Origin: Deltaproteobacteria bacterium
GTDB lineage: Bacteria > UBA10199 > SPLOWO2-01-44-7
Direction of reading: 5' to 3'
DNA length: 41,899 bases
Assembly: GCA_016213065.1 (NCBI GenBank)
Contig: JACRBV010000119.1
Span: 1-41,899, forward strand
Under the pieces are notes generated by a model. It was not told the DNA's origin. It did no database searches and saw only the letters and a list, made by a program, of their open reading frames with translations. Both the position numbers and the translations under genes were made by a program. This document shows positions 1 through 41,899 of this stretch, piece after piece; position 1 is the first letter of the stretch, and the number at the start of each line of letters is the position of its first letter.

Positions 1-537
1 GATCATCACGGCGTCGCAGGCCAAAAATTTTCCGTGTTCGCGGACATATTTGTCAATCCCCTCTCCACCCACTTCTTCCTCCCCTTCCAAAACAACTTTG
101 ATGTTTACGGGGAGTTTGCCGACCGTTTTCAGATAGGCTTCCATCGCGCAGATGTGGCTAAAGTGCTGGCCCTTGTTGTCCGAGGAACCGCGGGCAAATA
201 AATTATCGCCAACAATCGTGGGTTCAAACGGCGGCGTTTTCCAAAGATCAAGGGGTTCGGGCGGTTGTACATCATAGTGGCCATATATAAGGATGGTGGG
301 TTTGCCCGGTGCATGAAGCCAGTCGCCATAAACCAGAGGATATCCGCCGGTGGGAATCAACTGCACATGCTCAAGACCAATCTCTTTGAGAATTTTTGTT
401 TCCAGATCGGCGCATTTTAAAACCTGATCTTTTTTTGCGGGCTGGGCTGAAATACTTTCCAAACGAATAATCTGTTTCAAACTCTCCAAAAAATGGTTTT
501 TGTTTTTTGCAATATAATCGAGAACTTGTTGTGACAT
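1..537 (-). CDS. M20-family metallopeptidase/dipeptidase, N-terminal 179 aa only (C-terminus runs off the left edge)
   Basis: Absent from the ORF track because the frame is open to position 1. ATG is the complement of cat 535-537. My translation is MSQQVLDYIAKNKNHFLESLKQIIRLESISAQPAKKDQV...PTILIYGHYDVQPPEPLDLWKTPPFEPTIVGDNLFARGSSDNKGQHF. It contains the GHYDVQP and RGxxDxKG motifs typical of ArgE/DapE/CPG2-type M20 peptidases. Confidence 0.8.
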   Translation of the reverse strand, partial: MSQQVLDYIAKNKNHFLESLKQIIRLESISAQPAKKDQVLKCADLETKILKEIGLEHVQLIPTGGYPLVYGDWLHAPGKPTILIYGHYDVQPPEPLDLWKTPPFEPTIVGDNLFARGSSDNKGQHFSHICAMEAYLKTVGKLPVNIKVVLEGEEEVGGEGIDKYVREHGKFLACDAVMI

Positions 538-593
538 AAAACCTCCAGCCCAGCGCAATAAGACTCCTGTCAGATTTTTTCAAGGGAAAAGGA

Positions 594-866
594 TTAACGA
601 TGCTTTAATTTTTTTTCTTTGTTCCATACTTTATAACGACCAGCGGCGATTTCCCTTTCCGCGCTTTTGAGCTTTCTTAAAATATCGGGCTCGTCTTCCA
701 GAATATCCAGCGTCTCAAGAATGGCCTCGTATTCTTCAAAAGGGAGAAGAGCGCTCACAGGCTCCCCGTCTTTGAGAATGATAAAAGATTCCCCCAACTC
801 TTGATTACGTCGGGCCAATTCCAGCAATTGCTGTTTGGCTTTTGTGATGGTCAATAATTGTGCCAT
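594..866 (-). CDS. Type II antitoxin, Phd/YefM family
   Basis: 90 aa. MAQLLTITKAKQQLLELARRNQELGESFIILKDGEPVSALLPFEEYEAILETLDILED fits the Phd/YefM N-terminal consensus. Starts 3 nt after the stop of the RelE-like ORF. Confidence 0.8.
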   Translation of the reverse strand: MAQLLTITKAKQQLLELARRNQELGESFIILKDGEPVSALLPFEEYEAILETLDILEDEPDILRKLKSAEREIAAGRYKVWNKEKKLKHR

Positions 867-869
867 AGG

Positions 870-1154
870 TTACCTCCTAAATTTTTCATAAACTTCTTTG
901 CGATGTTGTATTCTCAAAACTTCCACAATAATTTCTTCCTGATGGATTTTATAAATAATTCTGTAAACTCCAACTCGATAAGACCAATAATCTCTCAAAT
1001 CACCTTTTAGCATTTTACCGATATGGGGATCTTGAGAAAGTTTATTTAAACCGTTTGTTAATTGCGTTTTATATTTACCAGTCACACCCTCATAAAAAGT
1101 AACGGCCTGTGATGATAATTTAAGTGTCCACATTGATAGCCATTTTAAATTCAT
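870..1154 (-). CDS. Type II toxin, RelE/ParE family
   Basis: 94 aa from ATG 1154, or 87 aa from ATG 1133 (MWTLKLSS...). The C-terminal DLRDYWSYRVGVYRIIYKIHQEEIIVEVLRIQHRKEVY is the RelE/ParE core motif (RvGdYRiiY....V..i.HRkevY). Confidence 0.8.
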   Translation of the reverse strand: MNLKWLSMWTLKLSSQAVTFYEGVTGKYKTQLTNGLNKLSQDPHIGKMLKGDLRDYWSYRVGVYRIIYKIHQEEIIVEVLRIQHRKEVYEKFRR

Positions 1155-2293
1155 TATTTCCTCACGTCAAGGGTTTTGGCGCTTGCTTCTAGATTTTTGT
1201 GGGCTTCTTGCCAGGCGGGGACTTCGGTGAAGAGGGCGGTCTTTTTTGCTTTCTCATAAAAGGGTTTGGCGACGAGACTTCCTTCCAACTCTTGCACTGT
1301 TTTGGCTTCCATTAGCAGGGGTTCCGATTTTTTTTGGAGCAAGTCATAGACTTTCTGTAGAAGCTGGCTCGTCTCTTCAGATGGGGGATAAGTCGAAACT
1401 ATCTTTTTTAATTTCAAACCGATTTCTTCTAAATTTGGATTTTCTTTTTGCAACGCGGTTTCCCAATTTTTAAGCGCCGGTTTTAATTGTTCATTGAGTT
1501 TTACGGCACTCTCTTTGAGGCCCTCTTCCAACTCCCGATAAAAAGGGGGCTTCAAATCCTCCGGCTTGAAAAGCGCCAGCGCTTCTTTGTATTTTGGATA
1601 ACCACCGCCATTTTTTGCTTCCGTTAATAATTTTTGCGCGGCTTCAAACTGTTTTTGAATTGCTTCGGATAAATTCTGACTTGTCTCATCTTTTGAAAGA
1701 GAACTTTGCAAACGGTTTAAAAGATTTTGTGATCTCTCTTCTTTCTCATCACGACGAAGACTCTCTTTCAAAACAAGAGCCGCTTGGCGCGGTTCCCCTT
1801 TTTCCAAAAAACCTCTCACCTCTTCCATGGTGCCGCGTGTTGGATCTGACATTTCCGGCGGTAGACTCTCTTTTTTTGCGGCCGGAACTCCTTGTTTAAG
1901 AAGGATCAGCGCTGTTTCAATTTTTTGTTTGAGGGGACTTTGAGGTTCCACAACCGATTGCAACGCCATCTGCCATTGAAGATTGGCTTCATTAAAACGG
2001 AGGGATTGATAATCTCTCAAACCTTCCAAATAAAATTGCTCCGACTGTTTTTGCAGTTCCGATGTGAGGTTTTTTATTTTCGATTGCGTTACAGCGAGGT
2101 TTGGGTCCAAAAAACGGGCAAGTTCGTAATTCCAAATTCCCTTTTTCCATTCTTGGATGGCAACATGATAATTTCCCTGTTCATAAAAATTTCCAACCAA
2201 TATTTCGGCGGCGCGATTGTTTCCATAAGAAGAAATCGGCGACAAAAGCAGTAGAAATTTAATGACAAGCGAGCAAAAAACGTTTCGTTCCAT
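1154..2293 (-). CDS. Secreted alpha-helical (TPR-like/coiled-coil) protein, last gene of the tad cluster; possible TadD-type accessory
   Basis: ORF 1154..2356 trimmed to ATG 2293, giving MERNVFCSLVIKFLLLLSPISSYG as a signal peptide. Long K/E/L/Q-rich helical sequence. No family recognised by eye. Confidence 0.45.
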   Translation of the reverse strand: MERNVFCSLVIKFLLLLSPISSYGNNRAAEILVGNFYEQGNYHVAIQEWKKGIWNYELARFLDPNLAVTQSKIKNLTSELQKQSEQFYLEGLRDYQSLRFNEANLQWQMALQSVVEPQSPLKQKIETALILLKQGVPAAKKESLPPEMSDPTRGTMEEVRGFLEKGEPRQAALVLKESLRRDEKEERSQNLLNRLQSSLSKDETSQNLSEAIQKQFEAAQKLLTEAKNGGGYPKYKEALALFKPEDLKPPFYRELEEGLKESAVKLNEQLKPALKNWETALQKENPNLEEIGLKLKKIVSTYPPSEETSQLLQKVYDLLQKKSEPLLMEAKTVQELEGSLVAKPFYEKAKKTALFTEVPAWQEAHKNLEASAKTLDVRK

Positions 2294-3056
2294 CTTTTTC
2301 CCTCCAACTTCCCATTCTGATTTTTTCTCCGTCAAAATGAGTGACTGAATTCCCATCCTCTTTTGTTTTTTGGAAGAGGGTCAGAATATTTTGTGCCTCT
2401 CCGGGCTCCGGAAAAAGATCGAGCAGATGAGTCTTATTGGTTTCTGAGGAACAGGCGAGAACATTTCCCTCTTCGTCAAACATATAGACTTCTTCTCCAA
2501 CCCATCGATGCAACAGGGGAATCCAATCCAGCGAGTGTTGGCAGATGGGCTTTGGCAGAGACTTGCTCGCTGGCTCTTTTTTACGACGCAACGAAAAATA
2601 GAGATAAAAACCAATTACCCCCAAAACAGGTGATAAAAATAAAAACTGGAGACCATAAAAATTGGGAACGTCGGGATGAAAAAGAAGAAGCGCCGTCCCC
2701 AAATTTTCCTGATTCAAACCCAATATCTCTTTTTTAAAAACAAGGTCGCCCCCTTTTTTTTGCGAAAAAATATCTTTTTCACCGAAGTGCTGGAGAGGAA
2801 CCAAAACTTTTCCCTGAAAATCGCTAACCATGGCTTCCACAACGCCCTGTTGCTGAAGCAGATCACCAAGACCCACAAGAGGTTCCAATTGATTTTGGAG
2901 AGGGGTTCTGTTTGATGCGGCGAGCGTCGTGACATAAGACTCACCTCTCGCGATTTCTTTTCGCAGAAAATCTTTTTTTGTCTGATCAATCCAAAGCCAA
3001 GCAAAAAAAAGCCAGATTATACCCAGCGATATCAGAAGAAGATTGCGCAATTTCAT
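2259..3056 (-). CDS. Membrane protein of unknown function (two TM segments)
   Basis: ORF 2259..3137 trimmed to ATG 3056 (MKLRNLLLISLGIIWLFFAWLW is TM1). This ATG overlaps the tadC stop as ATGA (3053-3056). The second TM is GLQFLFLSPVLGVIGFYLYF. Confidence 0.5.
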   Translation of the reverse strand: MKLRNLLLISLGIIWLFFAWLWIDQTKKDFLRKEIARGESYVTTLAASNRTPLQNQLEPLVGLGDLLQQQGVVEAMVSDFQGKVLVPLQHFGEKDIFSQKKGGDLVFKKEILGLNQENLGTALLLFHPDVPNFYGLQFLFLSPVLGVIGFYLYFSLRRKKEPASKSLPKPICQHSLDWIPLLHRWVGEEVYMFDEEGNVLACSSETNKTHLLDLFPEPGEAQNILTLFQKTKEDGNSVTHFDGEKIRMGSWREKDGTKRFLLACH

Positions 3057-3934
3057 AGAAATCCCTCGAAGCCTTTGGTTAGAAAACGAATGCCCAGTGG
3101 TGCAAAAATGGTTAAGAATACGGAAGGTAGAATGCAAAAGATCAGAGGTAATAAAATTTTCTGCGAGGCTTTGATGCCCAAACGCTCCACTTCCAAAAAA
3201 CGCTCTGTGCGCATCTGTTCGGCGCTGGCCAGCAGGACTGGTGCTAGCGGAGTACCCAACTGAATGGCTTGCAGAAGCAGAGCGACAAACTGGCGAATCT
3301 CGGGCAGAGGCATTTTTTCTTTAAAATGTTGCAGTGATTCTTTTCGTGTTTGTCCCAGCTTCAAATCACTCTGCACTTCTTCGAATGCGATAAGCAGTGG
3401 AGTGGCGGGCAAAAGCTTCACCATTTTTTGAATGGCCTGCATCATATCAAGTCCCGCACCAACCGAGAGAGCCAGAAGATCCATGACGAGAGGCAAATCC
3501 TTGCGAATCAAACGCCAGCGTTCTCTTTTTTTAAGGATGATCCACAAAAAGGGGTAACCCGCGCCACACAACAATCCGATGAACAGCGAAAAAAAGGAGA
3601 AACCAAAAAGAAGCACGGCGATTAAAACTCCTTCCCACGCGAGACAAAAACTCCACGAAAGAAATTCAGACGGATTTAAAATTTTGTCGGCACCGGAAAG
3701 TTGCAACAACGAAGATAATTTTTTAGTCTGTTTTTCGAATAAATCCCTTTTAAAAAGAAATCCAAAGAGTGGGATCAAGGGACGATTCCAGACAAGCAGA
3801 GGTCCTTCCTTTTGAATCTGCTTCAATGCGGAAAACCACTGGGCTCTTAAATGTTCTTTCTCCAATTTTTTAAAAAAGAGAAATAAAATCCACCCAACCG
3901 CCCCGCTCATCATTACAGAGATTAGAAATATCAT
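3053..3934 (-). CDS. tadC: Flp pilus assembly protein TadC (T2SS-F/GspF-domain inner-membrane platform)
   Basis: GspF-type domain: ...DLPLVMDLLALSVGAGLDMMQAIQKMV...LKLGQTRKESLQHFKEKMPLPEIRQFVALLLQAIQLGTPLAPVLLASAEQMRTERFLEVERLGIKASQKILLPLIFCILPSVFL. Start moved to ATG 3934 (MIFLISVMMSGAVGW). The 23 upstream codons in the track are read-through of a heptad repeat. Confidence 0.8.
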   Translation of the reverse strand: MIFLISVMMSGAVGWILFLFFKKLEKEHLRAQWFSALKQIQKEGPLLVWNRPLIPLFGFLFKRDLFEKQTKKLSSLLQLSGADKILNPSEFLSWSFCLAWEGVLIAVLLFGFSFFSLFIGLLCGAGYPFLWIILKKRERWRLIRKDLPLVMDLLALSVGAGLDMMQAIQKMVKLLPATPLLIAFEEVQSDLKLGQTRKESLQHFKEKMPLPEIRQFVALLLQAIQLGTPLAPVLLASAEQMRTERFLEVERLGIKASQKILLPLIFCILPSVFLTIFAPLGIRFLTKGFEGFL

Positions 3935-4602
3935 TTTCCCCCCGTCCATAGTCCATGGTCCATAGTCCCTTGTCCTTCTCCAAACGCCCATTCCATCTGC
4001 CAATGTTCCTTCCCCGTATTTTTTGTTACTTCTCCAGATAAAACAAACTGTTCCGCCACGGCTGATTTTGTTTTTGGATCGATCAAAATTTCTCCTGTCC
4101 CTTCCAGCGCGATATCCTGAATTCCATAAGCTTTGAGCTTTTGACTCAAATCCCTTTCTTCTTCCGTCAACGGAATAATTTCATCTTTTGCTTTGAGGGA
4201 AAGATGCTCCCGATATTTTTCGAAGCTTGTTCCAAGAATGTTGACGGTATTTTTGTCATCGAATGTTCTTTGCAACGCAAGCGTCGGAAAATCTTCAAAA
4301 ATAAAGGGTGCTGTTTCCTCTAGAGACGGCAAACCCGCAAGATACCATGGAGAGCCGGAAATCAGATGATCCGGGAAAAGGCCGACGCGTTTATTAAAAT
4401 AAATTTCATTTCCTTCGATGCGGGCAGAAAATTCACGCACCTGAGCTCCGCGTTTTTCAATATAGGTGATATGTTTTTGGGCGAGGGCCGGACTATGGAC
4501 CATGGACCATAGACCAAGGACCAACAACAAAAATAGTGATTTTAGGTTTTTAGTCCCTTGTCCATGGTCCATAGTCCATTGTCCTTTCCCATGTCCTTTC
4601 AT
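3931..4602 (-). CDS. Secreted protein of unknown function between tadB and tadC
   Basis: ORF 3931..4728 trimmed to ATG 4602, which forms ATGA with the tadB stop (4599-4602). Its own stop forms ATGA with the tadC start (3931-3934). It has a signal-peptide-like segment, TKNLKSLFLLLVLGLWSMVHSPALA/QK. The first ~37 and last ~12-19 codons are encoded by GGACCAT-type heptad repeats. Confidence 0.55.
   Translation of the reverse strand: MKGHGKGQWTMDHGQGTKNLKSLFLLLVLGLWSMVHSPALAQKHITYIEKRGAQVREFSARIEGNEIYFNKRVGLFPDHLISGSPWYLAGLPSLEETAPFIFEDFPTLALQRTFDDKNTVNILGTSFEKYREHLSLKAKDEIIPLTEEERDLSQKLKAYGIQDIALEGTGEILIDPKTKSAVAEQFVLSGEVTKNTGKEHWQMEWAFGEGQGTMDHGLWTGGK
3944..3978. repeat. Heptad tandem repeat, family G, GTCC orientation (single arm)
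   Basis: GTCCATA GTCCATG GTCCATA GTCCCTT GTCCTTC, five 7-nt units. Lies in the last codons of the 3931..4602 ORF. Confidence 0.85.
4490..4599. repeat. Family G heptad hairpin, cargo-free
   Basis: The left arm 4490-4524 is GGACTAT GGACCAT GGACCAT AGACCAA GGACCAA. The loop is 28 nt. The right arm 4553-4599 is GTCCCTT GTCCATG GTCCATA GTCCATT GTCCTTT ... GTCCTTT. Arms 4490-4521 and 4553-4584 are complementary at 27 of 32 positions by my alignment. Confidence 0.85.
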
Positions 4603-5153
4603 ATTTCTATCCTCGACAAATGACGCATCCAGAACCAACCGCCTGCATCTAAAATTAAAATCGCGCAGAGAGCCATCCATCCCAGCGCGCTCTCCCACAA
4701 AGGAGAAATAAATTCGGGGGACAAACAAAAAAGTGCCAGTCCAAGACCCAAAGGCATGAATCCCAAAATCACTCCCTGAGTCATTCCCTGCGTTGTTTGA
4801 AGTCTGATTTTAGAAGAAACTTTTTTTCTTTCCCGCAAAATGTGCGCCAAATTTTCAAAATGCGGGACAAAATTTCCGCCAGTCTGGCGCAAAATCAAAA
4901 CCGAATGCACCATCAAAGAAAAGTCGGCCAGTTTTAATGCGGACTCTTTTGCAAGAAGGGCTTCTTCCAGCGACCATCCCAAATTAACTTTTTCCAAAAT
5001 TTCCTTGAATTCCTCTTTCAGAGGAGAAGGCCCCTCTTGACTCGCCATTTGCAAAGCTTGAGGGAAACTCAATCCCGCCTTCATCGCGTTGGCGACCATC
5101 GTAAAAAATTCCGGAAGTGTTGCTTCGATCTCCTTTAATTTTTTCCGTTTCAT
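4599..5153 (-). CDS. tadB: Flp pilus assembly protein TadB (short T2SS-F domain protein)
   Basis: 184 aa. LPEFFTMVANAMKAGLSFPQALQMASQEGPSPLKEEFKEILEKVNLGWSLEEAL... followed by C-terminal TM segments, the GspF/TadB fold pattern. ATG 5153 overlaps the cpaF stop as ATGA. Confidence 0.75.
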   Translation of the reverse strand: MKRKKLKEIEATLPEFFTMVANAMKAGLSFPQALQMASQEGPSPLKEEFKEILEKVNLGWSLEEALLAKESALKLADFSLMVHSVLILRQTGGNFVPHFENLAHILRERKKVSSKIRLQTTQGMTQGVILGFMPLGLGLALFCLSPEFISPLWESALGWMALCAILILDAGGWFWMRHLSRIEI

Positions 5154-6991
5154 GCCAGCCCTCCGAAAATATCTTCAAGCAAAAAGACATCTCCTTCCAG
5201 TCCGGTTATCTTTGAAATTTGCGTGATTTTTCTCTCGCCACCGGACAATCTTGACACCTGAATAATCAGATCAATCGCCGAGGCGATTTGTTCCCGAATT
5301 ACTTTGGAAGGAAGTTCCATACCCGAAAACATCACGAGAGTTTCCAGACGATTCAGCGCATCGCGCGGAGCATTGGCGTGAAGAGTTGTGAGCGATCCTT
5401 CGTGTCCCGTGTTCATCGCCTGCAACATGTCAAGCGCCTCGCCACCGCGGCATTCTCCGATCACAATCCGGTCGGGGCGCATGCGAAGCGCGTTGCGAAC
5501 AAGATCACGGATGGTGATCGATCCCTTCCCTTCGATATTGGAGGGGCGCGATTCAAGCCGCACAACATGGGGTTGACGCAACTGAAGTTCCGCCGCATCT
5601 TCAATGGTGATAATGCGTTCCGTTTCCGGAATAAACGAAGACAAAACATTGAGAAGCGTTGTCTTGCCGGAACCGGTGCCGCCCGAAACAAGAATATTTT
5701 TTCGAGTCCGCACTGCTTCTTCTAAAAATGCAAATGTCTCCTCGCTGGCGGCTCCCATTTGTATCAAATTTTTCGGACCCAAAAGTTCTTTGGAAAACCG
5801 GCGGATGCTGATGACCGGACCATTGAGAGCCAGAGGAGACAGAATAATGTTGACGCGCGAACCATCATGGAGACGCGCATCAACCATCGGAGAAGATTCA
5901 TCCACGCGTCTTCCCACCGGCAACAAAATTCGTTCGATTGTTTTTTGCAAAGAGTCGGCATTCAAAAATTTCAACGGGGTGAGGCGGAGTTTTCCCTTCT
6001 CTTCCACATAAATTGTACCTGCGCCGTTGACCAGAATTTCACTATAGCCGGAATTGGAGATCAATTTTTCCAAGGGACCAAGACCTAGCAATTCACTCAA
6101 CAACTCTTCAAGCAGAGCCGTTTTATCGAGCGACTCTGGGAAAGTGTGTGATTTTGCCGCCATCACCTCTAAAATAATTTTGGAAATCTTTGGTCGGAGT
6201 TCCTTGTCTTCTTTTTCCGCTTTCAGTCCCTTTGCTTCCATTTCTTCCTGAACCGACCGCAGAAGCGCGATCTTTAAAGAGTTCGTGTCTTCGCCGGAAA
6301 TGACTTGTTCAACAGAAGAAGGAGAAGAGATAGCCGAATCAATTCTATCTTCCTGTTTTTGAAGTGCCTCAATCACTTCTTCAACCGAAGAGCCCCGGCA
6401 GGAAATTTTTGAAAAATCGCTGACGGTTTTGTTTGTCAAAAAAGATTGTGCATCCCAATTCCACGCAACCCAACCTGTTTTTTCCAGAGGAAAATAATTC
6501 TGGATAAGCTCATCCGCTTTGCAACGCAATTCCTGCACGAGATTGGAATGGGCCTGCAAAACAAAAAGAAGGCAAAAACTTTTTTCCAACAGTGGAGTTA
6601 TAAAAGGATTCCATCGCGAACCAATATCAGCCACGACATAATCAAAATGAACCAGCAAAGGTTCCAGAAGAGAAAAGGCACTCCGGGGTGTGAAATTGGA
6701 AAGTTCCGATCGCGCCTTTCCCCAACTAAGAGAATCAACGCCGTCGGAATTCTTCAAAAAACCATGAAGCCAATTTTTATCAACGGGCTCGGGAATTTTC
6801 TGCAAATCCCGCAAAGTCCGCCAACCATTTTGAGAAGAAGAAAGACGGCCCAAATCCCCCACATATTCAGGATGCCAATCCAAAAGAAGAACCCTAACCC
6901 CCTGCTTCTTCAATCCCAAAGCCAGCTTAAGCGCAAACGAAGAAGCTCCGACTCCATCTTTGACACCCATGATATTGATAAAACGTGTCAT
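5150..6991 (-). CDS. cpaF: Fusion of a TadZ/CpaE-like ParA/MinD-type domain with the CpaF/TadA secretion ATPase
   Basis: The C-terminal ~400 aa are classic CpaF: [23 protein letters not shown] (Walker A), [48 protein letters not shown]. The N-terminal ~200 aa ([41 protein letters not shown]...DYVVADIG...) look like MinD/ParA with a degenerate deviant Walker A, as in TadZ. Start placed at ATG 6991; the track start at 7009 lies in the A-rich repeat. Confidence 0.85.
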
Positions 6992-6992
6992 A

Positions 6993-7047
6993 GAAAAATT
7001 AAAAATCAAAAATTAAAAACCAAAAACACATATCAAAAATTAAAAAT
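6993..7047. repeat. Family A heptad array (AAAAATY), left arm of 4HB cassette A
   Basis: GAAAAAT TAAAAAT CAAAAAT TAAAAAC CAAAAAC ACATAT CAAAAAT TAAAAAT. The core is AAAAACACATA. Confidence 0.85.
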
Positions 7048-7049
7048 AA

Positions 7050-7430
7050 CTACCTGCGGCCCTTCATTGTTAAAATGCTGGGGGCAAAAATATTGGCAAA
7101 TTCTTGTGTTTCTTTTAACAAGGCATCGCAGGAAACAAGACATTCTTGCGACACAAGACCGCTTTCTTTTAGAAGAGAAAGCCAAAATCGCGATTCATTG
7201 GACGATTTCAACGAATGGTTGAAGTAGTTTTGATAGTCTTTTTTTGAACTGGCGCCTTGAGCTTCAAAATAATTTGCTCCAATGCTTGTACCGCTACGGA
7301 CAAGCTGTCCAGAGATTTCCCGATAAATTGGTTCTTTAGGCAAATATTGCAAAAATTTTATCAAATTCAGGGAGTATTGGTATATTCGCCTTTTGAATTC
7401 CATGTGATGGCTTTGATAATTGTTTTGCAT
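7050..7430 (-). CDS. Four-helix-bundle protein (TIGR02436 / PF05635, 23S rRNA intervening-sequence protein / Avd family)
   Basis: 126 aa. ...YQYSLNLIKFLQYLPKEPIYREISGQLVRSGTSIGANYFEAQGASSKKDYQNYFNHSLKSSNESRFWLSLLKESGL matches the family signature (L.RSgTSIGANy.EA.gA.SkkDf......KE..Et.yWL.LL). An alternative start is ATG 7403. Confidence 0.85.
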   Translation of the reverse strand: MQNNYQSHHMEFKRRIYQYSLNLIKFLQYLPKEPIYREISGQLVRSGTSIGANYFEAQGASSKKDYQNYFNHSLKSSNESRFWLSLLKESGLVSQECLVSCDALLKETQEFANIFAPSILTMKGRR

Positions 7431-7448
7431 AGTTGTTTTTTATATTTG

Positions 7449-7489
7449 GTATGTGTTTTTAATTTTTGATCTTTGATTTTTGATTTTTC
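7449..7489. repeat. Family A heptad array, inverted right arm of 4HB cassette A
   Basis: GTATGTGTTTTTAATTTTTGATCTTTGATTTTTGATTTTTC. Its reverse complement matches the left arm at about 34 of 41 positions, including the CACATA core. It overlaps the last codons of cpaC. Confidence 0.85.
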
Positions 7490-8901
7490 ATGTAATCAAG
7501 ATATTCTCGCATCGACCTCTCCTTAACCATTGCCTCTTCCCTCTTCTGCCACTCTTCCTGAGCCGCCTTGGCGTCGGCCAGTGGATCTGCGATGCGTGGC
7601 AAAACAAAAACTACGAGTTCGGAACGACTCGATTGAAAATCTTTCGAAAGAAAAAGTGTGAAGAGCGCGGAGGAGGTGGCCAAATCTTTGGGCACGCGAT
7701 TGTAAGTCTTTACATCGCGATTGCTCAAAATTCCCCCCAACACCACCGCTTGTCCCAGAGGAAGATACGCCGTGGTGTTTAATGTGTGCGTGTTGATTCC
7801 GCCCTGAATGTGAGGCGAAGCCGAAGAAATGGTCGCGTTGAGTTTTAAATCAATGTCGCTCCCCGCCACAATGGGTTGCGCCTCCACTTTTACTCCCACC
7901 TCTTTGAACTGCACCGACTGCTGGGCATAATAAGGTACCTGCACGCCGCTGAAAAAATTTGCCAAGTCACCGCTTTTGACAAAAAGGGTTGGGTTTTCCA
8001 AAACACGCCCCAAACCTTTTTCCTGAATGAGACGGATTTTCGGCAAAAGATTCATCACAAAACCGATCAGCGATTGTCCCAAACCACCGATGCCTCCACC
8101 ACTTCCACCTAACCCTTCACCGCCACCTTGAGGAAAAGAACCGGGCGCCCATTCAATTCCAAAAGAGCGCAAGGCCGATTTTTGAATCTCCATAAAATAA
8201 ATGTCGAGTTGCACCATCGGTTCTTTTCCGGGATTGCGGTCTCCCTGTTTTACTTCAATGAGGTTGAGACAGTTGGGGTCATAAAGTTTTGCAATCTCGA
8301 ACGCCTTGTTGGAGGCCGATTGGCTAAAAGCCACGCCTTCCAAAATCACACGGTCTCGCACCGAGCGAACCTTGATCCCCGGTGTCGCGATTGCTTTTTC
8401 AATGCGCGAGGTAAGTGTGTCCAGCACCGGTTTTGCAAGTGTCACTTCGTTGACAATTTGCGGATAGCGCGCGGAAAAACTTTGTATCCTTTTATAATCG
8501 GAGGGCGATGGCGCCTCGCCCACAATATGAATGGTGTTGTCTTGTGTGATAAACTGAATCGAAGAGATCGAACCAAACGATTGTTTCGCCTCTCCCAAAA
8601 TTCCTTTGAGGTTGGTGCCGTAAACAGTGACAGGAATGACATCTCTCGCCTCACCCTGTTTATCCCACAGCGTAAGCGTTGTGAAACCCTCACCCTTGGC
8701 GTTCAAATAAATTGATTTGCGGTCTTCCTGAATAAAAAAGTCGGCAACTTTCGGATCCGTCAACGCTACATCGCCGATTTCATATTCTGTAATGAGCGTG
8801 TTTGATTCGCCGCGGGAGAGAGACTGCGCGGGAAGAGACTGTGCCCTTGCCAATAACGGAGTGAAAAATAAAAAATTAAATACCAAAAATGAAAAACACA
8901 T
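7459..8901 (-). CDS. cpaC: Flp pilus secretin CpaC/RcpA
   Basis: Has the N-terminal pilus-formation domain (ITEYEIGDVALTDPKVADFFIQEDRKSIYLNAKGEGFTTLTLWDKQGE). The C-terminal secretin domain reads GLGRVLENPTLFVKSGDLANFFSGVQVPY...VVLGGILSNRDVKTYNRVP...ELVVFVLPRI. Start set at ATG 8901 (MCFSFLVFNFLFFTPLLARAQS is the signal peptide). The 24 track codons upstream are repeat read-through. Confidence 0.85.
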   Translation of the reverse strand: MCFSFLVFNFLFFTPLLARAQSLPAQSLSRGESNTLITEYEIGDVALTDPKVADFFIQEDRKSIYLNAKGEGFTTLTLWDKQGEARDVIPVTVYGTNLKGILGEAKQSFGSISSIQFITQDNTIHIVGEAPSPSDYKRIQSFSARYPQIVNEVTLAKPVLDTLTSRIEKAIATPGIKVRSVRDRVILEGVAFSQSASNKAFEIAKLYDPNCLNLIEVKQGDRNPGKEPMVQLDIYFMEIQKSALRSFGIEWAPGSFPQGGGEGLGGSGGGIGGLGQSLIGFVMNLLPKIRLIQEKGLGRVLENPTLFVKSGDLANFFSGVQVPYYAQQSVQFKEVGVKVEAQPIVAGSDIDLKLNATISSASPHIQGGINTHTLNTTAYLPLGQAVVLGGILSNRDVKTYNRVPKDLATSSALFTLFLSKDFQSSRSELVVFVLPRIADPLADAKAAQEEWQKREEAMVKERSMREYLDYMKNQKSKIKN

Positions 8902-8970
8902 ATCAAAAATCAAAAATTTTTTATTTTTTGTTTGTATTTTTGATTTTTGGTTTTTGATTTTTAATTTTTT
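8863..8970. repeat. Family A heptad hairpin, cargo-free
   Basis: The A-rich arm 8863-8917 (...CCAAAAATGAAAAACACATATCAAAAATCAAAAAT) is followed by the T-rich arm 8918-8970. There is a perfect 14-bp stem, 8904-8917 with 8936-8949, and an 18-nt loop. The cpaC ATG (8901) and signal-peptide codons lie in the left arm. Confidence 0.85.
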
Positions 8971-8972
8971 CA

Positions 8973-9794
8973 TTATTTGCCCCTATACTCCCTGTATCCG
9001 TTGCTCCGCACATGGCCTTTCATTCCCAATACGTCCAACATTGTGGTGGGGCTTAAGGAGAGCGGCTCCTCTTCCAAGAGAGGGCGCAAGGCGAGTGAGA
9101 TTTTGGATTGTGTTTTTGCGAATTCGATTGTTTGCGCTTGTCTCGGAGTAACACAGAGTGTGATTGTTTTTTTCCGCGAAGCAATATTTTCGGAAAAAGA
9201 GCTTCCCGACAAAAAACTTTTCTTGATACTGTTTTTGGCCACCGTTTCCAGCGTCACTTTGGAGCCGAGGTCTTCCCCCACCGCCAACACAAGAATTTTT
9301 TGCGCCACGGTTTGTGTTGTCACAGAGGCGGTGTCGGTGGAATCTTCGATCTCAAATGTCGCCAAAATATCGACAAAATTATTGGGTCGCACCAGCCCCG
9401 CCACGCCGCCTGCATCATCTATATCCAAACTTAACGCCCGCATTCCTTGTGGAATTTTTACCGCCAGCCCCGTAATACTGCTCAAGGCCATCAACTTCGT
9501 TTCTAAAATTTGTTCCCCTTTCAAAATCGGGGCGGCGCTCACAAAACCTACGGCTGACTCCAAAGAAGTCGCCGGACTCGGTTGCAAAAAGCGGCGTGGA
9601 ATTTGTGTTGTTTGAAGCAGTGATTCATCCAAACGCGTGCCCTCCAAAATATCTTTTTTCGCCACAAGCACGGAAATCGGTTCCTCCAGCGAGTTAAACC
9701 GCGCTTCTTTTGCTTTCAAAAAACCCCAAACAAGAAAGAGACTGAAAAAAGCAAACAGGGAGGCGAGCAAAACTGGTTTTTGTTTCCATTTCAT
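8973..9794 (-). CDS. cpaB: Flp pilus assembly protein CpaB/RcpC (SAF domain)
   Basis: MKWKQKPVLLASLFAFFSLFLVWGF (TM) followed by ISVLVAKKDILEGTRLDESLLQTTQIPRRFLQP...AAPILKGEQILETKL, which is the SAF/CpaB pattern. ATG 9794 forms ATGA with the stop of the upstream ORF. Confidence 0.85.
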   Translation of the reverse strand: MKWKQKPVLLASLFAFFSLFLVWGFLKAKEARFNSLEEPISVLVAKKDILEGTRLDESLLQTTQIPRRFLQPSPATSLESAVGFVSAAPILKGEQILETKLMALSSITGLAVKIPQGMRALSLDIDDAGGVAGLVRPNNFVDILATFEIEDSTDTASVTTQTVAQKILVLAVGEDLGSKVTLETVAKNSIKKSFLSGSSFSENIASRKKTITLCVTPRQAQTIEFAKTQSKISLALRPLLEEEPLSLSPTTMLDVLGMKGHVRSNGYREYRGK

Positions 9795-10027
9795 TTTTTC
9801 CTCCCGTCGCAAATGGCTGGATCGATTTGGCAGGGTCTTTCCAAAACAGAAACGGAGAGTTCTTTTTTCTGTAACGTTTCGATCTGTTTATGTTCCGCAT
9901 TTATCAAACGAAACCGGGACTCTGTCGAAATTTTAAAAAGCTTCATAAAGGCCCAGAAAAAAACGAGCATGAGCGGCAACAAGAGAATCAGTTCCGTTGT
10001 GGCGGCGCCTTTTTTATTTCTGATCAT
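9791..10027 (-). CDS. TadE-like pseudopilin/pilus assembly protein
   Basis: 78 aa from ATG 10027. MIRNKKGAATTELILLLPLMLVFFWAF fits the TadE N-terminal motif (G-x-x-x-x-E-hydrophobic-P). Confidence 0.6.
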   Translation of the reverse strand: MIRNKKGAATTELILLLPLMLVFFWAFMKLFKISTESRFRLINAEHKQIETLQKKELSVSVLERPCQIDPAICDGRKK

Positions 10028-10784
10028 AAAATGTCTCCACAGGGACCCTTGCGGTCCGATAAAACAGTGCGTCTGATTTTTCCGGCGAAAGGGCAAAACG
10101 CCAAAGAGAACCTCCATAAGGTTCCGCCGCCGAGAGGGCTTTCAAAGCGTGTCCCTGTTTTTTAACTTCGGCGGATGCTGAAAAACCAACAATGGTGGAC
10201 GGGTCCTTCACAAAAGCCATACGCAATGGCAAGCTGACTCTTGGAATGCGCTCATGACCTGTGGGGTTAACCATCACGCCGTTTATTCTGTCAAAATAGA
10301 AAGTCTCCTGAGGTCCGTCTTTTAAAACAATGGGCGGCTGGAAAACCTGCGTCAAGTTGGACTGGGGAAACTCTTCATGAAAAATACGGTTCGCGATTTG
10401 ATAGGCTTTTGGATAAGCAGTTTGACCCAACTCTTCCATTTCAGACAAAAGGGCTTCTTGATCTTTTAGAGTTTTTTGAATCTGGTTTCTCGCCTCTTTC
10501 TCCGTTTTTCTGGAGCCATTTTTTAGAAAATCTTCTTTGCGGTCGAGAAAGAGTTGATGAACTTTCCAATTTAAAAGCGCCATCTGATTTAAAACTTCGG
10601 TTAGATAACCGGCGCCCGCATACACCGCCCGATCGGTCGTTTCTTGCAGACGAATCTTTTCAAAAACCAGTTTTGAAAACTGAACGGTTGTTACCAACAG
10701 CAACATCAAAATGGGAATGATGAGGATAAAAAAGACAACAACCTGTCCCCGTTCACCTTTTTTTGTTTTTTTCAATAACTGCAT
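10014..10784 (-). CDS. TadG-like (Tad N-terminal domain) pilus assembly protein
   Basis: From ATG 10784. MQLLKKTKKGERGQVVVFFILIIPILMLLLVTTVQFSKLVFEKIRLQETTDRAVYAGAGYL matches the TadG/PF13400 N-terminal pattern. Confidence 0.6.
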   Translation of the reverse strand: MQLLKKTKKGERGQVVVFFILIIPILMLLLVTTVQFSKLVFEKIRLQETTDRAVYAGAGYLTEVLNQMALLNWKVHQLFLDRKEDFLKNGSRKTEKEARNQIQKTLKDQEALLSEMEELGQTAYPKAYQIANRIFHEEFPQSNLTQVFQPPIVLKDGPQETFYFDRINGVMVNPTGHERIPRVSLPLRMAFVKDPSTIVGFSASAEVKKQGHALKALSAAEPYGGSLWRFALSPEKSDALFYRTARVPVETFYDQK

Positions 10785-11131
10785 AGTGCGTAGTTTCCTT
10801 CCTCTCCGCAAAACGGAATCGGATTGTCCATTTGGGGTTGCCGCCATGCGTCTTGTTTATCTTGGTGCAAAAGATCGAGTTGAACACCATTCAGAGAAAA
10901 ATGAAGTGGGGCGTGGGTTACAATCGGTCGTGGATAAATTAATTGCGATTCCGCCTCAGCTTTGTCCGTTTGATAGAGACTCAAAAGTCTTGACTGTTTA
11001 TGAGCCGCGTAGTGCATCAAGTGTCCCTGCAGAACCCAAATCGCCACGGCCACCAATGCGAGAACAATCCCTACCACCCACGGCAAAATCAAAATAAATT
11101 CGACAAGACCGGCTCCGCGACAGTTTTTCAT
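10772..11131 (-). CDS. TadE-like pseudopilin
   Basis: MKNCRGAGLVEFILILPWVVGIVLALVAVAIW is a TadE-type N-terminus. ATG 11131 overlaps the flp stop as ATGA (11128-11131). Confidence 0.65.
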   Translation of the reverse strand: MKNCRGAGLVEFILILPWVVGIVLALVAVAIWVLQGHLMHYAAHKQSRLLSLYQTDKAEAESQLIYPRPIVTHAPLHFSLNGVQLDLLHQDKQDAWRQPQMDNPIPFCGEEGNYALCSY

Positions 11132-11403
11132 GGGTTGGCCTTTGTCATTTCCTGATTTGTCTTGAGAGTTTCAGTGATATTCGCTCCCAATCCGTTAACC
11201 CCTTCCTGAAATATGGGAATGATGCGTGAAGCCGCGGCCACAAGCCCAATCACAATCACGGCGATCAGAAGCATATATTCCGTGGCGCTCTGCCCTTTCT
11301 GATTCCGCAAAATTCTGCATTCTATTTTAGACTCCGCAAACTCTTCGAGTTTGCTTCGCGGTCTGGCAAAGCCAAACCTTGACTTAGATGATTTGTTCAA
11401 CAT
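11128..11403 (-). CDS. flp: Flp/Fap family type IVb prepilin (long leader)
   Basis: ...RILRNQKG/QSATEYMLLIAVIVIGLVAAAS is the Flp motif (G/xxxxEY plus a hydrophobic helix). A strong SD sits 6 nt upstream of ATG 11403 (AAAGGAGGCAATCATG on the coding strand), implying a 37-aa leader. Confidence 0.75.
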   Translation of the reverse strand: MLNKSSKSRFGFARPRSKLEEFAESKIECRILRNQKGQSATEYMLLIAVIVIGLVAAASRIIPIFQEGVNGLGANITETLKTNQEMTKANP

Positions 11404-11830
11404 GATTGCCTCCTTTAGTTGATAGACTATTTGATAGACTATGGACTACGGACCATGGACTATAGACTTCAGACTCAACGGCTCTGATTAAACCGAACAA
11501 ACATCTTGCAGTTTTTTGGCAGATTAGAGTCAGCTCTTCAAAAAGAGAACTATTTAAAAACAAAAGACGTCTTGAAATCTCCAACAGCGCTTCTGTTTCA
11601 GAAAGAGATCCCCTAGCTATATACAAAAAATTTAAATAGTCCTTTTTATGCTGTCTGCTGGCTCCTTCCGCAATGTTTGCCAACGTGGAAATGGCAGCGC
11701 GTCGCATCTGAGAAATCAAACCGTAACGTTCTTCCTTTGAAAAATTTGAGGTACGAGTATAAATTTGAACCGCAAGGTCGCTGGCTAAAATCCAAGCCTG
11801 TATATTTTTAAAGTTTCTCATCATCGTCAT
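11384..11830 (-). CDS. Four-helix-bundle protein (TIGR02436 / PF05635, 23S rRNA IVS protein / Avd family)
   Basis: ...FKNIQAWILASDLAVQIYTRTSNFSKEERYGLISQMRRAAISTLANIAEGASRQHKKDYLNFLYIARGSLSETEALLEISRRL is the canonical family signature (Q.RRAa.Si..NIAEG....s.k....fl.iA.GS..E). Start candidates are ATG 11830, 11824 or 11821; the track start at 11851 lies in the repeat arm. The C-terminal ~30 aa (YSPWSVVHS...) are read-through of the left repeat arm. Confidence 0.85.
   Translation of the reverse strand: MTMMRNFKNIQAWILASDLAVQIYTRTSNFSKEERYGLISQMRRAAISTLANIAEGASRQHKKDYLNFLYIARGSLSETEALLEISRRLLFLNSSLFEELTLICQKTARCLFGLIRAVESEVYSPWSVVHSLSNSLSTKGGNHVEQII
11424..11477. repeat. Family G heptad array, left arm of 4HB cassette G
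   Basis: AGACTAT (ttgat) AGACTAT GGACTAC GGACCAT GGACTAT AGACTTC AGACTCA. Confidence 0.85.
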
Positions 11831-11866
11831 GGTCCTTGGTCCATTGTCCATGGTCCCTAGTCCTTT
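11826..11866. repeat. Family G heptad array, inverted right arm of 4HB cassette G
   Basis: GTCATG GTCCTTG GTCCATT GTCCATG GTCCCTA GTCCTTT. Its reverse complement matches 11443-11467 at about 22 of 25 positions. It ends 1 nt before the flp-like stop codon (11867). Confidence 0.85.
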
Positions 11867-12160
11867 TCACGGTTTTGCCACTCTCTCCGACAGGTCGTGA
11901 TGCCAAGCAAGAAAAGAAGCTCCTACGCTTCGCCCTCCGTGGCCCGGGTTGTAAAACGCCGCCGCCAGCCAAAAAGCCAGAAGCGCCACGACCAAAACAT
12001 ATTCCACCACGACTCCTCCTTTGTTATTGGGCTTGTCGCCGAAGTCATTCTGAGGAGCGTTAGCGACGAAGAATCTCATTCTGATACTGTTACCAAATTG
12101 GATTCTTCGCCCTTCGGACTCAGAATGACACTTTGTCGACAAACCCTTATTGGAACCCAT
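11867..12160 (-). CDS. Second Flp-like prepilin
   Basis: ...PNNKG/GVVVEYVLVVALLAFWLAAAF fits G/xxxxEY plus a hydrophobic helix. The start is uncertain: ATG 12160 gives a 47-aa leader and ATG 12079 a 20-aa leader. Neither has a clear SD. Confidence 0.55.
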   Translation of the reverse strand: MGSNKGLSTKCHSESEGRRIQFGNSIRMRFFVANAPQNDFGDKPNNKGGVVVEYVLVVALLAFWLAAAFYNPGHGGRSVGASFLAWHHDLSERVAKP

Positions 12161-12334
12161 ATTGATTTTTATCTAGTGCAGGAAAGGGGCCAGCCGGAGA
12201 GGGGGTTATTTTTTAGATGAACTGACGAAGATGCATCAATTCCGTACAGGCCTGCATCAAATCGGTCTTTGTTAATATTATTCCTTTACAGGGCGATAAA
12301 ATATGACTAAAATTTACCCATACGAAGGTAAAAT

Positions 12335-13654
12335 ATGAATAAAAATGAAATTGTGACGCTTATTTATGATTGGCAGAACCTAATCCTGAAAAGAAAGGGT
12401 GTGGAACGTTATAACGAATCTGCCATCCTCTCCGCGATTACATCGAAGCCAATCAAAATAATTACCGGGTTTAGAAGAGCTGGTAAATCATTTCTGGCAC
12501 AAAGAATCGCAAAAATACTCGTCGAGAAAAAGGAATATAAAATTGAAAACATTCTCTACCTGAATTTTGAGGATTATAATTTGGCCGATATCAACTCGGC
12601 AAAGAAGTTGGGGGAGATATATTCCGTTTTTCTATCCGACATTGCAAAAGACGGTCTTAAATTAATTTTTCTTGATGAGATACAAAACGTGCATGGTTGG
12701 GACAAATTTGTAAGAACGATATATGAAAAAAGCGACGACACGACAATCATACTCACCGGTTCAAATTCCGAACTTCTTTCGGCAGAACTCGGTTCAAATC
12801 TTGCAGGAAGGTACATTGAGTTTTTTCTTTTTCCGTTCAGCTTTAGAGAATTTTTGAGTTATAAAAAAATTGAAGTAAAAAATGAAAAAGACTATTTGAG
12901 GCAAAAAGCGGAACTCGAAAAATTGTTTTTCGAATACGCATGTTTTGGCGGCCTTCCTGAAATTTTTGAAATTGCGAGCGAAGATGCGAAATACTCCTAT
13001 CTCAAGGGCATCACGACCAAAGTTGTACTCGATGATATCGTAAAAAGATTTAAGGTAGATAACATCGATGTTTTAGAGCGTTTACTGAGTTATGTCCTTT
13101 CGAACATTGGCACTGTTGTTTCATATACCAATTTAAAGGACAGGATAAAATCTCTCGGCATTGAAATTAAGGTCGAAACGGTCATTAAATACATCAATTA
13201 TTTTACCAAAGCATTTGTTGTTTTGGAGCTCAACAAATTCGACTGGAAACAACGCAAGATATTTTCTTCATCGAAAAAGTTTTACTCAATAGATGCGGGG
13301 CTGGCCGGCCTGTATCGCACAGGTCGTGAAAATTTTTCTATGAAACTGGAAAATCTCATTTTCCTCCATCTGAGAAGAAAAACTGACAAAATCTTTTATG
13401 GAATAAATGAGCGCGGGCGGGAAATTGATTTTATTCTCAATCGTGATGGCAATGCTTTTGACAAATATCAGGTTTGTTCCGATCTCAATAAGGATAATCT
13501 GGCCAGGGAACTGGGCGTTTTCGATCTTTCTGACAAATATCTAAAGAAAGGAACCAATCTGATTCTGACATTAACGAACGAGCTTGAATCCGCTGTTCTC
13601 AAAAAACACAACGCGAGTCACTCCAATATAATGAAATGGCTTTTGGAAATTTAA
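12335..13654 (+). CDS. AAA+ ATPase, AAA_14 + DUF4143 family (COG1373-like)
   Basis: 439 aa. Walker A-like ITGFRRAGKSFLAQ and Walker B IFLDEIQNVHGWDKFVRTIYE, with the C-terminal DUF4143-like region ...KFYSIDAGL...EIDFIL. Clearly more AT-rich than its neighbours. Confidence 0.8.
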   Translation: MNKNEIVTLIYDWQNLILKRKGVERYNESAILSAITSKPIKIITGFRRAGKSFLAQRIAKILVEKKEYKIENILYLNFEDYNLADINSAKKLGEIYSVFLSDIAKDGLKLIFLDEIQNVHGWDKFVRTIYEKSDDTTIILTGSNSELLSAELGSNLAGRYIEFFLFPFSFREFLSYKKIEVKNEKDYLRQKAELEKLFFEYACFGGLPEIFEIASEDAKYSYLKGITTKVVLDDIVKRFKVDNIDVLERLLSYVLSNIGTVVSYTNLKDRIKSLGIEIKVETVIKYINYFTKAFVVLELNKFDWKQRKIFSSSKKFYSIDAGLAGLYRTGRENFSMKLENLIFLHLRRKTDKIFYGINERGREIDFILNRDGNAFDKYQVCSDLNKDNLARELGVFDLSDKYLKKGTNLILTLTNELESAVLKKHNASHSNIMKWLLEI

Positions 13655-13833
13655 GGTTTTTCTGTTGACAAATTGCGGTGAAAATATAATCAGAGAGCAC
13701 ATGCTCTGCGAATGTTCTCTTTCTGAAAAACAAGCTGTCTCCACCAAACAAGCAAAAAACCTATATCTTCGGTCTACGTCTTTTTTTGTTTCTTTTTATT
13801 TTATAAAACCAATATTCCAACAAGGAGGAAAAA

Positions 13834-14682
13834 ATGGGTAACACTGTTGTTGCGTTGTCGCTGGATCGTGTTTTTCGTGCAGTAGGAGAAACTTACGGAA
13901 GCGTGCAGGAAAAGGATTTGCGCTACTTTTTGGGAAGCTACGGGTTGCGCGATAAAGACAGTTTGTCCCTTGTACAGGGGGAAGATGGAGAAGCCACGGC
14001 ATCGCTTGATCTTCAGTTATCATCCGGACCCATCAAAGGAATTTTACGTTTTAGTAAATCGGGAAATGTGTCTGAATCCGTCTCAAGTCCGAATTTTTCT
14101 TTTTTCTCGCAGAAAATGGGCAGACCAAATACCCTTGTAACCCGTTTTTTATTTGCATTGGCCTTTGGCCCACAAAATTTGGACACTCCCCTTTCCGATG
14201 AAGAAACCAAACTTTTTGCCGGTGCAAAGCTACTTTATGACAATCCGACCCCTTATGACAAAAGAGCGGATCTTACGCAAAAAATTGCAAATCAGCTTCT
14301 CTTCGCGGCACGCATGATTGAGCTGGCCGACCAAGAGGGCAATGCTGGCGAACTTCGGACTGAGTTTTCCAAAAAGGTCGGACAATTGGACACAGACGAA
14401 CTACCCGGTTTGAATAACAATGATGCTTTGGAACGCCGCGCTCTCGTTTCAAGTCTCATGGTCGGTACTTTTGTTCAAATGGAAGCGGGTGCCAGAGCTT
14501 GCGCAAAACTTGGAAGATGTTTGGTCATTGCCGAACACCCAACATGCACAGGGAAAAAAATTGAAGACTCAGCACGTTATCATTATGTTTATCGTGGAGT
14601 AGAAATCTTCGCAGTGGGAAGACCTTTATGCGCAGATCCCCAAAAACAATATCAGGGATGGGGGATGGGAAAATATTATTAG
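13834..14682 (+). CDS. Hypothetical protein (no recognisable domain, no signal peptide)
   Basis: 282-aa ORF preceded by a strong SD (CAAGGAGGAAAAAATG). The C-terminal part is Cys-containing (CAKLGRCLVIAEHPTCTGK...RPLCADP). Confidence 0.5.
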   Translation: MGNTVVALSLDRVFRAVGETYGSVQEKDLRYFLGSYGLRDKDSLSLVQGEDGEATASLDLQLSSGPIKGILRFSKSGNVSESVSSPNFSFFSQKMGRPNTLVTRFLFALAFGPQNLDTPLSDEETKLFAGAKLLYDNPTPYDKRADLTQKIANQLLFAARMIELADQEGNAGELRTEFSKKVGQLDTDELPGLNNNDALERRALVSSLMVGTFVQMEAGARACAKLGRCLVIAEHPTCTGKKIEDSARYHYVYRGVEIFAVGRPLCADPQKQYQGWGMGKYY

Positions 14683-14722
14683 GTTTTTCAATTCAAGGGC
14701 ACATCCGGAAACCGTGATAATT

Positions 14723-14849
14723 GGGAACCTCCCAAAACTGCCCAGATGCTATGGCTGAGCGAACCCGCAACCGGAGCATACCTTTAATGGTATGTGAGGA
14801 TTGCGGATTTGCGGGCAACAACGCAGATGGACAGTTTTCGGAGGTTCCC
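14723..14849. repeat. 127-bp imperfect palindrome between convergent genes (bidirectional terminator-like or MITE-like)
   Basis: The termini GGGAACCTCC (14723-14732) and GGAGGTTCCC (14840-14849) are a perfect 10-bp inverted repeat. Complementarity extends to about 23 of 27 nt (GGGAACCTCCCAAAACTGCCCAGATGC versus the reverse complement GGGAACCTCCGAAAACTGTCCATCTGC). Inner arms are CCGCAA..GCATACC TTTAAT GGTATGT..TTGCGG. Confidence 0.7.
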
Positions 14850-16037
14850 TCAAGGCGGGTGGCCTGTGGCCAAAGCTACGGGATAACCCATCCCCTTGGG
14901 AACTTTGAGGGGATAGCCGGGCGGGAGGGGAAGACCGCCGTTAAAAACTTCCGAACGGATGGCGGGATTAAGGCGCCGTAAAGCTTTCATATCTATGGCA
15001 AGTCTGCCGGCCATTTCGGGAAGATTTAGAAAATCAGGCGTTTTGACGATATCGTATTGCTCCAACAAATCATTTTCCGGCGTTCCGAAGGTTTCCTTTT
15101 GCCATTTAAGAATTTCCGCCACCGCCAAAAATTCCGGATAATAATTTCGAGACCAAAATCCGTAAGCGGGATCGTCATATTCATGAATGATAACGGCGAT
15201 ATCTTTGGTCTTCAATTTTTTCCACGCCTTCTCAATCCGCCCAAGACCGGAATGATAGGAATTGACGGCCAAGCCCCAATCCCCGGTTCTTCGATGCAAA
15301 TCCTTGAGAAGGCGGGCGGCGCCATCGGAAGCGTGAATCGGATCATTGCGTCCGTCCCAAAAGGAATTCATGGGAACATATTCTTTTCCGATCTTCGGCA
15401 TAAATTGCCACAAACCCGATGCCCCGATTTCCGAAAGTGCTTTGGGATTAAACATGGATTCAATAAACATCAACGCCGTCAGTTCCCCGGGCAAACCATA
15501 AGATTCAAAAACGGCTTCAATGTCTCCCAGAGTTTGGGTGGACTTGGCAATTGCAGACTGAAGATTGGATCGCTGTCCCACCTGCACGCGAATGCGGTTT
15601 TGCGCCTCCCTGTATTCCGCACTCAAAGGTTTTTTCAGGCGTAAGGAACAGGACAAAAACATTTTTTCATAATATTTTTCTTCGGGAGTCAATTTTTCCT
15701 GCTGAACACCTTGGGCCAGATGTTCCAAAGAAACCGTGATTTTTTCACGGACATTTACCACTTGAGTACGAATGATTTCCTCTTTTTGTTTCGGAGAAAG
15801 ATCTTTGCGCTCCCCTATTTTGGAAAAATCCAGAACTTGGTAGAGAACATTGAGACACTTGTCATCATGAAGGAGAACTTGCCTGCGGTCATAGGTGCCA
15901 AAAACCGTTTTCCAAAAACGAACTTCATCGGAAAGGGAAGGGGGAGAAGGAAAGTGCTTGAGTGCGTAAGTGCTTGAGTGCGTCGGTGCCGGAGAAAAGA
16001 AAAAACCAATAAAGACAAGAAACAACAGACGCAACAT
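14850..16037 (-). CDS. Lytic murein transglycosylase, MltD-like (SLT domain + LysM-like C-terminus)
   Basis: SLT catalytic motif ...LMFIESMFNPKALSEIGASGLWQFMP...AVNSYHSG. The C-terminal YDIVKTPDFLNLPEMAGRLAIDMKALRRLNP is LysM-like. The track start at 16049 is a TTG. I use ATG 16037 (MLRLLFLVFIGFFFSPAPTHS is the signal peptide). Confidence 0.85.
   Translation of the reverse strand: MLRLLFLVFIGFFFSPAPTHSSTYALKHFPSPPSLSDEVRFWKTVFGTYDRRQVLLHDDKCLNVLYQVLDFSKIGERKDLSPKQKEEIIRTQVVNVREKITVSLEHLAQGVQQEKLTPEEKYYEKMFLSCSLRLKKPLSAEYREAQNRIRVQVGQRSNLQSAIAKSTQTLGDIEAVFESYGLPGELTALMFIESMFNPKALSEIGASGLWQFMPKIGKEYVPMNSFWDGRNDPIHASDGAARLLKDLHRRTGDWGLAVNSYHSGLGRIEKAWKKLKTKDIAVIIHEYDDPAYGFWSRNYYPEFLAVAEILKWQKETFGTPENDLLEQYDIVKTPDFLNLPEMAGRLAIDMKALRRLNPAIRSEVFNGGLPLPPGYPLKVPKGMGYPVALATGHPP
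15953..15992. repeat. Octamer tandem repeat (AGTGCKTN x4-5), inside the 5' coding region of the MltD-like gene
   Basis: AGTGCTTG AGTGCGTA AGTGCTTG AGTGCGTC GGTGCCGG. Confidence 0.8.
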
Positions 16038-16052
16038 TTTTTTATCCAACTT

Positions 16053-16076
16053 AAGTACTTACGTACTTACGCACTT
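16053..16076. repeat. Octamer tandem repeat, inverted partner (ACGYACTT x3) in the MltD-like 5' UTR
   Basis: AAGTACTT ACGTACTT ACGCACTT. The reverse complement AAGTGCGTAAGT... matches AGTGCGTAAGT in the 15953-15992 array as an 11-nt perfect match. Confidence 0.8.
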
Positions 16077-16079
16077 TTT

Positions 16080-16448
16080 TTACGTGCCACATTCTTTTGG
16101 AAACCGGTATTTCACAATCAGATCACAATTTTGATGCTGAAGAATTTGTTGGCATTGATCCGCATGGGGCCATTGGGTGGTATCGGCAATTTTCCCGACG
16201 AGCGAAAAAAGATCCCGCGTCATCCCGTCCACACAGTCCCCGTCGCTCCACTTTACCCGGCATTCATTGAGTCTTTGACAAATCGCACCGGCGATTTTTT
16301 TTGTCTCATCCAGAAGCGGCTGAAGGTCCTTCGCGGCCTTGATTTCCGGCGCTTTTTGAACCGGCGCCGTTTCAGCTTTTTGAGGCGCCTTGCGGCACCC
16401 TGTCACAGCTACAAAAAAAACTAAGAGAATGAAAAATATTTTCTTCAT
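16080..16448 (-). CDS. Small Cys-rich lipoprotein, unknown function
   Basis: MKKIFFILLVFFVAVTGC carries the lipobox VTGC. GGAGGA lies 6 nt upstream of ATG 16448; the track start at 16454 abuts the SD. Confidence 0.6.
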   Translation of the reverse strand: MKKIFFILLVFFVAVTGCRKAPQKAETAPVQKAPEIKAAKDLQPLLDETKKIAGAICQRLNECRVKWSDGDCVDGMTRDLFSLVGKIADTTQWPHADQCQQILQHQNCDLIVKYRFPKECGT

Positions 16449-16450
16449 GT

Positions 16451-17008
16451 TCATTCCTCCATGACAATTTTCGTTACTGTCAGTTTTGCCTTGACCACGG
16501 GTGATTCTTTATCTTTTGCACTCAATTTCGCTTTGACCACCCGCATCAGCTGAGACGAAGTTTCCACCTGATGTAAAAACCGGATCAACTGCGGCAGTTC
16601 CGTTTCCGCATCAATATCCACCGTATATTCCTTGTAAAATTCGCGGACCTTTCCTTCCTGCGGTTTCATGTCCGCCAGCGTAACCTCATTGGCCCTTGCC
16701 GTTTTTTCAATTTCGGAGAGCATCATGGCCGCCTCCTCCCCCTTGCCGGACGGCTTTCTGATAAATTTGCGGTATTCCTCAAAACGCTTCCCGATATCTT
16801 CCTTCATGGTGATGTTGATCATGTTCTGTTCCAGTTTTTTTTCCTCTTCAACGGTTCGTTCTTTGAGTGAAACATAAGAATCATACAAGGGCCTCGCCAC
16901 CAGAAAATCCGCGAGCAAAAACGCCAGAACGGCCGCTGTGCCCAGCGAAAGCATTTTCTCCCTTTTGGAGAGTTTGTCAAACCTTGCTTGTATATCTTTG
17001 ATATTCAT
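16451..17008 (-). CDS. PilO/GspM-like inner-membrane assembly protein
   Basis: 185 aa with an N-terminal coiled segment, a single TM (LSLGTAAVLAFLLADFLVA) and a ~110-aa periplasmic alpha/beta domain. Sits directly after the PilM-PilN gene. Called from architecture and position rather than a strong motif. Confidence 0.55.
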   Translation of the reverse strand: MNIKDIQARFDKLSKREKMLSLGTAAVLAFLLADFLVARPLYDSYVSLKERTVEEEKKLEQNMINITMKEDIGKRFEEYRKFIRKPSGKGEEAAMMLSEIEKTARANEVTLADMKPQEGKVREFYKEYTVDIDAETELPQLIRFLHQVETSSQLMRVVKAKLSAKDKESPVVKAKLTVTKIVMEE

Positions 17009-18463
17009 TTATAATCCGCACACAATTTCAAATTCAGACATGTTTTTGTCGCCCATTTTTTTCTTGCTCACCTGCTCGGATTTCACGGTCTTGAATATCT
17101 TCAGACTTTCCAGCGCCTTTGCATATTCAAAAACCTCGGACATCTCGCCCGCGTAACCTTTCAGGATGATTTTGTCTCCATCCAGATAATCGAGGGAATC
17201 AAAATAAACCGAATGAGGAATAGAGGCGGATATTTCCTTCAAGTATTTCAGAAAAGATTTGTCGGCATTCGTCCTGTTCTGGATCATTTTCAACTTTTTG
17301 ACCTTTCCCTCGACATCGGAAGCCGCTTCCGACGTTCTTTCAATATTTTTTTCCAGCTCTGAAATATAACGAAGCCGCTTGTAAAAATCCCCGCCGATGA
17401 AAAAAAGAATGGCGGCGATCAGCGCCAAAGAGAGCGCTCCGGTCAGCATGAGCTGTTTTCCCCTTTTTTTCACCAACCGTTTGAGCTTCACTTCTTCCGG
17501 GGTAAGATCAAAGAGAAGCCGGATCCCGCCGTTTCCAAATCCGATCAAAGATGCAATGGAGGGTGCGGATTCTTCCGGTCCGCGCGCAAAATCCACATCC
17601 ATGGCGGGATCCATCAGCTCCACGGACATTTCAAGGACCTCTTCCATTTTCTCCCTCAAACAGGAAAATTTTCCGACCGGTCCTGCCAGCACCGCCTTTT
17701 CAGGAGAATCAAGGCTGGCTTCATCCATCGTGAGCTTCACAACCTTTTTGAGTTCCTCGCAATATCTTCCGGCCGTATCCGCCCCAACCGGATCGGTCAG
17801 GGTAAAGGAAAATCCCCTCGAGAAAGCAAAAGCTCCGTTTTTGCAAAAAACCACATCCGTGGAAGTCGCGTCGGGTTCCACCAGCATAATCACGCCGCCT
17901 GACACAGCCAGATCGTTCTCTTTTTGCCTTTTCAGATACCAGCGCAAAAGCCCTTCCGAGCTGATGCCGATGCGATCCACTTTCAGACCGGATTGTTCCA
18001 AAATATCCAGTCTTTCATCCACGAACTTGCGTTGACAAAACGCGATGACGACGTCGCTGTATCCTTCTTCCTTGCGGCTTGCGGTCACCGCATAAGAGAT
18101 GACCACTTCGTTTCTGGAATACGGCGTCTGCTTGACCGCCTGCATCTTGACAATGTCGTCTATTTCGCCGTGTTCCGTGGATGGAATTTCGATCAGCCTT
18201 AAATTCACCATGTTTCTCGGCAGATATGTCGTCACATGCCGGCTTTGAAGCGCCACTTCCTTTAAAATTTTCGGAATGGCTTCGTGCAAGGGTTCGCGAA
18301 TCTCTGAAATTGATTTTGTCTTGAGATACGTTTCCGTTTTTTTCTTTCGGGTGAGGACCTGAAAAATTTTAAGGCAATCCGTGCCGATCTCCACGACAAC
18401 GCTTGCGCCGGATTTTTTAAAAAGATTCGTTTTAAAAAAATTCAAAAGATCCATTTTATTCAT
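17009..18463 (-). CDS. PilM-PilN fusion (GspL-like: actin-like ATPase fold + TM + PilN-type periplasmic domain)
   Basis: The N-terminal ~320 aa are PilM-like (VVVEIGTDCLKIFQV..., ...MLVEPDATSTDVVFCKNGAFAFSRGFS...). They are followed by a TM (LMLTGALSLALIAAILFFIGG), a coiled coil and a PilN-like C-terminal domain. Confidence 0.7.
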   Translation of the reverse strand: MNKMDLLNFFKTNLFKKSGASVVVEIGTDCLKIFQVLTRKKKTETYLKTKSISEIREPLHEAIPKILKEVALQSRHVTTYLPRNMVNLRLIEIPSTEHGEIDDIVKMQAVKQTPYSRNEVVISYAVTASRKEEGYSDVVIAFCQRKFVDERLDILEQSGLKVDRIGISSEGLLRWYLKRQKENDLAVSGGVIMLVEPDATSTDVVFCKNGAFAFSRGFSFTLTDPVGADTAGRYCEELKKVVKLTMDEASLDSPEKAVLAGPVGKFSCLREKMEEVLEMSVELMDPAMDVDFARGPEESAPSIASLIGFGNGGIRLLFDLTPEEVKLKRLVKKRGKQLMLTGALSLALIAAILFFIGGDFYKRLRYISELEKNIERTSEAASDVEGKVKKLKMIQNRTNADKSFLKYLKEISASIPHSVYFDSLDYLDGDKIILKGYAGEMSEVFEYAKALESLKIFKTVKSEQVSKKKMGDKNMSEFEIVCGL

Positions 18464-19427
18464 TCCATGATTTTAATTCACCGTTTCGATTGACGACAAA
18501 ACCAATGCTTTTTCTGCGTTGTCCTCCAAAATCAATGACCAGATTGCCCCGATAAACATCGGAACGCACGCCCAAAAGTCCCAAAGACACCGCCCGTTCC
18601 AACTCCGCCTTATCTTCACCGCCAAGTCCCAAGGTTTCCGCGATAAGGCCTATCTGCAACGTCTGCTCAAAAATCACATTTTTTCTTGAACCGGCAATAG
18701 TTTGGGCCCCACCATATGAAAGGCCGAGACAGCGAAGGGTATCCACATCCGCCGTATTGATATTGACTTGTCCCAAACCATAAATCGTCACTGCCCCCCG
18801 GATTTTTTCAAAAACTTTCGCGGACATTCCGGGAATCCACCAAAGTTCTTCCATCGCCTCCAAATCCGCGTTTTTGCACGAGTAGGGTTTTTGGAGCTTC
18901 TCGCATTCTTCCGTCTCATTTTCCTTTCCACCCTCTTTTACCACATTGGCATCTCGCCAATCCACAAGACTCAAAGAAAAATTTTCAGCTTCAGACGGCG
19001 TCATTTGTCCCATGATCTGAAACACCTTCGAAAGAACATCGGCCGGTACACGGTTGATATTTATTTTTCCCTCTTCATCCGTCAGGCCGAAGCGTCCTTC
19101 CCTCCCCAACAGACTGTAGTGTACGCCATCAAAAGAAATATCTTTAAACCGAGTCTTGTCATCCGCCCATCCCTCTTCAATCCCGTCATAGCCTTGGGTT
19201 TTGTCGTCTTTGATAATGCTCAAGGCCTCTTCAAACACCCGGCCGGAAACAGCAAACGACTTGGCCATCCATTTTATCCTGTTGGCCGCGTCACTGTTCG
19301 CGGACACAAGTCCTCCCACCGCCACGGCCAAAATCGCCAAAAATGTGACGGCCCAAAGGCTTAAAATAGCTATGGACCCTCGCTCCCCGCGATGCTCACG
19401 GAAAAACGATTGTAAATTGTCTTTCAT
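18456..19427 (-). CDS. gspK: T2SS minor pseudopilin GspK-like
   Basis: N-terminus ERGSIAILSLWAVTFLAILAVAVGG. Helix-hairpin-helix-like segments (INRVPADVLSKV, VNINTADVDTLRCL) are characteristic of GspK. Confidence 0.65.
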   Translation of the reverse strand: MKDNLQSFFREHRGERGSIAILSLWAVTFLAILAVAVGGLVSANSDAANRIKWMAKSFAVSGRVFEEALSIIKDDKTQGYDGIEEGWADDKTRFKDISFDGVHYSLLGREGRFGLTDEEGKININRVPADVLSKVFQIMGQMTPSEAENFSLSLVDWRDANVVKEGGKENETEECEKLQKPYSCKNADLEAMEELWWIPGMSAKVFEKIRGAVTIYGLGQVNINTADVDTLRCLGLSYGGAQTIAGSRKNVIFEQTLQIGLIAETLGLGGEDKAELERAVSLGLLGVRSDVYRGNLVIDFGGQRRKSIGFVVNRNGELKSWNE

Positions 19428-19950
19428 TGTTGTCCGCCATAACGGTTTTTAAACGCACGGCCTGTGGGGCCTTATTTTCTTTCCAAGCCGTTTGCCATAA
19501 ATGCGAATCCTGATATTCGAAGATGATTTTTTTGACGCCCTGAATTTCTTTCTGGCATTCTTTTTTAATCCCTTTGATCCAATCGGCATAGGAGGTTTTT
19601 TCGAAGCAAAGGCTTTGAGATGCCGCATCATAATAATAGCGGATGCGCCCCGGTTCCTGATGGAGCGCCTCTCCCTCTTTGTCCGTCTTTACCAAAACAA
19701 GGCCCGGAAAAGAAATTTCGTTTTCCGCGCCCTCAAATCCGATGGCCTTGAAGGCAAAACTGTTCCGTAAATTTTTCTGCATTTTTTCCAGAGCCAAAAA
19801 TAGATGCATCTCGCTGGCACCCCGATCCAGACGTTTCCAAATGTGGACTCCCGCGGAGAGGGAGGAATAAATCGCGAGGGCAATCACCGCCACAATGGAA
19901 ACGACGAGGAGCATTTCAATCAGCATGAAGCCGTTTTTATTTTCTGACAT
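19396..19950 (-). CDS. Minor pseudopilin (GspJ-like), prepilin-type N-terminal methylation motif
   Basis: MSENKNG/FMLIEMLLVVSIVAVIALAIY is the class III signal (G/F-x-L-x-E). Confidence 0.65.
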   Translation of the reverse strand: MSENKNGFMLIEMLLVVSIVAVIALAIYSSLSAGVHIWKRLDRGASEMHLFLALEKMQKNLRNSFAFKAIGFEGAENEISFPGLVLVKTDKEGEALHQEPGRIRYYYDAASQSLCFEKTSYADWIKGIKKECQKEIQGVKKIIFEYQDSHLWQTAWKENKAPQAVRLKTVMADNNERQFTIVFP

Positions 19951-20308
19951 AAGTTGCCGCCGTCAGTTTGCGGCCGCTTCCTTTTTTTTCCACTTCAACT
20001 TCCAGTTCGTAGAGATCCTTTGGCAGTGCCTTTTTGATTTTTGTCGTCCATTCCCAATGGCCTTCCTTTCCGCTTTGACTCGCGGATATTCCAGAATCGA
20101 AGCGCATTCCCAACCGGCCCTCCGCCATTTTCTGATGAAGAATCCAAAAACCTTCGGCCGTGAACTGCGCTCTTTTATACGCCTCCAACGCGGTATGGTA
20201 ACCCCCGATAATAGGAATCAGCCCAACCGCCAAAATGACCACACTCAAAAGAACTTCAATGAGTGTAAAGCCCTTGCAATTCTTAGTCCCAGTTTCCAAT
20301 GTCGTCAT
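19937..20308 (-). CDS. Minor pseudopilin (GspI/H-like), prepilin-type N-terminus
   Basis: ...NCKG/FTLIEVLLSVVILAVGLIPIIGG. 123 aa. Confidence 0.65.
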   Translation of the reverse strand: MTTLETGTKNCKGFTLIEVLLSVVILAVGLIPIIGGYHTALEAYKRAQFTAEGFWILHQKMAEGRLGMRFDSGISASQSGKEGHWEWTTKIKKALPKDLYELEVEVEKKGSGRKLTAATYVRK

Positions 20309-20690
20309 TGCTCTCTACCCCATCCCTCCCCGTGGAAAAAAGATCATAACCGTTTGGATTATGCGTGCCCGGGGATTTATATTTATAAGGCCTGCCCCAT
20401 GGGTCCACCGGTTTGTTCGTCAAATACGGTCCGTTCCACTGAGAACCGTTGGATCCGGATGGGGCATGAAACAGGATTTCGAGTCCTTCTGCCGTGGTGG
20501 GAAAAGCCCCCATGTCGATTTCGTACATCTTCAGGCCCGTAGCGATGTTGGCGCGGATGTCCGCTTTCGCGGCCGTCATTTTTGCCTTTTCGGACCGCCC
20601 GGTGAGTCTTGGAACAACCATGGCGGCCAAGGCCGAAATAATGGCGACAACCAGAAGAATTTCAATCAGTGTAAAACCTTTTTTGTTCAT
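20283..20690 (-). CDS. gspG: T2SS major pseudopilin GspG
   Basis: MNKKG/FTLIEILLVVAIISALAAMVVPRL...AKADI...YEIDMGAFPTTAEGLEIL...GPYL...DPWGRPYKYKSPGTHNPNGYDLFSTGRDGVESNDDIGNW is the textbook GspG pattern, including the C-terminal Ca-binding DG...DDI.NW. SD GGGAGG lies upstream. Confidence 0.9.
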   Translation of the reverse strand: MNKKGFTLIEILLVVAIISALAAMVVPRLTGRSEKAKMTAAKADIRANIATGLKMYEIDMGAFPTTAEGLEILFHAPSGSNGSQWNGPYLTNKPVDPWGRPYKYKSPGTHNPNGYDLFSTGRDGVESNDDIGNWD

Positions 20691-21901
20691 ACGCCTCCCA
20701 TCACATCCATTTGGAATACAGGCAATAACATGGCAAAGACAATGAATCCGATAATACCGCCCACGGCCAAAATCAGCACCGGTTCGATAAGCGTCGTCGA
20801 GGATTTCAGCAATCCTTCAATCTCTTTTTCATACGTATCTGAAAGATAGGAAAGCGTCTTTCCCAGATGACCGCTTTCCTCTCCCACCGAAACCATGTCC
20901 AGCGCCATGGGAGGAAAATAGCTGATTTTTTTTAGTGCCACGGCAAGAGACGCCCCCTTGACTACCAAGTCCCCTTCCACTTCCTTAAAACGGTTTCCGA
21001 TGATTTCGTTGTCCACCGTCGCGGCAGACAACGGTACGGCCTTGAAAAGAGGGACACCATGATCCAAAAGAAGGCCCAGTGTCCTGCTGAAATTCAAAAC
21101 CGCGCTCTTAATCACAAGCGACCGGACAAAAGGAATTTTCAATTTTATTTCATCGAAGAAACGTTTTTTGGAAGACTGACCGCTCAGACGTTTGACAAAA
21201 GCGATTGCAAGGAGAACAAATCCCAAAATCCAATACCAGTTTCCGGAAAGAAAATGGCTGATCCCCAAAACCACGGCGGTAGGCCACGGCAGGTCCTGCT
21301 GATTGCTTAAATAAACTCCCAAAAGCCTCGGCAAAAAATAGGTGAGAAGAACAAATACGGTGAGGCTCCCCATCACCAAAATAAAAACAGGATAAACAAG
21401 CGCTCCCCAGATTTTTCCGCGAATTTCCTCGTTTCTTTCCTGATGGAGTGCTAACTTTTCTATCATTTCTCCCAAAACACCGCCGGACTCGCCGCCGCGC
21501 ACCATGTTGACCAAAAGGGGCGAAAAAACTTTGGGATTCTGCTCAAACGCCCCGGAAAGCGTTAATCCGGCACGCACGGAGGCAGACAGGTCCGCGGTGA
21601 GATTTTTCATACCGCCTTTGCGCGCCTGTCCCTCCAAAAGGACAAGAGCCTTGAGGACGGGGACGTTTCCCTTGAGGAGGTTCGCCAAATTTCGCATGAA
21701 GAGAAGAATTTCTTTTCTTTTGACGACAATGTCCGCGCGTTTTCTCGCGGAACTTTTCCCCGATCCGTCACTGGGCTTCAAGCGAATGGGCACCAATCCT
21801 TGGGCATCCAAAAGTTTCACGGCTTGATCTTCACTGGACGCCTCTAATTCTCCCTCAACCACTTCTTTGGGTCCCTTTTTTGCCTTGTAAATATATTTCA
21901 T
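20687..21901 (-). CDS. gspF: T2SS/T4P inner-membrane platform protein GspF/PilC
   Basis: 404 aa with two GspF-type repeats (FMRNLANLLKGNVPVLKALVLL...; FSRTLGLLLDHGVPLFKAVPLSAATVDNEII...). C-terminal TM LILAVGGIIGFIVFAMLLPVFQM. Confidence 0.9.
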   Translation of the reverse strand: MKYIYKAKKGPKEVVEGELEASSEDQAVKLLDAQGLVPIRLKPSDGSGKSSARKRADIVVKRKEILLFMRNLANLLKGNVPVLKALVLLEGQARKGGMKNLTADLSASVRAGLTLSGAFEQNPKVFSPLLVNMVRGGESGGVLGEMIEKLALHQERNEEIRGKIWGALVYPVFILVMGSLTVFVLLTYFLPRLLGVYLSNQQDLPWPTAVVLGISHFLSGNWYWILGFVLLAIAFVKRLSGQSSKKRFFDEIKLKIPFVRSLVIKSAVLNFSRTLGLLLDHGVPLFKAVPLSAATVDNEIIGNRFKEVEGDLVVKGASLAVALKKISYFPPMALDMVSVGEESGHLGKTLSYLSDTYEKEIEGLLKSSTTLIEPVLILAVGGIIGFIVFAMLLPVFQMDVMGGV

Positions 21902-21903
21902 AA

Positions 21904-22069
21904 AAATGCCTATGCATTTGAATCCCGTTCTGTCATTCCCGCGTAGGCGGGAATCCAGAAGCCCTTAAAATCACTGGATCCCCGCCGGAGTTTACCCCTG
22001 CGGAGGCAGGGGCGGGGATGACAAAAGAGGGCAAAAGTTTTCTTATAGGACTCAAGTGCATATGCATTT
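21904..22069. mobile_element. MITE-like palindromic element, copy 1 (166 bp), filling the gspE-gspF intergenic space
   Basis: Terminal inverted repeats are AAATGCCTATGCATTTGAATCCCG ... AGGACTCAAGTGCATATGCATTT. Two internal hairpins are GTCATTCCCGCGTAGGCGGGAATCCAG and CTGGATCCCCGCC...GGGGCGGGGATGAC. It is flanked by the direct repeat TTCATAA (21897-21903 and 22070-22076). Confidence 0.85.
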
Positions 22070-22070
22070 T

Positions 22071-23792
22071 TCATAAATCCATTCCGATTTCCGTGACGCG
22101 GGCTACTTCTTCGGGCGTCGTGAGACCTAATAAAACTTTTGACCATCCGTCTTCGACCAATGTTGTCATCCCTTTTTCTATCGCCATTTTTTTGATTTCA
22201 CCAGCCGGGGCTCGTTTCAATATCAACGATCTCACCTCATCCCCCACGGGTAAAAATTCATAAATGGCCGTGCGCCCCGCGTAACCGGTATTGCCGCATT
22301 CTTCACAACCACGCCCGCGGCAAAAGCCGGCTTTGACCGGACGCTTTGCGTTCAAGGCTGAAACTTTCGCGAGCCATTGGCTGGATTCCTCCGCAGAAAT
22401 TTTTTCCTTGCAGGCAGGGCAAATCATGCGGACAAGCCTCTGGGCCACAAAGGCCTCAACGGAAGAGGCAATCAGAAACGGGTCCACCCCCATATCCACA
22501 AGCCTTGCCACGCCGCTTGCGGCATCGTTGGTATGCAGTGTGGAAAAAACAAGGTGTCCCGTCAGGGCCGCCTGAATCGCAATTTTGGCCGTTTCCGCGT
22601 CCCGCACCTCACCGACCATGATAACATCCGGGTCGTGCCGCAGGATGTTTCGAAGGGCGCGCGCAAACGTAAGTCCCACGGCGGCATTCGCCTGAATCTG
22701 AGTGATCCCCCCGATTTCATATTCGACCGGATCTTCCACCGTAATGATTTTTCTCTCCCGCGAATTGATTCTGGAAAGACAGGTATATAATGTGGTGCTC
22801 TTGCCGCTACCGGTGGGGCCCGTTACAAAAACAATCCCATGAGGCTTGGCGATTAACTGCTCAAAAATTTTCAGGGCTTCTTCCTGCATCCCCAGATTTT
22901 CAAAACGAAACTCCGCCTTGGAAGGTAAAAGTCTTATCGCCAAATCTTCGCCGTGTCTTGCCGGCATGCTGGAAACGCGCAGGTCAAATTCCTTGGGGCC
23001 AATCTGGATGCGGCTTCGGCCGTCCTGAGGGAGGCGCTTCTCCACGATATCCATCCCCGCCATAATCTTGATGCGGGAAAGGATGGCGGGCGCCAGATAC
23101 CGGATGTCCATGGGCAGATGGGCGTCGGATAAAACGCCGTCCACGCGGTAACGCACCGCGATTTTTCCACGGGCCGGCTCCACATGGATATCGGTGGCTC
23201 CTCTACGAACAGCCTCTTCCAAAATTTGATTGACCAGTTTGACTACCGTGGCATCTTCCGAAGATTCCGAATCCCCGCTGATCTCCGAAACTTCCTCTTT
23301 TGCCGAAATATCCGAAATGGAAACCGAGTCTTCGTCTTCCGTGAGAATTTTCTCAACTGTTTCCGCGCCGACGCCGTAATGTTTGCGGATGGCTTCCGCG
23401 ATATCTTTCCTGCAGGCCAGAACAACCCGCGGATGCAGACCCACATTCACTTCAACGTCATCGAGAGGCCAGTTGTTTAATGGGTCGTTCACCGCGAGGG
23501 TCAGCACGTTTCCTTCCCGTTTTACGGGCATTATTTTGTAATAAGTCACCAGTTTGATGGGCAGGGCCTTGACCGCTTCCGGGGAAATTTCGGTTTTTTT
23601 AAGATCAATAAAATCGATGTGCAACTGTTCCCCCAAGGCAAGGAGCACATTTTTCTCCGTCACCTTTCCCATTTTTTCCAGTATTTCGCCGATGGGCCTC
23701 CTGCTTTTTTGCTGTTCCTTGAGAGCGGTGTCCACATCTTCCTTGGTCACCAGCCCTTTTTGCACCAGAATTTCTCCCAAACGTAGCCTCAT
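22071..23792 (-). CDS. gspE: T2SS/T4P assembly ATPase GspE/PilB with an MshEN-type N-terminal domain
   Basis: Walker A GIVFVTGPTGSGKSTTLY, Asp box ITVEDPVEY, Walker B DPDVIMVGEVRD, His box LTGHLVFSTLHTN. Tetracysteine CPACK...CEECGNTGYAGR. The N-terminal RLGEILVQKGLVTKEDVDTALKEQ matches the MshEN motif. Confidence 0.9.
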   Translation of the reverse strand: MRLRLGEILVQKGLVTKEDVDTALKEQQKSRRPIGEILEKMGKVTEKNVLLALGEQLHIDFIDLKKTEISPEAVKALPIKLVTYYKIMPVKREGNVLTLAVNDPLNNWPLDDVEVNVGLHPRVVLACRKDIAEAIRKHYGVGAETVEKILTEDEDSVSISDISAKEEVSEISGDSESSEDATVVKLVNQILEEAVRRGATDIHVEPARGKIAVRYRVDGVLSDAHLPMDIRYLAPAILSRIKIMAGMDIVEKRLPQDGRSRIQIGPKEFDLRVSSMPARHGEDLAIRLLPSKAEFRFENLGMQEEALKIFEQLIAKPHGIVFVTGPTGSGKSTTLYTCLSRINSRERKIITVEDPVEYEIGGITQIQANAAVGLTFARALRNILRHDPDVIMVGEVRDAETAKIAIQAALTGHLVFSTLHTNDAASGVARLVDMGVDPFLIASSVEAFVAQRLVRMICPACKEKISAEESSQWLAKVSALNAKRPVKAGFCRGRGCEECGNTGYAGRTAIYEFLPVGDEVRSLILKRAPAGEIKKMAIEKGMTTLVEDGWSKVLLGLTTPEEVARVTEIGMDL

Positions 23793-23876
23793 AAAAAAAT
23801 TAAAAATTAAAAATAAAAAATTAAAAATAAAAAATCAAAAATAAAAAATTTAGAAATCAAAATTTAAAATCCCCAA
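23793..23876. repeat. A-rich heptad/hexad array (family A-like, no inverted partner) forming the whole atpD-gspE spacer
   Basis: AAAAAAATTAAAAATTAAAAATAAAAAATTAAAAATAAAAAATCAAAAATAAAAAATTTAGAAATCAAAATTTAAAATCC... Nearly GC-free for 84 nt. Confidence 0.8.
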
Positions 23877-26145
<2,269 letters not shown>

Positions 26146-26148
26146 AAA

Positions 26149-27225
26149 TTAGCACTCCCCCCGCACAATTTCCTGCAATTGTTTTGGTGATGGCAACTTG
26201 CCTTTCAGTTTGTCTGGAAGTTTTGATTGGAGGTGATACTCAGCAACACCAATGGGGTTGGACTTGGATTTGAGCGCAAACTCAACTTCCAAAGAGTCCT
26301 TCTCAGCGCAGAGAATAATTCCAATGGAGGGATTATCATGAAGAGTGCGTTCTTTTTCATTCAGCAGATTTAGATAAAAATCCATCTTTCCTGCAAATTC
26401 CGGCTCGAATTGCCCGACCTTCAGTTCCACGGCCACCAGCGCTTTGAGAAAGCGGTGATAAAACAGAAGATCAATGAAATATTCTTTCCGCCCAAGCACG
26501 AGGCGATGTTGCCGGCCTATAAAGCAAAAGCCATAGCCCAATTCGAGAATAAACTCCTTTAACTTCTCGATGAGTCTGTCTTCCAGTTCTCTCTCACTCA
26601 CCTCGCGATGGATGCCGAGGAACTCGAGGCTGTAGGAGCTCTTGAGTGTTTCGTCTGCCTGCTCGGCAAAGCGTTCGGGTAAAGTTGCCGGAAAGTTGTG
26701 AGTTTTCCCCTGCGAAAGAGTGCGTTCATAGGCCTCAGCCTTAATCTGATTGAGAAGGACATTGCGGCTCCAACCGAACCTCGCCGTAGCGCGAAGATAA
26801 TAAAGACGGGCAGGAGGATCTTCCACTTTATTTAGAATCAACAAATGATGGCCCCATGGGATTTCGGCAACGGCCTGTCGCCAAAATTCGGAATTATTTA
26901 TGTCTTTTTCTTCTCCTATTTTGGCGACAGCCTGTCGCCAAAATTCAGGGGAAGAGTACGAGATGAAAAAGCGTTTCATATCCCGCAAATTACGGGGCGA
27001 AAAACCGGTCACTCCGGGAAAGGTGTTGAGCAAGTCTTTTGAGAGCCGCTCAATAACCGATTCACCCCACCCGAGCTGTTTTTGTTTTTCCGTAATCGCC
27101 AAACCGATATCCCAATAAAGAAAAATTAGATCCCGATTAACCGCTCGAACAGCTGAAACACGTGCCGACTGGATGCGGAATTTTAATTGTCCAAGAAATT
27201 CATGATATGCAGTTAACTTGGTCAT
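26149..27225 (-). CDS. PDDEXK-nuclease family protein, DUF1016 / YhcG-like
   Basis: 358 aa with a YhcG-type N-terminal region (...RAVNRDLIFLYWDIGLAITEKQKQLGWGESVIERLSKDL...FSPRNLRDMKRFF...IPWGHHLLIL). The C-terminal nuclease core reads YGFCFIGRQHRLVLGRKEYFIDLLFYHRFLKALVAVELKVGQF. Confidence 0.85.
   Translation of the reverse strand: MTKLTAYHEFLGQLKFRIQSARVSAVRAVNRDLIFLYWDIGLAITEKQKQLGWGESVIERLSKDLLNTFPGVTGFSPRNLRDMKRFFISYSSPEFWRQAVAKIGEEKDINNSEFWRQAVAEIPWGHHLLILNKVEDPPARLYYLRATARFGWSRNVLLNQIKAEAYERTLSQGKTHNFPATLPERFAEQADETLKSSYSLEFLGIHREVSERELEDRLIEKLKEFILELGYGFCFIGRQHRLVLGRKEYFIDLLFYHRFLKALVAVELKVGQFEPEFAGKMDFYLNLLNEKERTLHDNPSIGIILCAEKDSLEVEFALKSKSNPIGVAEYHLQSKLPDKLKGKLPSPKQLQEIVRGEC
26918..26944. 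repeat. 27-bp perfect palindrome inside the DUF1016 gene
   Basis: ATTTTGGCGACAG C CTGTCGCCAAAAT. A degenerate second copy (GGCAACGGCCTGTCGCCAAAATTC) lies ~60 nt upstream. Together they encode the duplicated peptide EFWRQAVA. Confidence 0.8.
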
Positions 27226-27259
27226 TTGATCATAAAGAAATATCGAAGCTTCATTTTTT

Positions 27260-27997
27260 TTAAAGATTTCCCTTCTTCAGCATTCCGGCGGCTTCTTTGA
27301 TTCTGTTTTCTACACTGCCGTCCAAAATCAAACTGCCCAGCTTCAAAATAATTCCCCCCGCAAAATCCTTTTTCAACTCTTCTTTCAAGCTGAGTTTTCG
27401 GCCCGTTTTTTTCTCCAGAATATTTTTGATCTCCGTCTTGTGCGCGGAACTTAAGGGAGACCGGCTGACAATGCCTATCTCGTCAAAATCCACGGAGACT
27501 CTTCCGGCATCCATAGCCCTGATTTCTTCGATGAGTTCACAAGCCAGTTGTTCATCCAGTCCTTTTTCCATTCTTGCACCGACAAAAATACGAACGAGTT
27601 CCGCCCCAACCACCGCCGCCTTGGCTTCCACTTCCATCGCCATTCTCTGTACCGCCTTGGCCTCCAGTTTTTTAGCTCCGGAGACAATCCGGTCGCTTTC
27701 CTCTCTTGCTTTGGCGAGCATTTTTCCGCGCTCTTCTTCCAATTCTTTCTTGGCCTCCTCGCGCTGTCTGCGGACATCCTCGGTCGTCTGTTCCACTTTT
27801 CGGCGGTATTCTTCTTCGGCCTCCTCTATCTTCGTCTTCATTTCCGAGAGGCGCTTTGCATTTTCATCATCAACCAGCTTGAGCCGGTTGACGGCGCTCA
27901 AAGTATCTTTGACCATAAGGCGTCGGAGAAAAATAATGACGACGGCAAACACCAACACCTGTATAAGAAGAAAGCCTGCAATAAATTCGATTGTCAT
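27260..27997 (-). CDS. F-type ATPase b subunit fused to a delta(OSCP) C-terminal-like domain
   Basis: N-terminal TM (IAGFLLIQVLVFAVVIIFL) plus a ~100-aa charged coiled coil, which is b-like. The C-terminal ...IVSRSPLSSAHKTEIKNILEKKTGRKLSLKEELKKDFAGGIILKLGSLILDGSVENRIKE matches the delta C-terminal signature (GG..v.vG....DgSv...L). SD AAGGAG lies upstream. Confidence 0.7.
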   Translation of the reverse strand: MTIEFIAGFLLIQVLVFAVVIIFLRRLMVKDTLSAVNRLKLVDDENAKRLSEMKTKIEEAEEEYRRKVEQTTEDVRRQREEAKKELEEERGKMLAKAREESDRIVSGAKKLEAKAVQRMAMEVEAKAAVVGAELVRIFVGARMEKGLDEQLACELIEEIRAMDAGRVSVDFDEIGIVSRSPLSSAHKTEIKNILEKKTGRKLSLKEELKKDFAGGIILKLGSLILDGSVENRIKEAAGMLKKGNL

Positions 27998-28007
27998 AAG
28001 AGCTCCT

Positions 28008-28220
28008 TCACTTTCCGAATAATTGAAACAAAACCAAAAGGGCGATCACCGCAATGGCTTCCGCGAAAATCAGCGCGATAATCATCGCCATCAAAATTTT
28101 CGGGGCTGAAGAGGGATTTCTTCCAAGCGCACGGATGCTTGAATAACCGATAACGGCAATAACAGCCGAGGGGCCAAGAATCGTTACCAGCATCACCAAT
28201 ATAATGACAAAATTTCGCAC
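28008..28220 (-). CDS. atpE: F-type ATPase c subunit (proteolipid)
   Basis: 70-aa two-helix hairpin with loop RALGRNPSS and a carboxylate in helix 2 (ALIFAEAIAVIALLV). GTG start at 28220 is preceded by GGAGGAATA and overlaps the epsilon TAG by 1 nt. Confidence 0.85.
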   Translation of the reverse strand: MRNFVIILVMLVTILGPSAVIAVIGYSSIRALGRNPSSAPKILMAMIIALIFAEAIAVIALLVLFQLFGK

Positions 28221-28450
28221 TATTCCTCCACAAGCACCACCAGCCGGTTTCCGCGAAACCGCATAATCCCGCCTTTGACATTCAGATATTTTGTGCCGTC
28301 AATAACCATGCGCCCTTTTTTCAGGAGACTCACAACGGGACAATGATAAGGAAGGATTTCGAATTCCCCCGTGTCCCCCTGTAAAAAAGCGCTCTCTGCT
28401 TTCCCTTCAAATAAAACTCTCTTCGCGTTCAGTATGACGATATCAAACAC
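28220..28450 (-). CDS. atpC: F-type ATPase epsilon subunit, beta-sandwich domain only
   Basis: 76 aa. FDIVILNAKRVLFEGKAESAFLQGDTGEFEILPYHCPVVSLLKKGRMVIDG...VKGGIMRFRGNRLVVLVEE fits the epsilon N-terminal domain (...G..gilp.H.p....L..G.......v.gG...v....v.vl). GTG start overlaps the alpha stop by 8 nt. There is no C-terminal helical hairpin. Confidence 0.7.
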   Translation of the reverse strand: MFDIVILNAKRVLFEGKAESAFLQGDTGEFEILPYHCPVVSLLKKGRMVIDGTKYLNVKGGIMRFRGNRLVVLVEE

Positions 28451-29759
28451 TTTTTTTATATTCCTCGATCTGCATCTCTGACAGGCCGTCCAGATTGCCC
28501 TTCATCAGCGCGCTCAAAAAAGCGGCCTGCCTTTTCAAAGAAATGGGCGTGTTTTTGTCCTGCCTTAAAAGGGCCGTGATGGCTTCCCCCCTCTTGATCC
28601 GGCTCTCCGCCTCGGCAGACAGCCCCACTTTGAGTTTTGTCAAGCGCTGTAAATCTCGGTACCGCATGTATTCCAAACGCAGGGGAGATTTTTTCTCCTT
28701 TAATTCCTGCGGCTGGACCAGAGAGCCGATGATGGAAACCGATTGGGCAATGTCCACGGCGGGTTTGAATCCCCCTTTGAAAATATCCGCGTTCAAATAA
28801 ATTTGGCCGTCCGTCATGGAAATGAAATTGGAGGGAATAAATCCCGTCACATCCCCGTGCAGGGTATCCACGATCAGCAAAGAAGTTATGGAACCGCCGC
28901 CGTGCTCCCGATGCAGTTTTCCCGCCCGCTCCAAAAGTTGTGTGTGCAGGTAAAAAATATCCCCCGGATACGCCTCCCTGCCCGGAGGTCTTCCCAGCAA
29001 AAGAGAAAGCTGGCGGTAGCACCACGCGTGTTTCGTCATGTCATCAAAAACAACCAGACAGTCTTGGCCCTTTTGCATGAAATACTCGGCCAATGCTGTG
29101 GCGGTAAAAGGGATCAGATACTGTTCCCCGGCCGGGGAGGCCGCGGGCGCCGCGGCGATGAGGGTATAATCCAAAGCCCCGCGGGCTTTGAGAAGGCCGG
29201 CCACCTTTATTAATGAACTCATGCTCTTGCCGATACAGCAATAAATGCAGATGACGTTTTTTCCCTTCTGATTCAAAATGGCATCCACGGCGATGGTTGT
29301 CTTTCCCGTCATCCGGTCACCCACGATCATCTGCCTTTGACCCTTAGCGATGGGAACGAAGGCATCTATTATGGTTGTTCCTGTTTCAAGAAAGGAATCC
29401 GCCGGTTCGCGGTCCATCGTTTCCGGAGCCTCACACATGACGGGAAAATAATCGGCAGGCTCAATCTTTCCCTTGTCGTCACAGGGTTCTCCCAGCGCAT
29501 TCACGACCCTGCCCAAAAATTTTTCTCCGACGGGAACCTTGAAGGTCTCCGCCCGGCTGAAACAGGCGTCGCCTAAGCGGACTTTGGCTTCATTGCCCAG
29601 AATCAGCGTCAGCGTGTCCGTCTTGGTAAAGCCCATAATCATCCCGGGCACACCGCTTTCAAACGAGACAACCTGACCGTTGAGACACGAATGAAATCCC
29701 GCCACGCGCGCAATATTTTTGCAGACGGCCTTGACTTGTCCCGCTTCTTTGATTTCCAT
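28443..29759 (-). CDS. atpA: F-type ATPase alpha subunit, paralogue 1 (short, 438 aa)
   Basis: ...VPVGEKFLGRVVNALGEPCD..., P-loop GDRMTGKTTIAVDAILNQ (canonical GDRQTGKT), VICIYCCIGKS, LVVFDDMTKHAWCYRQLSLLLGRPPGREAYPGDIFYLHTQLLERAGKL, ISMTDGQIYL. ATG 29759 lies 1 nt after the stop of the upstream lipoprotein gene. Confidence 0.9.
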   Translation of the reverse strand: MEIKEAGQVKAVCKNIARVAGFHSCLNGQVVSFESGVPGMIMGFTKTDTLTLILGNEAKVRLGDACFSRAETFKVPVGEKFLGRVVNALGEPCDDKGKIEPADYFPVMCEAPETMDREPADSFLETGTTIIDAFVPIAKGQRQMIVGDRMTGKTTIAVDAILNQKGKNVICIYCCIGKSMSSLIKVAGLLKARGALDYTLIAAAPAASPAGEQYLIPFTATALAEYFMQKGQDCLVVFDDMTKHAWCYRQLSLLLGRPPGREAYPGDIFYLHTQLLERAGKLHREHGGGSITSLLIVDTLHGDVTGFIPSNFISMTDGQIYLNADIFKGGFKPAVDIAQSVSIIGSLVQPQELKEKKSPLRLEYMRYRDLQRLTKLKVGLSAEAESRIKRGEAITALLRQDKNTPISLKRQAAFLSALMKGNLDGLSEMQIEEYKKSV

Positions 29760-29760
29760 G

Positions 29761-30477
29761 TTACGGTTTTACGTTTGCAATGGCTTCTTCATTCATCTTC
29801 ACTTTTTCCTCAACAAAGGTGTCCATGATAAAACGGTTGACGGCCTCGTCTTTCAATTTTTTGTTGTATTCAAAAGATACCTGCTCCTTCACTTTTTCAA
29901 ACGGCTTTTTTTCGTATTTACCCTTGTTGGCCTCATAGTATCTTAAAAGGTCTTCCTCACGCGCTTCAATTTTTCCAAGTTTTCTTTCCAGAAGTTTTTC
30001 AGCAAGTATGCCACGCCGTGCCTGCTCCAGAAGAAAAACAATGTCTCTGTCTTTTTCTAATCCTTCTCTTTTCGCCCTTTTTGCCAGAGCAGTGCGGGCA
30101 ACATATTGGCGGATGAAATCCGTTCTCCATTCTTTGCTCGTTTCAAAATTTTCCTTAAGAAACCGGTTGAGTTTGTCCGCGGCCTGCTTTATTTCCGAGA
30201 AAGTTATCGCTTCCTTTCCGATGGTCGCAATAACTGCTTCTCCCGTCGCCGGTTTTTTCCCGGAGCAGGAGACGGGAAACAGAGAGGCAGAGAGGCAGAG
30301 AAGCAGAGAACACCATTTTTTATTCAAATGCCTATATCCTTGAGTCCCGTAAGAAAACCTTTGCTCTCTTTTGTCATCCCCGCGCAGGCGGGGATCCAGT
30401 GATTTCAATGGTTTCTGGATTCCCGCTTTCGCGGGAATGACAGAACGGGATTCAAGGATATAGGCATTTTTATTCAT
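29761..30477 (-). CDS. SurA-N/PpiD-like periplasmic chaperone-type lipoprotein, N-terminus interrupted by a MITE
   Basis: The mature part (...ATIGKEAITFSEIKQAADKLNRFLKEN...LLRYYEANKGKYEKKPFEKVKEQVSFEYNKKLKDEAVNRFIMD) resembles SurA N-terminal/PpiD chaperone domains. The lipobox LFPVSC follows (M/L)NKKWCSLLLCLSAS. Codons 4-53 of the ATG-30477 ORF (NAYILESRSVIPAKAGIQ...) are MITE plus duplicated target. An alternative TTG start lies at 30327. Confidence 0.55.
   Translation of the reverse strand: MNKNAYILESRSVIPAKAGIQKPLKSLDPRLRGDDKREQRFSYGTQGYRHLNKKWCSLLLCLSASLFPVSCSGKKPATGEAVIATIGKEAITFSEIKQAADKLNRFLKENFETSKEWRTDFIRQYVARTALAKRAKREGLEKDRDIVFLLEQARRGILAEKLLERKLGKIEAREEDLLRYYEANKGKYEKKPFEKVKEQVSFEYNKKLKDEAVNRFIMDTFVEEKVKMNEEAIANVKP
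30326..30469. mobile_element. MITE-like palindromic element, copy 2 (144 bp, opposite orientation)
   Basis: Its reverse complement aligns with copy 1 along the whole length except a ~22-nt deletion in the second hairpin. It is flanked by the direct repeat TTATTC (30320-30325 and 30470-30475). Confidence 0.85.
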
Positions 30478-30478
30478 A

Positions 30479-31030
30479 TTATTTTTTCAATGCTCCTTCC
30501 AGTTCCTGAATTTTGGTCTGTAAATCGGCTTTTTCTTTTTCCAGTTGAGCGACCAGATCACTGGTTTCCGGTTTGACATTCATTCCTTCCTTGACCGCGC
30601 GCGCATCGGCAATGCGCTGGATCTCGCCACGGAGTTCGTCCAGTTTTAAGAGCAGGGCTCTTCTCTCTTTGTTTAAATTTTCAACCATCCGGTTGGCCTC
30701 GGCCAAATCTTTTTGGACATCCTGCCTATTCACATTTTTTTTAAGCGCCGCGATAGAGGCCTGATTGACTTCCGCATCGCTCTGAAGATTTCGGACAGCC
30801 ATGAGGAGCCGGTCCCTCTCCGCCTGAAGGGCCTTGGCGAAATCCTCTTTTTTTTGCAGATCCAGTTCCATAATGCGATTTTTAACCAAAAGATCCGCCG
30901 TCCCTTTAAAAGGACCGATGGTAACCGCAAACGCTATTGCCACCGTCAAGCCTGCCGCATAAACCCCCAGCAAAATCACGGCCGTTTTTGCCGCATTGAT
31001 TTTACCGAACAGATTTTTGAAGAAATTCAT
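30479..31030 (-). CDS. Single-pass membrane coiled-coil protein, unknown function
   Basis: ORF trimmed to ATG 31030, which has a strong SD (AAGGAGGTGTTTATG). Sequence is MNFFKNLFGKINAAKTAVILLGVYAAGLTVAIAFAVTI (TM) followed by ~140 aa of heptad-like K/E/L/Q coiled coil. The architecture resembles ATPase b or PilN/GspB-type stalk proteins. Confidence 0.5.
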   Translation of the reverse strand: MNFFKNLFGKINAAKTAVILLGVYAAGLTVAIAFAVTIGPFKGTADLLVKNRIMELDLQKKEDFAKALQAERDRLLMAVRNLQSDAEVNQASIAALKKNVNRQDVQKDLAEANRMVENLNKERRALLLKLDELRGEIQRIADARAVKEGMNVKPETSDLVAQLEKEKADLQTKIQELEGALKK

Positions 31031-31048
31031 AAACACCTCCTTGCAGAA

Positions 31049-31123
31049 GGACCATGGACCATGGACCAACTGCTTTTTCTGGTTTTTAGTCCATGGTCTA
31101 TGGTCCATAGTCCATGGTCTTGT
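31049..31123. repeat. Family G heptad hairpin, cargo-free, intergenic
   Basis: Left arm GGACCAT GGACCAT GGACCAA, then the loop, then right arm GTCCATG GTCTATG GTCCATA GTCCATG GTCTTGT. Positions 31049-31066 pair with 31089-31106, 18 bp with one G-U. The loop begins with AAC after GGACC and ends GGTTTTTA before GTCC, as in the 4490-4599 copy. Confidence 0.85.
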
Positions 31124-31130
31124 ACTTAAA

Positions 31131-31502
31131 TTAGTATCCCATAAACAACGCCGGATTGTTACGATACAAATCTCGGCGCCGGTTTTTGGACGGATCCTTA
31201 ATCATTTCTACAATCAGCGTGGCCTCGTCGGCATACAGCGTATCCGGATAACGGGACAGGATTTTTTCGCAATACTCCAGCGATGTCACATAGTCGCTGG
31301 TCATCTCTAGTTTCTGCGCCAGATCCAGCCACTGTTTGGCCTGATAGTGATCTTTTTTGCTGAGATTCGCCGTTGATTCGGGAGGCCTCGATGTCAGAGC
31401 GCTTGGCGGACGCTGTTTTACCCCGCAGGCAGACGCCAGAAAAAAAAGAGCTATAGCAAGAGCAAAACAAAATGTCCGTTTTTGTGTATGCCAGTTTGTC
31501 AT
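31131..31502 (-). CDS. Small TPR-like lipoprotein downstream of the secretin (possible pilotin/BamD-like)
   Basis: MTNWHTQKRTFCFALAIALFFLASAC carries the lipobox LASAC. It is followed by ...HYQAKQWLDLAQKLEMTSDYVTSLEYCEKILSRYPDTLYADEATLIV, which is TPR-like. ATG 31502 lies inside a MITE core. The track ORF extends to ATG 31607 through the repeat (FWIPAFAGMT). Confidence 0.5.
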   Translation of the reverse strand: MTNWHTQKRTFCFALAIALFFLASACGVKQRPPSALTSRPPESTANLSKKDHYQAKQWLDLAQKLEMTSDYVTSLEYCEKILSRYPDTLYADEATLIVEMIKDPSKNRRRDLYRNNPALFMGY

Positions 31503-31575
31503 TCCCGCGAAGGCGGGAATCCAGAAAAGCTGAAAAAGACTGGATCCCTGCCTTCGCAGGGATGACAAAACGGGG
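31491..31575. mobile_element. MITE-family core element, copy 3 (short form lacking the outer TIRs)
   Basis: CCAGTTTGTCATTCCCGCGAAGGCGGGAATCCAGAAAAGCTGAAAAAGACTGGATCCCTGCCTTCGCAGGGATGACAAAACGGGG. It has the same two hairpins as copies 1 and 2. Confidence 0.75.
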
Positions 31576-31594
31576 TTTTTAGAAAGATTTTTTT

Positions 31595-33586
31595 TTAATC
31601 GTCCCATCTGCGCCCCTTTGGTTTTTTTCTTTTCTCCGGCGTTTTCGTTTTTCCCTTTTGTTCCACAATATCTTGTTCCCGAATACCTTGTGCTTGGACA
31701 ATGGGCGGTAGAGGAGCAATGCCCGGCAGGGTTTCATCACCGCTCATCAAGTGCGGAGTCAAAAGAACCACCAGTTCTTGTTTGGACATTTTGTCATTGG
31801 TGGAGCGAAAGAGATTTCCGGCCACGGGAATCCGTGAAAGCCCCGGAATACCTGAACGTGTTTTATTCCTCGAAAGTTGCATCAAGCCGCCGATCAGCAC
31901 CGTGGCACCATCTTTCACCATCACCACCGTATCGGCATTGGTTGTTTGCACAATGGGAATCTGGTCCCCCTGAGAGGTTGTCAGAAACCGCGATACATTG
32001 CTGATCTCGGGACGGATTTTCATCGTGATGAAACCATCATCGTTGATATGCGGCGTGACAAAAAGAGATACCCCCACATCAATAAAAGTAACATTTTGCG
32101 CCGTGGTGGTAGTGGACTGGCTCTGTGTAATGCTGGAGGTCGTATAGGCCTCCTTGGTCCCCACCATTATTTTGGCCTCCTGATCGTTGACCGCGGAAAT
32201 ATGGGGCGTGGACAAAATGCGGGTGTCACCGAAGGTCTCCAAAAATTTAAGAATTGCTCCCGAGTTGGAATAAGAGGAGGTAGTCACCCCTTTTGAATCC
32301 GTTGTCTTGGTCTCGGCAATGGATCCCGCAATAATCTGTCCGAAAGAGCTCAAGCCGGAGGGAAAAGTCTGCTGGAGTGTTGTTCCAAACACCTTTGCCC
32401 ATTCCACGCCGCTTTGATACTGATCGCCGAGCGTAATCTGAATGATCTTGGCCTCGATCATGACCTCCTGCGTTTTGGTGTCAAACGCGGTAACGACCTT
32501 TTTGATTTCTACCAGATTGAGCGGCAAATCCGAAACGACCAGTTTGTTGGTGCGTTCATCCACGTAAACCTTGCCAATTTCTTTGGTGAGAACGGGTGTA
32601 ATTTTTTCCGCCATTGTTTTCGCCTTCGCGTATTGAAGACTGAAAACCTCTGTTTGCGTCACGGGCATGCGGACCACGGAGGGCAGTTCCTCGTGACGGA
32701 TGACCTGTTCCATTTCTATTATCTTTTGTGGTGTATCCATCAGGACAACCGTTCCCGTGGAATCGTCATAGACAATGCGCCCCACATCGCTCTTCACATT
32801 TTCTAGCATGGCACCGATATTTTTGGCCGAGGCATACTGCAAACGGATGATTTTCGTCTCCCGCTGATCGTAAAACTGTTTTCCATACAGGGCCTTGTAT
32901 TCCTCTTCCGTCATCACCTGCATGATATTTTCCTTTAAATTGTAGGCCAGACGATGGGTGGAAAGAATAATATCCAGCGCGTCTCGAACGGTGACATTAT
33001 TCAAAAGGAGGCTCACGGTCCCCGTGATGTTTTTTCCTCCGGCGATGTTCAGGTTGCCCTTGATGGCAAGAAATTTGAGGACGTCCAGAATGTCCATGTC
33101 GCGCAGATCAAGGGATATTTTGGTGTCCAGCGTGGGGATTTCACCTTCCGCGGAAGGAGGAACCAGTTCTCCCCCTCCCATCACGGCCGGTTTTTTTGCC
33201 GTTTTTTCTTCCTCCGTTTTGGGTTTGTCCGCACCGCCGGAAGCCGGACCGGAAGGAGTTTGGACAGGAGGAGTTTGGGAAGCGGGAGTTTGAGAAGAGG
33301 GCTCCTGTTGCGCCGGAGGATTTTGCACGGCAGTTCCCCCAATGGGAGAAGAAGAGGTTGATGAAGTCCCTTGAACTCCCGTGCCGCCGATGGGCGATGG
33401 AGAAGGCTGTGCCGGCGCGGGTGCCGGTACCGGTGTCGTTGTCGTTGTTGTTGTCGTCGTTGTCGGCGCCGGCGTTGGTGTGGGCGCCAGTATCGTTTTG
33501 GGTGTTTCCGCGGATCTTATATCCTCCGCGACAGACGCAAAACACGCCAAAGAAACCACGGCGAAAAAAAACAATATCTTTTTCAC
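31595..33586 (-). CDS. Secretin, PilQ/GspD family
   Basis: Signal peptide MKKILFFFAVVSLACFASVA, with a GTG start at 33586 and AAGGAG 6 nt upstream. It has a ~110-aa Thr/Pro/Ser linker, an N0/STN-like domain (ISLDLRDMDILDVLKFLAIKGNLNIAGGKNITGTVSLLLNNVTVRDALDIIL) and secretin_N repeats. The C-terminal secretin domain reads ILSTPHISAVNDQEAKIMVG...TVVMVKDGATVLIGGLMQ...GIPGLSRIPVAGNLFR...ELVVLLTPHL. Confidence 0.9.
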   Translation of the reverse strand: MKKILFFFAVVSLACFASVAEDIRSAETPKTILAPTPTPAPTTTTTTTTTTPVPAPAPAQPSPSPIGGTGVQGTSSTSSSPIGGTAVQNPPAQQEPSSQTPASQTPPVQTPSGPASGGADKPKTEEEKTAKKPAVMGGGELVPPSAEGEIPTLDTKISLDLRDMDILDVLKFLAIKGNLNIAGGKNITGTVSLLLNNVTVRDALDIILSTHRLAYNLKENIMQVMTEEEYKALYGKQFYDQRETKIIRLQYASAKNIGAMLENVKSDVGRIVYDDSTGTVVLMDTPQKIIEMEQVIRHEELPSVVRMPVTQTEVFSLQYAKAKTMAEKITPVLTKEIGKVYVDERTNKLVVSDLPLNLVEIKKVVTAFDTKTQEVMIEAKIIQITLGDQYQSGVEWAKVFGTTLQQTFPSGLSSFGQIIAGSIAETKTTDSKGVTTSSYSNSGAILKFLETFGDTRILSTPHISAVNDQEAKIMVGTKEAYTTSSITQSQSTTTTAQNVTFIDVGVSLFVTPHINDDGFITMKIRPEISNVSRFLTTSQGDQIPIVQTTNADTVVMVKDGATVLIGGLMQLSRNKTRSGIPGLSRIPVAGNLFRSTNDKMSKQELVVLLTPHLMSGDETLPGIAPLPPIVQAQGIREQDIVEQKGKTKTPEKRKKPKGRRWDD

Positions 33587-34308
33587 ATCAACTCCTTGTT
33601 TTTGCCGCCATACTCCACCAAAACTTTGTCTTTGGAAATCTCCTTGATCTTGATTCCCTTAAACTGCTGATCTTTTTTTAAAAAATAAGTCCTGCCGTCG
33701 GCTTTGTCCCGAATCATCGCTTCGGGATATTCCCCCCACGCAATTCCCACCAGTTGCAAATCGCCTAAAATTTTATCCGCTCCGGCGGCCGATACGGTCG
33801 GTATGTTCTCCTCTTTTTTGGGTAATTCCCCCGGCCGGAAAAGACTTCTCTTCCCGGCATCTTTTAAATACATTTCAACGGATTCGAGAAGGGCGATGTT
33901 GCGTCCGCCCGATGGCGTATTGTGTTTGGCCACCCTTGCATAAACATCCTTGATATCCGATTTCAGCGCAAAAACATTGACCACAGAGGCAATCACAACA
34001 AGACCGATAACAATGGCCAGTCCCTTGTTGACCACGCCGAGATCAAAACACGGACGGGACAATCCCTCTTTAAATTGAAAAAACCAGTCCTGAGCTTTGC
34101 CAACGGTTCCTTTCAGGGCCGCTATCTTCAGCCACGATTTTTTTTCCGTCTCCGGTTCACCGCCGCTGTCGATCACTTGCAAAAGTTTTTCCTCCGCCGT
34201 CAATTTTTCCTGCTTCGAAAATTCTTCCACCGAAGTTTTTTCCTGCGGATTTTCTCCGCTGACAGCGTCAAACATTCCCTGAACAGGATTTTTTTTATCT
34301 TCCTCCAT
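33583..34308 (-). CDS. GspC/PilP-like inner-membrane secretin-coupling protein
   Basis: Cytoplasmic acidic N-terminus and a TM (GLAIVIGLVVIASVVNVFAL). The C-terminal beta-rich domain LQLVGIAWGEYPEAMIRDKADGRTYFLKKDQQFKGIKIKEISKDKVLVEYGGKNKEL resembles the HR domain of GspC/PilP. The stop overlaps the secretin GTG as GTGA. The track start at 34314 is a TTG; ATG 34308 is used. Confidence 0.55.
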   Translation of the reverse strand: MEEDKKNPVQGMFDAVSGENPQEKTSVEEFSKQEKLTAEEKLLQVIDSGGEPETEKKSWLKIAALKGTVGKAQDWFFQFKEGLSRPCFDLGVVNKGLAIVIGLVVIASVVNVFALKSDIKDVYARVAKHNTPSGGRNIALLESVEMYLKDAGKRSLFRPGELPKKEENIPTVSAAGADKILGDLQLVGIAWGEYPEAMIRDKADGRTYFLKKDQQFKGIKIKEISKDKVLVEYGGKNKELM

Positions 34309-35164
34309 CTTCAACTGGCTCCTGTTCTTTGGACGCGTTAAGGATGCGCTCTTCCTGAAGCACCATTTCCTGAACGATTTTGCGCGTCACCTCTTCTTTG
34401 TTTTCCATGACCAATTTTTCCAGAACATTGTGGCAAAGGAGCGTTACCTGTCTCGGATAACCCTGCGTATGTCGATGGATCTCTTCCATGGCTTCAGAAG
34501 CAAAAAGCGGTTTCTTTGCGTTGTAGCCCGCCTGCAGGAGGCGAAAATTAATCAGCTCCGTCATCTCTTCCAGCCCAAGGGGATTGAGCATGTATTTCAG
34601 ACTGATCCGGTCCCACAAGTTTTTGAGACGCGAAATTTTCGGCAAAAGCTCCAATTGCGACATGAGAACCAGCTGAAGGATTTTGTGCTCGTTGGTTTCG
34701 TAATTGAGCAGGGTGCGCAAAATTTCAAGAGAGGTCTTACTCAATTTCTGGGCCTCATCAATTAAAAGGACAATCGTCTTTTTTTCCTCCACCCCTCTTT
34801 GAAAAAGATTTTTTTCCAGAATATCGAAGTAATGAACGGTCGAGATGGGCTTTTGTGGAAGCTCTATATGAAAAGATTCCATGAGTTTTTCTAAAAATTC
34901 CTCCTCGGATTTGAAAACCGGATTGAGAAGGATGTGAAAATCGCAAGACGGCTCCTTGGAAAGCATTTGGTAGAGCCTCCGGCTCAGTGTGGTCTTTCCG
35001 GTGCCCACGTCTCCAAGGATGAGACTCAAACCCCGCTTGAGGCGGAGAGCGATTCGCAGGCGATACAGCGCCGCCTTGTGATCCCTCGCTTCATAAAAAA
35101 ACGCAGGATCAGGACTTGTGGAAAACGGCTCGTTCGCAAGCCCCAATACCTTATAATAACTCAT
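34295..35164 (-). CDS. ExeA/GspA/MshM-like AAA ATPase
   Basis: MSYYKVLGLANEPFSTSPDPAFFYEARDHKAALYRLRIALRLKRGLSLILGDVGTGKTTLSRRL... with Walker B IVLLIDEAQKL is the typical ExeA/MshM N-terminal ATPase. There is no peptidoglycan-binding domain. ATG 35164 overlaps the alpha-2 stop as ATGA. Confidence 0.8.
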   Translation of the reverse strand: MSYYKVLGLANEPFSTSPDPAFFYEARDHKAALYRLRIALRLKRGLSLILGDVGTGKTTLSRRLYQMLSKEPSCDFHILLNPVFKSEEEFLEKLMESFHIELPQKPISTVHYFDILEKNLFQRGVEEKKTIVLLIDEAQKLSKTSLEILRTLLNYETNEHKILQLVLMSQLELLPKISRLKNLWDRISLKYMLNPLGLEEMTELINFRLLQAGYNAKKPLFASEAMEEIHRHTQGYPRQVTLLCHNVLEKLVMENKEEVTRKIVQEMVLQEERILNASKEQEPVEDGGR

Positions 35165-36588
35165 GCCTGAATTCCCTCCAACGCCCCGCGTATCTCGGAC
35201 GTCATCTTTTTTTTCATGGCAATCTCTTTTAAAAGTCCCGGCTTTTGCTTTTCAACAACCTGCCTGACATTTCGTTTGAACAGGGATACCTGATCCGGTG
35301 TCAGGGCATTTAATTTCCCATGACGATGCAGGTAAAGTAGCACGACCTGCTCCTCCATGGCAACGGGGTTTGCCTTGTCCTGTTTCAAAAGTTCCGTAAG
35401 AATCCTTCCTGTTTTTAATTTGTCTCCCATCTCACCGGAATCTCCGGCCTTGATTTTTGTCAGGCGCTCCAGTTCCCTATACTGTACGTATTCCAGACGG
35501 AGCATGGCGGAGAGTTCCCGAACGGCCGGCCACTGCACCTTGTTTCCCACGCGTGACACGGAGAGCCCAAGGTCCACGGCCGGTTTAAAACCGTGACTAA
35601 AAAGTTCCGCGTTCAAATAAATTTGTCCGTCCGTCATCGAAATAAGATTGGAGGGAATATAGCCGGTGACATCACCCTGAAGGGTGTCCACGACCGGCAA
35701 AAAAGTCATCGAACCGCCGCCCCTTTCGGACCCTAGTTTTCCGGCGCGTTCAATCATCTGGGAATGGAGATAAAAAATATCCCCCGGATAGGCATCGCGC
35801 CCCGGAAATCGTCCCAAAAGAAGGGAGAGCTGGCGGTAAATCCACGCGTGTTTGGTGAAATCATCAAAGGCCACCAAAACATCCCGACCCTTGTTCATGA
35901 AATGCTCTCCCATGCCAGCGGCCGCGTAGGGAGCCAGATACTGCTGGCCCGGAGGACTGGAAGCCGTTGCGGAAACCACAAGAGTGTATTCCATGGCGCC
36001 ATGCCGTTCGAACAAACGCATCACTCGGGCCAATTGAGCCTTTGTCTTTCCGATACAGCAATAGATGCAAAGGACATTTTTTCCTTTTTGATTAAGGATG
36101 ATGTCCGTCACGATAGTGGTTTTGCCGGTCATCCGGTCTCCGATGATGAGCTGGCGCTGTCCCTTGCCCAAGGGGATCATCGTATCGAGAATTTTGATGC
36201 CGGTTTCCAAGGGCTCATCGAGAGGCACACGCTCCAAAACGGACGGGGCCTCAGCAAAAAGAGGACGGAATTCCGTGTTTGAGTCGCTTCTATAATTAAG
36301 CGCTTCCTCGCTTTCTCCCAGCGCATTAACCACCCGGCCGATCAGCCAATCCCCGGTCGGCACTTCAAACGATTCCAGTCTTGTATATGCCTTGTCCCCC
36401 GCCTTGATTGTCCCTTTTTCCTTGAGCAAAAGGACAAGGACATCCTCTTTGTCAAATCCCATGATCATGCCAAGGGAATTGTCCATGAAATAAATTTTCT
36501 GACCGTTCATGCAGGAAGAAAGGCCCCTGATCTTGACGATGGATTTTTCCACCGCCCTCACCTCGCCGTATTCTTTGAAGTGTAACAT
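35161..36588 (-). CDS. atpA: F-type ATPase alpha subunit, paralogue 2 (475 aa)
   Basis: ...VPTGDWLIGRVVNALGES..., P-loop GDRMTGKTTIVTDIILNQ, VLCIYCCIGKT, LVAFDDFTKHAWIYRQLSLLLGRFPGRDAYPGDIFYLHSQMIERAGKL, ISMTDGQIYL, GLSVSRVG. By eye it is roughly half or more identical to paralogue 1. SD GAGGAAAAG lies before ATG 36588. Confidence 0.9.
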   Translation of the reverse strand: MLHFKEYGEVRAVEKSIVKIRGLSSCMNGQKIYFMDNSLGMIMGFDKEDVLVLLLKEKGTIKAGDKAYTRLESFEVPTGDWLIGRVVNALGESEEALNYRSDSNTEFRPLFAEAPSVLERVPLDEPLETGIKILDTMIPLGKGQRQLIIGDRMTGKTTIVTDIILNQKGKNVLCIYCCIGKTKAQLARVMRLFERHGAMEYTLVVSATASSPPGQQYLAPYAAAGMGEHFMNKGRDVLVAFDDFTKHAWIYRQLSLLLGRFPGRDAYPGDIFYLHSQMIERAGKLGSERGGGSMTFLPVVDTLQGDVTGYIPSNLISMTDGQIYLNAELFSHGFKPAVDLGLSVSRVGNKVQWPAVRELSAMLRLEYVQYRELERLTKIKAGDSGEMGDKLKTGRILTELLKQDKANPVAMEEQVVLLYLHRHGKLNALTPDQVSLFKRNVRQVVEKQKPGLLKEIAMKKKMTSEIRGALEGIQA

Positions 36589-36595
36589 CTTTTCC

Positions 36596-37975
36596 TCACA
36601 CTTTTTTGTATTGCGTTACGGGACCTCTACCGACTCTTCGCAGGTAACCCTCACCAGTCAGTTTTTCAAGAAGGTATTTCGCGGTCGTGGAACCAATACC
36701 GCATAAGCTTTCGACTTGACGGCGCGAGATCAGTTCGCTGGCTTCAAAATAATCATCCAGTATTTTTTTTGCGTCGCCTTTTGAAGAAAGTTTTTTTTGA
36801 CGATAAAAAATAACCTTAAACTGATCCGAATTAACGATGAATTCGGGCGGCGGATTTCCATTTGCCTTCAATAAATGTTTCATCATGCTTATCCCCTGAC
36901 CCAGTTCCTCTGTTAAGCCCATAATTAACAACGCATGCATGATTTTTGGATTGCGCGAATAATGACGCTTGTCGATATTTTCCAGAGTGATGGTACCCGG
37001 TAAATTTCCGGCACTTATCACTTCAAGTCTGTCCGGATAGATACGGCATTCGTTTTTCAGGCCCGCAATGCGATAATCCCTGTGGGCCACAGCGTTGACA
37101 ATAACCTCTCTTACTGCGTCTTCGGGATATATATATCTTTCCTGCCTTTTTACTCCTCTTACCCCTTCAGTTATCTTGTTGCAGGGTCTTATCAACTCCA
37201 TGAGCCTTTCAAGCAATTTCGCCGCGGGGGCGGACAAATCTTCCCTGTAAGAATACATCCTGCCTTCAACATCGTATTTGACGAACGTAAAATCTCTCTG
37301 TAGCAGAATTTGTTCGTGTTCTTTTCCAAACAAAATGAATGCACCGGCCTTTATTTTGAATTCACCCCGATCGCGTTTCGCCAAACCCATCTTTATCAAT
37401 AATCCCTCTTCATCCAAACCTCCCATGACAGCCGAAACTTTTTTTCGGGCAAGATAGTATTCATCAAGCGCGGTTCGATCTATTACTTCTATTCCGGCAG
37501 GCAGAACGCTTTCTTCGAAAGAAACCTGCGACTTCGATTCGGCAAGTCGCAATAATTCTTCCCCTACTATCCTTTTGTCCTGCGTTCCGACACGAATATA
37601 AGTATGGCCGGATGAAACGGAATGCAAATGTCCGCTTTTTTCCACCGTCAGCTTCAAAACTATTTTTCCTTCCGCCGTTATTTCATTCAAGAAAATCGGA
37701 ATCGGGGGAATACAAACCTCTCTTGCAGTATTTTGTATATTATCCAGCAAAAGCGGCGTTATCTTTACACCGCGTATCTGTCGGTTATCGGTCACTCCTA
37801 TGTACACGCTTCCCCCATCCGTATTGGCAAAGGCCGAGAGAGTTTTTGCCAGCTCCTTTACGCTAATAGCACCTTTAAACTCTTTGAATTCAACTAGATA
37901 TCCCTCTTCCCATGGGATGTTATTTTCTGCCTCACGCATATCTGATTTTATAGTCAATCGGTCAGAATCGGTCAA
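36596..37975 (-). CDS. AlbA_2 (Schlafen-type) + HATPase_c_4 + wHTH protein; putative transcriptional regulator (RecG-C-terminal-like)
   Basis: EGYLVEFKEFKGAISVKELAKTLSAFANTDGGSVYIGVTDNRQIRGV is the AlbA_2/divergent-AAA signature. The middle ...REVIVNAVAHRDYRIAGLKNECRIYPDRLEVISAGNLPG is HATPase_c_4-like. The C-terminal part is winged-helix-like. The track start at 37975 is a TTG; the alternative is ATG 37939. Confidence 0.7.
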   Translation of the reverse strand: MTDSDRLTIKSDMREAENNIPWEEGYLVEFKEFKGAISVKELAKTLSAFANTDGGSVYIGVTDNRQIRGVKITPLLLDNIQNTAREVCIPPIPIFLNEITAEGKIVLKLTVEKSGHLHSVSSGHTYIRVGTQDKRIVGEELLRLAESKSQVSFEESVLPAGIEVIDRTALDEYYLARKKVSAVMGGLDEEGLLIKMGLAKRDRGEFKIKAGAFILFGKEHEQILLQRDFTFVKYDVEGRMYSYREDLSAPAAKLLERLMELIRPCNKITEGVRGVKRQERYIYPEDAVREVIVNAVAHRDYRIAGLKNECRIYPDRLEVISAGNLPGTITLENIDKRHYSRNPKIMHALLIMGLTEELGQGISMMKHLLKANGNPPPEFIVNSDQFKVIFYRQKKLSSKGDAKKILDDYFEASELISRRQVESLCGIGSTTAKYLLEKLTGEGYLRRVGRGPVTQYKKV

Positions 37976-37993
37976 TTTGAAAATTAATCGGTC
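37956..37993. promoter_or_regulatory. Three phased AATCGGTC direct repeats at the 5' end of the AlbA_2-regulator gene (candidate operator)
   Basis: AATCGGTC occurs at 37956-37963, 37966-37973 and 37986-37993, with start-to-start spacings of 10 and 20 nt. The repeats span the TTG 37975 start and lie upstream of ATG 37939. Confidence 0.3.
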
Positions 37994-37994
37994 G

Positions 37995-40900
37995 TTATTT
38001 TATTTCTTCCACTTTGACGCTTTTTTCTGCGCGGACTTGTGCCCACCAGAGGACGAAGAAGAGAAAACTGATGACTCCAAGGAAACCGACGATGACAAAA
38101 ATAATCCGCCATGTTGTGCTTGTTGCGGGTGCCCCGCCGGCAAAGATGGATTCGGCAACCATTTTAAGGGCCTCGGAGCCTTTGGGACCGCCCGGCCCCT
38201 CTCCGGATCCGCCGCCCACACCAACGGATCCACCGGCACTCCCTCCCGCACCACCCCTGCCCGCCGCAACATAGGCAACCTTTCCCAACCCCAAATCCTT
38301 GGCCTGCACGCCGGGCGCCACGGTAATCAACCCCGCCATTTTTTCCAGCTTGTCGATCCTGTTTTTGATTGTCTCCAAAAAGGAAAGGCTTTGATGAAAA
38401 ATTTCCACATGTTCCCCAAGCCCTGATTCTTTTCCCTGATTTTGTCTCAGACCCGAAACGCCCTCCACAATTTCTTTGCTCAAAAGGTTGGCCTCTTCGC
38501 TGAATGTCGTTCCATCAAGGGCTTTGGCAAGGGCTTTGGCGCGTTCCTGAATTCCCAAGAGTACGCCTTCCGGCAGTCTCCAAATGTCCCGAAGAATCAC
38601 TTCAAAAATCTTGATGTCCGCCGGTTTCAAATCCACCGCGTCTTTGTAAAGATAAAGTCTGCCCTGTTCCAGATCGTGAAGGACTTCCAGAAGGCCTCTG
38701 TCCAGAACGTCTTTTTCGAGCACTTCTTTGGGAAGATAGTGTTTGACGGCGATTCTTGTGGCTTCCGTCTGAGAGGGGTTTTTGACTTCCACTTTTAAAG
38801 TAACCTTCTCGACTTCAGTCGTGCCGCTACCTTCCTGACCTTCCGAAGTTTCACCCAAACCGAGCGTGGCACCCTCCACCCAACGTCCCATGTCCCCTTC
38901 CGCACCTTCACCCGCGTTTTTTCCGGGAAAACCCGAAGGTCCGCCGGGGCCGCCCGGTCCCTCTCCGGAACCACCACCTGCCCCGCCGCCTTTCTTGAAT
39001 CCCATCCCCTCACCGGCCAGTTTTTCAAGGAAGGCCGTATCTTTTTTGATCTCTTGGAAGACAAGAAGATTTTTGCGGTGAACCTCGATGTGTTTGGCAG
39101 GGCCCACGTCTTCATCCTGACTTGTGAGGATATTATCCAAACGGGTCTGAATGGTTTCGCCCAGTTTCTTGGCCGCCTCAGAATATTTCCAATTGTCCTT
39201 CAGCAGTTTAACCAGCTCCGACGCGTAACCTTTCTGGAAGGTGATTTCCCCATCAGGAATCCGCCAGATATCCTGTAGCCGGACCTGCAAAACTTTTTCT
39301 TCCGCGGGTTTTAATGTTGTTTCGCCATAGGCTTCGTAAATTCCCTTTTCAGCATTGAAGCCCACTTTCAAATCACCCGCATCCATGACGGATTCCCTCG
39401 TCGCCTCTTTCGGCAGAGGGATTCTAACCGGCACCGTAAAGCTTTCCTCCTTGGAAGGATTCACAATGAGGACTTTGAGGAGCACGGAACCCGATTCGTA
39501 CCAAGTTTTGACCACCGGCGCTTCGAAACCCTTCTGCTGTTTGGCCATCGTTGTTAAGACATCCAACATGGCCTTCACCCGCTCAATTTGATCCTGCAAG
39601 GATTTAACGTCCGCGGCCGTGGCCGGTTGAGCCAATTTTTCCATCCCGGGATGACCTTGGGACGCGGCCATCTCACCCACTTTGGCCATCGCCTCGGTAA
39701 GTCCCGTCTTCAGAGAATCCGTCGAAACACCGCTGGCAATTTTCGTAACATCCGATTGAACTTTTCCTAATTTATCGCTTAAGGAAGTCAGGGCCGACTT
39801 TGTCGCGTCGCTCGACGAGCCAGTTGTTGTCAGTGCCGCCTTGGCTTCTTCCGCGGCTGATGCGGCCCGTGAGGCCGTCGAACTCGCGTTGGAGGCATAA
39901 GTTGACGCGTTGGTGGCATCTTTCCCGATTGTGGTGAGACTGCCGGAAACACCGGCGATTTTTCCAAATACGCTGGAAGAGGAAGAAGAATCTGAGGCGC
40001 CACCCAAAAGCGATGTTACCGAGGAAAGCGCCGTGTTGATAGTGCCGGTATCCACGCTGAGACCGCTGTTGATTTTTGTGAGAATGCTGTCAATGTTTGT
40101 TTTTGCCGAAGACAGATTTGTTGAGAGCGTACTTGCGGCGGTGTTTACCGTGCCAACGGTCGTTGTCAAACTATCCAGACTGGTATCAAGTGTATTGACG
40201 TTGGTGTTGACGGAGAGCATGCCTCGAAGCAGAGTGTCCAGTTTGTAATTTAGACTGCCTACGACATCACCGCTGACCCCTCCCACCTCCGTACCCACTG
40301 TGGTAACTTTTGTGCCGAGTTCGGTACCCACTGTGGTAACTTTCGTCCCAAGTTCGGTACCCATTGTGCCGAGCTCGCTTCTAACCGTGGTCACTTTTGT
40401 GCCCACTTGATCCACGTAATCCTTGAGAAGACGCAAATCCTCGTACATGGAACCACCGCCGGCCGCGCCTTCCTCATAGCCGAACTTTTCTTGCAATTCG
40501 GTGACTTTATCGTAGGCACCCATCGTCTGTGTGAACAATTCATCCGCAGTCTTCGTTCCCCACTTGTTCTTCACATCCTTCACCAATCCAAAAACGGTAT
40601 TGCTGTAGGCGGGATCTTCGGGAGATCCCATCATGCCCCTAAGATTCGCCAGATCGGCCGTTGCCATGCCTACCTCCGACCAGTCAATCATGTCGGTCTT
40701 CATTTTGATGCCGGTGATGCTGTTCCAGTCAATCGTACCAGTCTTCGTCTTAATGGTTGCAACATCCGCCCAGTTGATGGGATCCGTTTTCTGCTGGATG
40801 GTACCGGCTTTGGTCACAATATCCGTCACGTCCGCCCAGTTAATACTCTGCGTCTTCGTCTTGATGGCCGCGATGTTGCCGGTGCCGATCTCGTTGACCA

Positions 40901-41899
40901 AGCCGGTTACATTTGTCCAGTCAATCGTATCTGTTTTTGTTTTGATCCCCGTGATCTGGTCCCAGTTAATGGTATCTGTTTTTGTTTTAATCGCCGAAAC
41001 ATTCGTCCAGTCAATGGGGTCTGTCTTGGCTTGAATCGTGTTGGTGGTTGTTACAAGGCCCGTCACGTCCGCCCAGTTGATACTCGCGGTCTTCGTGTTG
41101 ATCGCAGAAATGTTGCCGGTGCCGATTTCCGTAATGAGTGTGGCAACATTATTTTTCGCCGTCGTTACATCCGTCCAGTTGATCGTATCTGTTTTTGCCT
41201 TGACGCCTGTCACGTCCGCCCAGTTGATCGTATCGGTTTTCGTTTTAATCGCGGCCACATTCGTCCAGTCTATCGTGTCAGTCTTTGCTTTAATCGCACC
41301 GGAAGTTGTCACCAGTCCCGTCACGTCGGCCCACGCGATGGTGTCCGTCTTTGTCTTAATCGCCGCAATGTCTCCGGTTTGTGTGAGAACCGTCGCAACA
41401 TCATTCTTGGCCGTCGTTACATCCGTCCAGTTAATTGTATCGGTCTTTGCTTTGACGCCTGTTACATCGGCCCATGCAATCGTATCGGTCTTCGTTTTGA
41501 TGCCGGTCACATTTGTCCAGTCTATCGTGTCGGTCTTTGCCTGAATTGCTCCCGTCGCTGTGACAATTCCCGTCACGTCCGCCCACGCGATGGTGTCGGT
41601 CTTTGTTTTGACTGCCGCAATGTCTCCGGTTTGAGTGAGAATCGTCGCAACATTATTCTTGGCTGTCGTCACATCCGTCCAGTTAATTGTGTCCGTCTTG
41701 GTTTTGATGCCGCTTACATCCGCCCATGCAATCGTATCGGTCTTTGTTTTGATGCCGGTCACATTTGTCCAATCAATCGTATCCGTCTTCGCCTGAATCG
41801 CTCCCGCGCTTGTCACAAGGCCCGTCACATCCGCCCAGTTGATACTCGCAGTCTTCGTGTTGATCGCGGCAATGTTGCCTGTGCCGATTTCCGTAATCA
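37995..41899 (-). CDS. Giant repeat-rich surface protein, C-terminal 1300 aa (5' end beyond the right edge), C-terminal TM anchor
   Basis: The frame stays open to 41899; sequence upstream of the track Met continues the repeats (...ITEIGTGNIAAINTKTASINWADVTG). It contains 15-aa KTDTI-W repeats, S/T/A-rich low complexity, two ~170-190-aa duplicated modules and Gly-rich linkers. A C-terminal TM follows (WRIIFVIVGFLGVISFLFFVLWW), then a short basic tail. Confidence 0.8.
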   Translation of the reverse strand, partial: ITEIGTGNIAAINTKTASINWADVTGLVTSAGAIQAKTDTIDWTNVTGIKTKTDTIAWADVSGIKTKTDTINWTDVTTAKNNVATILTQTGDIAAVKTKTDTIAWADVTGIVTATGAIQAKTDTIDWTNVTGIKTKTDTIAWADVTGVKAKTDTINWTDVTTAKNDVATVLTQTGDIAAIKTKTDTIAWADVTGLVTTSGAIKAKTDTIDWTNVAAIKTKTDTINWADVTGVKAKTDTINWTDVTTAKNNVATLITEIGTGNISAINTKTASINWADVTGLVTTTNTIQAKTDPIDWTNVSAIKTKTDTINWDQITGIKTKTDTIDWTNVTGLVNEIGTGNIAAIKTKTQSINWADVTDIVTKAGTIQQKTDPINWADVATIKTKTGTIDWNSITGIKMKTDMIDWSEVGMATADLANLRGMMGSPEDPAYSNTVFGLVKDVKNKWGTKTADELFTQTMGAYDKVTELQEKFGYEEGAAGGGSMYEDLRLLKDYVDQVGTKVTTVRSELGTMGTELGTKVTTVGTELGTKVTTVGTEVGGVSGDVVGSLNYKLDTLLRGMLSVNTNVNTLDTSLDSLTTTVGTVNTAASTLSTNLSSAKTNIDSILTKINSGLSVDTGTINTALSSVTSLLGGASDSSSSSSVFGKIAGVSGSLTTIGKDATNASTYASNASSTASRAASAAEEAKAALTTTGSSSDATKSALTSLSDKLGKVQSDVTKIASGVSTDSLKTGLTEAMAKVGEMAASQGHPGMEKLAQPATAADVKSLQDQIERVKAMLDVLTTMAKQQKGFEAPVVKTWYESGSVLLKVLIVNPSKEESFTVPVRIPLPKEATRESVMDAGDLKVGFNAEKGIYEAYGETTLKPAEEKVLQVRLQDIWRIPDGEITFQKGYASELVKLLKDNWKYSEAAKKLGETIQTRLDNILTSQDEDVGPAKHIEVHRKNLLVFQEIKKDTAFLEKLAGEGMGFKKGGGAGGGSGEGPGGPGGPSGFPGKNAGEGAEGDMGRWVEGATLGLGETSEGQEGSGTTEVEKVTLKVEVKNPSQTEATRIAVKHYLPKEVLEKDVLDRGLLEVLHDLEQGRLYLYKDAVDLKPADIKIFEVILRDIWRLPEGVLLGIQERAKALAKALDGTTFSEEANLLSKEIVEGVSGLRQNQGKESGLGEHVEIFHQSLSFLETIKNRIDKLEKMAGLITVAPGVQAKDLGLGKVAYVAAGRGGAGGSAGGSVGVGGGSGEGPGGPKGSEALKMVAESIFAGGAPATSTTWRIIFVIVGFLGVISFLFFVLWWAQVRAEKSVKVEEIK

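Follow-up and report, generated by a model that had tools for sequence, protein, structure and literature searches.

A four-helix-bundle gene between inverted heptad arrays in a tad operon: a probable passenger cassette of the intervening-sequence type

Cassette at the cpaC-cpaF junction

The window in the present study, i.e. the whole stretch of DNA that was analysed, comprises 41,899 nt of a deltaproteobacterial contig (JACRBV010000119.1). It contains a tad locus in which cpaB, cpaC, a small gene (4HB#1), a TadZ-CpaF fusion gene, tadB and tadC follow one another, all on the minus strand. The following features were observed at 4HB#1 and its neighbours.

5150..6991, minus strand: TadZ-CpaF fusion gene, directly downstream of the 4HB#1 cassette; orthologue N-termini back the ATG at 6991
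6993..7052, minus strand: 3' arm of the 4HB#1 cassette, U-rich heptads in the transcript
7050..7430, minus strand: 4HB#1, four-helix-bundle gene of 126 amino acids, PF05635 / S23p (Pfam, 2RLD match, AF2)
7430..7489, minus strand: 5' arm of the 4HB#1 cassette, A-rich heptads in the transcript (GAAAAATCAAAAATCAAAGATCAAAAATTAAAAACACATACC...)
7459..8973, minus strand: cpaC (secretin), directly upstream of the cassette; stop codon 7459-7461 in the right arm

A repeat search of the window returned the two arms as inverted repeats of 60 nt that are 85% complementary and 377 nt apart. Inverted heptad arms around the gene had been predicted with limits of 6993-7047 and 7449-7489, a match at about 34 of 41 positions and a common core. 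The arms proved somewhat longer: 51 of 60 positions are complementary in register (40-42 after a shift of 7 nt in either direction and 27-32 after a shift of 1 nt), and the core, AAAAACACATA at 7022-7032, has its complement within the right arm. Both arms consist of AAAAATY heptads, and TRF assigned period 7 to each (AAAAATC in 7.9 copies at 6994-7047 and TTTTTGA in 4.7 copies at 7456-7488). Across the whole window, the double-heptad pattern was matched 21 times against 1.0 expected.

The arms occupy the entire intergenic space. The 3' arm stops one base short of the cpaF start codon (6989-6991), and the 5' arm encodes the last eight codons of cpaC (NQKSKIKN) together with the stop. Thus, the cpaC stop does lie inside the right arm, and the cassette fills the gap between cpaC and cpaF in the sense orientation of the operon, as had been claimed. 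A TTG at 7009 was rejected as the cpaF start, since it lies inside the arm and the orthologue N-termini support the ATG. When the transcript strand was folded, a check proposed with the original prediction, the minus-strand RNA was predicted to form a long heptad stem with the ORF in its loop (z = -6.7). The stem of 60 bp is nearly all A-U and weak per base pair, which we count against the interpretation favoured below. The terminator scan revealed no intrinsic terminator (a short G+C-rich stem and a U run) at the arms. Consensus scans of the coding strand for a promoter or terminator belonging to 4HB#1 gave nothing above shuffle expectation, which is weak evidence, and the Rfam scan of the whole window gave no known RNA family and no rRNA.

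Second cassette and gene-less hairpins

A second gene of the same family (4HB#2) and several heptad elements that carry no gene were observed elsewhere in the window.

About 11384..11830, minus strand: 4HB#2, four-helix-bundle gene, PF05635, first in the tad operon, immediately ahead of flp
11828..11863, minus strand: 5' arm of 4HB#2, GGACYAT heptads on the transcript strand
11419..11468, minus strand: 3' arm of 4HB#2, complement of the GGACYAT heptads
8864..8969, minus strand: gene-less hairpin of the A-rich heptad type at the cpaB/cpaC junction; arms of 53 nt, 44/53 paired
4490..4584, minus strand: gene-less GGACCAT-type hairpin where tadB adjoins a conserved ORF; -63 kcal/mol, z = -9.4
31049..31119, minus strand: gene-less GGACCAT-type hairpin separating two co-directional ORFs of the minus strand; z about -6
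3944..3975, minus strand: single GGACYAT-type heptad array (half hairpin) at the conserved ORF/tadC junction
23795..23869, no strand assigned: one-sided A-rich heptad array, AAAAATT in 10.6 copies, with the V-type ATPase B gene on one side and a PilB-like ATPase gene on the other

The 4HB#2 ORF runs on through its own 3' arm, and an orthologue occupies the same operon position in locus L163, where CpaF is just 55% identical. Armless 4HB genes elsewhere in the genome had been named in advance among the observations that would speak against the original prediction; 4HB#2 has inverted GGACYAT arms, and inverted heptad arms were observed at most of about 160 homologues elsewhere. The arms of the hairpin at 8864-8969 are collinear with those of the 4HB#1 cassette and contain the AAAAACACATA core, and this hairpin lies in frame within the 5' end of cpaC. 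Similarly, the arms of the hairpin at 4490-4584 can be aligned with the 4HB#2 arms. For the array at 23795-23869, no complementary partner was detected.

The four-helix-bundle proteins

Both proteins matched PF05635 above the cut-off of 33.8 bits (4HB#1: 2e-16, 60.6 bits; 4HB#2: 1.5e-31, 109.2 bits), and 4HB#1 also matched the sequence of PDB entry 2RLD (3.6e-13). The AF2 model of 4HB#1 consists of four helices with a pLDDT of 92.3; its best Foldseek matches were 2RLD (TM 0.74/0.86) and 2GSC, followed by Avd structures (4DWL and 8UB7, TM 0.64-0.74). These results agree with the original assignment to a four-helix bundle of the 23S-IVS/Avd type. The family motif RxxxSxxxNxxE, read from the translations, is present as R45, S49, N53 and E56 in 4HB#1 and as RRAAISTLANIAE in 4HB#2, and forms part of GxxRxxxSxxxNxxE, the motif of PF05635 / S23p (PMC3936711). 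Conservation of the family is strong, with 38 invariant columns in the protein alignment, and homologues with 50-72% identity are spread over many phyla. The solved relatives are pentameric, i.e. five chains in 2RLD and pentamers in 2GSC and Avd (PMC4990558 and the structure matches), and it is from these relatives that a homopentameric toroid is known.

Despite sharing the fold and superfamily of Avd from diversity-generating retroelements (DGR), 4HB#1 is surrounded by pilus (tad) genes and not by a reverse transcriptase. The PF22296 bAvd model gave no match to 4HB#1 at E <= 0.01 and 17 bits for 4HB#2 against a cut-off of 40. On these grounds, a role of either protein as a DGR accessory Avd was rejected.

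Empty sites in related tad loci

No gene lies between cpaC and cpaF in any of five orthologous tad loci (L162-L165 and ENA ERZ27297570), and no hairpin was found at these junctions. The two genes overlap by 4 nt (ATGA stop/start) in L162, L163, L164 and the ENA contig and are 23 nt apart in L165; a search for such empty sites had been suggested with the original prediction. Another locus, L161 from a very close relative (87% nucleotide identity), stops short of the junction and stands outside the five-locus comparison. The ancestral junction is A-rich (aaagaaaaagaaaaaATGA) and encodes a poly-lysine tail before the ATGA overlap. The ancestral CpaC thus ended in ...YMK(G/K)KKKK; in the window, the arm-encoded NQKSKIKN follows YMK. 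Because the five orthologous loci have no gene at this position and cpaC and cpaF overlap in four of them, the comparison indicates that the 4HB#1 cassette, arms included, is inserted at the cpaC-cpaF junction, as predicted. Moreover, since arms are translated into the CpaC tail and into the CpaC signal-peptide region, these elements reshape host proteins.

The A-rich ancestral junction might also suggest that the arms are simply a low-complexity A/T-rich spacer beside an ordinary small gene. Against this, the Smith-Waterman score of the 4HB#1 flanks was 75, compared with a mean of 18.3 in flank shuffles (z = 20.6), a mean of 27.6 and a maximum of 53 in shuffles preserving arm composition, and a mean of 39.6 in heptad-order shuffles, of which 0/1000 reached the observed score. 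The orthologues are without the spacer, and over 150 independent loci show the same pattern, as opposed to 5% of controls. These three lines of evidence refute chance, whose probability we regard as negligible.

Generality of the layout across genomes

A flanking inverted repeat was considered significant at z > 4. In 80 loci of GTDB species representatives carrying the 4HB#1 subfamily, the median z was 8.9 and 80% of the loci exceeded 4, compared with a median of 0.4 and 5% for 181 control ORFs taken at these loci; the best period was 7 in 64/69. For the 4HB#2 family, 84% of 76 metagenomic loci had a significant repeat, with period 7 in 47/60 and period 8 in 12/60, and the heptad and octad units were very diverse. 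The strongest array per flank had period 7 in 125/158 and 109/150 cases. Complementarity between arms across loci was 0.84-0.86 in register and 0.63-0.66 after a shift of 7 nt in either direction, i.e. the arms are true mirror images. The layout was found in many bacterial phyla, one archaeal MAG, metagenomes and plasmids of cultured cyanobacteria, and the plasmids of Nostoc, Calothrix and Geminocystis carry the same arrangement of a 4HB gene with inverted repeat arms.

Within the 4HB#1 subfamily, upstream arms from different phyla have heptads and an AAAAAYACA-type core in common, and this non-repeat core keeps a constant spacing to the ATG, which indicates that the arm sequence is inherited along with the gene. 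The cassettes are co-oriented with both neighbours in 63/70 and 32/52 loci, with gaps of about 44-83 nt. The neighbours are unrelated (283 proteins fell into 213 clusters) and include histidine kinase/response regulator pairs, sigma-54 activators, PrgI, epimerases and EF-Tu; no rRNA or non-coding context was observed among 160 related cassettes. The combination of a stem and an ORF, known from rRNA, appears to be a general mode of riding in operon transcripts, at least for both subfamilies. In the literature, no description was found of an association between PF05635 genes and inverted heptad arrays.

These observations bear on the possibility that the cassette is a host or domesticated control module acting after transcription, in which a pentameric 4HB protein would bind 7-nt arrays in a TRAP-like manner. 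Its targets would be the arms of its own cassette and gene-less hairpins with matching heptads at other operon junctions, and through this binding it would adjust how stable the flanking cistrons are or how well they are translated. For both heptad types that form solo hairpins in the window, there is a 4HB gene flanked by matching heptads, and solo hairpins near other cassettes (L102, L148, L153 and the N. edaphicum plasmid) likewise carry the local heptad; however, co-inheritance alone accounts for why a gene subfamily and its heptad type go together. The periodicity is strict while the unit sequence varies freely. The arms, which overall comprise about 4-6 units of 7 nt, sometimes 8 nt, centre on lengths of 4-5 units, which would suit the pentamers of the solved relatives, but the arrays range widely, from 3 to more than 10 units, with no peak at 5. 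Further support comes from Avd, which is found in an RNA-protein complex (8UB7), from the strong conservation of the protein and from the persistence of 4HB#2 in the leading position of the tad operon of a distantly related genome. Conversely, the cassettes are sporadic among orthologous loci, the host contexts are unrelated, and hairpins occur inside coding 5' ends. Taken together, we consider a control module of this kind rather unlikely.

Signals of RNA selection, mobility and residence

No excess of G.U over A.C mismatches was observed on the sense strand in the arms of either family (66 v 65 and 64 v 60). The arms therefore give no visible sign that pairing is maintained solely at the level of RNA, and a claim of RNA-level selection from the arm sequence was dropped. 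Target-site duplications were absent from the arm boundaries of 87 loci (mean direct repeat 3.28 v 3.26 in controls). The only gene of the 4HB#1 cassette encodes the 4HB protein, with no recombinase, and the IMG/VR scan revealed no phage carriers of 4HB#1-subfamily relatives. No recent spread to multiple sites was seen: identical proteins keep one context across samples, and P0022 and P0203, each on many contigs, always occur in one identical context. An apparent length difference in L183 was rejected as real variation, since it reflects a scaffold gap of Ns. The GC content of the cassette gene tracks that of the host (r = 0.71-0.85). In addition, 4HB#2 holds its operon position in the relative whose CpaF is just 55% identical. 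The cassettes thus look like long-term residents, and a role useful to the host also fits; we count these findings, like the mismatch and target-site results, against the interpretation favoured below.

The symmetric mismatch spectra and the absence of target-site duplications would also fit palindromes that are primarily DNA-level structures, grown in situ by replication slippage and by template switching from arm to arm, whose loops serve as landing sites and of which the 4HB gene is one of several possible occupants. Consistent with this, of four related genomes, three have a hairpin at the cpaB/cpaC junction, each built from a different heptad, and the fourth has none. On a Nostoc plasmid, one hairpin has half of a second heptad element in its loop, and two hairpins whose heptads differ are 87% identical over 79 nt. 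In addition, IVS elements replace rRNA helix loops (PMC4990558), and heptamers are reported to be the commonest class of longer SSRs and have been connected with polymerase slippage (PMC4679880; PMC4692102). Nevertheless, the arms and fixed-distance core of the 4HB#1 subfamily are conserved with the gene across phyla, the orthologous cpaC-cpaF junctions are free of hairpins, and the strong bias towards the sense orientation is unexpected from a purely DNA-structural process. A DNA-level origin of this type is accordingly regarded as quite improbable.

Discussion

Several known systems resemble the 4HB#1 cassette in part. First, the ORF-bearing intervening sequences (IVS) of 23S rRNA in Leptospira and Coxiella burnetii have the PF05635 / S23p protein family in common with it. 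In both cases, complementary ends form a long stem whose loop contains the ORF. The IVS ride in a host transcript without a promoter of their own, as is presumed for the cassette, and both are sporadic among relatives, consistent with horizontal acquisition (the cassette is absent from the five orthologous loci). In Coxiella, the IVS combines an S23p ORF with a stem within which RNase III cuts (PMC4990558), and the originally noted likeness to ORF-bearing IVS cut by this enzyme agrees with that literature. Unlike these elements, the cassette lies between cpaC and cpaF in a protein-coding operon of a window that contains no rRNA, and not in an rRNA helix, so that by location it is not an rRNA IVS. 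Its arms are tandem 7-nt repeats, a feature for which we found no description among IVS in the literature consulted.

Second, in REP/REPIN-RAYT systems a single gene likewise lies between inverted copies of a short palindromic repeat that also occurs, gene-less, at scattered intergenic sites of that genome. The architecture corresponds and the enzyme class does not: the 4HB protein is small and helical without an HUH/Y1 transposase domain, and the arms are tandem arrays rather than a fixed REP sequence, and the cassette was not assigned to this class. Third, MITEs are likewise short gene-less palindromes with ends common to a gene-bearing version; the cassette was rejected as a transposon or MITE because its inverted ends are accompanied by neither a target-site duplication nor a transposase. 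Fourth, heptamer arrays have been described as GGGAATC in Xanthomonas, GGGGAYT in Nostoc/Anabaena, STRR-type repeats and TAACTGA in Beggiatoaceae. They are mostly intergenic, with one example inside an operon, between pecE and pecF; Xanthomonas has 70-75 convergent inverted pairs capable of forming stem-loops, and these reports read the repeats as G-quadruplex or regulatory motifs without a link to PF05635 (PMC4692102; PMC4679880). The arms of the cassette and of the hairpins are tandem 7-nt convergent pairs as well and belong to the same class as the Xanthomonas GGGAATC-type pairs.

Herein, we regard 4HB#1 with its arms as one instance of a small and widespread cassette, a PF05635 gene between two inverted heptad arrays, and propose that it is an IVS-type passenger carried in operon transcripts; we give this interpretation a probability of about 60%. 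The gene would be promoterless and transcribed via read-through of the operon, and the arms would pair in the polycistronic RNA to form a stem of about 60 bp with the ORF in its loop. Because the architecture equals that of ORF-bearing 23S IVS, which are excised by RNase III, the stem is most likely a processing or insulating structure, and the host operon would tolerate the passenger. By the same analogy, the cassette stem might be processed by RNase III. The stem may also hold the cpaC stop and the cpaF start near each other, and the gene-less hairpins would be copies of the cassette after loss of the gene.

A more far-reaching hypothesis, which we put forward only tentatively and consider doubtful, is that PF05635 proteins are trans-acting partners of the heptad-repeat palindromes scattered through many bacterial genomes. 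The cyanobacterial STRR-like repeats, the Xanthomonas GGGAATC pairs and the hairpins in the window would, just as doubtfully, be included among these palindromes. Recognition would be specific to a subfamily, each having its own 7-nt unit and perhaps binding one unit per pentamer subunit, and the protein would act in the maintenance, spread or regulation of the cassette that encodes it as well as of the copies lacking the gene. If true, this would amount to a partnership of the REPIN/RAYT kind in which the protein is a non-enzymatic ring that binds RNA or DNA, and it would provide both a function for the S23p/IVS protein and an origin for the bacterial heptamer repeats.

The link of 23S_rRNA_IVP genes with cas operons has been reported (PMC3936711, PMC10910872). 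The present results advise caution about guilt by association, since such links may just reflect cassettes wedged between operon genes.

To our knowledge, the function of the large S23p or "23S rRNA IVS protein" family has been unknown for 30 years, and the heptanucleotide repeats of bacteria are unexplained. The tight physical link between S23p genes and heptad repeats, which spans phyla, makes both puzzles testable in cultured Nostoc or Xanthomonas.

Results

The original prediction set a four-helix-bundle gene (4HB#1) between inverted heptad arms, and this arrangement was confirmed, with arms longer than first drawn (6993-7052 and 7430-7489). The coordinates also agree that the cpaC stop codon (7459-7461) lies within the right arm and that the cpaF ATG (6989-6991) lies beside the left arm, one base away. 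The cassette (gene plus both arms) and its neighbours are as follows.

5150..6991, minus strand: TadZ-CpaF fusion gene, followed by tadB and tadC, also on the minus strand
6993-7052 / 7430-7489: inverted arms, 60 nt each, 85% complementary, 377 nt apart (repeat search)
7050..7430, minus strand: 4HB#1 ORF, 126 aa, PF05635 at 2e-16
7459..8973, minus strand: secretin gene cpaC, the upstream neighbour
8973..9812, minus strand: cpaB/RcpC, a neighbour of the cassette region

The arms are true mirror images, not merely two A/T-rich arrays, because 51 of 60 positions pair in register compared with 40-42 after a one-heptad shift and 27-32 after a one-base shift, and because the flank alignment score of 75 exceeds that of shuffled flanks (mean 18.3, z = 20.6) and of composition-preserving arm shuffles (maximum 53) and is attained by 0/1000 heptad-order shuffles. 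Tandem Repeats Finder returned period 7 in both arms, and the double-heptad pattern AAAAATYAAAAATY occurs 21 times in the window versus 1.0 expected, with one mismatch allowed. Folding of the transcript strand bore out the predicted stem: in minus-strand RNA 6975-7505 both arms would close as a single long stem at -135.5 kcal/mol, versus -97.7 for shuffles (z = -6.7).

The proposed insertion between cpaC and the TadZ-CpaF gene is upheld by five orthologous tad loci (55-58% identity, found by TadZ-CpaF protein search), all five of which lack a gene between cpaC and cpaF. The cpaC stop and cpaF start overlap by 4 nt in L162 (GCA_030648035.1), L163 (GCA_016203765.1), L164 and one ENA contig, and 23 nt separate the genes in L165. 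In its ancestral form the junction is ...YMK(G/K)KKKK* with ...aaagaaaaagaaaaaATGA; CpaC of the window keeps the conserved ...MREYLDYMK, after which the arm encodes NQKSKIKN*. Since the orthologous junctions are without the gene and the CpaC tail is arm-encoded, the cassette, including its arms, is lineage-specific. The landing site was an A-rich junction of translationally coupled cpaC and cpaF.

Further elements were observed in the window, including a second PF05635 gene (4HB#2) and heptad hairpins without such a gene (solo hairpins).

3944-3975: half array, heptad type, no second arm
4490-4584: solo hairpin, GGACCAT type, z = -9.4
8864-8969: solo hairpin, AAAAATC type, 44/53 bp
about 11384..11830, minus strand: 4HB#2, PF05635 at 1.5e-31, directly upstream of flp, a distant relative of 4HB#1
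11419-11468 / 11828-11863: arms of 4HB#2, inverted GGACYAT arrays, a heptad unlike that of 4HB#1
15952-16076: hairpin of 8-nt units (AAGTGCGT / ACTTACGT), plus-strand fold z = -6.5
23795-23869: one-sided A-rich array of about 10 heptads, V-type ATPase B-subunit / PilB-like T2SSE ATPase gene junction
31049-31119: solo hairpin, GGACCAT type, z about -6

The expectation that other four-helix-bundle genes would carry inverted arrays thus held for 4HB#2, whose predicted fold, as for 4HB#1, is a stem closed by its arms. Its closest homologues bear terminal tails, e.g. MDYGPWT... (N) and ...HSPWSMVHSP (C), which read as GGACYAT-type heptads translated in frame. An orthologue 64% identical in L163, with downstream GTCCGTA heptads, also heads the tad operon, and because it occupies the equivalent position, the 4HB#2 copy is old. 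Conservation extends in part past the operon, since an AAA_14/DUF4143 ATPase gene adjoins the tad locus of the window (12335-13654) and that of L163 (1-379).

The extra heptad hairpins lie at junctions of co-directional genes. When aligned, the arms of 8864-8969 are collinear with those of the cassette and place the ACACATA core identically, and the GGACYAT solo hairpins align to the 4HB#2 arms; for each of the two solo-hairpin heptad types, the window thus contains a cognate copy that carries a gene. Related loci totalling 585 kb yielded 25 periodic solo hairpins near cassettes, mostly of the local heptad, and the N. edaphicum plasmid holds a cassette and three GGGAACA solo hairpins. Hairpin 8864-8969, at the cpaB/cpaC junction (window 8864-8973), lies in frame immediately after the cpaC ATG, its A-rich arm being translated into a run rich in lysine and its T-rich arm into the hydrophobic core of the signal peptide of CpaC (MKKLKIKNQKSKIQTKNKKFLIFDMCFSFLVFNFLFF). 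Hairpin 4490-4584 separates tadB from a conserved ORF of the tad operon that has no Pfam match; translation of the hairpin could yield a segment resembling a signal peptide (KNLKSLFLLLVLGLWSMVHSPALA), and GGACCAT-type repeats stand at the matching position in the close relative L161 (87% nucleotide identity). The 8-nt-unit hairpin marks the junction of an SLT transglycosylase gene with the minus-strand ORF that follows, and no 4HB gene with its units was found within the window; no complementary partner or predicted stem was found for array 23795-23869 (z = -0.95). Two repeats of other kinds were also seen: a non-periodic 30-bp palindrome at 31495-31569 (TTTGTCATTCCCGCGAAGGCGGGAATCCAG, 26/30 paired, 15-nt loop), of a class unlike the heptad hairpins, and, at 40291-41875, long tandem arrays of 33-, 45- and 252-nt units within the 1277-aa ORF 37995..41828, whose product is therefore highly repetitive.

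Alternatively, the heptad palindromes may be DNA-level structures whose loops serve as landing pads. This is favoured by the cpaB/cpaC junction, where three related genomes have hairpins of three different heptads (AAAAATC in the window; GGACCGT in L163, 4460-4600; AAWTCAA/CCCAAAT in L164, 205-300); a fourth genome, L162, has no hairpin there. It is also favoured by plasmid pNe_5 of Nostoc, in which hairpins 14419-14562 and 49370-49510 differ in their outer heptads (AAGGGGG vs ATTCAGA), yet share 87% identity over 79 nt, and the former holds one ATTCAGA-type arm within its loop, which suggests that one heptad element is nested in the loop of another.

Inverted periodic arms around PF05635 genes are a family-wide rule. 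More than 1000 homologues of 4HB#1 (55-72% identity) come from WOR-3, Omnitrophota, Patescibacteria and others, and scanning a single genome for each GTDB species yielded 80 loci, drawn from many phyla of bacteria and one archaeal MAG (Methanophagales). When the upstream flank of each locus was aligned to the reverse complement of the downstream flank, the median z was 8.9, versus 0.4 for control ORFs (n = 181) taken from these loci, with z > 4 in 80% and 5%, respectively. The best autocorrelation lag of the arm was 7 in 64/69. Across phyla the upstream arms have a common build, 3-5 AAAAATN units followed by the non-repeat core AAAAAYACAnAY at about 20-25 nt 5' of the ATG; in this subfamily, the arms are co-inherited with the gene. 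Among 80 metagenome loci of the 4HB#2 family (35-63% identity), 84% of the 76 scorable exceeded z > 4, with period 7 in 47/60 and 8 in 12/60 and highly diverse units (e.g. GGACCGT, AGATGTC, GTGAGGT, GGCGACG, GTCACAAG). In the two families, period 7 was the strongest tandem array in 125/158 and 109/150 flanks, arm complementarity was 0.84-0.86 in register versus 0.63-0.66 at a one-unit offset, and 98% and 88% of coding-strand 5' arms were rich in purines. Further PF05635 subfamilies met in flanks carry distinct heptads of their own (GACTTAC, ATGAAAC), and the layout recurs in cultured cyanobacteria: Nostoc punctiforme pNPUN01 (GGGTGTA / CCCTACA), Calothrix NIES-22, N. edaphicum pNe_5 (GGGAACA / TGTTCCC, 30/32 bp) and Geminocystis.

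Cassettes share the orientation of both neighbours in 63/70 4HB#1-like and 32/52 4HB#2-like loci, and gaps to neighbouring ORFs (median 44-83 nt) equal the arms alone. The neighbours are unrelated: clustering split 283 proteins into 213 groups, and those seen repeatedly (histidine kinase/response regulator pairs, sigma-54 activators, PrgI, sugar epimerases and EF-Tu) simply belong to common families. None of 160 cassettes lies in a non-coding (rRNA) context, and in N. edaphicum the gene is wedged within a conjugative-transfer operon. In pNPUN01 and Calothrix NIES-22 plasmid1, the cassette is directly 3' of a co-oriented tyrosine recombinase/integrase gene, an adjacency that may reflect conserved synteny or hint at the way the cassette moves.

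No target-site duplication was found at arm boundaries (87 loci) and no relatives of the 4HB#1 subfamily in viral contigs (IMG/VR); proteins recurring on many contigs always had a single context. Gene GC tracks host GC (r = 0.71 and 0.85), about 7.5 points below it. These null results and the GC tracking point to long-resident elements; movement is possibly at the DNA level or host-dependent. On the sense strand of the arms, G.U pairs were not in excess over A.C mismatches (66 v 65; 64 v 60), giving no sign, at the sequence level, of sense-RNA-specific maintenance of pairing.

The AlphaFold2 model of 4HB#1, built from an alignment, has four helices (pLDDT 92). Its closest solved folds are 2RLD (a Bacteroides S23p-family protein whose entry has five chains), 2GSC (Xcc0516, a pentamer) and Avd, the accessory protein of DGRs (4DWL, also within the DGR ribonucleoprotein 8UB7). 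Both window proteins have the published family motif RxxxSxxxNxxE, and 38 columns are invariant among 25 homologues, so the protein is under selection. On a rival reading to that of a passenger, it may bind the heptad arrays as a regulator or partner.

Discussion

The present study documents insertion, generality, sense orientation, arm-gene co-inheritance and gene-less derivatives. Herein, the best-supported reading is a passenger cassette of the type of 23S rRNA intervening sequences (IVS), in which a promoterless PF05635 gene is bounded by repeat arms that would pair in the operon transcript. The gene would be transcribed by operon read-through, the stem may be cleaved in the transcript by analogy with IVS, and the arms might help to keep cpaC and cpaF coupled. 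The Coxiella and Leptospira IVS are similar in having an ORF between ends that pair in the transcript, and in Coxiella RNase III cleaves within the stem (PMC4990558); the IVS-like stem-plus-ORF layout first proposed for this mRNA operon finds its parallel there, with a predicted stem and a PF05635 gene.

Published heptamer arrays include 70-75 convergent inverted pairs in Xanthomonas (PMC4692102), Beggiatoaceae carry TAACTGA repeats (PMC4679880), and CPR bacteria are described as having rRNA insertions that contain PF05635 genes. Full-text searches found no published link between PF05635 genes and periodic inverted arms or operon-junction insertion, and the claim of novelty is provisional because subscription journals were outside the literature covered. 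PF05635 genes also occur within cas operons: 23S_rRNA_IVP genes are statistically associated with cas operons and CRISPR adaptation modules, an example being the copy between cmr3 and cmr2 in Pleurocapsa (PMC3936711; PMC10910872). These associations resemble operon-junction insertions and may not mean a CRISPR function.

Follow-up and report, generated by a model that had tools for sequence, protein, structure and literature searches.

A four-helix-bundle protein gene between inverted heptad arrays at the head of a tad/flp pilus operon: a widespread and apparently undescribed cassette type

In this study, 41,899 nt of contig JACRBV010000119.1 were analyzed, and this whole stretch of DNA is called the window in the following. 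At the head of a tad/flp operon, it carries a gene for a four-helix-bundle (4HB) protein, here termed 4HB-B, which lies between two arrays of tandem heptads and between two candidate pilin ORFs. Every gene at this locus is on the minus strand, and in sense direction the following features were found:

12178..12192, minus strand: sigma-54-like −24/−12 element (TGGCCCCTTTCCTGC, 2 mismatches) upstream of flp1, candidate operon promoter
11867..12160, minus strand: flp1 ORF with a GG/VVVEY motif and a probable start at 12079 (MRFF...)
11826..11866, minus strand: 5′ arm, period-7 array by TRF, pairing with the 3′ arm in MFE and centroid folds
11384..11821, minus strand: 4HB-B gene (145 aa; PF05635, TIGR02436; identical 145-aa database protein)
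11419..11477, minus strand: 3′ arm, found by TRF and as inverted-repeat pairs, inside the 4HB reading frame
11384..11403, minus strand: stretch shared by the end of the 4HB ORF and the start of flp2 according to the ORF coordinates, candidate translational-coupling site
11128..11403, minus strand: flp2, Flp-type prepilin candidate with a KG/QSATEY motif, a weak Flp_Fap match (E = 0.042) and tad synteny

A first-pass annotation had placed the 4HB gene at 11384..11830. The gene itself was verified by matches of ORF 11384..11851 to PF05635 (E = 1.5e-31; 109.2 bits, cut-off 33.8) and TIGR02436 (E = 3.1e-30; 104.6 bits, cut-off 24), and its start was corrected, the conserved one (MRNF...) being at 11821 and the database protein being exactly the 145-aa product. 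Residues ~1–120 form the four-helix-bundle core, and the final ~25 residues are the translated 3′ arm and flp2 ribosome binding site. In the AF2 model (monomer), the pLDDT was 89.6 overall, above 92 for residues 1–120, and ~58 for the tail. The best Foldseek match of this model was 2GSC (XCC0516), with a target-normalised TM-score of 0.94–0.95, an rmsd of ~1.2 Å and 39% identity (phmmer, 7.3e-19), and 2RLD (BT_0352) was matched with a TM-score of 0.83–0.89. This closest solved structure, 2GSC, was deposited as five chains, and the XCC0516 structure was called a homopentamer by Lin et al. 2006, according to the citation in PMC4990558. By analogy to 2GSC, 2RLD, and 4DWL, 4HB-B may form a homopentameric ring. 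The protein is under purifying selection: between the window and its orthologues, pN was 0.15–0.22 and pS 0.69–0.84 (saturated), the orthologue comparison gave a pN of 0.04–0.25 and a pS of 0.5–0.9 (saturated), and dN/dS was 0.05–0.16 for all orthologue pairs allowing its computation.

As noted in the first pass, translation of the 4HB ORF continues across the left arm (..EVYSPWSVVHS..), and the ORF shares 20 nt with the start of flp2; in seven orthologous loci the overlap is 8 nt. No stop codon interrupts the frame within the 3′ arm, and the stop follows closely behind the flp start codon. The flp2 ATG is located at 11401–11403, with a Shine-Dalgarno sequence GGAGGC at 11408–11413, 6 nt past the 3′ arm. 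At the other end, the coordinates agree with the earlier statement that the right arm, with its last position at 11866, lies 1 nt from the flp1 stop codon (11867–11869). A counterpart of flp1 at the same place was present in only one of the orthologous loci, L084. In Pfam, the Flp_Fap match of flp2 was sub-threshold (14 bits vs. a cut-off of 32) and flp1 had no match, so that the assignment of flp1 follows from its motif only. The label 'flp' is therefore used for candidates, based on the G-x4-EY motif in both ORFs and on synteny, with TadE, TadG, RcpC, a secretin, CpaE/F, and TadB/C encoded downstream of the element. Taken alone, the sigma-54 match of the window is weak, since matches of this kind are as frequent in the window as expected by chance; the clear sigma-54 sites at the corresponding position in the orthologues lend it support. 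In four orthologues, a sigma-54-like promoter with a predicted +1 at 0–7 nt from the first heptad was found. Scans for terminator-like and sigma-70-like sequences around the element gave results no better than chance.

In sense orientation, the 5′ arm consists of the heptads GGACTAG GGACCAT GGACAAT GGACCAA GGACCAT, and the 3′ arm of GTCTGAA GTCTATA GTCCATG GTCCGTA GTCCATA GTCTATC followed by an exact 12-nt duplication (TTGATAGACTAT twice), which forms the outer stretch of the left array (11419–11442). The minus-strand consensus is GGACNNN at 11826–11866 and the complementary NNNGTCC at 11419–11477; read on the plus strand, the 5′ arm is a chain of five GTC cores (11832–11862) and the 3′ arm a chain of six GAC cores (11437–11474). 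TRF called period-7 arrays at 11437–11468 and 11828–11863, and the left array extends to 11477. The final units of the 5′ arm give a Shine-Dalgarno-like sequence, AAGGA, adjoining the 4HB start codons. Spacer changes match between both arms in the orthologous locus L002 (GTCCGTA with TACGGA).

That complementary heptad arrays bracket the 4HB gene, as claimed from reading the sequence, was confirmed by an inverted-repeat search, in which arms of 25 nt (11443–11467 / 11839–11863) were 88% complementary (22/25) and a longer arm pair of 31 nt (11437–11467 / 11832–11862) was 77% complementary. The Smith-Waterman score between the arms was 35, compared to 12.9 ± 2.8 in 5000 randomly placed segment pairs with this geometry; a score of 35 was reached by nine of them. 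For RNA of 11405–11880 (minus strand), the predicted folding energy was −135.8 kcal/mol (z = −3.09), and pairing of the two arms into a stem was seen in the MFE and the centroid structure alike. The predicted fold of the 485-nt element contains 34 long-range pairs, and 28–44 such pairs were found in the MFE folds of 8/8 orthologous elements. As in intervening sequences (IVSs) of 23S rRNA, terminal inverted repeats form a long predicted stem around the element, and as in IVSs of the Coxiella type, a PF05635 ORF lies in the loop and tandem heptamers precede its start.

With the 4HB-B profile, 80 homologous loci from many phyla were retrieved (B type), and a chain of at least four GAC (or GTC) cores within 200 nt was counted as an array. 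In 66 out of 79 loci, the two flanks were more complementary to each other than in any displaced control. The polarity of the cassette is fixed, with a GAC-core array upstream in 73/80 and a GTC-core array downstream in 68/80 loci, compared to three and two cases of opposite polarity. Arms of the same locus were more complementary than arms combined across loci (35.3 vs. 22.3), a comparison blurred by a few very long arrays which pair with almost anything, and within a locus the complementarity extends beyond the cores to the spacers. The unit profile shows an invariant GAC core between variable spacers (GACYANR upstream, the complement downstream), and the most frequent array length is five units (29/80 loci). 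Duplication of ORF and arms as a unit was seen once, in the paralogues L043/L047, which are ~85% identical over ~830 nt up to the outer ends of the arrays and have unrelated flanks. To explore a possible phage origin, viral contigs were scanned with the B-type profile, which yielded a single weak relative with 41% identity.

Further elements of this kind were detected elsewhere in the window:

6985..7500, minus strand: cassette A, a 4HB gene (7050..7430) between inverted A-rich heptad arrays
8864..8970, minus strand: gene-less A-type hairpin, translated as the secretin signal peptide
4490..4584, minus strand: gene-less GGACCAT-type hairpin with a 31-nt loop (RNA fold −64.2 kcal/mol)
31049..31119, minus strand: gene-less, intergenic GGACCAT-type hairpin (RNA fold −40.9 kcal/mol)
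3944..3975, minus strand: orphan arm of the GGACCAT type, shortly before the TadC start

The 4HB gene of cassette A represents a second subfamily with 20% identity to B. The earlier observation of two repeat families carrying the same cargo family in one operon was borne out, the repeats being of the GAC type for B and of the A-rich type for A. For the cassette-A subfamily, 67 of 72 loci exceeded all controls; their arms are A-rich heptads, and only one GAC array was present in 204 kb of cassette-A loci. Each 4HB subfamily carries its own repeat type. Also, the cassettes are co-oriented with the surrounding host genes, same-strand neighbors being present upstream in 65/75 and downstream in 61/79 B loci and in 62/66 and 65/67 A loci, respectively. 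Because this layout recurs in nearly all sampled relatives from several phyla, the cassette is a general element type, and the initial suggestion of repeat hairpins with a 4HB gene as a type of its own rather than a coincidence is supported by the counts for both subfamilies. This widespread cassette type comprises an Avd-like or 'IVS protein' 4HB gene between two inverted arrays of ~5 heptads each.

The expectation that heptads are tied to 4HB genes held in so far as the association is far from random; it did not hold for the gene-less GGACCAT-type hairpins and the orphan arm, whose sole possible partner is the arm at 4490–4523. Translation of the hairpin at 4490..4584 yields an N-terminus resembling a signal peptide, which belongs to an unknown ORF. 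Cassette A is missing at the same junction in L002, and the RcpC-secretin junction is occupied by an A-type hairpin in the window and by a GAC-type hairpin in L002. In the flanks of the B-type loci, 61 additional arrays were observed. When gene-less hairpins were aligned by their loops to full elements, the shared sequence was limited to short junction motifs (GGACTAAAAAC at one side, GCAGTTG at the other), which is suggestive of an origin of these hairpins by internal deletion.

At the pilin locus, the cassette occupies the same position directly upstream of flp in seven related loci (six distinct genes; L001, L002, L084–L087, and L089) from related uncultured bacteria. Identities to the orthologues are 65–75% for 4HB-B, 43–51% for RcpC, 37–47% for TadG, and 21–40% for TadE. 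A view of the cassette as recently placed cargo had to be abandoned, as it is fixed in these seven loci and under purifying selection; the 4HB-B copy heading the tad/flp operon is old and inherited, and no recent insertion.

Our favored explanation, to which we assign a probability of roughly 55%, is that the cassette functions in the pilin mRNA, where its stem loops out the 4HB cistron, couples it to flp2, and likely is a substrate of RNase III. The cassette would be transcribed within a sigma-54-driven pilin mRNA, and the predicted transcription start at the first heptad fits a role as RNA. Once made, the 3′ arm would pair with the 5′ arm to a stem of ~30–35 bp. This stem would loop out the 4HB cistron and hide its ribosome binding site, and it would bring the upstream flp1 stop (or the 5′ end of the RNA) beside the ribosome binding site of flp2. 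Ribosomes translating the 4HB gene would unwind the 3′ arm and stop at the start of flp2, and we propose that translation of 4HB and flp2 would thereby be coupled. By analogy to the IVSs of 23S rRNA, the stem would also likely be cleaved by RNase III, and a cut in it would give separate flp1, 4HB, and flp2 RNAs and might, as considered in the first pass, uncouple the two pilin genes. Altogether, we infer co-transcription, folding in vivo, processing by RNase III, and binding of the repeats by the protein. Counting against this explanation, the stems are imperfect (77–88% complementary). Also, G:U was half as frequent as A:C in B-type arms (35 vs. 70, p = 8e-4) and equally frequent in A-type arms (87 vs. 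89); this test gives no support for selection on a sense-strand RNA stem and counts against a purely RNA-level account. The combination of an invariant GAC with variable spacers exceeds the needs of RNase III or of a plain stem and points to a sequence-specific reader.

The closest known system is the IVS of Coxiella burnetii. This element of 428–444 nt has an ORF of the same family in its loop, a terminal stem of 28 bp, and GACAGAT heptamers preceding the ORF; it is cut by RNase III in vitro, and its decaying protein is apparently not made (PMC4990558). IVSs of 23S rRNA bearing an S23p/PF05635 ORF are known in C. burnetii and Leptospira, as summarized there (PMC4990558; Ralph and McClelland 1993 cited there). 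The element described here resembles 23S rRNA IVSs in size (~430–480 nt), in the protein family in the loop, and in the stem of ~28–35 bp, and it shares with the Coxiella IVS the GAC-core tandem heptamers directly before the ORF start and the location in a transcript from a host promoter, which is predicted in our case. In contrast to 23S rRNA IVSs, it lies among protein genes of a pilus operon instead of helix 25 or 45 of 23S rRNA, and its ORF crosses the 3′ arm into the next gene. The parallel to Coxiella is incomplete because the Coxiella protein is decaying and apparently untranslated, whereas 4HB-B is under strong purifying selection. An insertion into 23S rRNA was rejected, since the element is located between flp-like ORFs and Rfam at gathering thresholds gave no match, and thus no rRNA, in the whole window. 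Universal 23S/16S motifs were absent from the window and all 170 loci, metagenome-assembled contigs often missing rRNA operons.

It is possible, albeit rather unlikely, that the arms serve chiefly as binding-site arrays, whose spaced GAC cores are recognized on DNA or single-stranded nucleic acid by the 4HB protein as a pentamer or by a host factor. The inverted arrays would then be comparable to the terminal inverted repeats of mobile elements or to a wrap-around RNA operator of the TRAP type, and the complementarity of the arms would result incidentally from inverted duplication and concerted evolution. TRAP is a ring-shaped homo-oligomer on (G/U)AG repeat RNA. The likeness, an analogy only, comprises a ring homo-oligomer (a putative one in the case of 4HB-B) and conserved triplets with short variable spacers beside a ribosome binding site; unlike in TRAP, the fold is unrelated, binding by 4HB is putative, and the repeats are also present as a complementary second array. 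Site arrays would account for the constant GAC core with varying spacers, the polarity rule (73 and 68 loci vs. 3 and 2), the absence of a G:U excess, and a subfamily-specific heptad type even inside one operon. The commonest array length of five units (29/80) next to a closest structure with five chains, the end of the L043/L047 similarity at the outer array ends with unrelated flanks beyond, and the resemblance of gene-less hairpins to non-autonomous derivatives point in the same direction. Also, the fold is common to Avd of the ribonucleoprotein complex of diversity-generating retroelements (DGRs): bAvd (4DWL, 8UB7) is a four-helix bundle matched with a target-normalised TM-score of 0.83–0.86, these entries hold several chains (four of 4DWL matched), and 8UB7 is a nucleic-acid-containing complex with reverse transcriptase. 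However, the 4HB protein, for which nucleic-acid binding is a prediction, lacks a catalytic domain, target-site duplications were not observed, and the window copy stayed unmoved across seven related loci. Moreover, spacers and not cores alone are complementary within a locus, spacer changes match in both L002 arms, and transcription is predicted to start at the first heptad.

Cyanobacterial STRR heptamer arrays were reportedly described by Mazel et al. in 1990. Intergenic tandem heptamers are also known with GGGAATC in Xanthomonas and GGGGAYT in Nostoc, those of Xanthomonas often being convergent pairs able to form stem-loops (PMC4692102), and with TAACTGA in Beggiatoaceae, cyanobacteria, and Bacteroidetes (PMC4679880). 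All these arrays and ours consist of tandem 7-nt units, mostly intergenic and near the 5′ end of an adjacent ORF; they differ in unit sequence, and a link to a 4HB gene or a matching protein is absent from PMC4692102 and PMC4679880. The heptad hairpins could accordingly be a generic intergenic repeat (REP-, STRR-, or MITE-like) stabilizing or punctuating operon mRNAs, with the 4HB gene as an unrelated passenger landing or surviving in the loops, which we regard as improbable. Such a repeat would fit the Xanthomonas and Nostoc arrays with no reported 4HB link (PMC4692102), the gene-less hairpins and orphan arms of both types at other gene junctions of the window, the 61 further arrays flanking B-type loci, and the exchange of hairpin type at the RcpC-secretin junction between the window and L002. 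It conflicts with the association in 73/80 B and 67/72 A loci, in which the subfamily is strictly matched to the repeat type, and a passenger leaves unexplained both the two repeat types in one genome, each with its own 4HB subfamily only, and the joint duplication of ORF and arms. The coexistence of full elements with short gene-less hairpins of the same ends is analogous to MITEs with autonomous partners or to REP, in contrast to which we saw no transposase and no target-site duplication, and the ends are tandem heptads instead of unique inverted repeats. A transposon or MITE was rejected, as the arms enclose no ORF other than the 4HB gene; inspection by eye revealed no direct repeats on either side of them.

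An identity of the 4HB gene as the Avd accessory protein of a DGR is effectively refuted: despite the bAvd-like fold (4DWL, TM-score ~0.85) and weak PF22296 and NF033474 matches, the score for NF033474 (NCBIfam Avd) was 19.3 bits and thereby far below the cut-off of 80, the sequence identity to Avd is ~10%, template/variable repeats are missing nearby, and no reverse transcriptase is encoded by any ORF of the 42-kb window or among the genes called at orthologous loci.

The element type is apparently undescribed, and the mode of action is our proposal. No literature linking PF05635 genes outside rRNA to flanking heptad arrays was found in a search that covered few subscription journals, and an earlier description is possible. 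As a speculative and at present doubtful extension, PF05635 proteins may read their own flanking heptads, one subunit per heptad around a pentameric ring; protein and arrays would then be a self-contained module propagating as a unit, leaving behind dependent gene-less hairpins, and controlling processing and translation of the host operon. If true, the classical 23S rRNA intervening sequences would be a special case of a larger, mostly mRNA-resident family.

To our knowledge, the 'IVS protein' family has been without an assigned function since 1993, and thousands of genomes list its members under no annotation more specific than 'four helix bundle protein'. Annotation is affected because heptad hairpins are read as N- or C-terminal extensions of real proteins, signal peptides included. 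The subfamily-specific inverted arrays, the co-directional placement in operons, and the long selection at a single site provide three handles on this family and open testable hypotheses, namely binding of the heptads by the protein, processing by RNase III, and translational coupling to the downstream gene. Thereby, three mostly separate topics, rRNA intervening sequences, DGR Avd, and the unexplained excess of bacterial intergenic heptamer repeats, are joined.

All genes around the element under study belong to a tad/flp pilus operon and lie on the minus strand throughout. The gene 4HB-B, encoding a protein of the four-helix-bundle (4HB, "23S rRNA IVS protein") family, is flanked by two repeat arms between two flp genes, which were assigned by a G-x4-EY motif and synteny, with a Pfam score below threshold. 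A second 4HB gene with A-rich heptads is referred to as cassette A.

Genes of the operon and arms of the 4HB-B element
11867..12160, minus strand: flp1 ORF, first in operon order
11826-11866: right arm (5′ arm in sense)
11384..11821, minus strand: 4HB-B gene, between flp1 and flp2
11419-11477: left arm (3′ arm in sense)
11128..11403, minus strand: flp2, after the 4HB-B gene
Minus strand: TadE-like, TadG-like, RcpC/CpaB and secretin genes, in that order after flp2
7050..7430, minus strand: cassette A 4HB gene, after the secretin gene
Minus strand: CpaE-CpaF fusion gene, then TadB, after cassette A
Minus strand: unknown secreted ORF, then TadC, after TadB

Within its 5′ part (12040-12130), the flp1 ORF contains an inverted repeat (gtcattctgag...ctcagaatgac, inner cgaagaatc...gattcttcg), the translation of which is 79% identical to positions 2667-2783 of the orthologous locus L001, with no flp gene beside it; rather than coding sequence, this may be a small repeat of its own or an RNA element.

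The 4HB-B protein belongs to the PF05635/TIGR02436 family (1.5e-31 and 3.1e-30, respectively). An identical 145-aa product in the protein database starts with MRNF at 11821, and this conserved start replaces the start at 11830 chosen in the first-pass annotation. The AlphaFold model has a pLDDT above 92 for residues 1-120 and of ~58 for the last 25, and superposes on XCC0516 (2GSC; target-normalised TM-score 0.95, 39% identity) and on BT_0352 (2RLD). A more distant structural match is Avd, the accessory protein of diversity-generating retroelements (4DWL, 8UB7; TM-score ~0.85); such a role for 4HB-B was rejected in the analysis of the window and its ORFs. In the groups of several B-type homologues, i.e. 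relatives of 4HB-B (P0041, P0046, P0063, P0079, P0080, P0083, P0103, P0107, P0111; the named source is Verrucomicrobia for P0080 and Pyrinomonadaceae for P0079), many 4HB proteins end in a hydrophobic, conserved C-terminal stretch of ~30 aa (..GKLSKVVATVTSLIVIGLMRWSGG.LSVV), which can be read as transmembrane-like and terminates in a tail resembling translated heptad repeats. This extension may be a membrane anchor or result from read-through.

Period-7 arrays were detected at both ends of the 4HB-B gene (TRF). The best inverted arm pair comprises 25 nt at 88%, which equals the 22 of 25 complementary positions noted earlier, and a longer pair comprises 31 nt at 77% complementarity. When computed, the claimed complementarity held, with an arm-arm alignment score of 35 vs 12.9 ± 2.8 for 5000 random window pairs of the same geometry, nine of which reached this value. 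The sense RNA is predicted to fold (z = -3.09) with a long-range stem of 34 arm-arm pairs, found in the MFE as well as in the centroid structure. The first-pass annotation had placed the arms correctly with respect to the flp1 stop and to the Shine-Dalgarno sequence and start of flp2. In the left arm, described there as heptads, the outer part (11419-11442) is a 12-nt duplication and not clean heptads.

Among related loci with usable sequence, the seven closest (L001, L002, L084-L087, L089; from Deltaproteobacteria-labelled MAGs and related metagenomes) represent six distinct genes, one protein being common to L085 and L086; in an eighth locus, L003, encoding the L002 protein, the contig ends inside the gene. 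In 7/7 loci, 4HB-B occupies the same place and is followed by a 62-72-aa flp-like gene, TadE and the rest. Synonymous sites are saturated (pS 0.5-0.9; pN 0.04-0.25), with dN/dS of 0.05-0.16 among pairs where computable. Identity of 4HB-B to its orthologues is 65-75%, at least equal to that of the secretin (64%), with 43-51% for RcpC, 37-47% for TadG and 21-40% for TadE. The heptad arms are kept in every orthologue, the 485-nt element being predicted to fold with 28-44 long-range pairs; in L002, both arms have CG-type spacers (GTCCGTA/GTCCGCA on one side, ..CTACGGA on the other). Judged from these comparisons, the 4HB-B copy of the window is old and under selection.

As noted in the first pass, the 4HB ORF runs through the left arm and overlaps the flp2 start by 20 nt. 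In the seven orthologous loci, too, no stop interrupts the frame in the 3′ arm or in the flp Shine-Dalgarno sequence, and the frame ends 8 nt past the flp ATG; the 20 nt in the window are due to the 12-nt duplication. GTCCATA-like heptads bring an in-frame TAG every 21 nt, and therefore an open frame needs particular unit variants, which were found (TGG in place of TAG). The C-terminal tail, predicted to be disordered, seems to be a side effect of translation continuing through the arm.

A B-type 4HB protein profile yielded 547 relatives in one-genome-per-species contigs, and the best 80 of the 547 loci (Omnitrophota, Planctomycetota, Verrucomicrobiota, Acidobacteriota and others) were analysed. 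The 165 nt on the upstream side of each gene were aligned (Smith-Waterman) with the reverse-complemented 165 nt on its downstream side; the median score was 32 vs a mean of 16 in displaced control windows, and the score was above all own controls in 66/79 loci. With few exceptions, the arms are built from tandem 7- or 8-nt units (consensus GAC-Y-A-N-R; most commonly five units) with invariant GAC upstream and GTC downstream. Using a detector requiring at least four cores at 7-8 nt spacing (<1 chance match in 395 kb, estimated from base frequencies), we found that, within 200 nt of the gene, a GAC array lies upstream in 73/80 loci and a GTC array downstream in 68/80, with both present in 62/80; reverse polarity occurred in only 3 and 2 loci. 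The proposed "repeat hairpin + 4HB" layout is thus general across B-type loci.

The cassette A protein is only 20% identical to 4HB-B. Its A-type relatives (60-72% identity) occur in WOR-3, Omnitrophota and Patescibacteria, and their flank score was above all controls in 67/72 usable metagenome loci (median 42.5 vs 16.8). Because the arms of these loci are A-rich heptads (AAAAAYN on the upstream side and its complement on the downstream side), and GAC arrays are nearly absent from their 204 kb (one four-unit array), each repeat family goes with its own 4HB subfamily, even within one operon, and is not arbitrary. Cassette A is missing from the secretin-CpaF junction of L002, where both genes overlap directly.

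The link of arrays to 4HB genes is not exclusive, however, since the window contains gene-less hairpins and orphan arms.

Repeat structures without a 4HB gene
4490-4584: GGACCAT-type hairpin, short loop
31049-31119: GGACCAT-type hairpin, short loop
3944-3975: orphan GGACCAT-type arm
8864-8970, minus strand: A-type hairpin inside the secretin gene (7459..8973)
23795-23869: orphan A-type array, single orientation, ~10 units, no complementary partner nearby

The gene-less hairpins fold strongly and have inner-junction motifs in common with full elements, which hints that they may be deletion derivatives. The flanks of the best 80 B-type loci hold 61 further arrays. Two paralogues on one contig, L043 and L047, are 95% identical in the ORF and ~85% over ~830 nt; identity ends at the outer array ends, with unrelated flanks beyond, and therefore the duplicating unit is the ORF with its arms. 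On this contig (CAWELO010000011.1, Verrucomicrobiae), the 4HB copies lie 3.3 kb apart among heptad/octad arrays that are very long (up to 21 units) and number several per kb, and a ~95-nt conserved leader with a TTGACA motif separates the 5′ array from the start codon.

Several arrays are translated. The first ~45 codons of the secretin gene (minus strand) are the hairpin 8864-8970, whose A-rich arm encodes a Lys-rich n-region (MKKLKIKNQKSKIQTKNKK) and whose T-rich arm encodes a Phe/Leu-rich h-region (..FSFLVFNFLFFTPLLARA|QS). In the orthologous L002 secretin, this place is taken by a GAC-type hairpin (6641-6742; MKRGPWTMDHRPW..ILLLFVFLVHSPLSTVHG|QS); thus, the signal peptide of one and the same gene is encoded by different repeat families in the two genomes. 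An orphan GAC array in L002 (5665-5695) encodes a TadE-like prepilin leader (MRSNINGLRTTDYGLRTGRG|SAVTEF). N-terminal leaders that are removed by cleavage seem to tolerate heptad arrays. Between TadB and TadC, the ORF 3976-4600 (minus strand; no Pfam or NCBIfam match) takes a signal-peptide-like N-terminus from hairpin 4490-4584 and enters arm 3944-3975 with its C-terminus; the three arms around it (GAC, GTC, ORF, GAC) could form alternative pairings.

Array 23795-23869 separates the ATP synthase beta gene from the start codon of a GspE/PilB-type ATPase gene. In the regions 23877-29759 and 35161-36588, ATP synthase genes (two alpha-like, gamma, beta, one delta-like) are interleaved with type II secretion/type IV pilus genes, an unusual operon mosaic that also includes genes for a YhcG/DUF1016 PDDEXK nuclease (26149..27225) and for a Schlafen/AlbA_2 protein (36596..37975). 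Elsewhere, on the minus strand, a ParE toxin/Phd-YefM antitoxin pair (594-1154) and a 1277-aa ORF without Pfam match (37995-41828) were found, the latter made of ~3.5 copies of a 252-nt tandem repeat, each with 45-nt sub-repeats.

B-type cassettes are co-directional with the upstream neighbour in 65/75 and with the downstream neighbour in 61/79 cases, A-type cassettes in 62/66 and 65/67; opposition to both neighbours occurred once in each set. In four orthologues, a good sigma-54-type -24/-12 element directly precedes the 5′ arm, with the predicted +1 at 0-7 nt from the first GAC heptad, so that the RNA 5′ end in these genomes would be the first paired heptad itself; the window and L084 have a weaker candidate site upstream of flp1 instead. 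Taken with this co-directionality, these sites suggest that the cassette lies within the 5′ region of the pilin transcript.

The closest described object is Coxiella burnetii's 23S rRNA intervening sequence (IVS), which has 428-444 nt, an S23p (PF05635) ORF in the loop, a 28-bp terminal stem and three GACAGAT heptamers ahead of the ORF start, the first of which is cut by RNase III in vitro (PMC4990558). The 4HB-B element shares the structural features of such an IVS but not its location, as no rRNA was found in the window or any of 170 loci. Xanthomonas, Nostoc, Beggiatoaceae and further cyanobacteria are known to carry heptamer arrays between genes (PMC4692102, PMC4679880), and PF05635 genes were noticed within cas loci (PMC3936711); in the part of the literature covered, no paper linked PF05635 genes to heptamer arrays or described subfamily-specific heptad arms.

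By analogy with the Coxiella IVS, base pairing of the arms within the operon RNA would leave the 4HB cistron as a loop. Pairing would mask the 4HB ribosome-binding site, since AAGGA of the last heptads and the start codons lie at the stem base, would bring either the upstream stop codon or the 5′ end of the RNA beside the flp2 ribosome-binding site, and might offer an RNase III site. Ribosomes loaded before transcription of the 3′ arm would read through the arm and terminate on the flp2 start, thereby coupling both genes. We assign this account of RNA hairpin, processing and coupling a probability of about 0.55.

Alternatively, the arrays could primarily be TIR-like binding sites for the putatively pentameric 4HB protein, which we consider less likely as the primary function; the two accounts are not mutually exclusive. 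Arm mismatches show no sense-strand G:U excess (B type: 35 G:U vs 70 A:C, p = 8e-4, opposite in direction to RNA-stem selection; A type: 87 vs 89), which speaks against a purely RNA-level account, and a plain stem explains neither the invariant GAC triplet with variable spacers nor the own repeat type of each protein subfamily. These points favour, or at least allow, protein binding to the arrays. As it applies equally to both strands, the polarity rule is compatible with an RNA-level or a DNA-level role alike. The 4HB-B element can be classed as an IVS-type 4HB hairpin cassette, probably resident in an mRNA.

Follow-up and report, generated by a model that had tools for sequence, protein, structure and literature searches.

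The window, a 41,899-nucleotide stretch of DNA, probably carries a member of a conserved operon family that combines a divergent, non-respiratory F-type rotary ATPase with a T2SS-like/type-4-filament machine, and its sequence suggests that the ATPase acts as an ATP-hydrolyzing, non-chemiosmotic motor. ORF, Pfam and NCBIfam calls place the genes on the minus strand throughout positions 16080–41828 (Table 1), bearing out the gene content, gene order and lack of a strand switch given in a preliminary description of this DNA; the "TPR" label it attached to the 158-aa putative lipoprotein is without Pfam support. On the secretion side, GspE scored 603 bits against the NCBIfam GspE model and 574 bits against PilB, and carries an N-terminal MshEN c-di-GMP-binding motif (NF053729, 58.2 bits versus a cut-off of 38). 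GspG scored 135.6 bits on its NCBIfam model (cut-off 88.85), and the N-terminal region of the secretin is rich in Thr and Pro. The PilM-PilN fusion, which joins an actin-like cytoplasmic domain to a bitopic PilN, is the counterpart of GspL.

Table 1. Features of the ATPase/secretion cluster, listed 5' to 3' along the minus strand.
Feature	Position	Strand	Basis or remark
Protein X	37995-41828	-	C-terminal ~520 aa is the conserved part; ORF may run past window end
Schlafen/AlbA_2 + HATPase_c_4 protein	36596-37975	-	Pfam
alpha-2	35161-36588	-	PF00006, 238 bits
ExeA-like AAA_22 ATPase	34295-35164	-	Pfam
GspC/PilP-like bitopic protein	33583-34314	-	Weak T2SSC match, Pfam E 4.9e-4; one TM segment
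Secretin (GspD/PilQ type)	31595-33586	-	Pfam Secretin, 164 bits; STN + Secretin_N domains
158-aa small putative lipoprotein	31131-31607	-	No Pfam hit
Single-TM coiled-coil protein	30479-31108	-	TM scan
SurA_N-like putative periplasmic chaperone	29761-30477	-	Weak: Pfam SurA_N_3 E 1.7e-5, below cut-off
alpha-1	28443-29759	-	Pfam; 438 aa
epsilon, N-domain only	28220-28450	-	Pfam PF02823; 76 aa
c subunit	28008-28220	-	Pfam PF00137, 32 bits; 70 aa
b-delta fusion	27260-27997	-	Pfam OSCP, BLAST, NCBIfam
DUF1016/YhcG PD-(D/E)XK nuclease	26149-27225	-	Pfam
gamma	25279-26145	-	Pfam, 95.6 bits
beta	23877-25274	-	Pfam; NCBIfam atpD
A/T heptad array, 84 nt, beta-GspE gap	23793-23876	-	Sequence
GspE/PilB-type assembly ATPase	22071-23792	-	Pfam T2SSE, 441 bits
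MITE/REP-like palindromic element, GspE-GspF gap	21889-22069	-	Repeat search, folding
GspF/PilC platform protein	20687-21901	-	Pfam T2SSF x2; NCBIfam GspF, 304 bits
GspG major pseudopilin	20283-20690	-	Pfam T2SSG, 105.6 bits
GspI-like minor pseudopilin	19937-20308	-	Pfam N_methyl + weak T2SSI
GspJ-like minor pseudopilin	19396-19950	-	Pfam N_methyl + weak T2SSJ
GspK-like minor pseudopilin	18456-19427	-	Pfam T2SSK_1st
PilM-PilN fusion	17009-18463	-	Pfam PilM_2 and PilN
PilO/GspM-like protein	16451-17008	-	Pfam T2SSM and PilO

The linkage between the ATPase and secretion genes is real, is conserved over phylum-level distances and exceeds what chance would give. We surveyed 83 related loci in MAGs labeled Omnitrophota, Kiritimatiellia, Lentisphaerae/Victivallales and Verrucomicrobiota, covering at least two phylum-level groups. 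Protein X, the F-like ATPase genes, GspE-F-G, the pseudopilins, GspK, PilMN and PilO recur across these loci as one co-directional cluster. GspE lies immediately 3' of beta in 71 of the 73 distinct loci with room downstream (median gap 16 nt); at two loci, L076 and L086, the ATPase genes are present and GspE is not downstream. Among 37 whole-cluster loci, X was found in 35, c, b-delta and beta in 36 each, GspE in 37, GspF and GspG in 33 each, and PilMN in 34. Gene order differs by phylum label. The window-specific order of alpha-2, ExeA, GspC and secretin is repeated in L088 (∼75–76% identical), together with orthologues of the secretin (78% identical), the GspC-like protein and the 158-aa protein. 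The adjacency of alpha-2 and ExeA, which the preliminary description had proposed to check in relatives alongside that of beta and GspE, extends in L088 to the same ATGA overlap.

The junctions in the window are tight, as had been claimed: the alpha-2 TGA and the ExeA ATG share ATGA, the SurA-like and alpha-1 genes meet at TAA-c-ATG, and beta and GspE are separated by an (AAAAATY)n array. The remaining junctions are mostly overlapping or ≤34 nt (8-nt overlap for epsilon/alpha-1). Arrays of the beta-GspE type also occur at 6994–7047, 7436–7488 and 8864–8970; the one between beta and GspE is a copy of a recurrent intergenic array type and is not peculiar to that junction. The statement that these 20 kb hold no GC-rich hairpin proved wrong, with three copies of a 100–180-nt MITE/REP-like palindromic element lying inside the cluster: one in the GspE-GspF gap (predicted fold −80.8 kcal/mol, z = −6.9) and two at 30326–30484 and 31469–31570. 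The listed N-terminus of the SurA-like ORF is translated from the second copy, and ∼40 N-terminal codons of the 158-aa ORF from the third, so the true starts of both lie further downstream and those two junctions are looser than listed. In addition, GGACCAT heptad repeats span the listed N-terminus of the coiled-coil protein. The hairpins and the A/T array could split transcription of the cluster.

The operon is headed by protein X, a predicted bitopic envelope protein; in 52 loci phmmer detects its conserved gene immediately upstream of the first ATPase gene. In an AF2 model (pLDDT 70; homologues P0241 and P0242, alignment A2), the conserved region of the protein comprises a unit of beta-sandwich and three-helix bundle in two copies and then a C-terminal TM anchor, and the model had no Foldseek match in the PDB. 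In the window protein, tandem "KTDTIDW" repeats (252-nt tandem repeats in the DNA) form a long N-terminal extension. Large surface proteins are often encoded immediately upstream of X. Two other genes are lineage-specific insertions: the Schlafen-like gene between X and alpha-2 is absent from that position in all related loci, as is the DUF1016 nuclease gene between b-delta and gamma in related loci. The Schlafen-like protein is outside the conserved system.

Alpha-2 and beta are close to ordinary F1 in sequence, both exceeding canonical equivalog cut-offs (alpha-2, 510.8 bits on NCBIfam atpA versus 484.45; beta, 559 bits on atpD versus 463) and finding their best PDB matches in bacterial F1 alpha and ordinary bacterial F1, respectively. 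Alpha-2 retains the arginine finger (SVSRVG) and a P-loop (GDRMTGKT), and ∼22 N-terminal residues of canonical alpha are missing. Alpha-1, 53% identical to alpha-2, is without the finger (SVSIIG). This division holds throughout: the finger is present in 72/72 first or single alphas (window included) and absent from the second alpha in 57/57 tandem pairs of the related loci, or 58/58 with the window. Identities of 57–59% inside each group and 44.5% between groups mark the alpha-1 and alpha-2 types as two ancient paralogues. Window alpha-1 is C-terminally shorter than its orthologues and the shortest among the 58 Arg-less alphas. The P-loop and Walker B Asp of beta are intact in the window, and all 71 orthologues keep both together with the catalytic Glu/Arg; these residues predict a catalytically intact beta and a complex that is still an active ATPase. 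All ATPase ORFs are intact.

The stalk, stator and ring components are more reduced. Gamma is highly divergent (19% identity to E. coli gamma; 69.8 bits on its NCBIfam model versus a cut-off of 194), with epsilon and c also scoring far under their cut-offs. The gamma family is small and separate: a search of 1.84 billion representatives at E≤1e-30 gave it only 79 clusters at 50% identity. Epsilon consists of the beta-sandwich N-domain alone (family median 77 aa). In the b-delta fusion, a TM helix at the N-terminus precedes a b-like coiled coil, and of delta only the C-terminal domain is present: residues 173–236 align to OSCP profile positions 104–168, and BLAST matches E. coli b residues 7–108 and delta residues 108–177. 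The delta N-domain and the alpha N-terminal tail, which normally join the stator to F1, are absent family-wide, as is the epsilon C-domain. Aligned to E. coli c, the window c subunit, which has two TM helices, keeps the RNP loop and the Glu of helix 2 and is missing the GxGxGxG motif. Across 76 c subunits the RNP loop is invariant and the Glu is present in 70; in the other six, from otherwise conserved proteins in otherwise intact operons, its place is taken by G, M or Q.

No subunit a, the ion-channel component, was found. An E. coli query (phmmer --max) had no match within 10 kb either side of any of the 83 loci, whereas the same search matched E. coli c, b, delta, gamma, epsilon, alpha and beta. 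Pfam ATP-synt_A was not found in the window. GspF was the only conserved polytopic ORF. The ATPase departs from the housekeeping enzyme family-wide, in having no subunit a, short epsilon and delta and a finger-less alpha paralogue.

The preliminary description knew of no described system of this kind, a view now outdated. Seymour et al. 2023 (Nat Microbiol, PMC10066038) reported "symbiotic" non-respiratory F-type ATPase/type-4a-pilus (T4aP) loci in Omnitrophota, with ATPase-T4aP adjacency in 56/111 Velamenicoccia species and every Omnitrophota class, and both clusters within 10 kb on 57/66 contigs. The window locus is of the same kind, and the pairing itself was already known. According to the literature, 125 of 176 complete Omnitrophota genomes encode alpha and beta and only 30 a recognizable gamma, and subunits of V/A-type ATPases are found in 70–99% of the rest of class Gorgyraeia. 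In the literature searched we found no description of the missing subunit a in the window and its relatives, the c-ring carboxylate loss, the two ancient alphas with a finger-less second copy, the missing delta N-domain, alpha N-tail and epsilon C-domain, protein X at the head of the operon, or the split of gene order by phylum label.

The main alternative, which we consider unlikely, is that these genes encode the cell's working ion-translocating F1Fo, with subunit a encoded elsewhere and the shared operon only co-regulating the energy supply (ATP or ion-motive force) of an energy-hungry envelope machine. The kept c Glu, RNP loop and membrane-anchored b-type stator are most easily read as ion-coupled rotation against an a-type partner, the scores and PDB matches of alpha-2 and beta agree with such an enzyme, and split atp operons with a separate atpB are known in other bacteria. 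However, no subunit a was found within 10 kb either side of any of the 83 loci, and the ring carboxylate has been lost independently in operons that are otherwise intact. The literature (including PMC10066038) also calls the clade non-respiratory and reports V/A-type ATPases for the majority of the lineages concerned. Both normal stator-F1 attachments are missing, and an Arg-less alpha paralogue is fixed family-wide. A quite unlikely alternative is a non-torque ATPase that handles substrate or activates a gate, resembling FliI-FliJ-FliH of flagella and T3SS, in which the hexamer and a gamma-like stalk would engage the export platform and energize it while b-delta tethers them as FliH does. Pallen et al. 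are said to have proposed in 2006 that FliH/YscL is b-like plus delta-like, the very architecture of b-delta; in 71/73 loci the ATPase genes are directly followed by those for the export ATPase and platform, and the surface-protein genes 5' of X would fit as well. Against this, a c-ring subunit and epsilon are kept here, whereas T3SS complexes are without both, and alpha and beta reach only 160–207 bits on FliI/SctN models with cut-offs of 380–690. Moreover, the route of T2SS substrates across the inner membrane is Sec or Tat, which would leave a cytoplasmic unfoldase with no obvious substrate. Incidental adjacency of a scrambled or decaying atp set to pilus genes in this genome, also raised in the preliminary description, is highly improbable: the two inserted genes and three MITE-like elements interrupt the cluster and alpha-1 is truncated, but the 83-locus cluster and the family-wide ATPase departures contradict it, as do the 71/73 linkage over phylum-level distances, the intact ATPase ORFs, the beta catalytic residues (71/71), the RNP loop (76/76) and the tight or overlapping junctions.

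The conserved cluster and the departures of its ATPase instead support the other explanation put forward at the outset, a dedicated F-like module co-opted by, or co-regulated with, the secretion apparatus. We infer that the complex is an ATP-hydrolyzing motor rather than an ATP synthase or ion pump. In such a motor, b-delta would hold the alpha/beta hexamer to the inner membrane while the hexamer rotates gamma-epsilon and the c-ring, and incorporation of the finger-less alpha-1 would render the hexamer asymmetric. Protein X and the GspF/PilMN/PilO platform are candidate partners for physical coupling. The output of the motor would be used by the co-encoded endopilus/secretion apparatus, possibly for platform or filament dynamics, or for exporting the large surface proteins whose genes lie alongside.

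All credible genes between positions 16080 and 41828 lie on the minus strand, and Pfam and NCBIfam profiles bore out the gene list and order that a preliminary description had read from the sequence itself (see the table). In what follows, alpha-2 is the alpha paralogue that carries the arginine finger (SVSRVG), alpha-1 is the paralogue that does not (SVSIIG), and X is the conserved bitopic envelope protein encoded first in this operon family. The reported junctions were also exact, namely the ATGA shared by the alpha-2 stop and the ExeA start (35161-35164), the TAA-c-ATG at the alpha-1 start (29759-29763), and the 84-nt A/T heptad array separating the beta stop from the GspE start; the other junctions mostly overlap or span no more than 34 nt. 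Rfam and tRNA scans revealed no RNA genes in the window.

Features of the window, ordered by position
Feature	Position	Strand	Remark
Tad/Flp-type pilus locus	2259-11131	minus	separate from the T2SS-like cluster
Two TadB/C-like T2SSF proteins	3053-5153	minus	
(GGACCAT)n array or complement	3944-3968, 4490-4584, 11437-11468, 11828-11863, 31049-31119		
TadZ-TadA fusion ATPase	5150-7009	minus	
(AAAAATY)n array	6994-7047, 7436-7488, 8864-8970, 23793-23876		
RcpA secretin	7459-8973	minus	
RcpC/CpaB	8973-9812	minus	
TadE/G-like protein	10014-10847	minus	
23S rRNA intervening-sequence protein homologue; AAA_14/DUF4143 ATPase	11384-11851; 12335-13654 (+)		between the two filament loci
PilO/GspM, PilM-PilN fusion, GspK, two minor pseudopilins, GspG, GspF		minus	
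MITE/REP-like palindrome	21889-22069, 30326-30484, 31469-31570		both orientations occur; first copy fills the 169-nt GspE/GspF gap
GspE	22071-23792	minus	with MshEN domain
Beta		minus	
Gamma		minus	very divergent
DUF1016 nuclease	26149-27225	minus	insertion, not in related loci
b-delta fusion	27260-27997	minus	
c subunit		minus	70 aa
Epsilon		minus	76 aa, beta-sandwich domain alone
Alpha-1	28443-29759	minus	Pfam/NCBIfam
ExeA-like AAA ATPase, weak GspC-like protein, secretin, small putative lipoprotein, TM coiled-coil protein, weak SurA_N-like protein	alpha-2/alpha-1 interval		
Alpha-2	35161-36588	minus	Pfam/NCBIfam
Schlafen/AlbA_2 gene	36596-37975	minus	insertion, not in related loci
X	37995-41828	minus	
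Tandem repeats of 252 nt and 45 nt	40627-41877		X N-terminal extension

The preliminary description was thus essentially correct, except for two ORF starts and its claim that the cluster contains no hairpin. Three MITE/REP-like palindromes of 100-180 nt lie within the cluster, and the copy between GspE and GspF folds at -80.8 kcal/mol (z = -6.9); these elements could serve as attenuators or mRNA stabilisers. The N-termini listed for the SurA-like and 158-aa ORFs proved to be the palindromic element in translation, which, when read as an ORF, yields peptides of the ‘IPAKAGIQ...LDPRLRGDD’ type, and the ‘TPR’ label of the 158-aa protein found no support in Pfam. The A/T array between beta and GspE was considered as a special coupling element and rejected, because three further copies occur in the Tad-pilus locus and because the corresponding gap in related loci has a median of just 16 nt. 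By ORF coordinates, the four (AAAAATY)n arrays adjoin the TadZ/TadA, RcpA, and GspE genes, and they may be promoter, UP-like, or leader elements. The arrays of the second heptad, (GGACCAT)n or its complement, lie in or near several gene starts and give rise to spurious ‘GPW/HGPW’ N-terminal translations. The Tad/Flp-type locus beside the T2SS-like cluster means that the window encodes two type-4-filament systems. An AAA_14/DUF4143 gene, as found between them, is also present upstream of X in one related locus, L002.

To classify the proteins, we set their bit scores against the NCBIfam family cut-offs. Alpha-2 scored best on canonical atpA (511 bits) and beta on atpD (559 bits), both above the cut-off, whereas gamma reached 70 bits against a cut-off of 194, and epsilon and c likewise fell far below theirs. 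Scores were below the cut-offs of the Mycoplasma models (alpha-2, 411 against 600 on MMOB1660 and 301 against 520 on MSC_0619; beta, 408 against 850 on MMOB1670 and 387 against 570 on MSC_0618), of the N-ATPase models (alpha, 491 against 750.5; beta, 500 against 752; b, 51 against 224.7), and of the FliI/SctN models (160-207 bits against 380-690, including 161-201 bits against the FliI/YscN subfamily cut-off of 379.5). The best NCBIfam match of b-delta was nonetheless the N-ATPase b subunit (TIGR03321), which aligned over its full length at this sub-threshold score. PDB searches returned ordinary F1 subunits at 410-487 bits; with beta as the query, ordinary F1 beta gave 415-487 bits, Mycoplasma G1 beta 335 bits, and the T3SS ATPase 135 bits.

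The filament machine resembles T2SS and T4aP in its secretin, GspE with MshEN domain, GspF, GspG, I/J/K-like minor pseudopilins, GspC-like protein, PilM/N, and PilO/GspM. GspG passed the T2SS equivalog cut-off (135.6 bits against 88.85), while GspE (603 against 630) and GspF (304 against 424) came just below those of the T2SS models; the T4aP models gave 574 against 676 for PilB and 262 against 700 for PilC. The major filament subunit is GspG-type, whereas T4aP has a PilA-type major pilin. Matches of the minor pseudopilins to the K, I, and J families were weak to moderate, and that of GspC was weak. PilM, PilN, and PilO domains are all present, with the PilM-PilN fusion in place of GspL; GspH, PilT, and prepilin peptidase were not identified in the window. 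GspE also passed the model of the MshE-type c-di-GMP-binding motif (58.2 bits against 38), which suggests that the machine may be under c-di-GMP control. Rotary-ATPase subunits are, to our knowledge, part of no described T2SS or T4aP.

Metagenomes contain abundant homologues of alpha-2 and gamma, and we assembled 83 distinct loci from context look-ups and a gamma-alignment scan covering one genome per GTDB species, which were then annotated with the window's own proteins. The adjacency of beta and GspE singled out in the preliminary description recurs throughout these relatives: GspE directly follows beta in 71 of the 73 loci with downstream room. The exceptions are L076 and L086, the latter with pntAB-like transhydrogenase genes after the F-like genes in place of GspE (8350-10380). 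Linkage this well conserved excludes incidental synteny or a scrambled atp operon, the alternative raised earlier. In the 37 whole-cluster loci, X, c, b-delta, beta, GspE, GspF, GspG, and PilMN are each found in 33 to 37, and the F-type set is almost never apart from GspE/F/G genes in Omnitrophota- and PVC-labelled loci. The cluster is a conserved single-strand unit in which the genes of an F-type ATPase, intact but remodelled, are linked to those of a T2SS-like endopilus machine.

Two gene orders can be distinguished. Type A runs X, alpha-2, alpha-1, epsilon, c, b-delta, gamma, beta, GspE onward, and was found in all Kiritimatiellia-, Lentisphaerae-, and Victivallales-labelled loci and nearly all Verrucomicrobiota-labelled ones; type B runs X, epsilon, c, b-delta, alpha(-alpha), gamma, beta, GspE onward, and accounts for all 18 Omnitrophota-labelled loci. 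In the PVC-labelled loci (Kiritimatiellia, Lentisphaerae/Victivallales, Verrucomicrobiota), GspF and GspG are separated by a Peptidase_MA_2 gene, and PilO is followed by a MORN-repeat protein. The window's order is type-A-like, otherwise seen in PVC-labelled MAGs. Omnitrophota-labelled loci, along with the unlabelled L001 and L089, have the most similar beta (70-79% identity) and GspE (54-55%), which establishes orthology with the linked Omnitrophota loci and makes an Omnitrophota-related taxon probable for the window. It differs from these loci, whose F-type alpha, beta, and gamma likewise directly adjoin GspE/PilB-F-G genes, in being type-A-like instead of type B, in its two inserted genes, and in the secretin module between alpha-2 and alpha-1. 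Among the loci, only the 75%-identical L088 shares this placement of the secretin module, including the ATGA overlap.

This locus class is already known, and the claim of novelty made for the window does not hold. Seymour et al. (2023, Nat Microbiol, PMC10066038) describe ‘symbiotic’ non-respiratory F-type ATPase/type-4a pilus loci of Omnitrophota in 56 of 111 Velamenicoccia species (V. archaeovorus among them) and across all Omnitrophota classes. Both gene sets lay within 10 kb in 57 of their 66 contigs; in the window, 84 nt separate the beta stop from the GspE start. Their tree groups the Omnitrophota alpha with Mycoplasma type 2/3, and by analogy with these enzymes they proposed a role in attachment or motility. 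The window is a variant arrangement within this class. In the text and supplements searched, the authors define the locus by its alpha subunit and are silent on c, b-delta, the absence of subunit a, and the paralogous alphas; in supplement searches, K02108 (subunit a) appeared only in module definitions and one genome row. With the search terms used, our literature search returned nothing on PVC occurrence or on F-type/T2SS links, and no expression data for these subunits in the literature on the V. archaeovorus ATP synthase.

The catalytic subunits combine an intact beta with a differentiated pair of alphas. The beta P-loop, Glu/Arg pair, and Walker B Asp are intact in 71/71 orthologues (Walker B region LFFMDNVYR in the window). 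In tandem pairs, the first alpha carries the arginine finger in 54/54 cases and the second has I, V, or T at this position in 57/57, with Ile in the window's alpha-1 at the position of E. coli R376; single alphas carry the finger in 17/17. Counting the window's two, there are 72 Arg-bearing and 58 Arg-less alphas. The window's two paralogues are 53% identical; family-wide, identity is 57-59% within each group and 44.5% between groups, indicating that the duplication is old. In a neighbor-joining tree with E. coli as sole outgroup, the Arg-bearing alphas form one clade (73 tips, 1 intruder) and the Arg-less group is paraphyletic, a single distant outgroup being too weak to order the duplication. 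At 438 aa, the window's alpha-1 is the shortest of the 58 Arg-less alphas (the others have 486-527 aa) and lacks ∼50 C-terminal residues; this shortening is not a frameshift remnant, since the epsilon start overlaps the alpha-1 stop.

In canonical enzymes, the N-terminal residues of alpha bind the N-domain of delta. Both window alphas lack ∼22 N-terminal residues, and b-delta consists of a b-like TM helix, a coiled coil, and the C-terminal domain of delta alone; the joint between stator and F1 is remodelled. Epsilon comprises the N-domain only, in place of the canonical two-domain form. The gamma family is small: of 1.84 billion representatives searched, it takes in 79 clusters at E≤1e-30.

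No subunit a was found in any locus of the family, each covered with 10 kb on either side. E. coli AtpB matched nothing in any of the 83 loci (E≤10, filters off), whereas the E. coli c, b, delta, gamma, epsilon, alpha, and beta queries all found matches, and Pfam detected no ATP-synt_A domain in the window. The c subunit can be aligned with E. coli c and has the RNP loop in 76/76 sequences; it lacks a GxGxGxG motif. Its helix-2 carboxylate is Glu in the window and in 70/76 family-wide, and is replaced by G, M, or Q in the remaining six (L001, L012, L047, L061, L068, and L083; at least three residue states), with the rest of the protein and the operon conserved. One of these, L001, is a close relative of the window. 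The c carboxylate thus seems to be dispensable in several lineages.

The main rival to a non-chemiosmotic role is an ion-coupled enzyme whose subunit a would be encoded elsewhere. In its favour are the conservation of the c Glu in 92% of sequences and the retention of a b-type stator. On the other side stand the missing subunit a, the apparently dispensable carboxylate, the remodelled stator-F1 joint, and the V/A-type ATPase reported in the same lineages, and for these reasons we infer that the chemiosmotic enzyme of these cells is not the F-like ATPase. According to a 2026 preprint covering 176 complete Omnitrophota genomes (bioRxiv 10.64898/2026.06.07.730766), 125 have alpha and beta but only 30 a gamma that can be recognised, while subunits of V/A-type ATPases occur in 70-99% of the remainder of class Gorgyraeia, a pattern that fits a divergent accessory F-like set beside a separate housekeeping enzyme. 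A subunit a hidden among unlabelled ORFs was rejected, as the 12 ORFs with at least four TM segments are non-conserved singletons (TauE, MlaE, prepilin peptidase, and PntB among them), and GspF is the sole polytopic protein conserved across the loci.

X was also rejected as a substitute for subunit a that might provide the stator arginine. The sequence TTWRIIF at the start of its C-terminal TM helix is invariant in the window and the two closest homologues; across 53 X proteins, however, W[RK]II occurs in only 11, the consensus is TTWLII, and there is no conserved membrane arginine. The window's X has 1277 aa, and its C-terminal half is homologous to a ∼440-aa protein whose gene immediately precedes the first ATPase gene in 52 loci. 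A homologue search recovered only two relatives, because Gly-rich low-complexity words swamped it. The ∼440-aa protein has a signal peptide and is anchored by a TM segment at its C terminus. The AlphaFold2 model (mean pLDDT 70) shows two repeats, each a beta-sandwich with a three-helix bundle, and Foldseek returned no PDB match for it (best E 0.03, query-normalised TM-score ≤0.16). The tandem repeats of the N-terminal extension encode ∼15-aa units of the form KTDTI(D/N)W(T/A)(D/N)VTG, and the ORF probably continues past the end of the window.

The gene next upstream of X, on the same strand, often encodes a very large surface-type protein (L004, 1-4282, and 14 further loci). These proteins, family U1, have a median length of 1346 aa and include one of >3246 aa with Laminin_G_3 domains; they are candidate substrates or partners. 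The U1/X neighbourhood echoes the association reported for Omnitrophota by West-Roberts et al. (2023), in which T2SS-like loci adjoin giant genes.

Comparison with known F1-related systems delimits what the ATPase may do. It shares with the Mycoplasma Type 2/Type 3 F1-like enzymes (G1 in M. mobile gliding; Beven et al. 2012, PMC3369863) an additional, non-respiratory alpha/beta/gamma/epsilon-like set with surface or motility use and no subunit a. Those seven-gene clusters have no Fo-type c or b (PMC3369863), whereas the window has c and b-delta and lacks the three Mycoplasma-specific proteins (with 3 and 12 TM helices). Like N-ATPases (alternate F1Fo, atpDCQRBEFAG; Dibrova et al. 2010, PMC2881411), the cluster is a second F-type operon that is laterally mobile, departs from the canonical gene order, and has delta in no gene of its own. 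N-ATPases, however, are ion pumps with subunit a, AtpQ, and AtpR (PMC2881411), and neither atpQ, atpR, nor subunit a occurs in the loci. The type-B order (eps-c-b-alpha-gamma) resembles that of N-ATPases minus Q, R, and a, and, together with the best match of b-delta, hints at a possible evolutionary link between the two. The flagellar/T3SS complexes (FliI6-FliJ-FliH and SctN-O-L) likewise place an F1-related ATPase, a gamma-like stalk, and a b/delta-like tether in an export nanomachine, and might be a functional analogy for the way this ATPase works. The T3SS ATPase is a homohexamer with neither c-ring nor epsilon; the sequences described here are true F-type, and their partner is a type-4-filament/T2SS-like system.

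The conserved cluster and the remodelled ATPase support the dedicated module proposed in the preliminary description. Since the ATPase is probably not the chemiosmotic enzyme, its most likely function is that of an ATP-hydrolysing motor or energiser of the co-encoded envelope machine. One specific form of such a motor, which we offer tentatively and consider rather less than an even bet, would be an a-less F-type machine in which a catalytically asymmetric alpha-1/alpha-2/beta hexamer drives a rotor of gamma, epsilon, and the c-ring. A minimal b-delta stator would hold the motor in place, and mechanical work inside the inner membrane would be passed to the T2SS-like endopilus through X or the GspF/PilMN/PilO platform.

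Rotary F-type ATPases are textbook chemiosmotic enzymes, with the T3SS/flagellar export ATPase and the Mycoplasma gliding motor as the accepted exceptions. With no subunit a, a c-ring, a cut-down stator, and a fixed finger-less alpha, the F-type set looks like a rotary motor re-purposed for envelope mechanics, and its near-constant linkage to GspE/F/G genes points the same way. This anatomy leads to the hypotheses that the c-ring carboxylate is dispensable, that alpha-1 makes the hexamer asymmetric, and that X is a partner of the ATPase. The a-less composition, the carboxylate losses, the finger-less alpha, X, and the PVC distribution were not found in the literature searched and offer good structural targets. 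The lineages that carry these loci are, according to the literature consulted, including Seymour et al. (2023, PMC10066038), ultra-small, host-dependent or predatory bacteria to whose lifestyle attachment and secretion machinery is central. If the proposed motor is real, it would represent a third independent recruitment of an F1-type ATPase to non-chemiosmotic work, following the two accepted exceptions, and the first to keep a c-ring; it would also be ancestral to a locus clade common to Omnitrophota and PVC bacteria.

Follow-up and report, generated by a model that had tools for sequence, protein, structure and literature searches.

The window, i.e., the whole stretch of 41,899 nucleotides that was analyzed, contains genes for F1Fo-like ATPase subunits, an outer-membrane secretin block, and T2SS/type-4a-pilus (T4aP)-like genes, all on the minus strand (Table 1). 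The named homologues of its proteins were proteins of Omnitrophota MAGs, and the window is a piece of a groundwater Omnitrophota genome. The locus represents the non-respiratory (“symbiotic”) F-type ATPase of Omnitrophota, in a single operon with a T2SS/T4aP-like machine.

Table 1. Features of the locus and the evidence for each assignment.
Feature	Position in the window	Strand	Evidence
T2SS/T4aP-like inner-membrane and pilus genes	16451..23792	(-)	Pfam
Beta, 465 aa	23877..25274	(-)	TIGR01039 score 559 (cutoff 463)
Gamma, 288 aa	25279..26145	(-)	Pfam ATP-synt, 5.7e-27
YhcG/DUF1016 PDDEXK nuclease gene	26149..27225	(-)	Pfam; PADLOC PDC-S02, 8e-131
b-delta fusion, 245 aa: N-terminal TM, coiled coil, delta/OSCP C-terminal domain only	27260..27997	(-)	Pfam OSCP
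c subunit, 70 aa, carboxylate present (FAEA)	28008..28220	(-)	Pfam ATP-synt_C, 1.2e-7
Epsilon, 76 aa, beta-sandwich (N-terminal) domain only	28220..28450	(-)	Pfam ATP-synt_DE_N, 7.6e-14
Alpha-1, alphaB-type alpha paralogue, 438 aa	28443..29759	(-)	Pfam, NCBIfam, PDB alignment, trees
Three small genes: 158 aa, 209 aa (coiled coil), 238 aa (SurA_N-like)	29761..31607	(-)	Pfam SurA_N_3, 1.7e-5
Outer-membrane secretin, 663 aa	31595..33586	(-)	Pfam Secretin, 2.8e-48; Secretin_N, 1.3e-20
GspC/PilP-like protein, 243 aa	33583..34314	(-)	Weak Pfam T2SSC, E = 5e-4, below cutoff; conserved in L087
ExeA-like AAA_22 ATPase, 289 aa	34295..35164	(-)	Pfam AAA_22, E = 5e-19
Alpha-2, alphaA-type F1-like alpha subunit, 475 aa	35161..36588	(-)	Pfam, NCBIfam, trees
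Schlafen/AlbA_2 + HATPase_c_4 protein, 459 aa	36596..37975	(-)	Pfam
Repeat protein, 1277 aa	37995..41828	(-)	BLAST to loci, alignment, structure model

A preliminary description had reported two full alpha-type genes, and both ORFs were intact over exactly the intervals in Table 1. Their identity, judged there as roughly half or more, was 53% (235/440 in BLASTP; 71% positives, E = 6e-180). Both proteins matched Pfam ATP-synt_ab (E ~1e-70) and ATP-synt_ab_C, their top NCBIfam scores were to F0F1 alpha models, and alpha-2 scored above the cutoff of TIGR00962 (510.8 vs 484.45). The P-loop GDRMTGKT (beginning at alpha-1 residue 147 and alpha-2 residue 150) and the motif CIYCCIGK (171 and 174) are indeed common to the two proteins, but they are not peculiar to the pair because they are family-wide in the Omnitrophota alpha clade, where GDRMTGKT was found in 116 of 229 relatives. 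The N-terminal ~22 residues of canonical alpha are missing. The C-terminus of alpha-1 had been placed about 40 aa early, which is correct relative to canonical alpha; in the pairwise alignment it lies 34 residues before the end of alpha-2. This shorter end and the intact reading frame are common to relatives at 76–78% identity. Independent Logan contigs from run X1 spanned both junctions (26090–30397 and 33681–35789) with 0 differences, which rules out an assembly chimera as the source of this arrangement of the alpha genes and the secretin block.

The 5.4-kb interval that separates the alpha genes encodes the ExeA-like, GspC-like, and secretin proteins already recognized in the preliminary description, together with three small proteins. 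The start of the ExeA-like gene overlaps the stop codon of alpha-2 (ATGA), and its orthologue follows alpha-2 in the related locus L087. The 158- and 238-aa ORFs, as called, have N-termini that cross REP-like palindromes, and at the REP-like repeats (30373–30445 and 31492–31528) the contig depth was in the thousands. The T2SS/T4aP-like genes, which have the same order after beta in the relatives, encode GspE (with an MshEN domain), GspF, three pseudopilins, GspK, a PilM-PilN fusion, and PilO/GspM. The YhcG/DUF1016 gene is an insertion inside the ATPase operon and not part of the machine; it is absent in L006, and the related strain represented in runs X2/X3 also lacks it (joint 26152->27259). 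At the other end, the C-terminal ~500 aa of the 1277-aa protein, consisting of two beta-sandwich + helical-bundle modules and a C-terminal TM, are a conserved feature immediately upstream of the ATPase genes in almost every related locus, and the model of this region had no match in PDB. The Schlafen/AlbA_2 gene, which lies between this conserved repeat protein and alpha-2, was probably inserted, because gene-order maps revealed no homologue in any related locus examined.

In a neighbor-joining tree of 230 alphas, 43 sequences without the arginine finger (alphaB) were separate from 187 Arg-bearing sequences. When the tree was rooted with 17 canonical alphas, this alpha family was monophyletic in 200/200 bootstraps, the alphaB clade had a bootstrap value of 84%, and the IIa/IIb sub-branching of alphaB mirrored that of alphaA; the deep order of single-alpha and two-alpha lineages is not settled by these neighbor-joining trees. 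Each alpha of the window clustered with its own orthologues, alpha-1 in alphaB and alpha-2 among the Arg-bearing sequences. To judge from these groupings, alpha-1 and alpha-2 are an ancient, co-inherited paralogue pair.

Gene order in the relatives bears on how the pair came to be separated. An Arg-bearing alphaA is directly upstream of an alphaB with Ile or Thr in at least 18 other Omnitrophota loci (L001, L004, L005, L011, L014, L019, L020, L088–L092, L095, L096, and L099–L102). The alphas are split only in the window and its closest relatives, L006 and L087, at 75–77% identity: the order in L087 is alpha-2, ExeA, GspC-like, secretin, and that in L006 is SurA-like, alpha-1, epsilon, with the SurA-like homologue directly upstream of alpha-1. 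In L088, a relative at 61–64% identity, the alphas are still adjacent, and outside the window sublineage alphaB always lies between alphaA and either gamma or epsilon. The comparison showed that the tandem alphaA-alphaB order is ancestral and that the outer-membrane module was inserted between the two genes later, in the window sublineage. The bracketing is therefore a late rearrangement, neither cause nor product of the duplication, and the earlier proposal that a duplication captured or flanks the secretin module is not supported. Alpha-2 belonging to a separate complete atp operon had also been considered, and there was no second atp operon.

The most distinctive difference between the paralogues concerns the arginine finger. 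In an alignment to solved F1 structures (PDB), the alpha-1 segment SVSIIG lies opposite canonical SVSRVG, and Ile343 (ATC, 28731–28733) aligns with the finger Arg; the P-loop is intact. Alpha-2 keeps the finger as R346 (codon 35551–35553). The finger Arg was replaced in all 43 sequences of the alphaB clade (Ile in 41, Thr in 2) and kept in alphaA and the canonical alphas. Only three columns were ≥ 80% conserved in each clade yet differed between alphaA and alphaB; of these, only the finger column was, in this alignment, 100% Ile in alphaB vs 100% Arg in alphaA and the canonical alphas. Among the 150 best alpha-like representatives from a library of 1.84 billion proteins, 132 had the finger Arg. 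The P-loop was invariant in the alphaB alignment, and 100 of the 145 canonically invariant alpha columns were retained in alphaB, compared with 102 in alphaA. The finger is critical for catalysis in F1, and in Ala mutants catalytic power is lost and the torque falls by about half (review PMC5380711). What appears to be new here is a conserved alphaB clade whose catalytic arginine finger is always replaced.

Relative to its L006 orthologue, alpha-1 had a pN of 0.14 and a pS of 0.70, like alpha-2 (0.14/0.64) and beta (0.12/0.68). AlphaB is under purifying selection and, apart from the finger, is conserved to the same degree as alphaA. A recent local duplication with capture of the secretin module, or decay of alpha-1 to a pseudogene (the degrading copy that the preliminary description had envisaged), could account for the shorter C-terminus of the 438-aa protein and its lost catalytic-interface residue. 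This explanation is contradicted by the orthologous alphaA and alphaB clades, the tandem ancestral state, the equal purifying selection, and the occurrence of the same shortening and intact frame in relatives, and it is extremely improbable. The catalytic-interface loss of alpha-1 amounts to one residue, the finger, and because this loss is fixed across alphaB while 100 of 145 invariant alpha positions are kept, it looks like a specialization within an F1 head and not like decay or a role in some other place.

The other ATPase subunits are single, as had been described: one beta, gamma, epsilon, and c, plus one b-delta fusion. Beta is catalytically intact (P-loop GGAALGKS and catalytic-Glu motif GERIREG). 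The b-delta protein matched Pfam OSCP at model positions 104–168 of 172 and NCBIfam alt_F1F0_F0_B at 8–240 of 246, below the cutoff of the latter. In the relatives, the ATPase genes are adjacent or overlapping, with a single beta and a single gamma per locus. When c was aligned for the window and 17 relatives, the carboxylate (E) was kept in 14/18 loci and replaced by Q, I, G, or M in the other four. A purpose-built HMM, derived from 36 canonical a subunits, matched 50 canonical loci, including the Omnitrophota respiratory-type operon L065, but it had no match to an a-subunit gene (atpB) in the window or in L001–L022 within 10 kb on each side. In the canonical operons, the Omnitrophota one included, atpB always adjoins c.

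An ordinary ion-coupled F1Fo ATPase/synthase, with its a subunit encoded elsewhere, alphaB as a regulatory isoform, and a coincidental or co-regulatory pilus adjacency, would agree with the presence of c, b-delta, epsilon, and gamma, with the carboxylate kept in the window and 13 other loci, and with alpha scores that are closer to the canonical atpA models than to the F1-like models of Mycoplasma; the atpB search also covered only 10 kb either side of the loci. We nevertheless regard it as improbable, given the absence of atpB within that distance in 22/22 such loci, the four lost carboxylates, and a linkage to GspE/GspF and the rest that is conserved across the phylum (also PMC10066038). Furthermore, a V/A-type ATPase has been reported in 70–99% of one Omnitrophota class, one small order excluded (preprint 10.64898/2026.06.07.730766). 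Because no a-subunit gene accompanies the locus and some relatives do without the c carboxylate, an ATP-driven mechanical or energizing module for the pilus/secretion apparatus would be likelier than an ion-coupled ATP synthase.

On the basis of these observations, we consider it reasonably probable that both alphas belong to one asymmetric F1-like head that serves the pilus/secretion machine as an ATP-driven mechanical module. AlphaA and alphaB would join the single beta and gamma, and the head would be intrinsically asymmetric because the beta site facing alphaB lacks an arginine finger and would hydrolyze ATP far more slowly; the head would rest on the c-ring and the b-delta stalk. We infer the co-assembly and its stoichiometry from gene linkage and conservation. 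The mixed alpha-1/alpha-2/beta head, an idea of the preliminary description, has become more plausible. To our knowledge, such an asymmetric F1 head is without precedent. Three alpha positions shared by two paralogues cannot be symmetrical, which counts against one mixed head. A search for RNA runs containing this sequence yielded none. Many related loci (12 of the first 22) have only one alpha, an Arg-bearing one, which counts against the explanation as a whole; because these loci function with one such alpha, alphaB is not essential to the machine.

Alternatively, separate alphaA3-beta3 and alphaB3-beta3 complexes might form, the latter as an ATP-binding, barely hydrolyzing brake, sensor, or storage form that competes for gamma, the c-ring, and the stalk. 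The symmetry problem would then disappear, alphaB does retain the P-loop and the canonical core, and an all-alphaB head would have no finger at any site. Such alternative heads are unlikely, since the alpha genes adjoin or overlap each other within a single operon in at least 18 loci, which points to joint expression and not to alternative use, no regulatory element was seen separating the alphas, and a head without any finger should be nearly inert (PMC5380711). It is very improbable that alphaB acts outside the head, e.g., serving the pilus platform or the secretin module as a nucleotide-binding adaptor: in the window it does lie apart from alphaA, beside the outer-membrane module, and it lacks a residue that matters only within the alpha/beta interface, but its constant position next to alphaA in other sublineages, and the number of invariant positions kept, almost equal to that of alphaA, would not be expected if contacts with beta and gamma were dispensable.

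Omnitrophota “symbiotic” F-type ATPase/type-4a pilus loci have already been published (Seymour et al., 2023, Nat Microbiol, PMC10066038). They resemble the window in phylum, in having an alpha distinct from respiratory alphas, in ATPase genes that directly adjoin GspE/GspF/pilin/PilMNO genes, and in giant ORFs nearby; the main text and the available supplements do not mention two alpha paralogues, arginine-finger loss, or the absence of subunit a. That study grouped alpha with the Mycoplasma type 2/3 F1-like ATPases and proposed these as an analogue (PMC10066038), whereas the scores of the window alphas place them closer to canonical atpA. The Mycoplasma types (the M. mobile gliding motor MMOB1660/1670; MSC_0618/0619) share F1 alpha, beta, and gamma homologues with the window and offer an analogue in their recruitment to a non-bioenergetic surface-motility or host-interaction role, but the window proteins fell below the curated cutoffs (384–411 vs 600 for MMOB1660 and 289–301 vs 520 for MSC_0619). 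The Mycoplasma clusters contain a single alpha-like gene and are not known to encode c or b subunits.

The canonical bacterial F1Fo (atpIBEFHAGDC) has homologues of alpha, beta (site intact), gamma, epsilon, c, and b/delta. The window differs from it in the two alpha genes with a finger-less alphaB, the missing a-subunit gene, the fusion of b and delta without the delta N-terminal domain, an epsilon without C-terminal helices, and an ATPase operon fused to a pilus/secretion operon. The b subunit resembles that of the N-ATPase (atpDCQRBEFAG) along its entire length (TIGR03321, 8–240 of 246, E = 1.6e-13), but the scores are far below the cutoffs (alpha 455–491 vs 750, beta 500 vs 752), the gene order differs, and AtpQ/AtpR and the a subunit are absent. 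FliI-FliH-FliJ (SctN-L-O) is an F1-related ATPase whose stalk is b/delta-like and whose shaft is gamma-like; it serves a secretion machine and not ion-coupled synthesis, and by analogy it may be a guide to how the window complex works. FliI-FliH-FliJ differs, however, in being a homohexamer with its own finger in every subunit and no c-ring, and the window proteins reached 160–190 bits against FliI/SctN model cutoffs of 380–620. Finally, xATPA of microalgal plastids is likewise a divergent second alpha-like protein beside a normal alpha, and it binds other F1 subunits in vitro; it has no ATP-binding site, its gene is away from the ATP synthase genes, and it apparently plays no part in ATP synthase function (bioRxiv 10.64898/2026.07.08.737214). 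In contrast, alphaB keeps the P-loop, is encoded within the operon, and has the finger residue as its main difference.

The two alpha genes of the window encode proteins that share 53% identity and 71% positives (E = 6e-180), in agreement with the preliminary description, which had judged them roughly half or more identical, and the motifs it had noted, GDRMTGKT and CIYCCIGK, were found in each. Both lie in a single compact array of co-oriented genes on the minus strand, from ~41.8 kb down to 16.4 kb, in which the secretin-type genes between the alphas and the single beta, gamma, epsilon, and c genes were also seen as described. Named homologues of both alphas came from Candidatus Omnitrophota metagenome-assembled genomes; the taxonomy labels of such genomes are the submitters' own, and some related loci carry Lentisphaerae, Victivallales, or Planctomycetota labels. 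The window sequence was present in groundwater metagenome runs, and when expression evidence was sought among sequencing runs, only DNA metagenome runs were found to contain the sequence. Logan contigs of a source-like groundwater run (X1) matched positions 26090-30397 and 33681-35789 with 0 differences. Both junctions between an alpha gene and the secretin module were therefore independently assembled, and an assembly chimera was rejected.

Features of the window in the order of the gene array, followed by other elements and by features of related loci from other genomes or metagenomes (L handles)
Feature	Length (aa)	Position	Strand	Remark
Repeat protein	1277	37995-41828	(-)	Start of the array
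Conserved upstream module		37995-39520	(-)	C-terminal ~500 aa of the 1277-aa ORF; in relatives at L001 1677-3110, L011 7053-8432, and others
Schlafen/AlbA_2 + HATPase_c_4 protein	459	36596-37975	(-)	AbiEi-like C-terminal HTH
alpha-2 (alphaA type)	475	35161-36588	(-)	
ExeA-like AAA_22 ATPase, GspC-like protein, secretin			(-)	
Three small proteins	158, 209, 238		(-)	238-aa protein SurA_N-like
alpha-1 (alphaB type)	438	28443-29759	(-)	Codon of Ile343 at 28731-28733
epsilon	76		(-)	Beta-sandwich only
c	70	28008-28220	(-)	
b-delta fusion	245		(-)	
YhcG/DUF1016 PDDEXK nuclease		26149-27225	(-)	Between b-delta and gamma
gamma, beta			(-)	
GspE, GspF, three pseudopilins, GspK, PilM-PilN fusion, PilO/GspM			(-)	GspE starts 85 nt past beta
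REP-like palindromes GTCATYCCCGCG..GGCGGGRATCCAG		30373-30445; 31492-31528		
Short repeats GGACCATGG/CCATGGTCC		3953; 4497; 4562; 11450; 11848; 31049-31064		At several gene starts/ends
Tad/Flp pilus locus		594-12160	(-)	
ORFs resembling small 23S-rRNA-IVP genes		7050-7430; 11384-11851		
ATPase-like protein	439	12335-13654	(+)	PADLOC candidate defence family PDC-S01, E = 3e-106
GGDEF protein of two-alpha relative L089		6625-8496		Precedes alphaA
GspE with PilZ domain, L089		15036-17267		
Diversity-generating-retroelement-like set in relatives		L001 3509-7500; L090 5944-7434		Between epsilon and c; also in L002 and L003

By curated cutoffs, the window proteins are classified as F-type alpha and beta subunits. 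Against the atpA model TIGR00962 (cutoff 484.45), alpha-2 scored 510.8 bits, whereas the truncated C-terminus of alpha-1 left it slightly under, at 475.7 bits. Both were over cutoff for PF00006 and PF00306. The short C-terminus is a feature local to the sublineage of the window, in which alpha-1 has 418-438 aa, against 484-528 aa for alphaB elsewhere. Beta was over the atpD cutoff and retains the P-loop GGAALGKS and the catalytic-Glu motif GERIREG. Membership in other families was rejected on curated score cutoffs: N-ATPase (TIGR03324/TIGR03305; alpha 455-491 vs 750.5, beta 500 vs 752), Mycoplasma type 2/3 alpha (MMOB1660/MSC_0619; 384-411 vs 600 and 289-301 vs 520) and beta (MMOB1670/MSC_0618; 408 vs 850 and 387 vs 570), and FliI/SctN. 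The N-ATPase gene order, atpDCQRBEFAG with AtpQ/R, also differs from that of the window, alphaA-(module)-alphaB-epsilon-c-b/delta-gamma-beta.

The ~22-residue N-terminal segment of a canonical alpha binds delta/OSCP. Both window alphas start at about position 23-32 of the model and PDB sequences, and the b-delta fusion retains the C-terminal part of delta only, its N-terminal domain being missing. Thus, both the delta-binding segment of alpha and its partner domain are missing.

A 'symbiotic', non-respiratory F-type ATPase encoded beside type-4a pilus (T4aP) clusters has been reported from every Omnitrophota class, and its alpha does not belong to the respiratory clade (Seymour et al., 2023; PMC10066038), so the architecture of an ATPase in a pilus operon was already known. 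The window has an Omnitrophota origin, a non-respiratory alpha, and a pilus cluster at <10 kb, and on these sequence features it is a member of this published class. A 2026 preprint on complete Omnitrophota genomes (10.64898/2026.06.07.730766) found alpha and beta to be common and gamma rarely recognised, and V/A-type ATPases to be widespread in the class Gorgyraeia. Alpha paralogues, the arginine finger, and subunit a are not mentioned in the main text or the accessible supplements of Seymour et al. (2023). Our literature search for two-alpha F1 heads and finger-less alphas gave no equivalent apart from the microalgal xATPA, the nearest precedent for an extra alpha, which differs in having no ATP site and in not being operon-linked. 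In the literature searched, we did not find a prior description of a conserved alphaA/alphaB pair, fixed loss of the alphaB finger, or a systematic lack of the a-subunit gene.

The best matches of alpha-1 and alpha-2 were separate sets of proteins on shared contigs. Gene order was mapped with the window proteins on these contigs, 80 genome loci, and 12 metagenome loci. In the type I arrangement, found in 12 of the first 22 loci, a single alpha is present (upstream protein, epsilon, c, b-delta, alpha, gamma, beta, GspE, etc.). Two-alpha loci are arranged as c, b-delta, alphaA, alphaB, gamma, beta (type IIa) or as upstream protein, alphaA, alphaB, epsilon, c, b-delta, gamma, beta (type IIb), and the window has the type IIb order plus the secretin block. 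At least 18 loci have alphaA and alphaB immediately next to each other or overlapping. Their separation by the secretin module is confined to the window and its nearest relatives: L087 (alpha-2 75% identical) carries alpha-2, ExeA-like, GspC-like, and secretin genes, and L006 (alpha-1 77% identical) carries SurA-like, alpha-1, epsilon, c, b-delta, gamma, beta, and GspE genes. In L088, at 61-64% identity, the alphas are still in tandem. The preliminary description had asked whether relatives have one or two alphas and whether the secretin block separates them; the block was found in the nearest relatives, and elsewhere there is a tandem pair or a single alpha.

All trees of alpha sequences were neighbour-joining trees. 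Among 230 alphas, 43 (including alpha-1 and every downstream copy) were split from 187 (including alpha-2 and every upstream copy), so that the two window genes fall in separate clades with their orthologues. With 17 canonical alphas as the outgroup, including two Omnitrophota respiratory-type alphas, the window alpha family was monophyletic in 200/200 bootstraps, and the alphaB clade had 84% support. The gene-order maps and trees together indicate that the secretin block was inserted into an existing pair. A duplication that captured the secretin module, as first suggested for the window, is a tempting but wrong story, and a recent duplication around the module was rejected. We hold with high confidence, from comparison of the sequences, that the duplication is old, that the ancestral state was tandem, and that the block was inserted later. 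The insertion is seamless at both ends: the stop codon of alpha-2 and the start codon of the ExeA-like gene share an ATGA, and the stop of the SurA-like gene is 1 nt away from the start of alpha-1.

In a gap-free alignment to solved F1 structures, SVSIIG of alpha-1 lies opposite the canonical SVSRVG, which places Ile343 at the position of the arginine finger (PS3 alphaR365/bovine alphaR373); alpha-2 retains it as Arg346. The arginine is absent in 43/43 alphaB sequences (Ile in 41, Thr in 2) and kept in 187/187 alphaA or single alphas and 17/17 canonical alphas. When other residues discriminating alphaA from alphaB were sought among 480 aligned columns, only three, including the finger, were conserved in ≥80% of each clade but differed between clades, and the finger alone was absolute (100% vs 100%). 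Among the best 150 alpha-like representatives from a 1.84-billion-protein library, 132 keep the Arg, and Ile at this position occurs in alphaB only. In F1, catalysis depends critically on the alpha arginine finger; without it, hydrolysis is abolished or drastically slowed and torque falls by half (PMC5380711). What the change from Arg to Ile does in alphaB is extrapolated from such model F1 enzymes.

The P-loop is invariant in alphaB, and of the 145 columns conserved in ≥90% of canonical alphas, alphaB retains 100 and alphaA 102. Between the window and the L006 orthologues, pN and pS were 0.14 and 0.70 for alpha-1, 0.14 and 0.64 for alpha-2, and 0.12 and 0.68 for beta, values of which only the contrast is meaningful because dS is saturated. 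The preliminary description had allowed for one alpha being a degrading copy; alphaB has lost the finger, yet the pN/pS contrast and the conserved core argue against decay, and a pseudogene was rejected on the pN/pS values and clade-wide conservation. In many lineages of Omnitrophota, purifying selection maintains alphaB. We regard a recent duplication or pseudogene as scarcely credible, and it is very improbable that alphaB works outside the head.

An HMM of the a subunit, built from 36 sequences of canonical operons among the fetched loci, matched 50 canonical loci, among them a respiratory-type operon of Omnitrophota (L065), at ~2 kb upstream of alpha, and gave 0 matches in the window and in the 22 pilus-linked loci L001-L022 with 10 kb flanks. 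The absence of atpB is local, i.e., it applies to the window and to these flanks, and an ordinary ion-coupled enzyme with atpB elsewhere is, in our estimation, quite unlikely. The ion-binding Glu of c is present in the window (FAEA) and 13 relatives. In 4/18 pilus-linked loci (L009, L010, L016, L020), Q, I, G, or M stands in its place; c is otherwise well conserved, including the RNPS loop.

In textbook terms, the F1 head is a rotary enzyme with three-fold symmetry that contains a single kind of alpha and a single kind of beta. The sequences of the window and its relatives show operon-level coupling of the ATPase genes and a conserved linkage to a T2SS/T4aP-like machine. We modestly favor a composite reading in which both alphas belong to one asymmetric head that would serve as a mechanical or energising module for the pilus/secretion machine. 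Its co-assembly component, to which we give even or slightly better than even odds, is that alphaA and alphaB would both fill alpha positions of a single head; the beta site facing the finger-less alphaB would then be slow, so that the head would have an inherent asymmetry, which may be linked to its one b-delta stalk. Separate alphaA-only and alphaB-only heads are an unlikely alternative arrangement of the same subunits. With no a subunit, the gamma-epsilon-c rotor of the mixed head would be uncoupled from ion flow and could serve the pilus/secretion apparatus through mechanical action or as an energising module, a role analogous to that of FliI-FliH-FliJ in type III systems; Seymour et al. 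put forward Mycoplasma F1-like motors as an analogue (PMC10066038). More tentatively, and with less than even expectation, an alphaA/alphaB/beta ring in which one to two of three catalytic interfaces are finger-less by design, with a c-ring and no a subunit, may be an ATP-driven stepping or indexing motor (or clamp) acting mechanically on the T4P/T2SS-like machine and the conserved upstream tail-anchored periplasmic protein. If true, the ring would represent a functional class that is new among F-type-derived motors, and it would be the first F1 head with two alpha paralogues. A conserved second alpha differing essentially by removal of the finger would be a natural symmetry-breaking experiment, comparable to the hybrid F1 motors engineered for single-molecule studies and to the specialisation of paralogues seen in other ring ATPases. 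As the a-subunit gene is lacking and the c carboxylate is dispensable in some relatives, the idea of a mechanical accessory would be directly testable with five to seven proteins.

The window has the component set expected of a T2SS/T4aP-like machine (GspE/PilB ATPase, GspF/PilC platform, major and minor pseudopilins, GspK, PilM/N/O or GspL/M, and secretin), with Pfam matches to T2SSE (2.6e-132), T2SSF (1.8e-53), Secretin (2.8e-48), PilM_2 + PilN, and T2SSM/PilO; no PilT-like retraction ATPase was found in this locus. In nearly every related locus, the gene immediately preceding the ATPase genes encodes a conserved ~160-aa module, present once or twice and followed by a C-terminal TM helix with the motif TTWRIIF. 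Some of these proteins stand alone, at 280-480 aa and with a signal peptide; in others, this region forms the tail of a giant protein (>2000 aa). The AlphaFold model shows a 7-strand beta-sandwich and a three-helix bundle, twice, with pLDDT about 80 in the domains; the module had no Pfam match, its model had no significant PDB fold match, and a word-indexed homologue search with the domain gave 3 matches only. Possibly, the ATPase/pilus machine has in this protein a periplasmic partner. The GspE of the window has an MshEN domain, which, together with the GGDEF and PilZ domains in L089, hints at c-di-GMP control of the whole module. The retroelement-like set inserted in several relatives consists of a reverse transcriptase, bAvd, and a target-like protein with an FGE-sulfatase domain.

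Two further genes lie within the array. The YhcG/DUF1016 nuclease gene, which matches PADLOC candidate defence family PDC-S02 (E = 8e-131), is missing from the closest relative (L006) and from the related strain in groundwater runs X2/X3, whose contig joins 26152 straight to 27259. The Schlafen/AlbA_2 protein, between the upstream protein and alpha-2, matches pAgo-associated PADLOC models weakly; it has no homologue at this position in related loci and is thus probably another insertion. In the 238-aa and 158-aa ORFs, the N-termini as called (IPAKAGIQ.., IPAFAGMTN) are translated from the REP-like palindromes, whose contig depth is in the thousands in all three groundwater runs; both genes therefore probably start farther downstream. 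The short repeats translate as 'GPWTMDHG'-like peptides at the called N- or C-termini of unrelated ORFs, and may represent a further dispersed repeat or an artefact of start-site calling. The separate Tad/Flp locus, recognised from ORF translations, contains a CpaF-like ATPase (619 aa), TadB/C-like, CpaB-like, TadE/G-like, and Flp-like proteins, and a CpaC-type secretin (504 aa). For the ORFs resembling 23S-rRNA-IVP genes, Pfam gives that family in L001 and L005. The PDC-S01-matching gene sits on the opposite strand, in a lower-GC gap between the Tad and T2SS-like loci.
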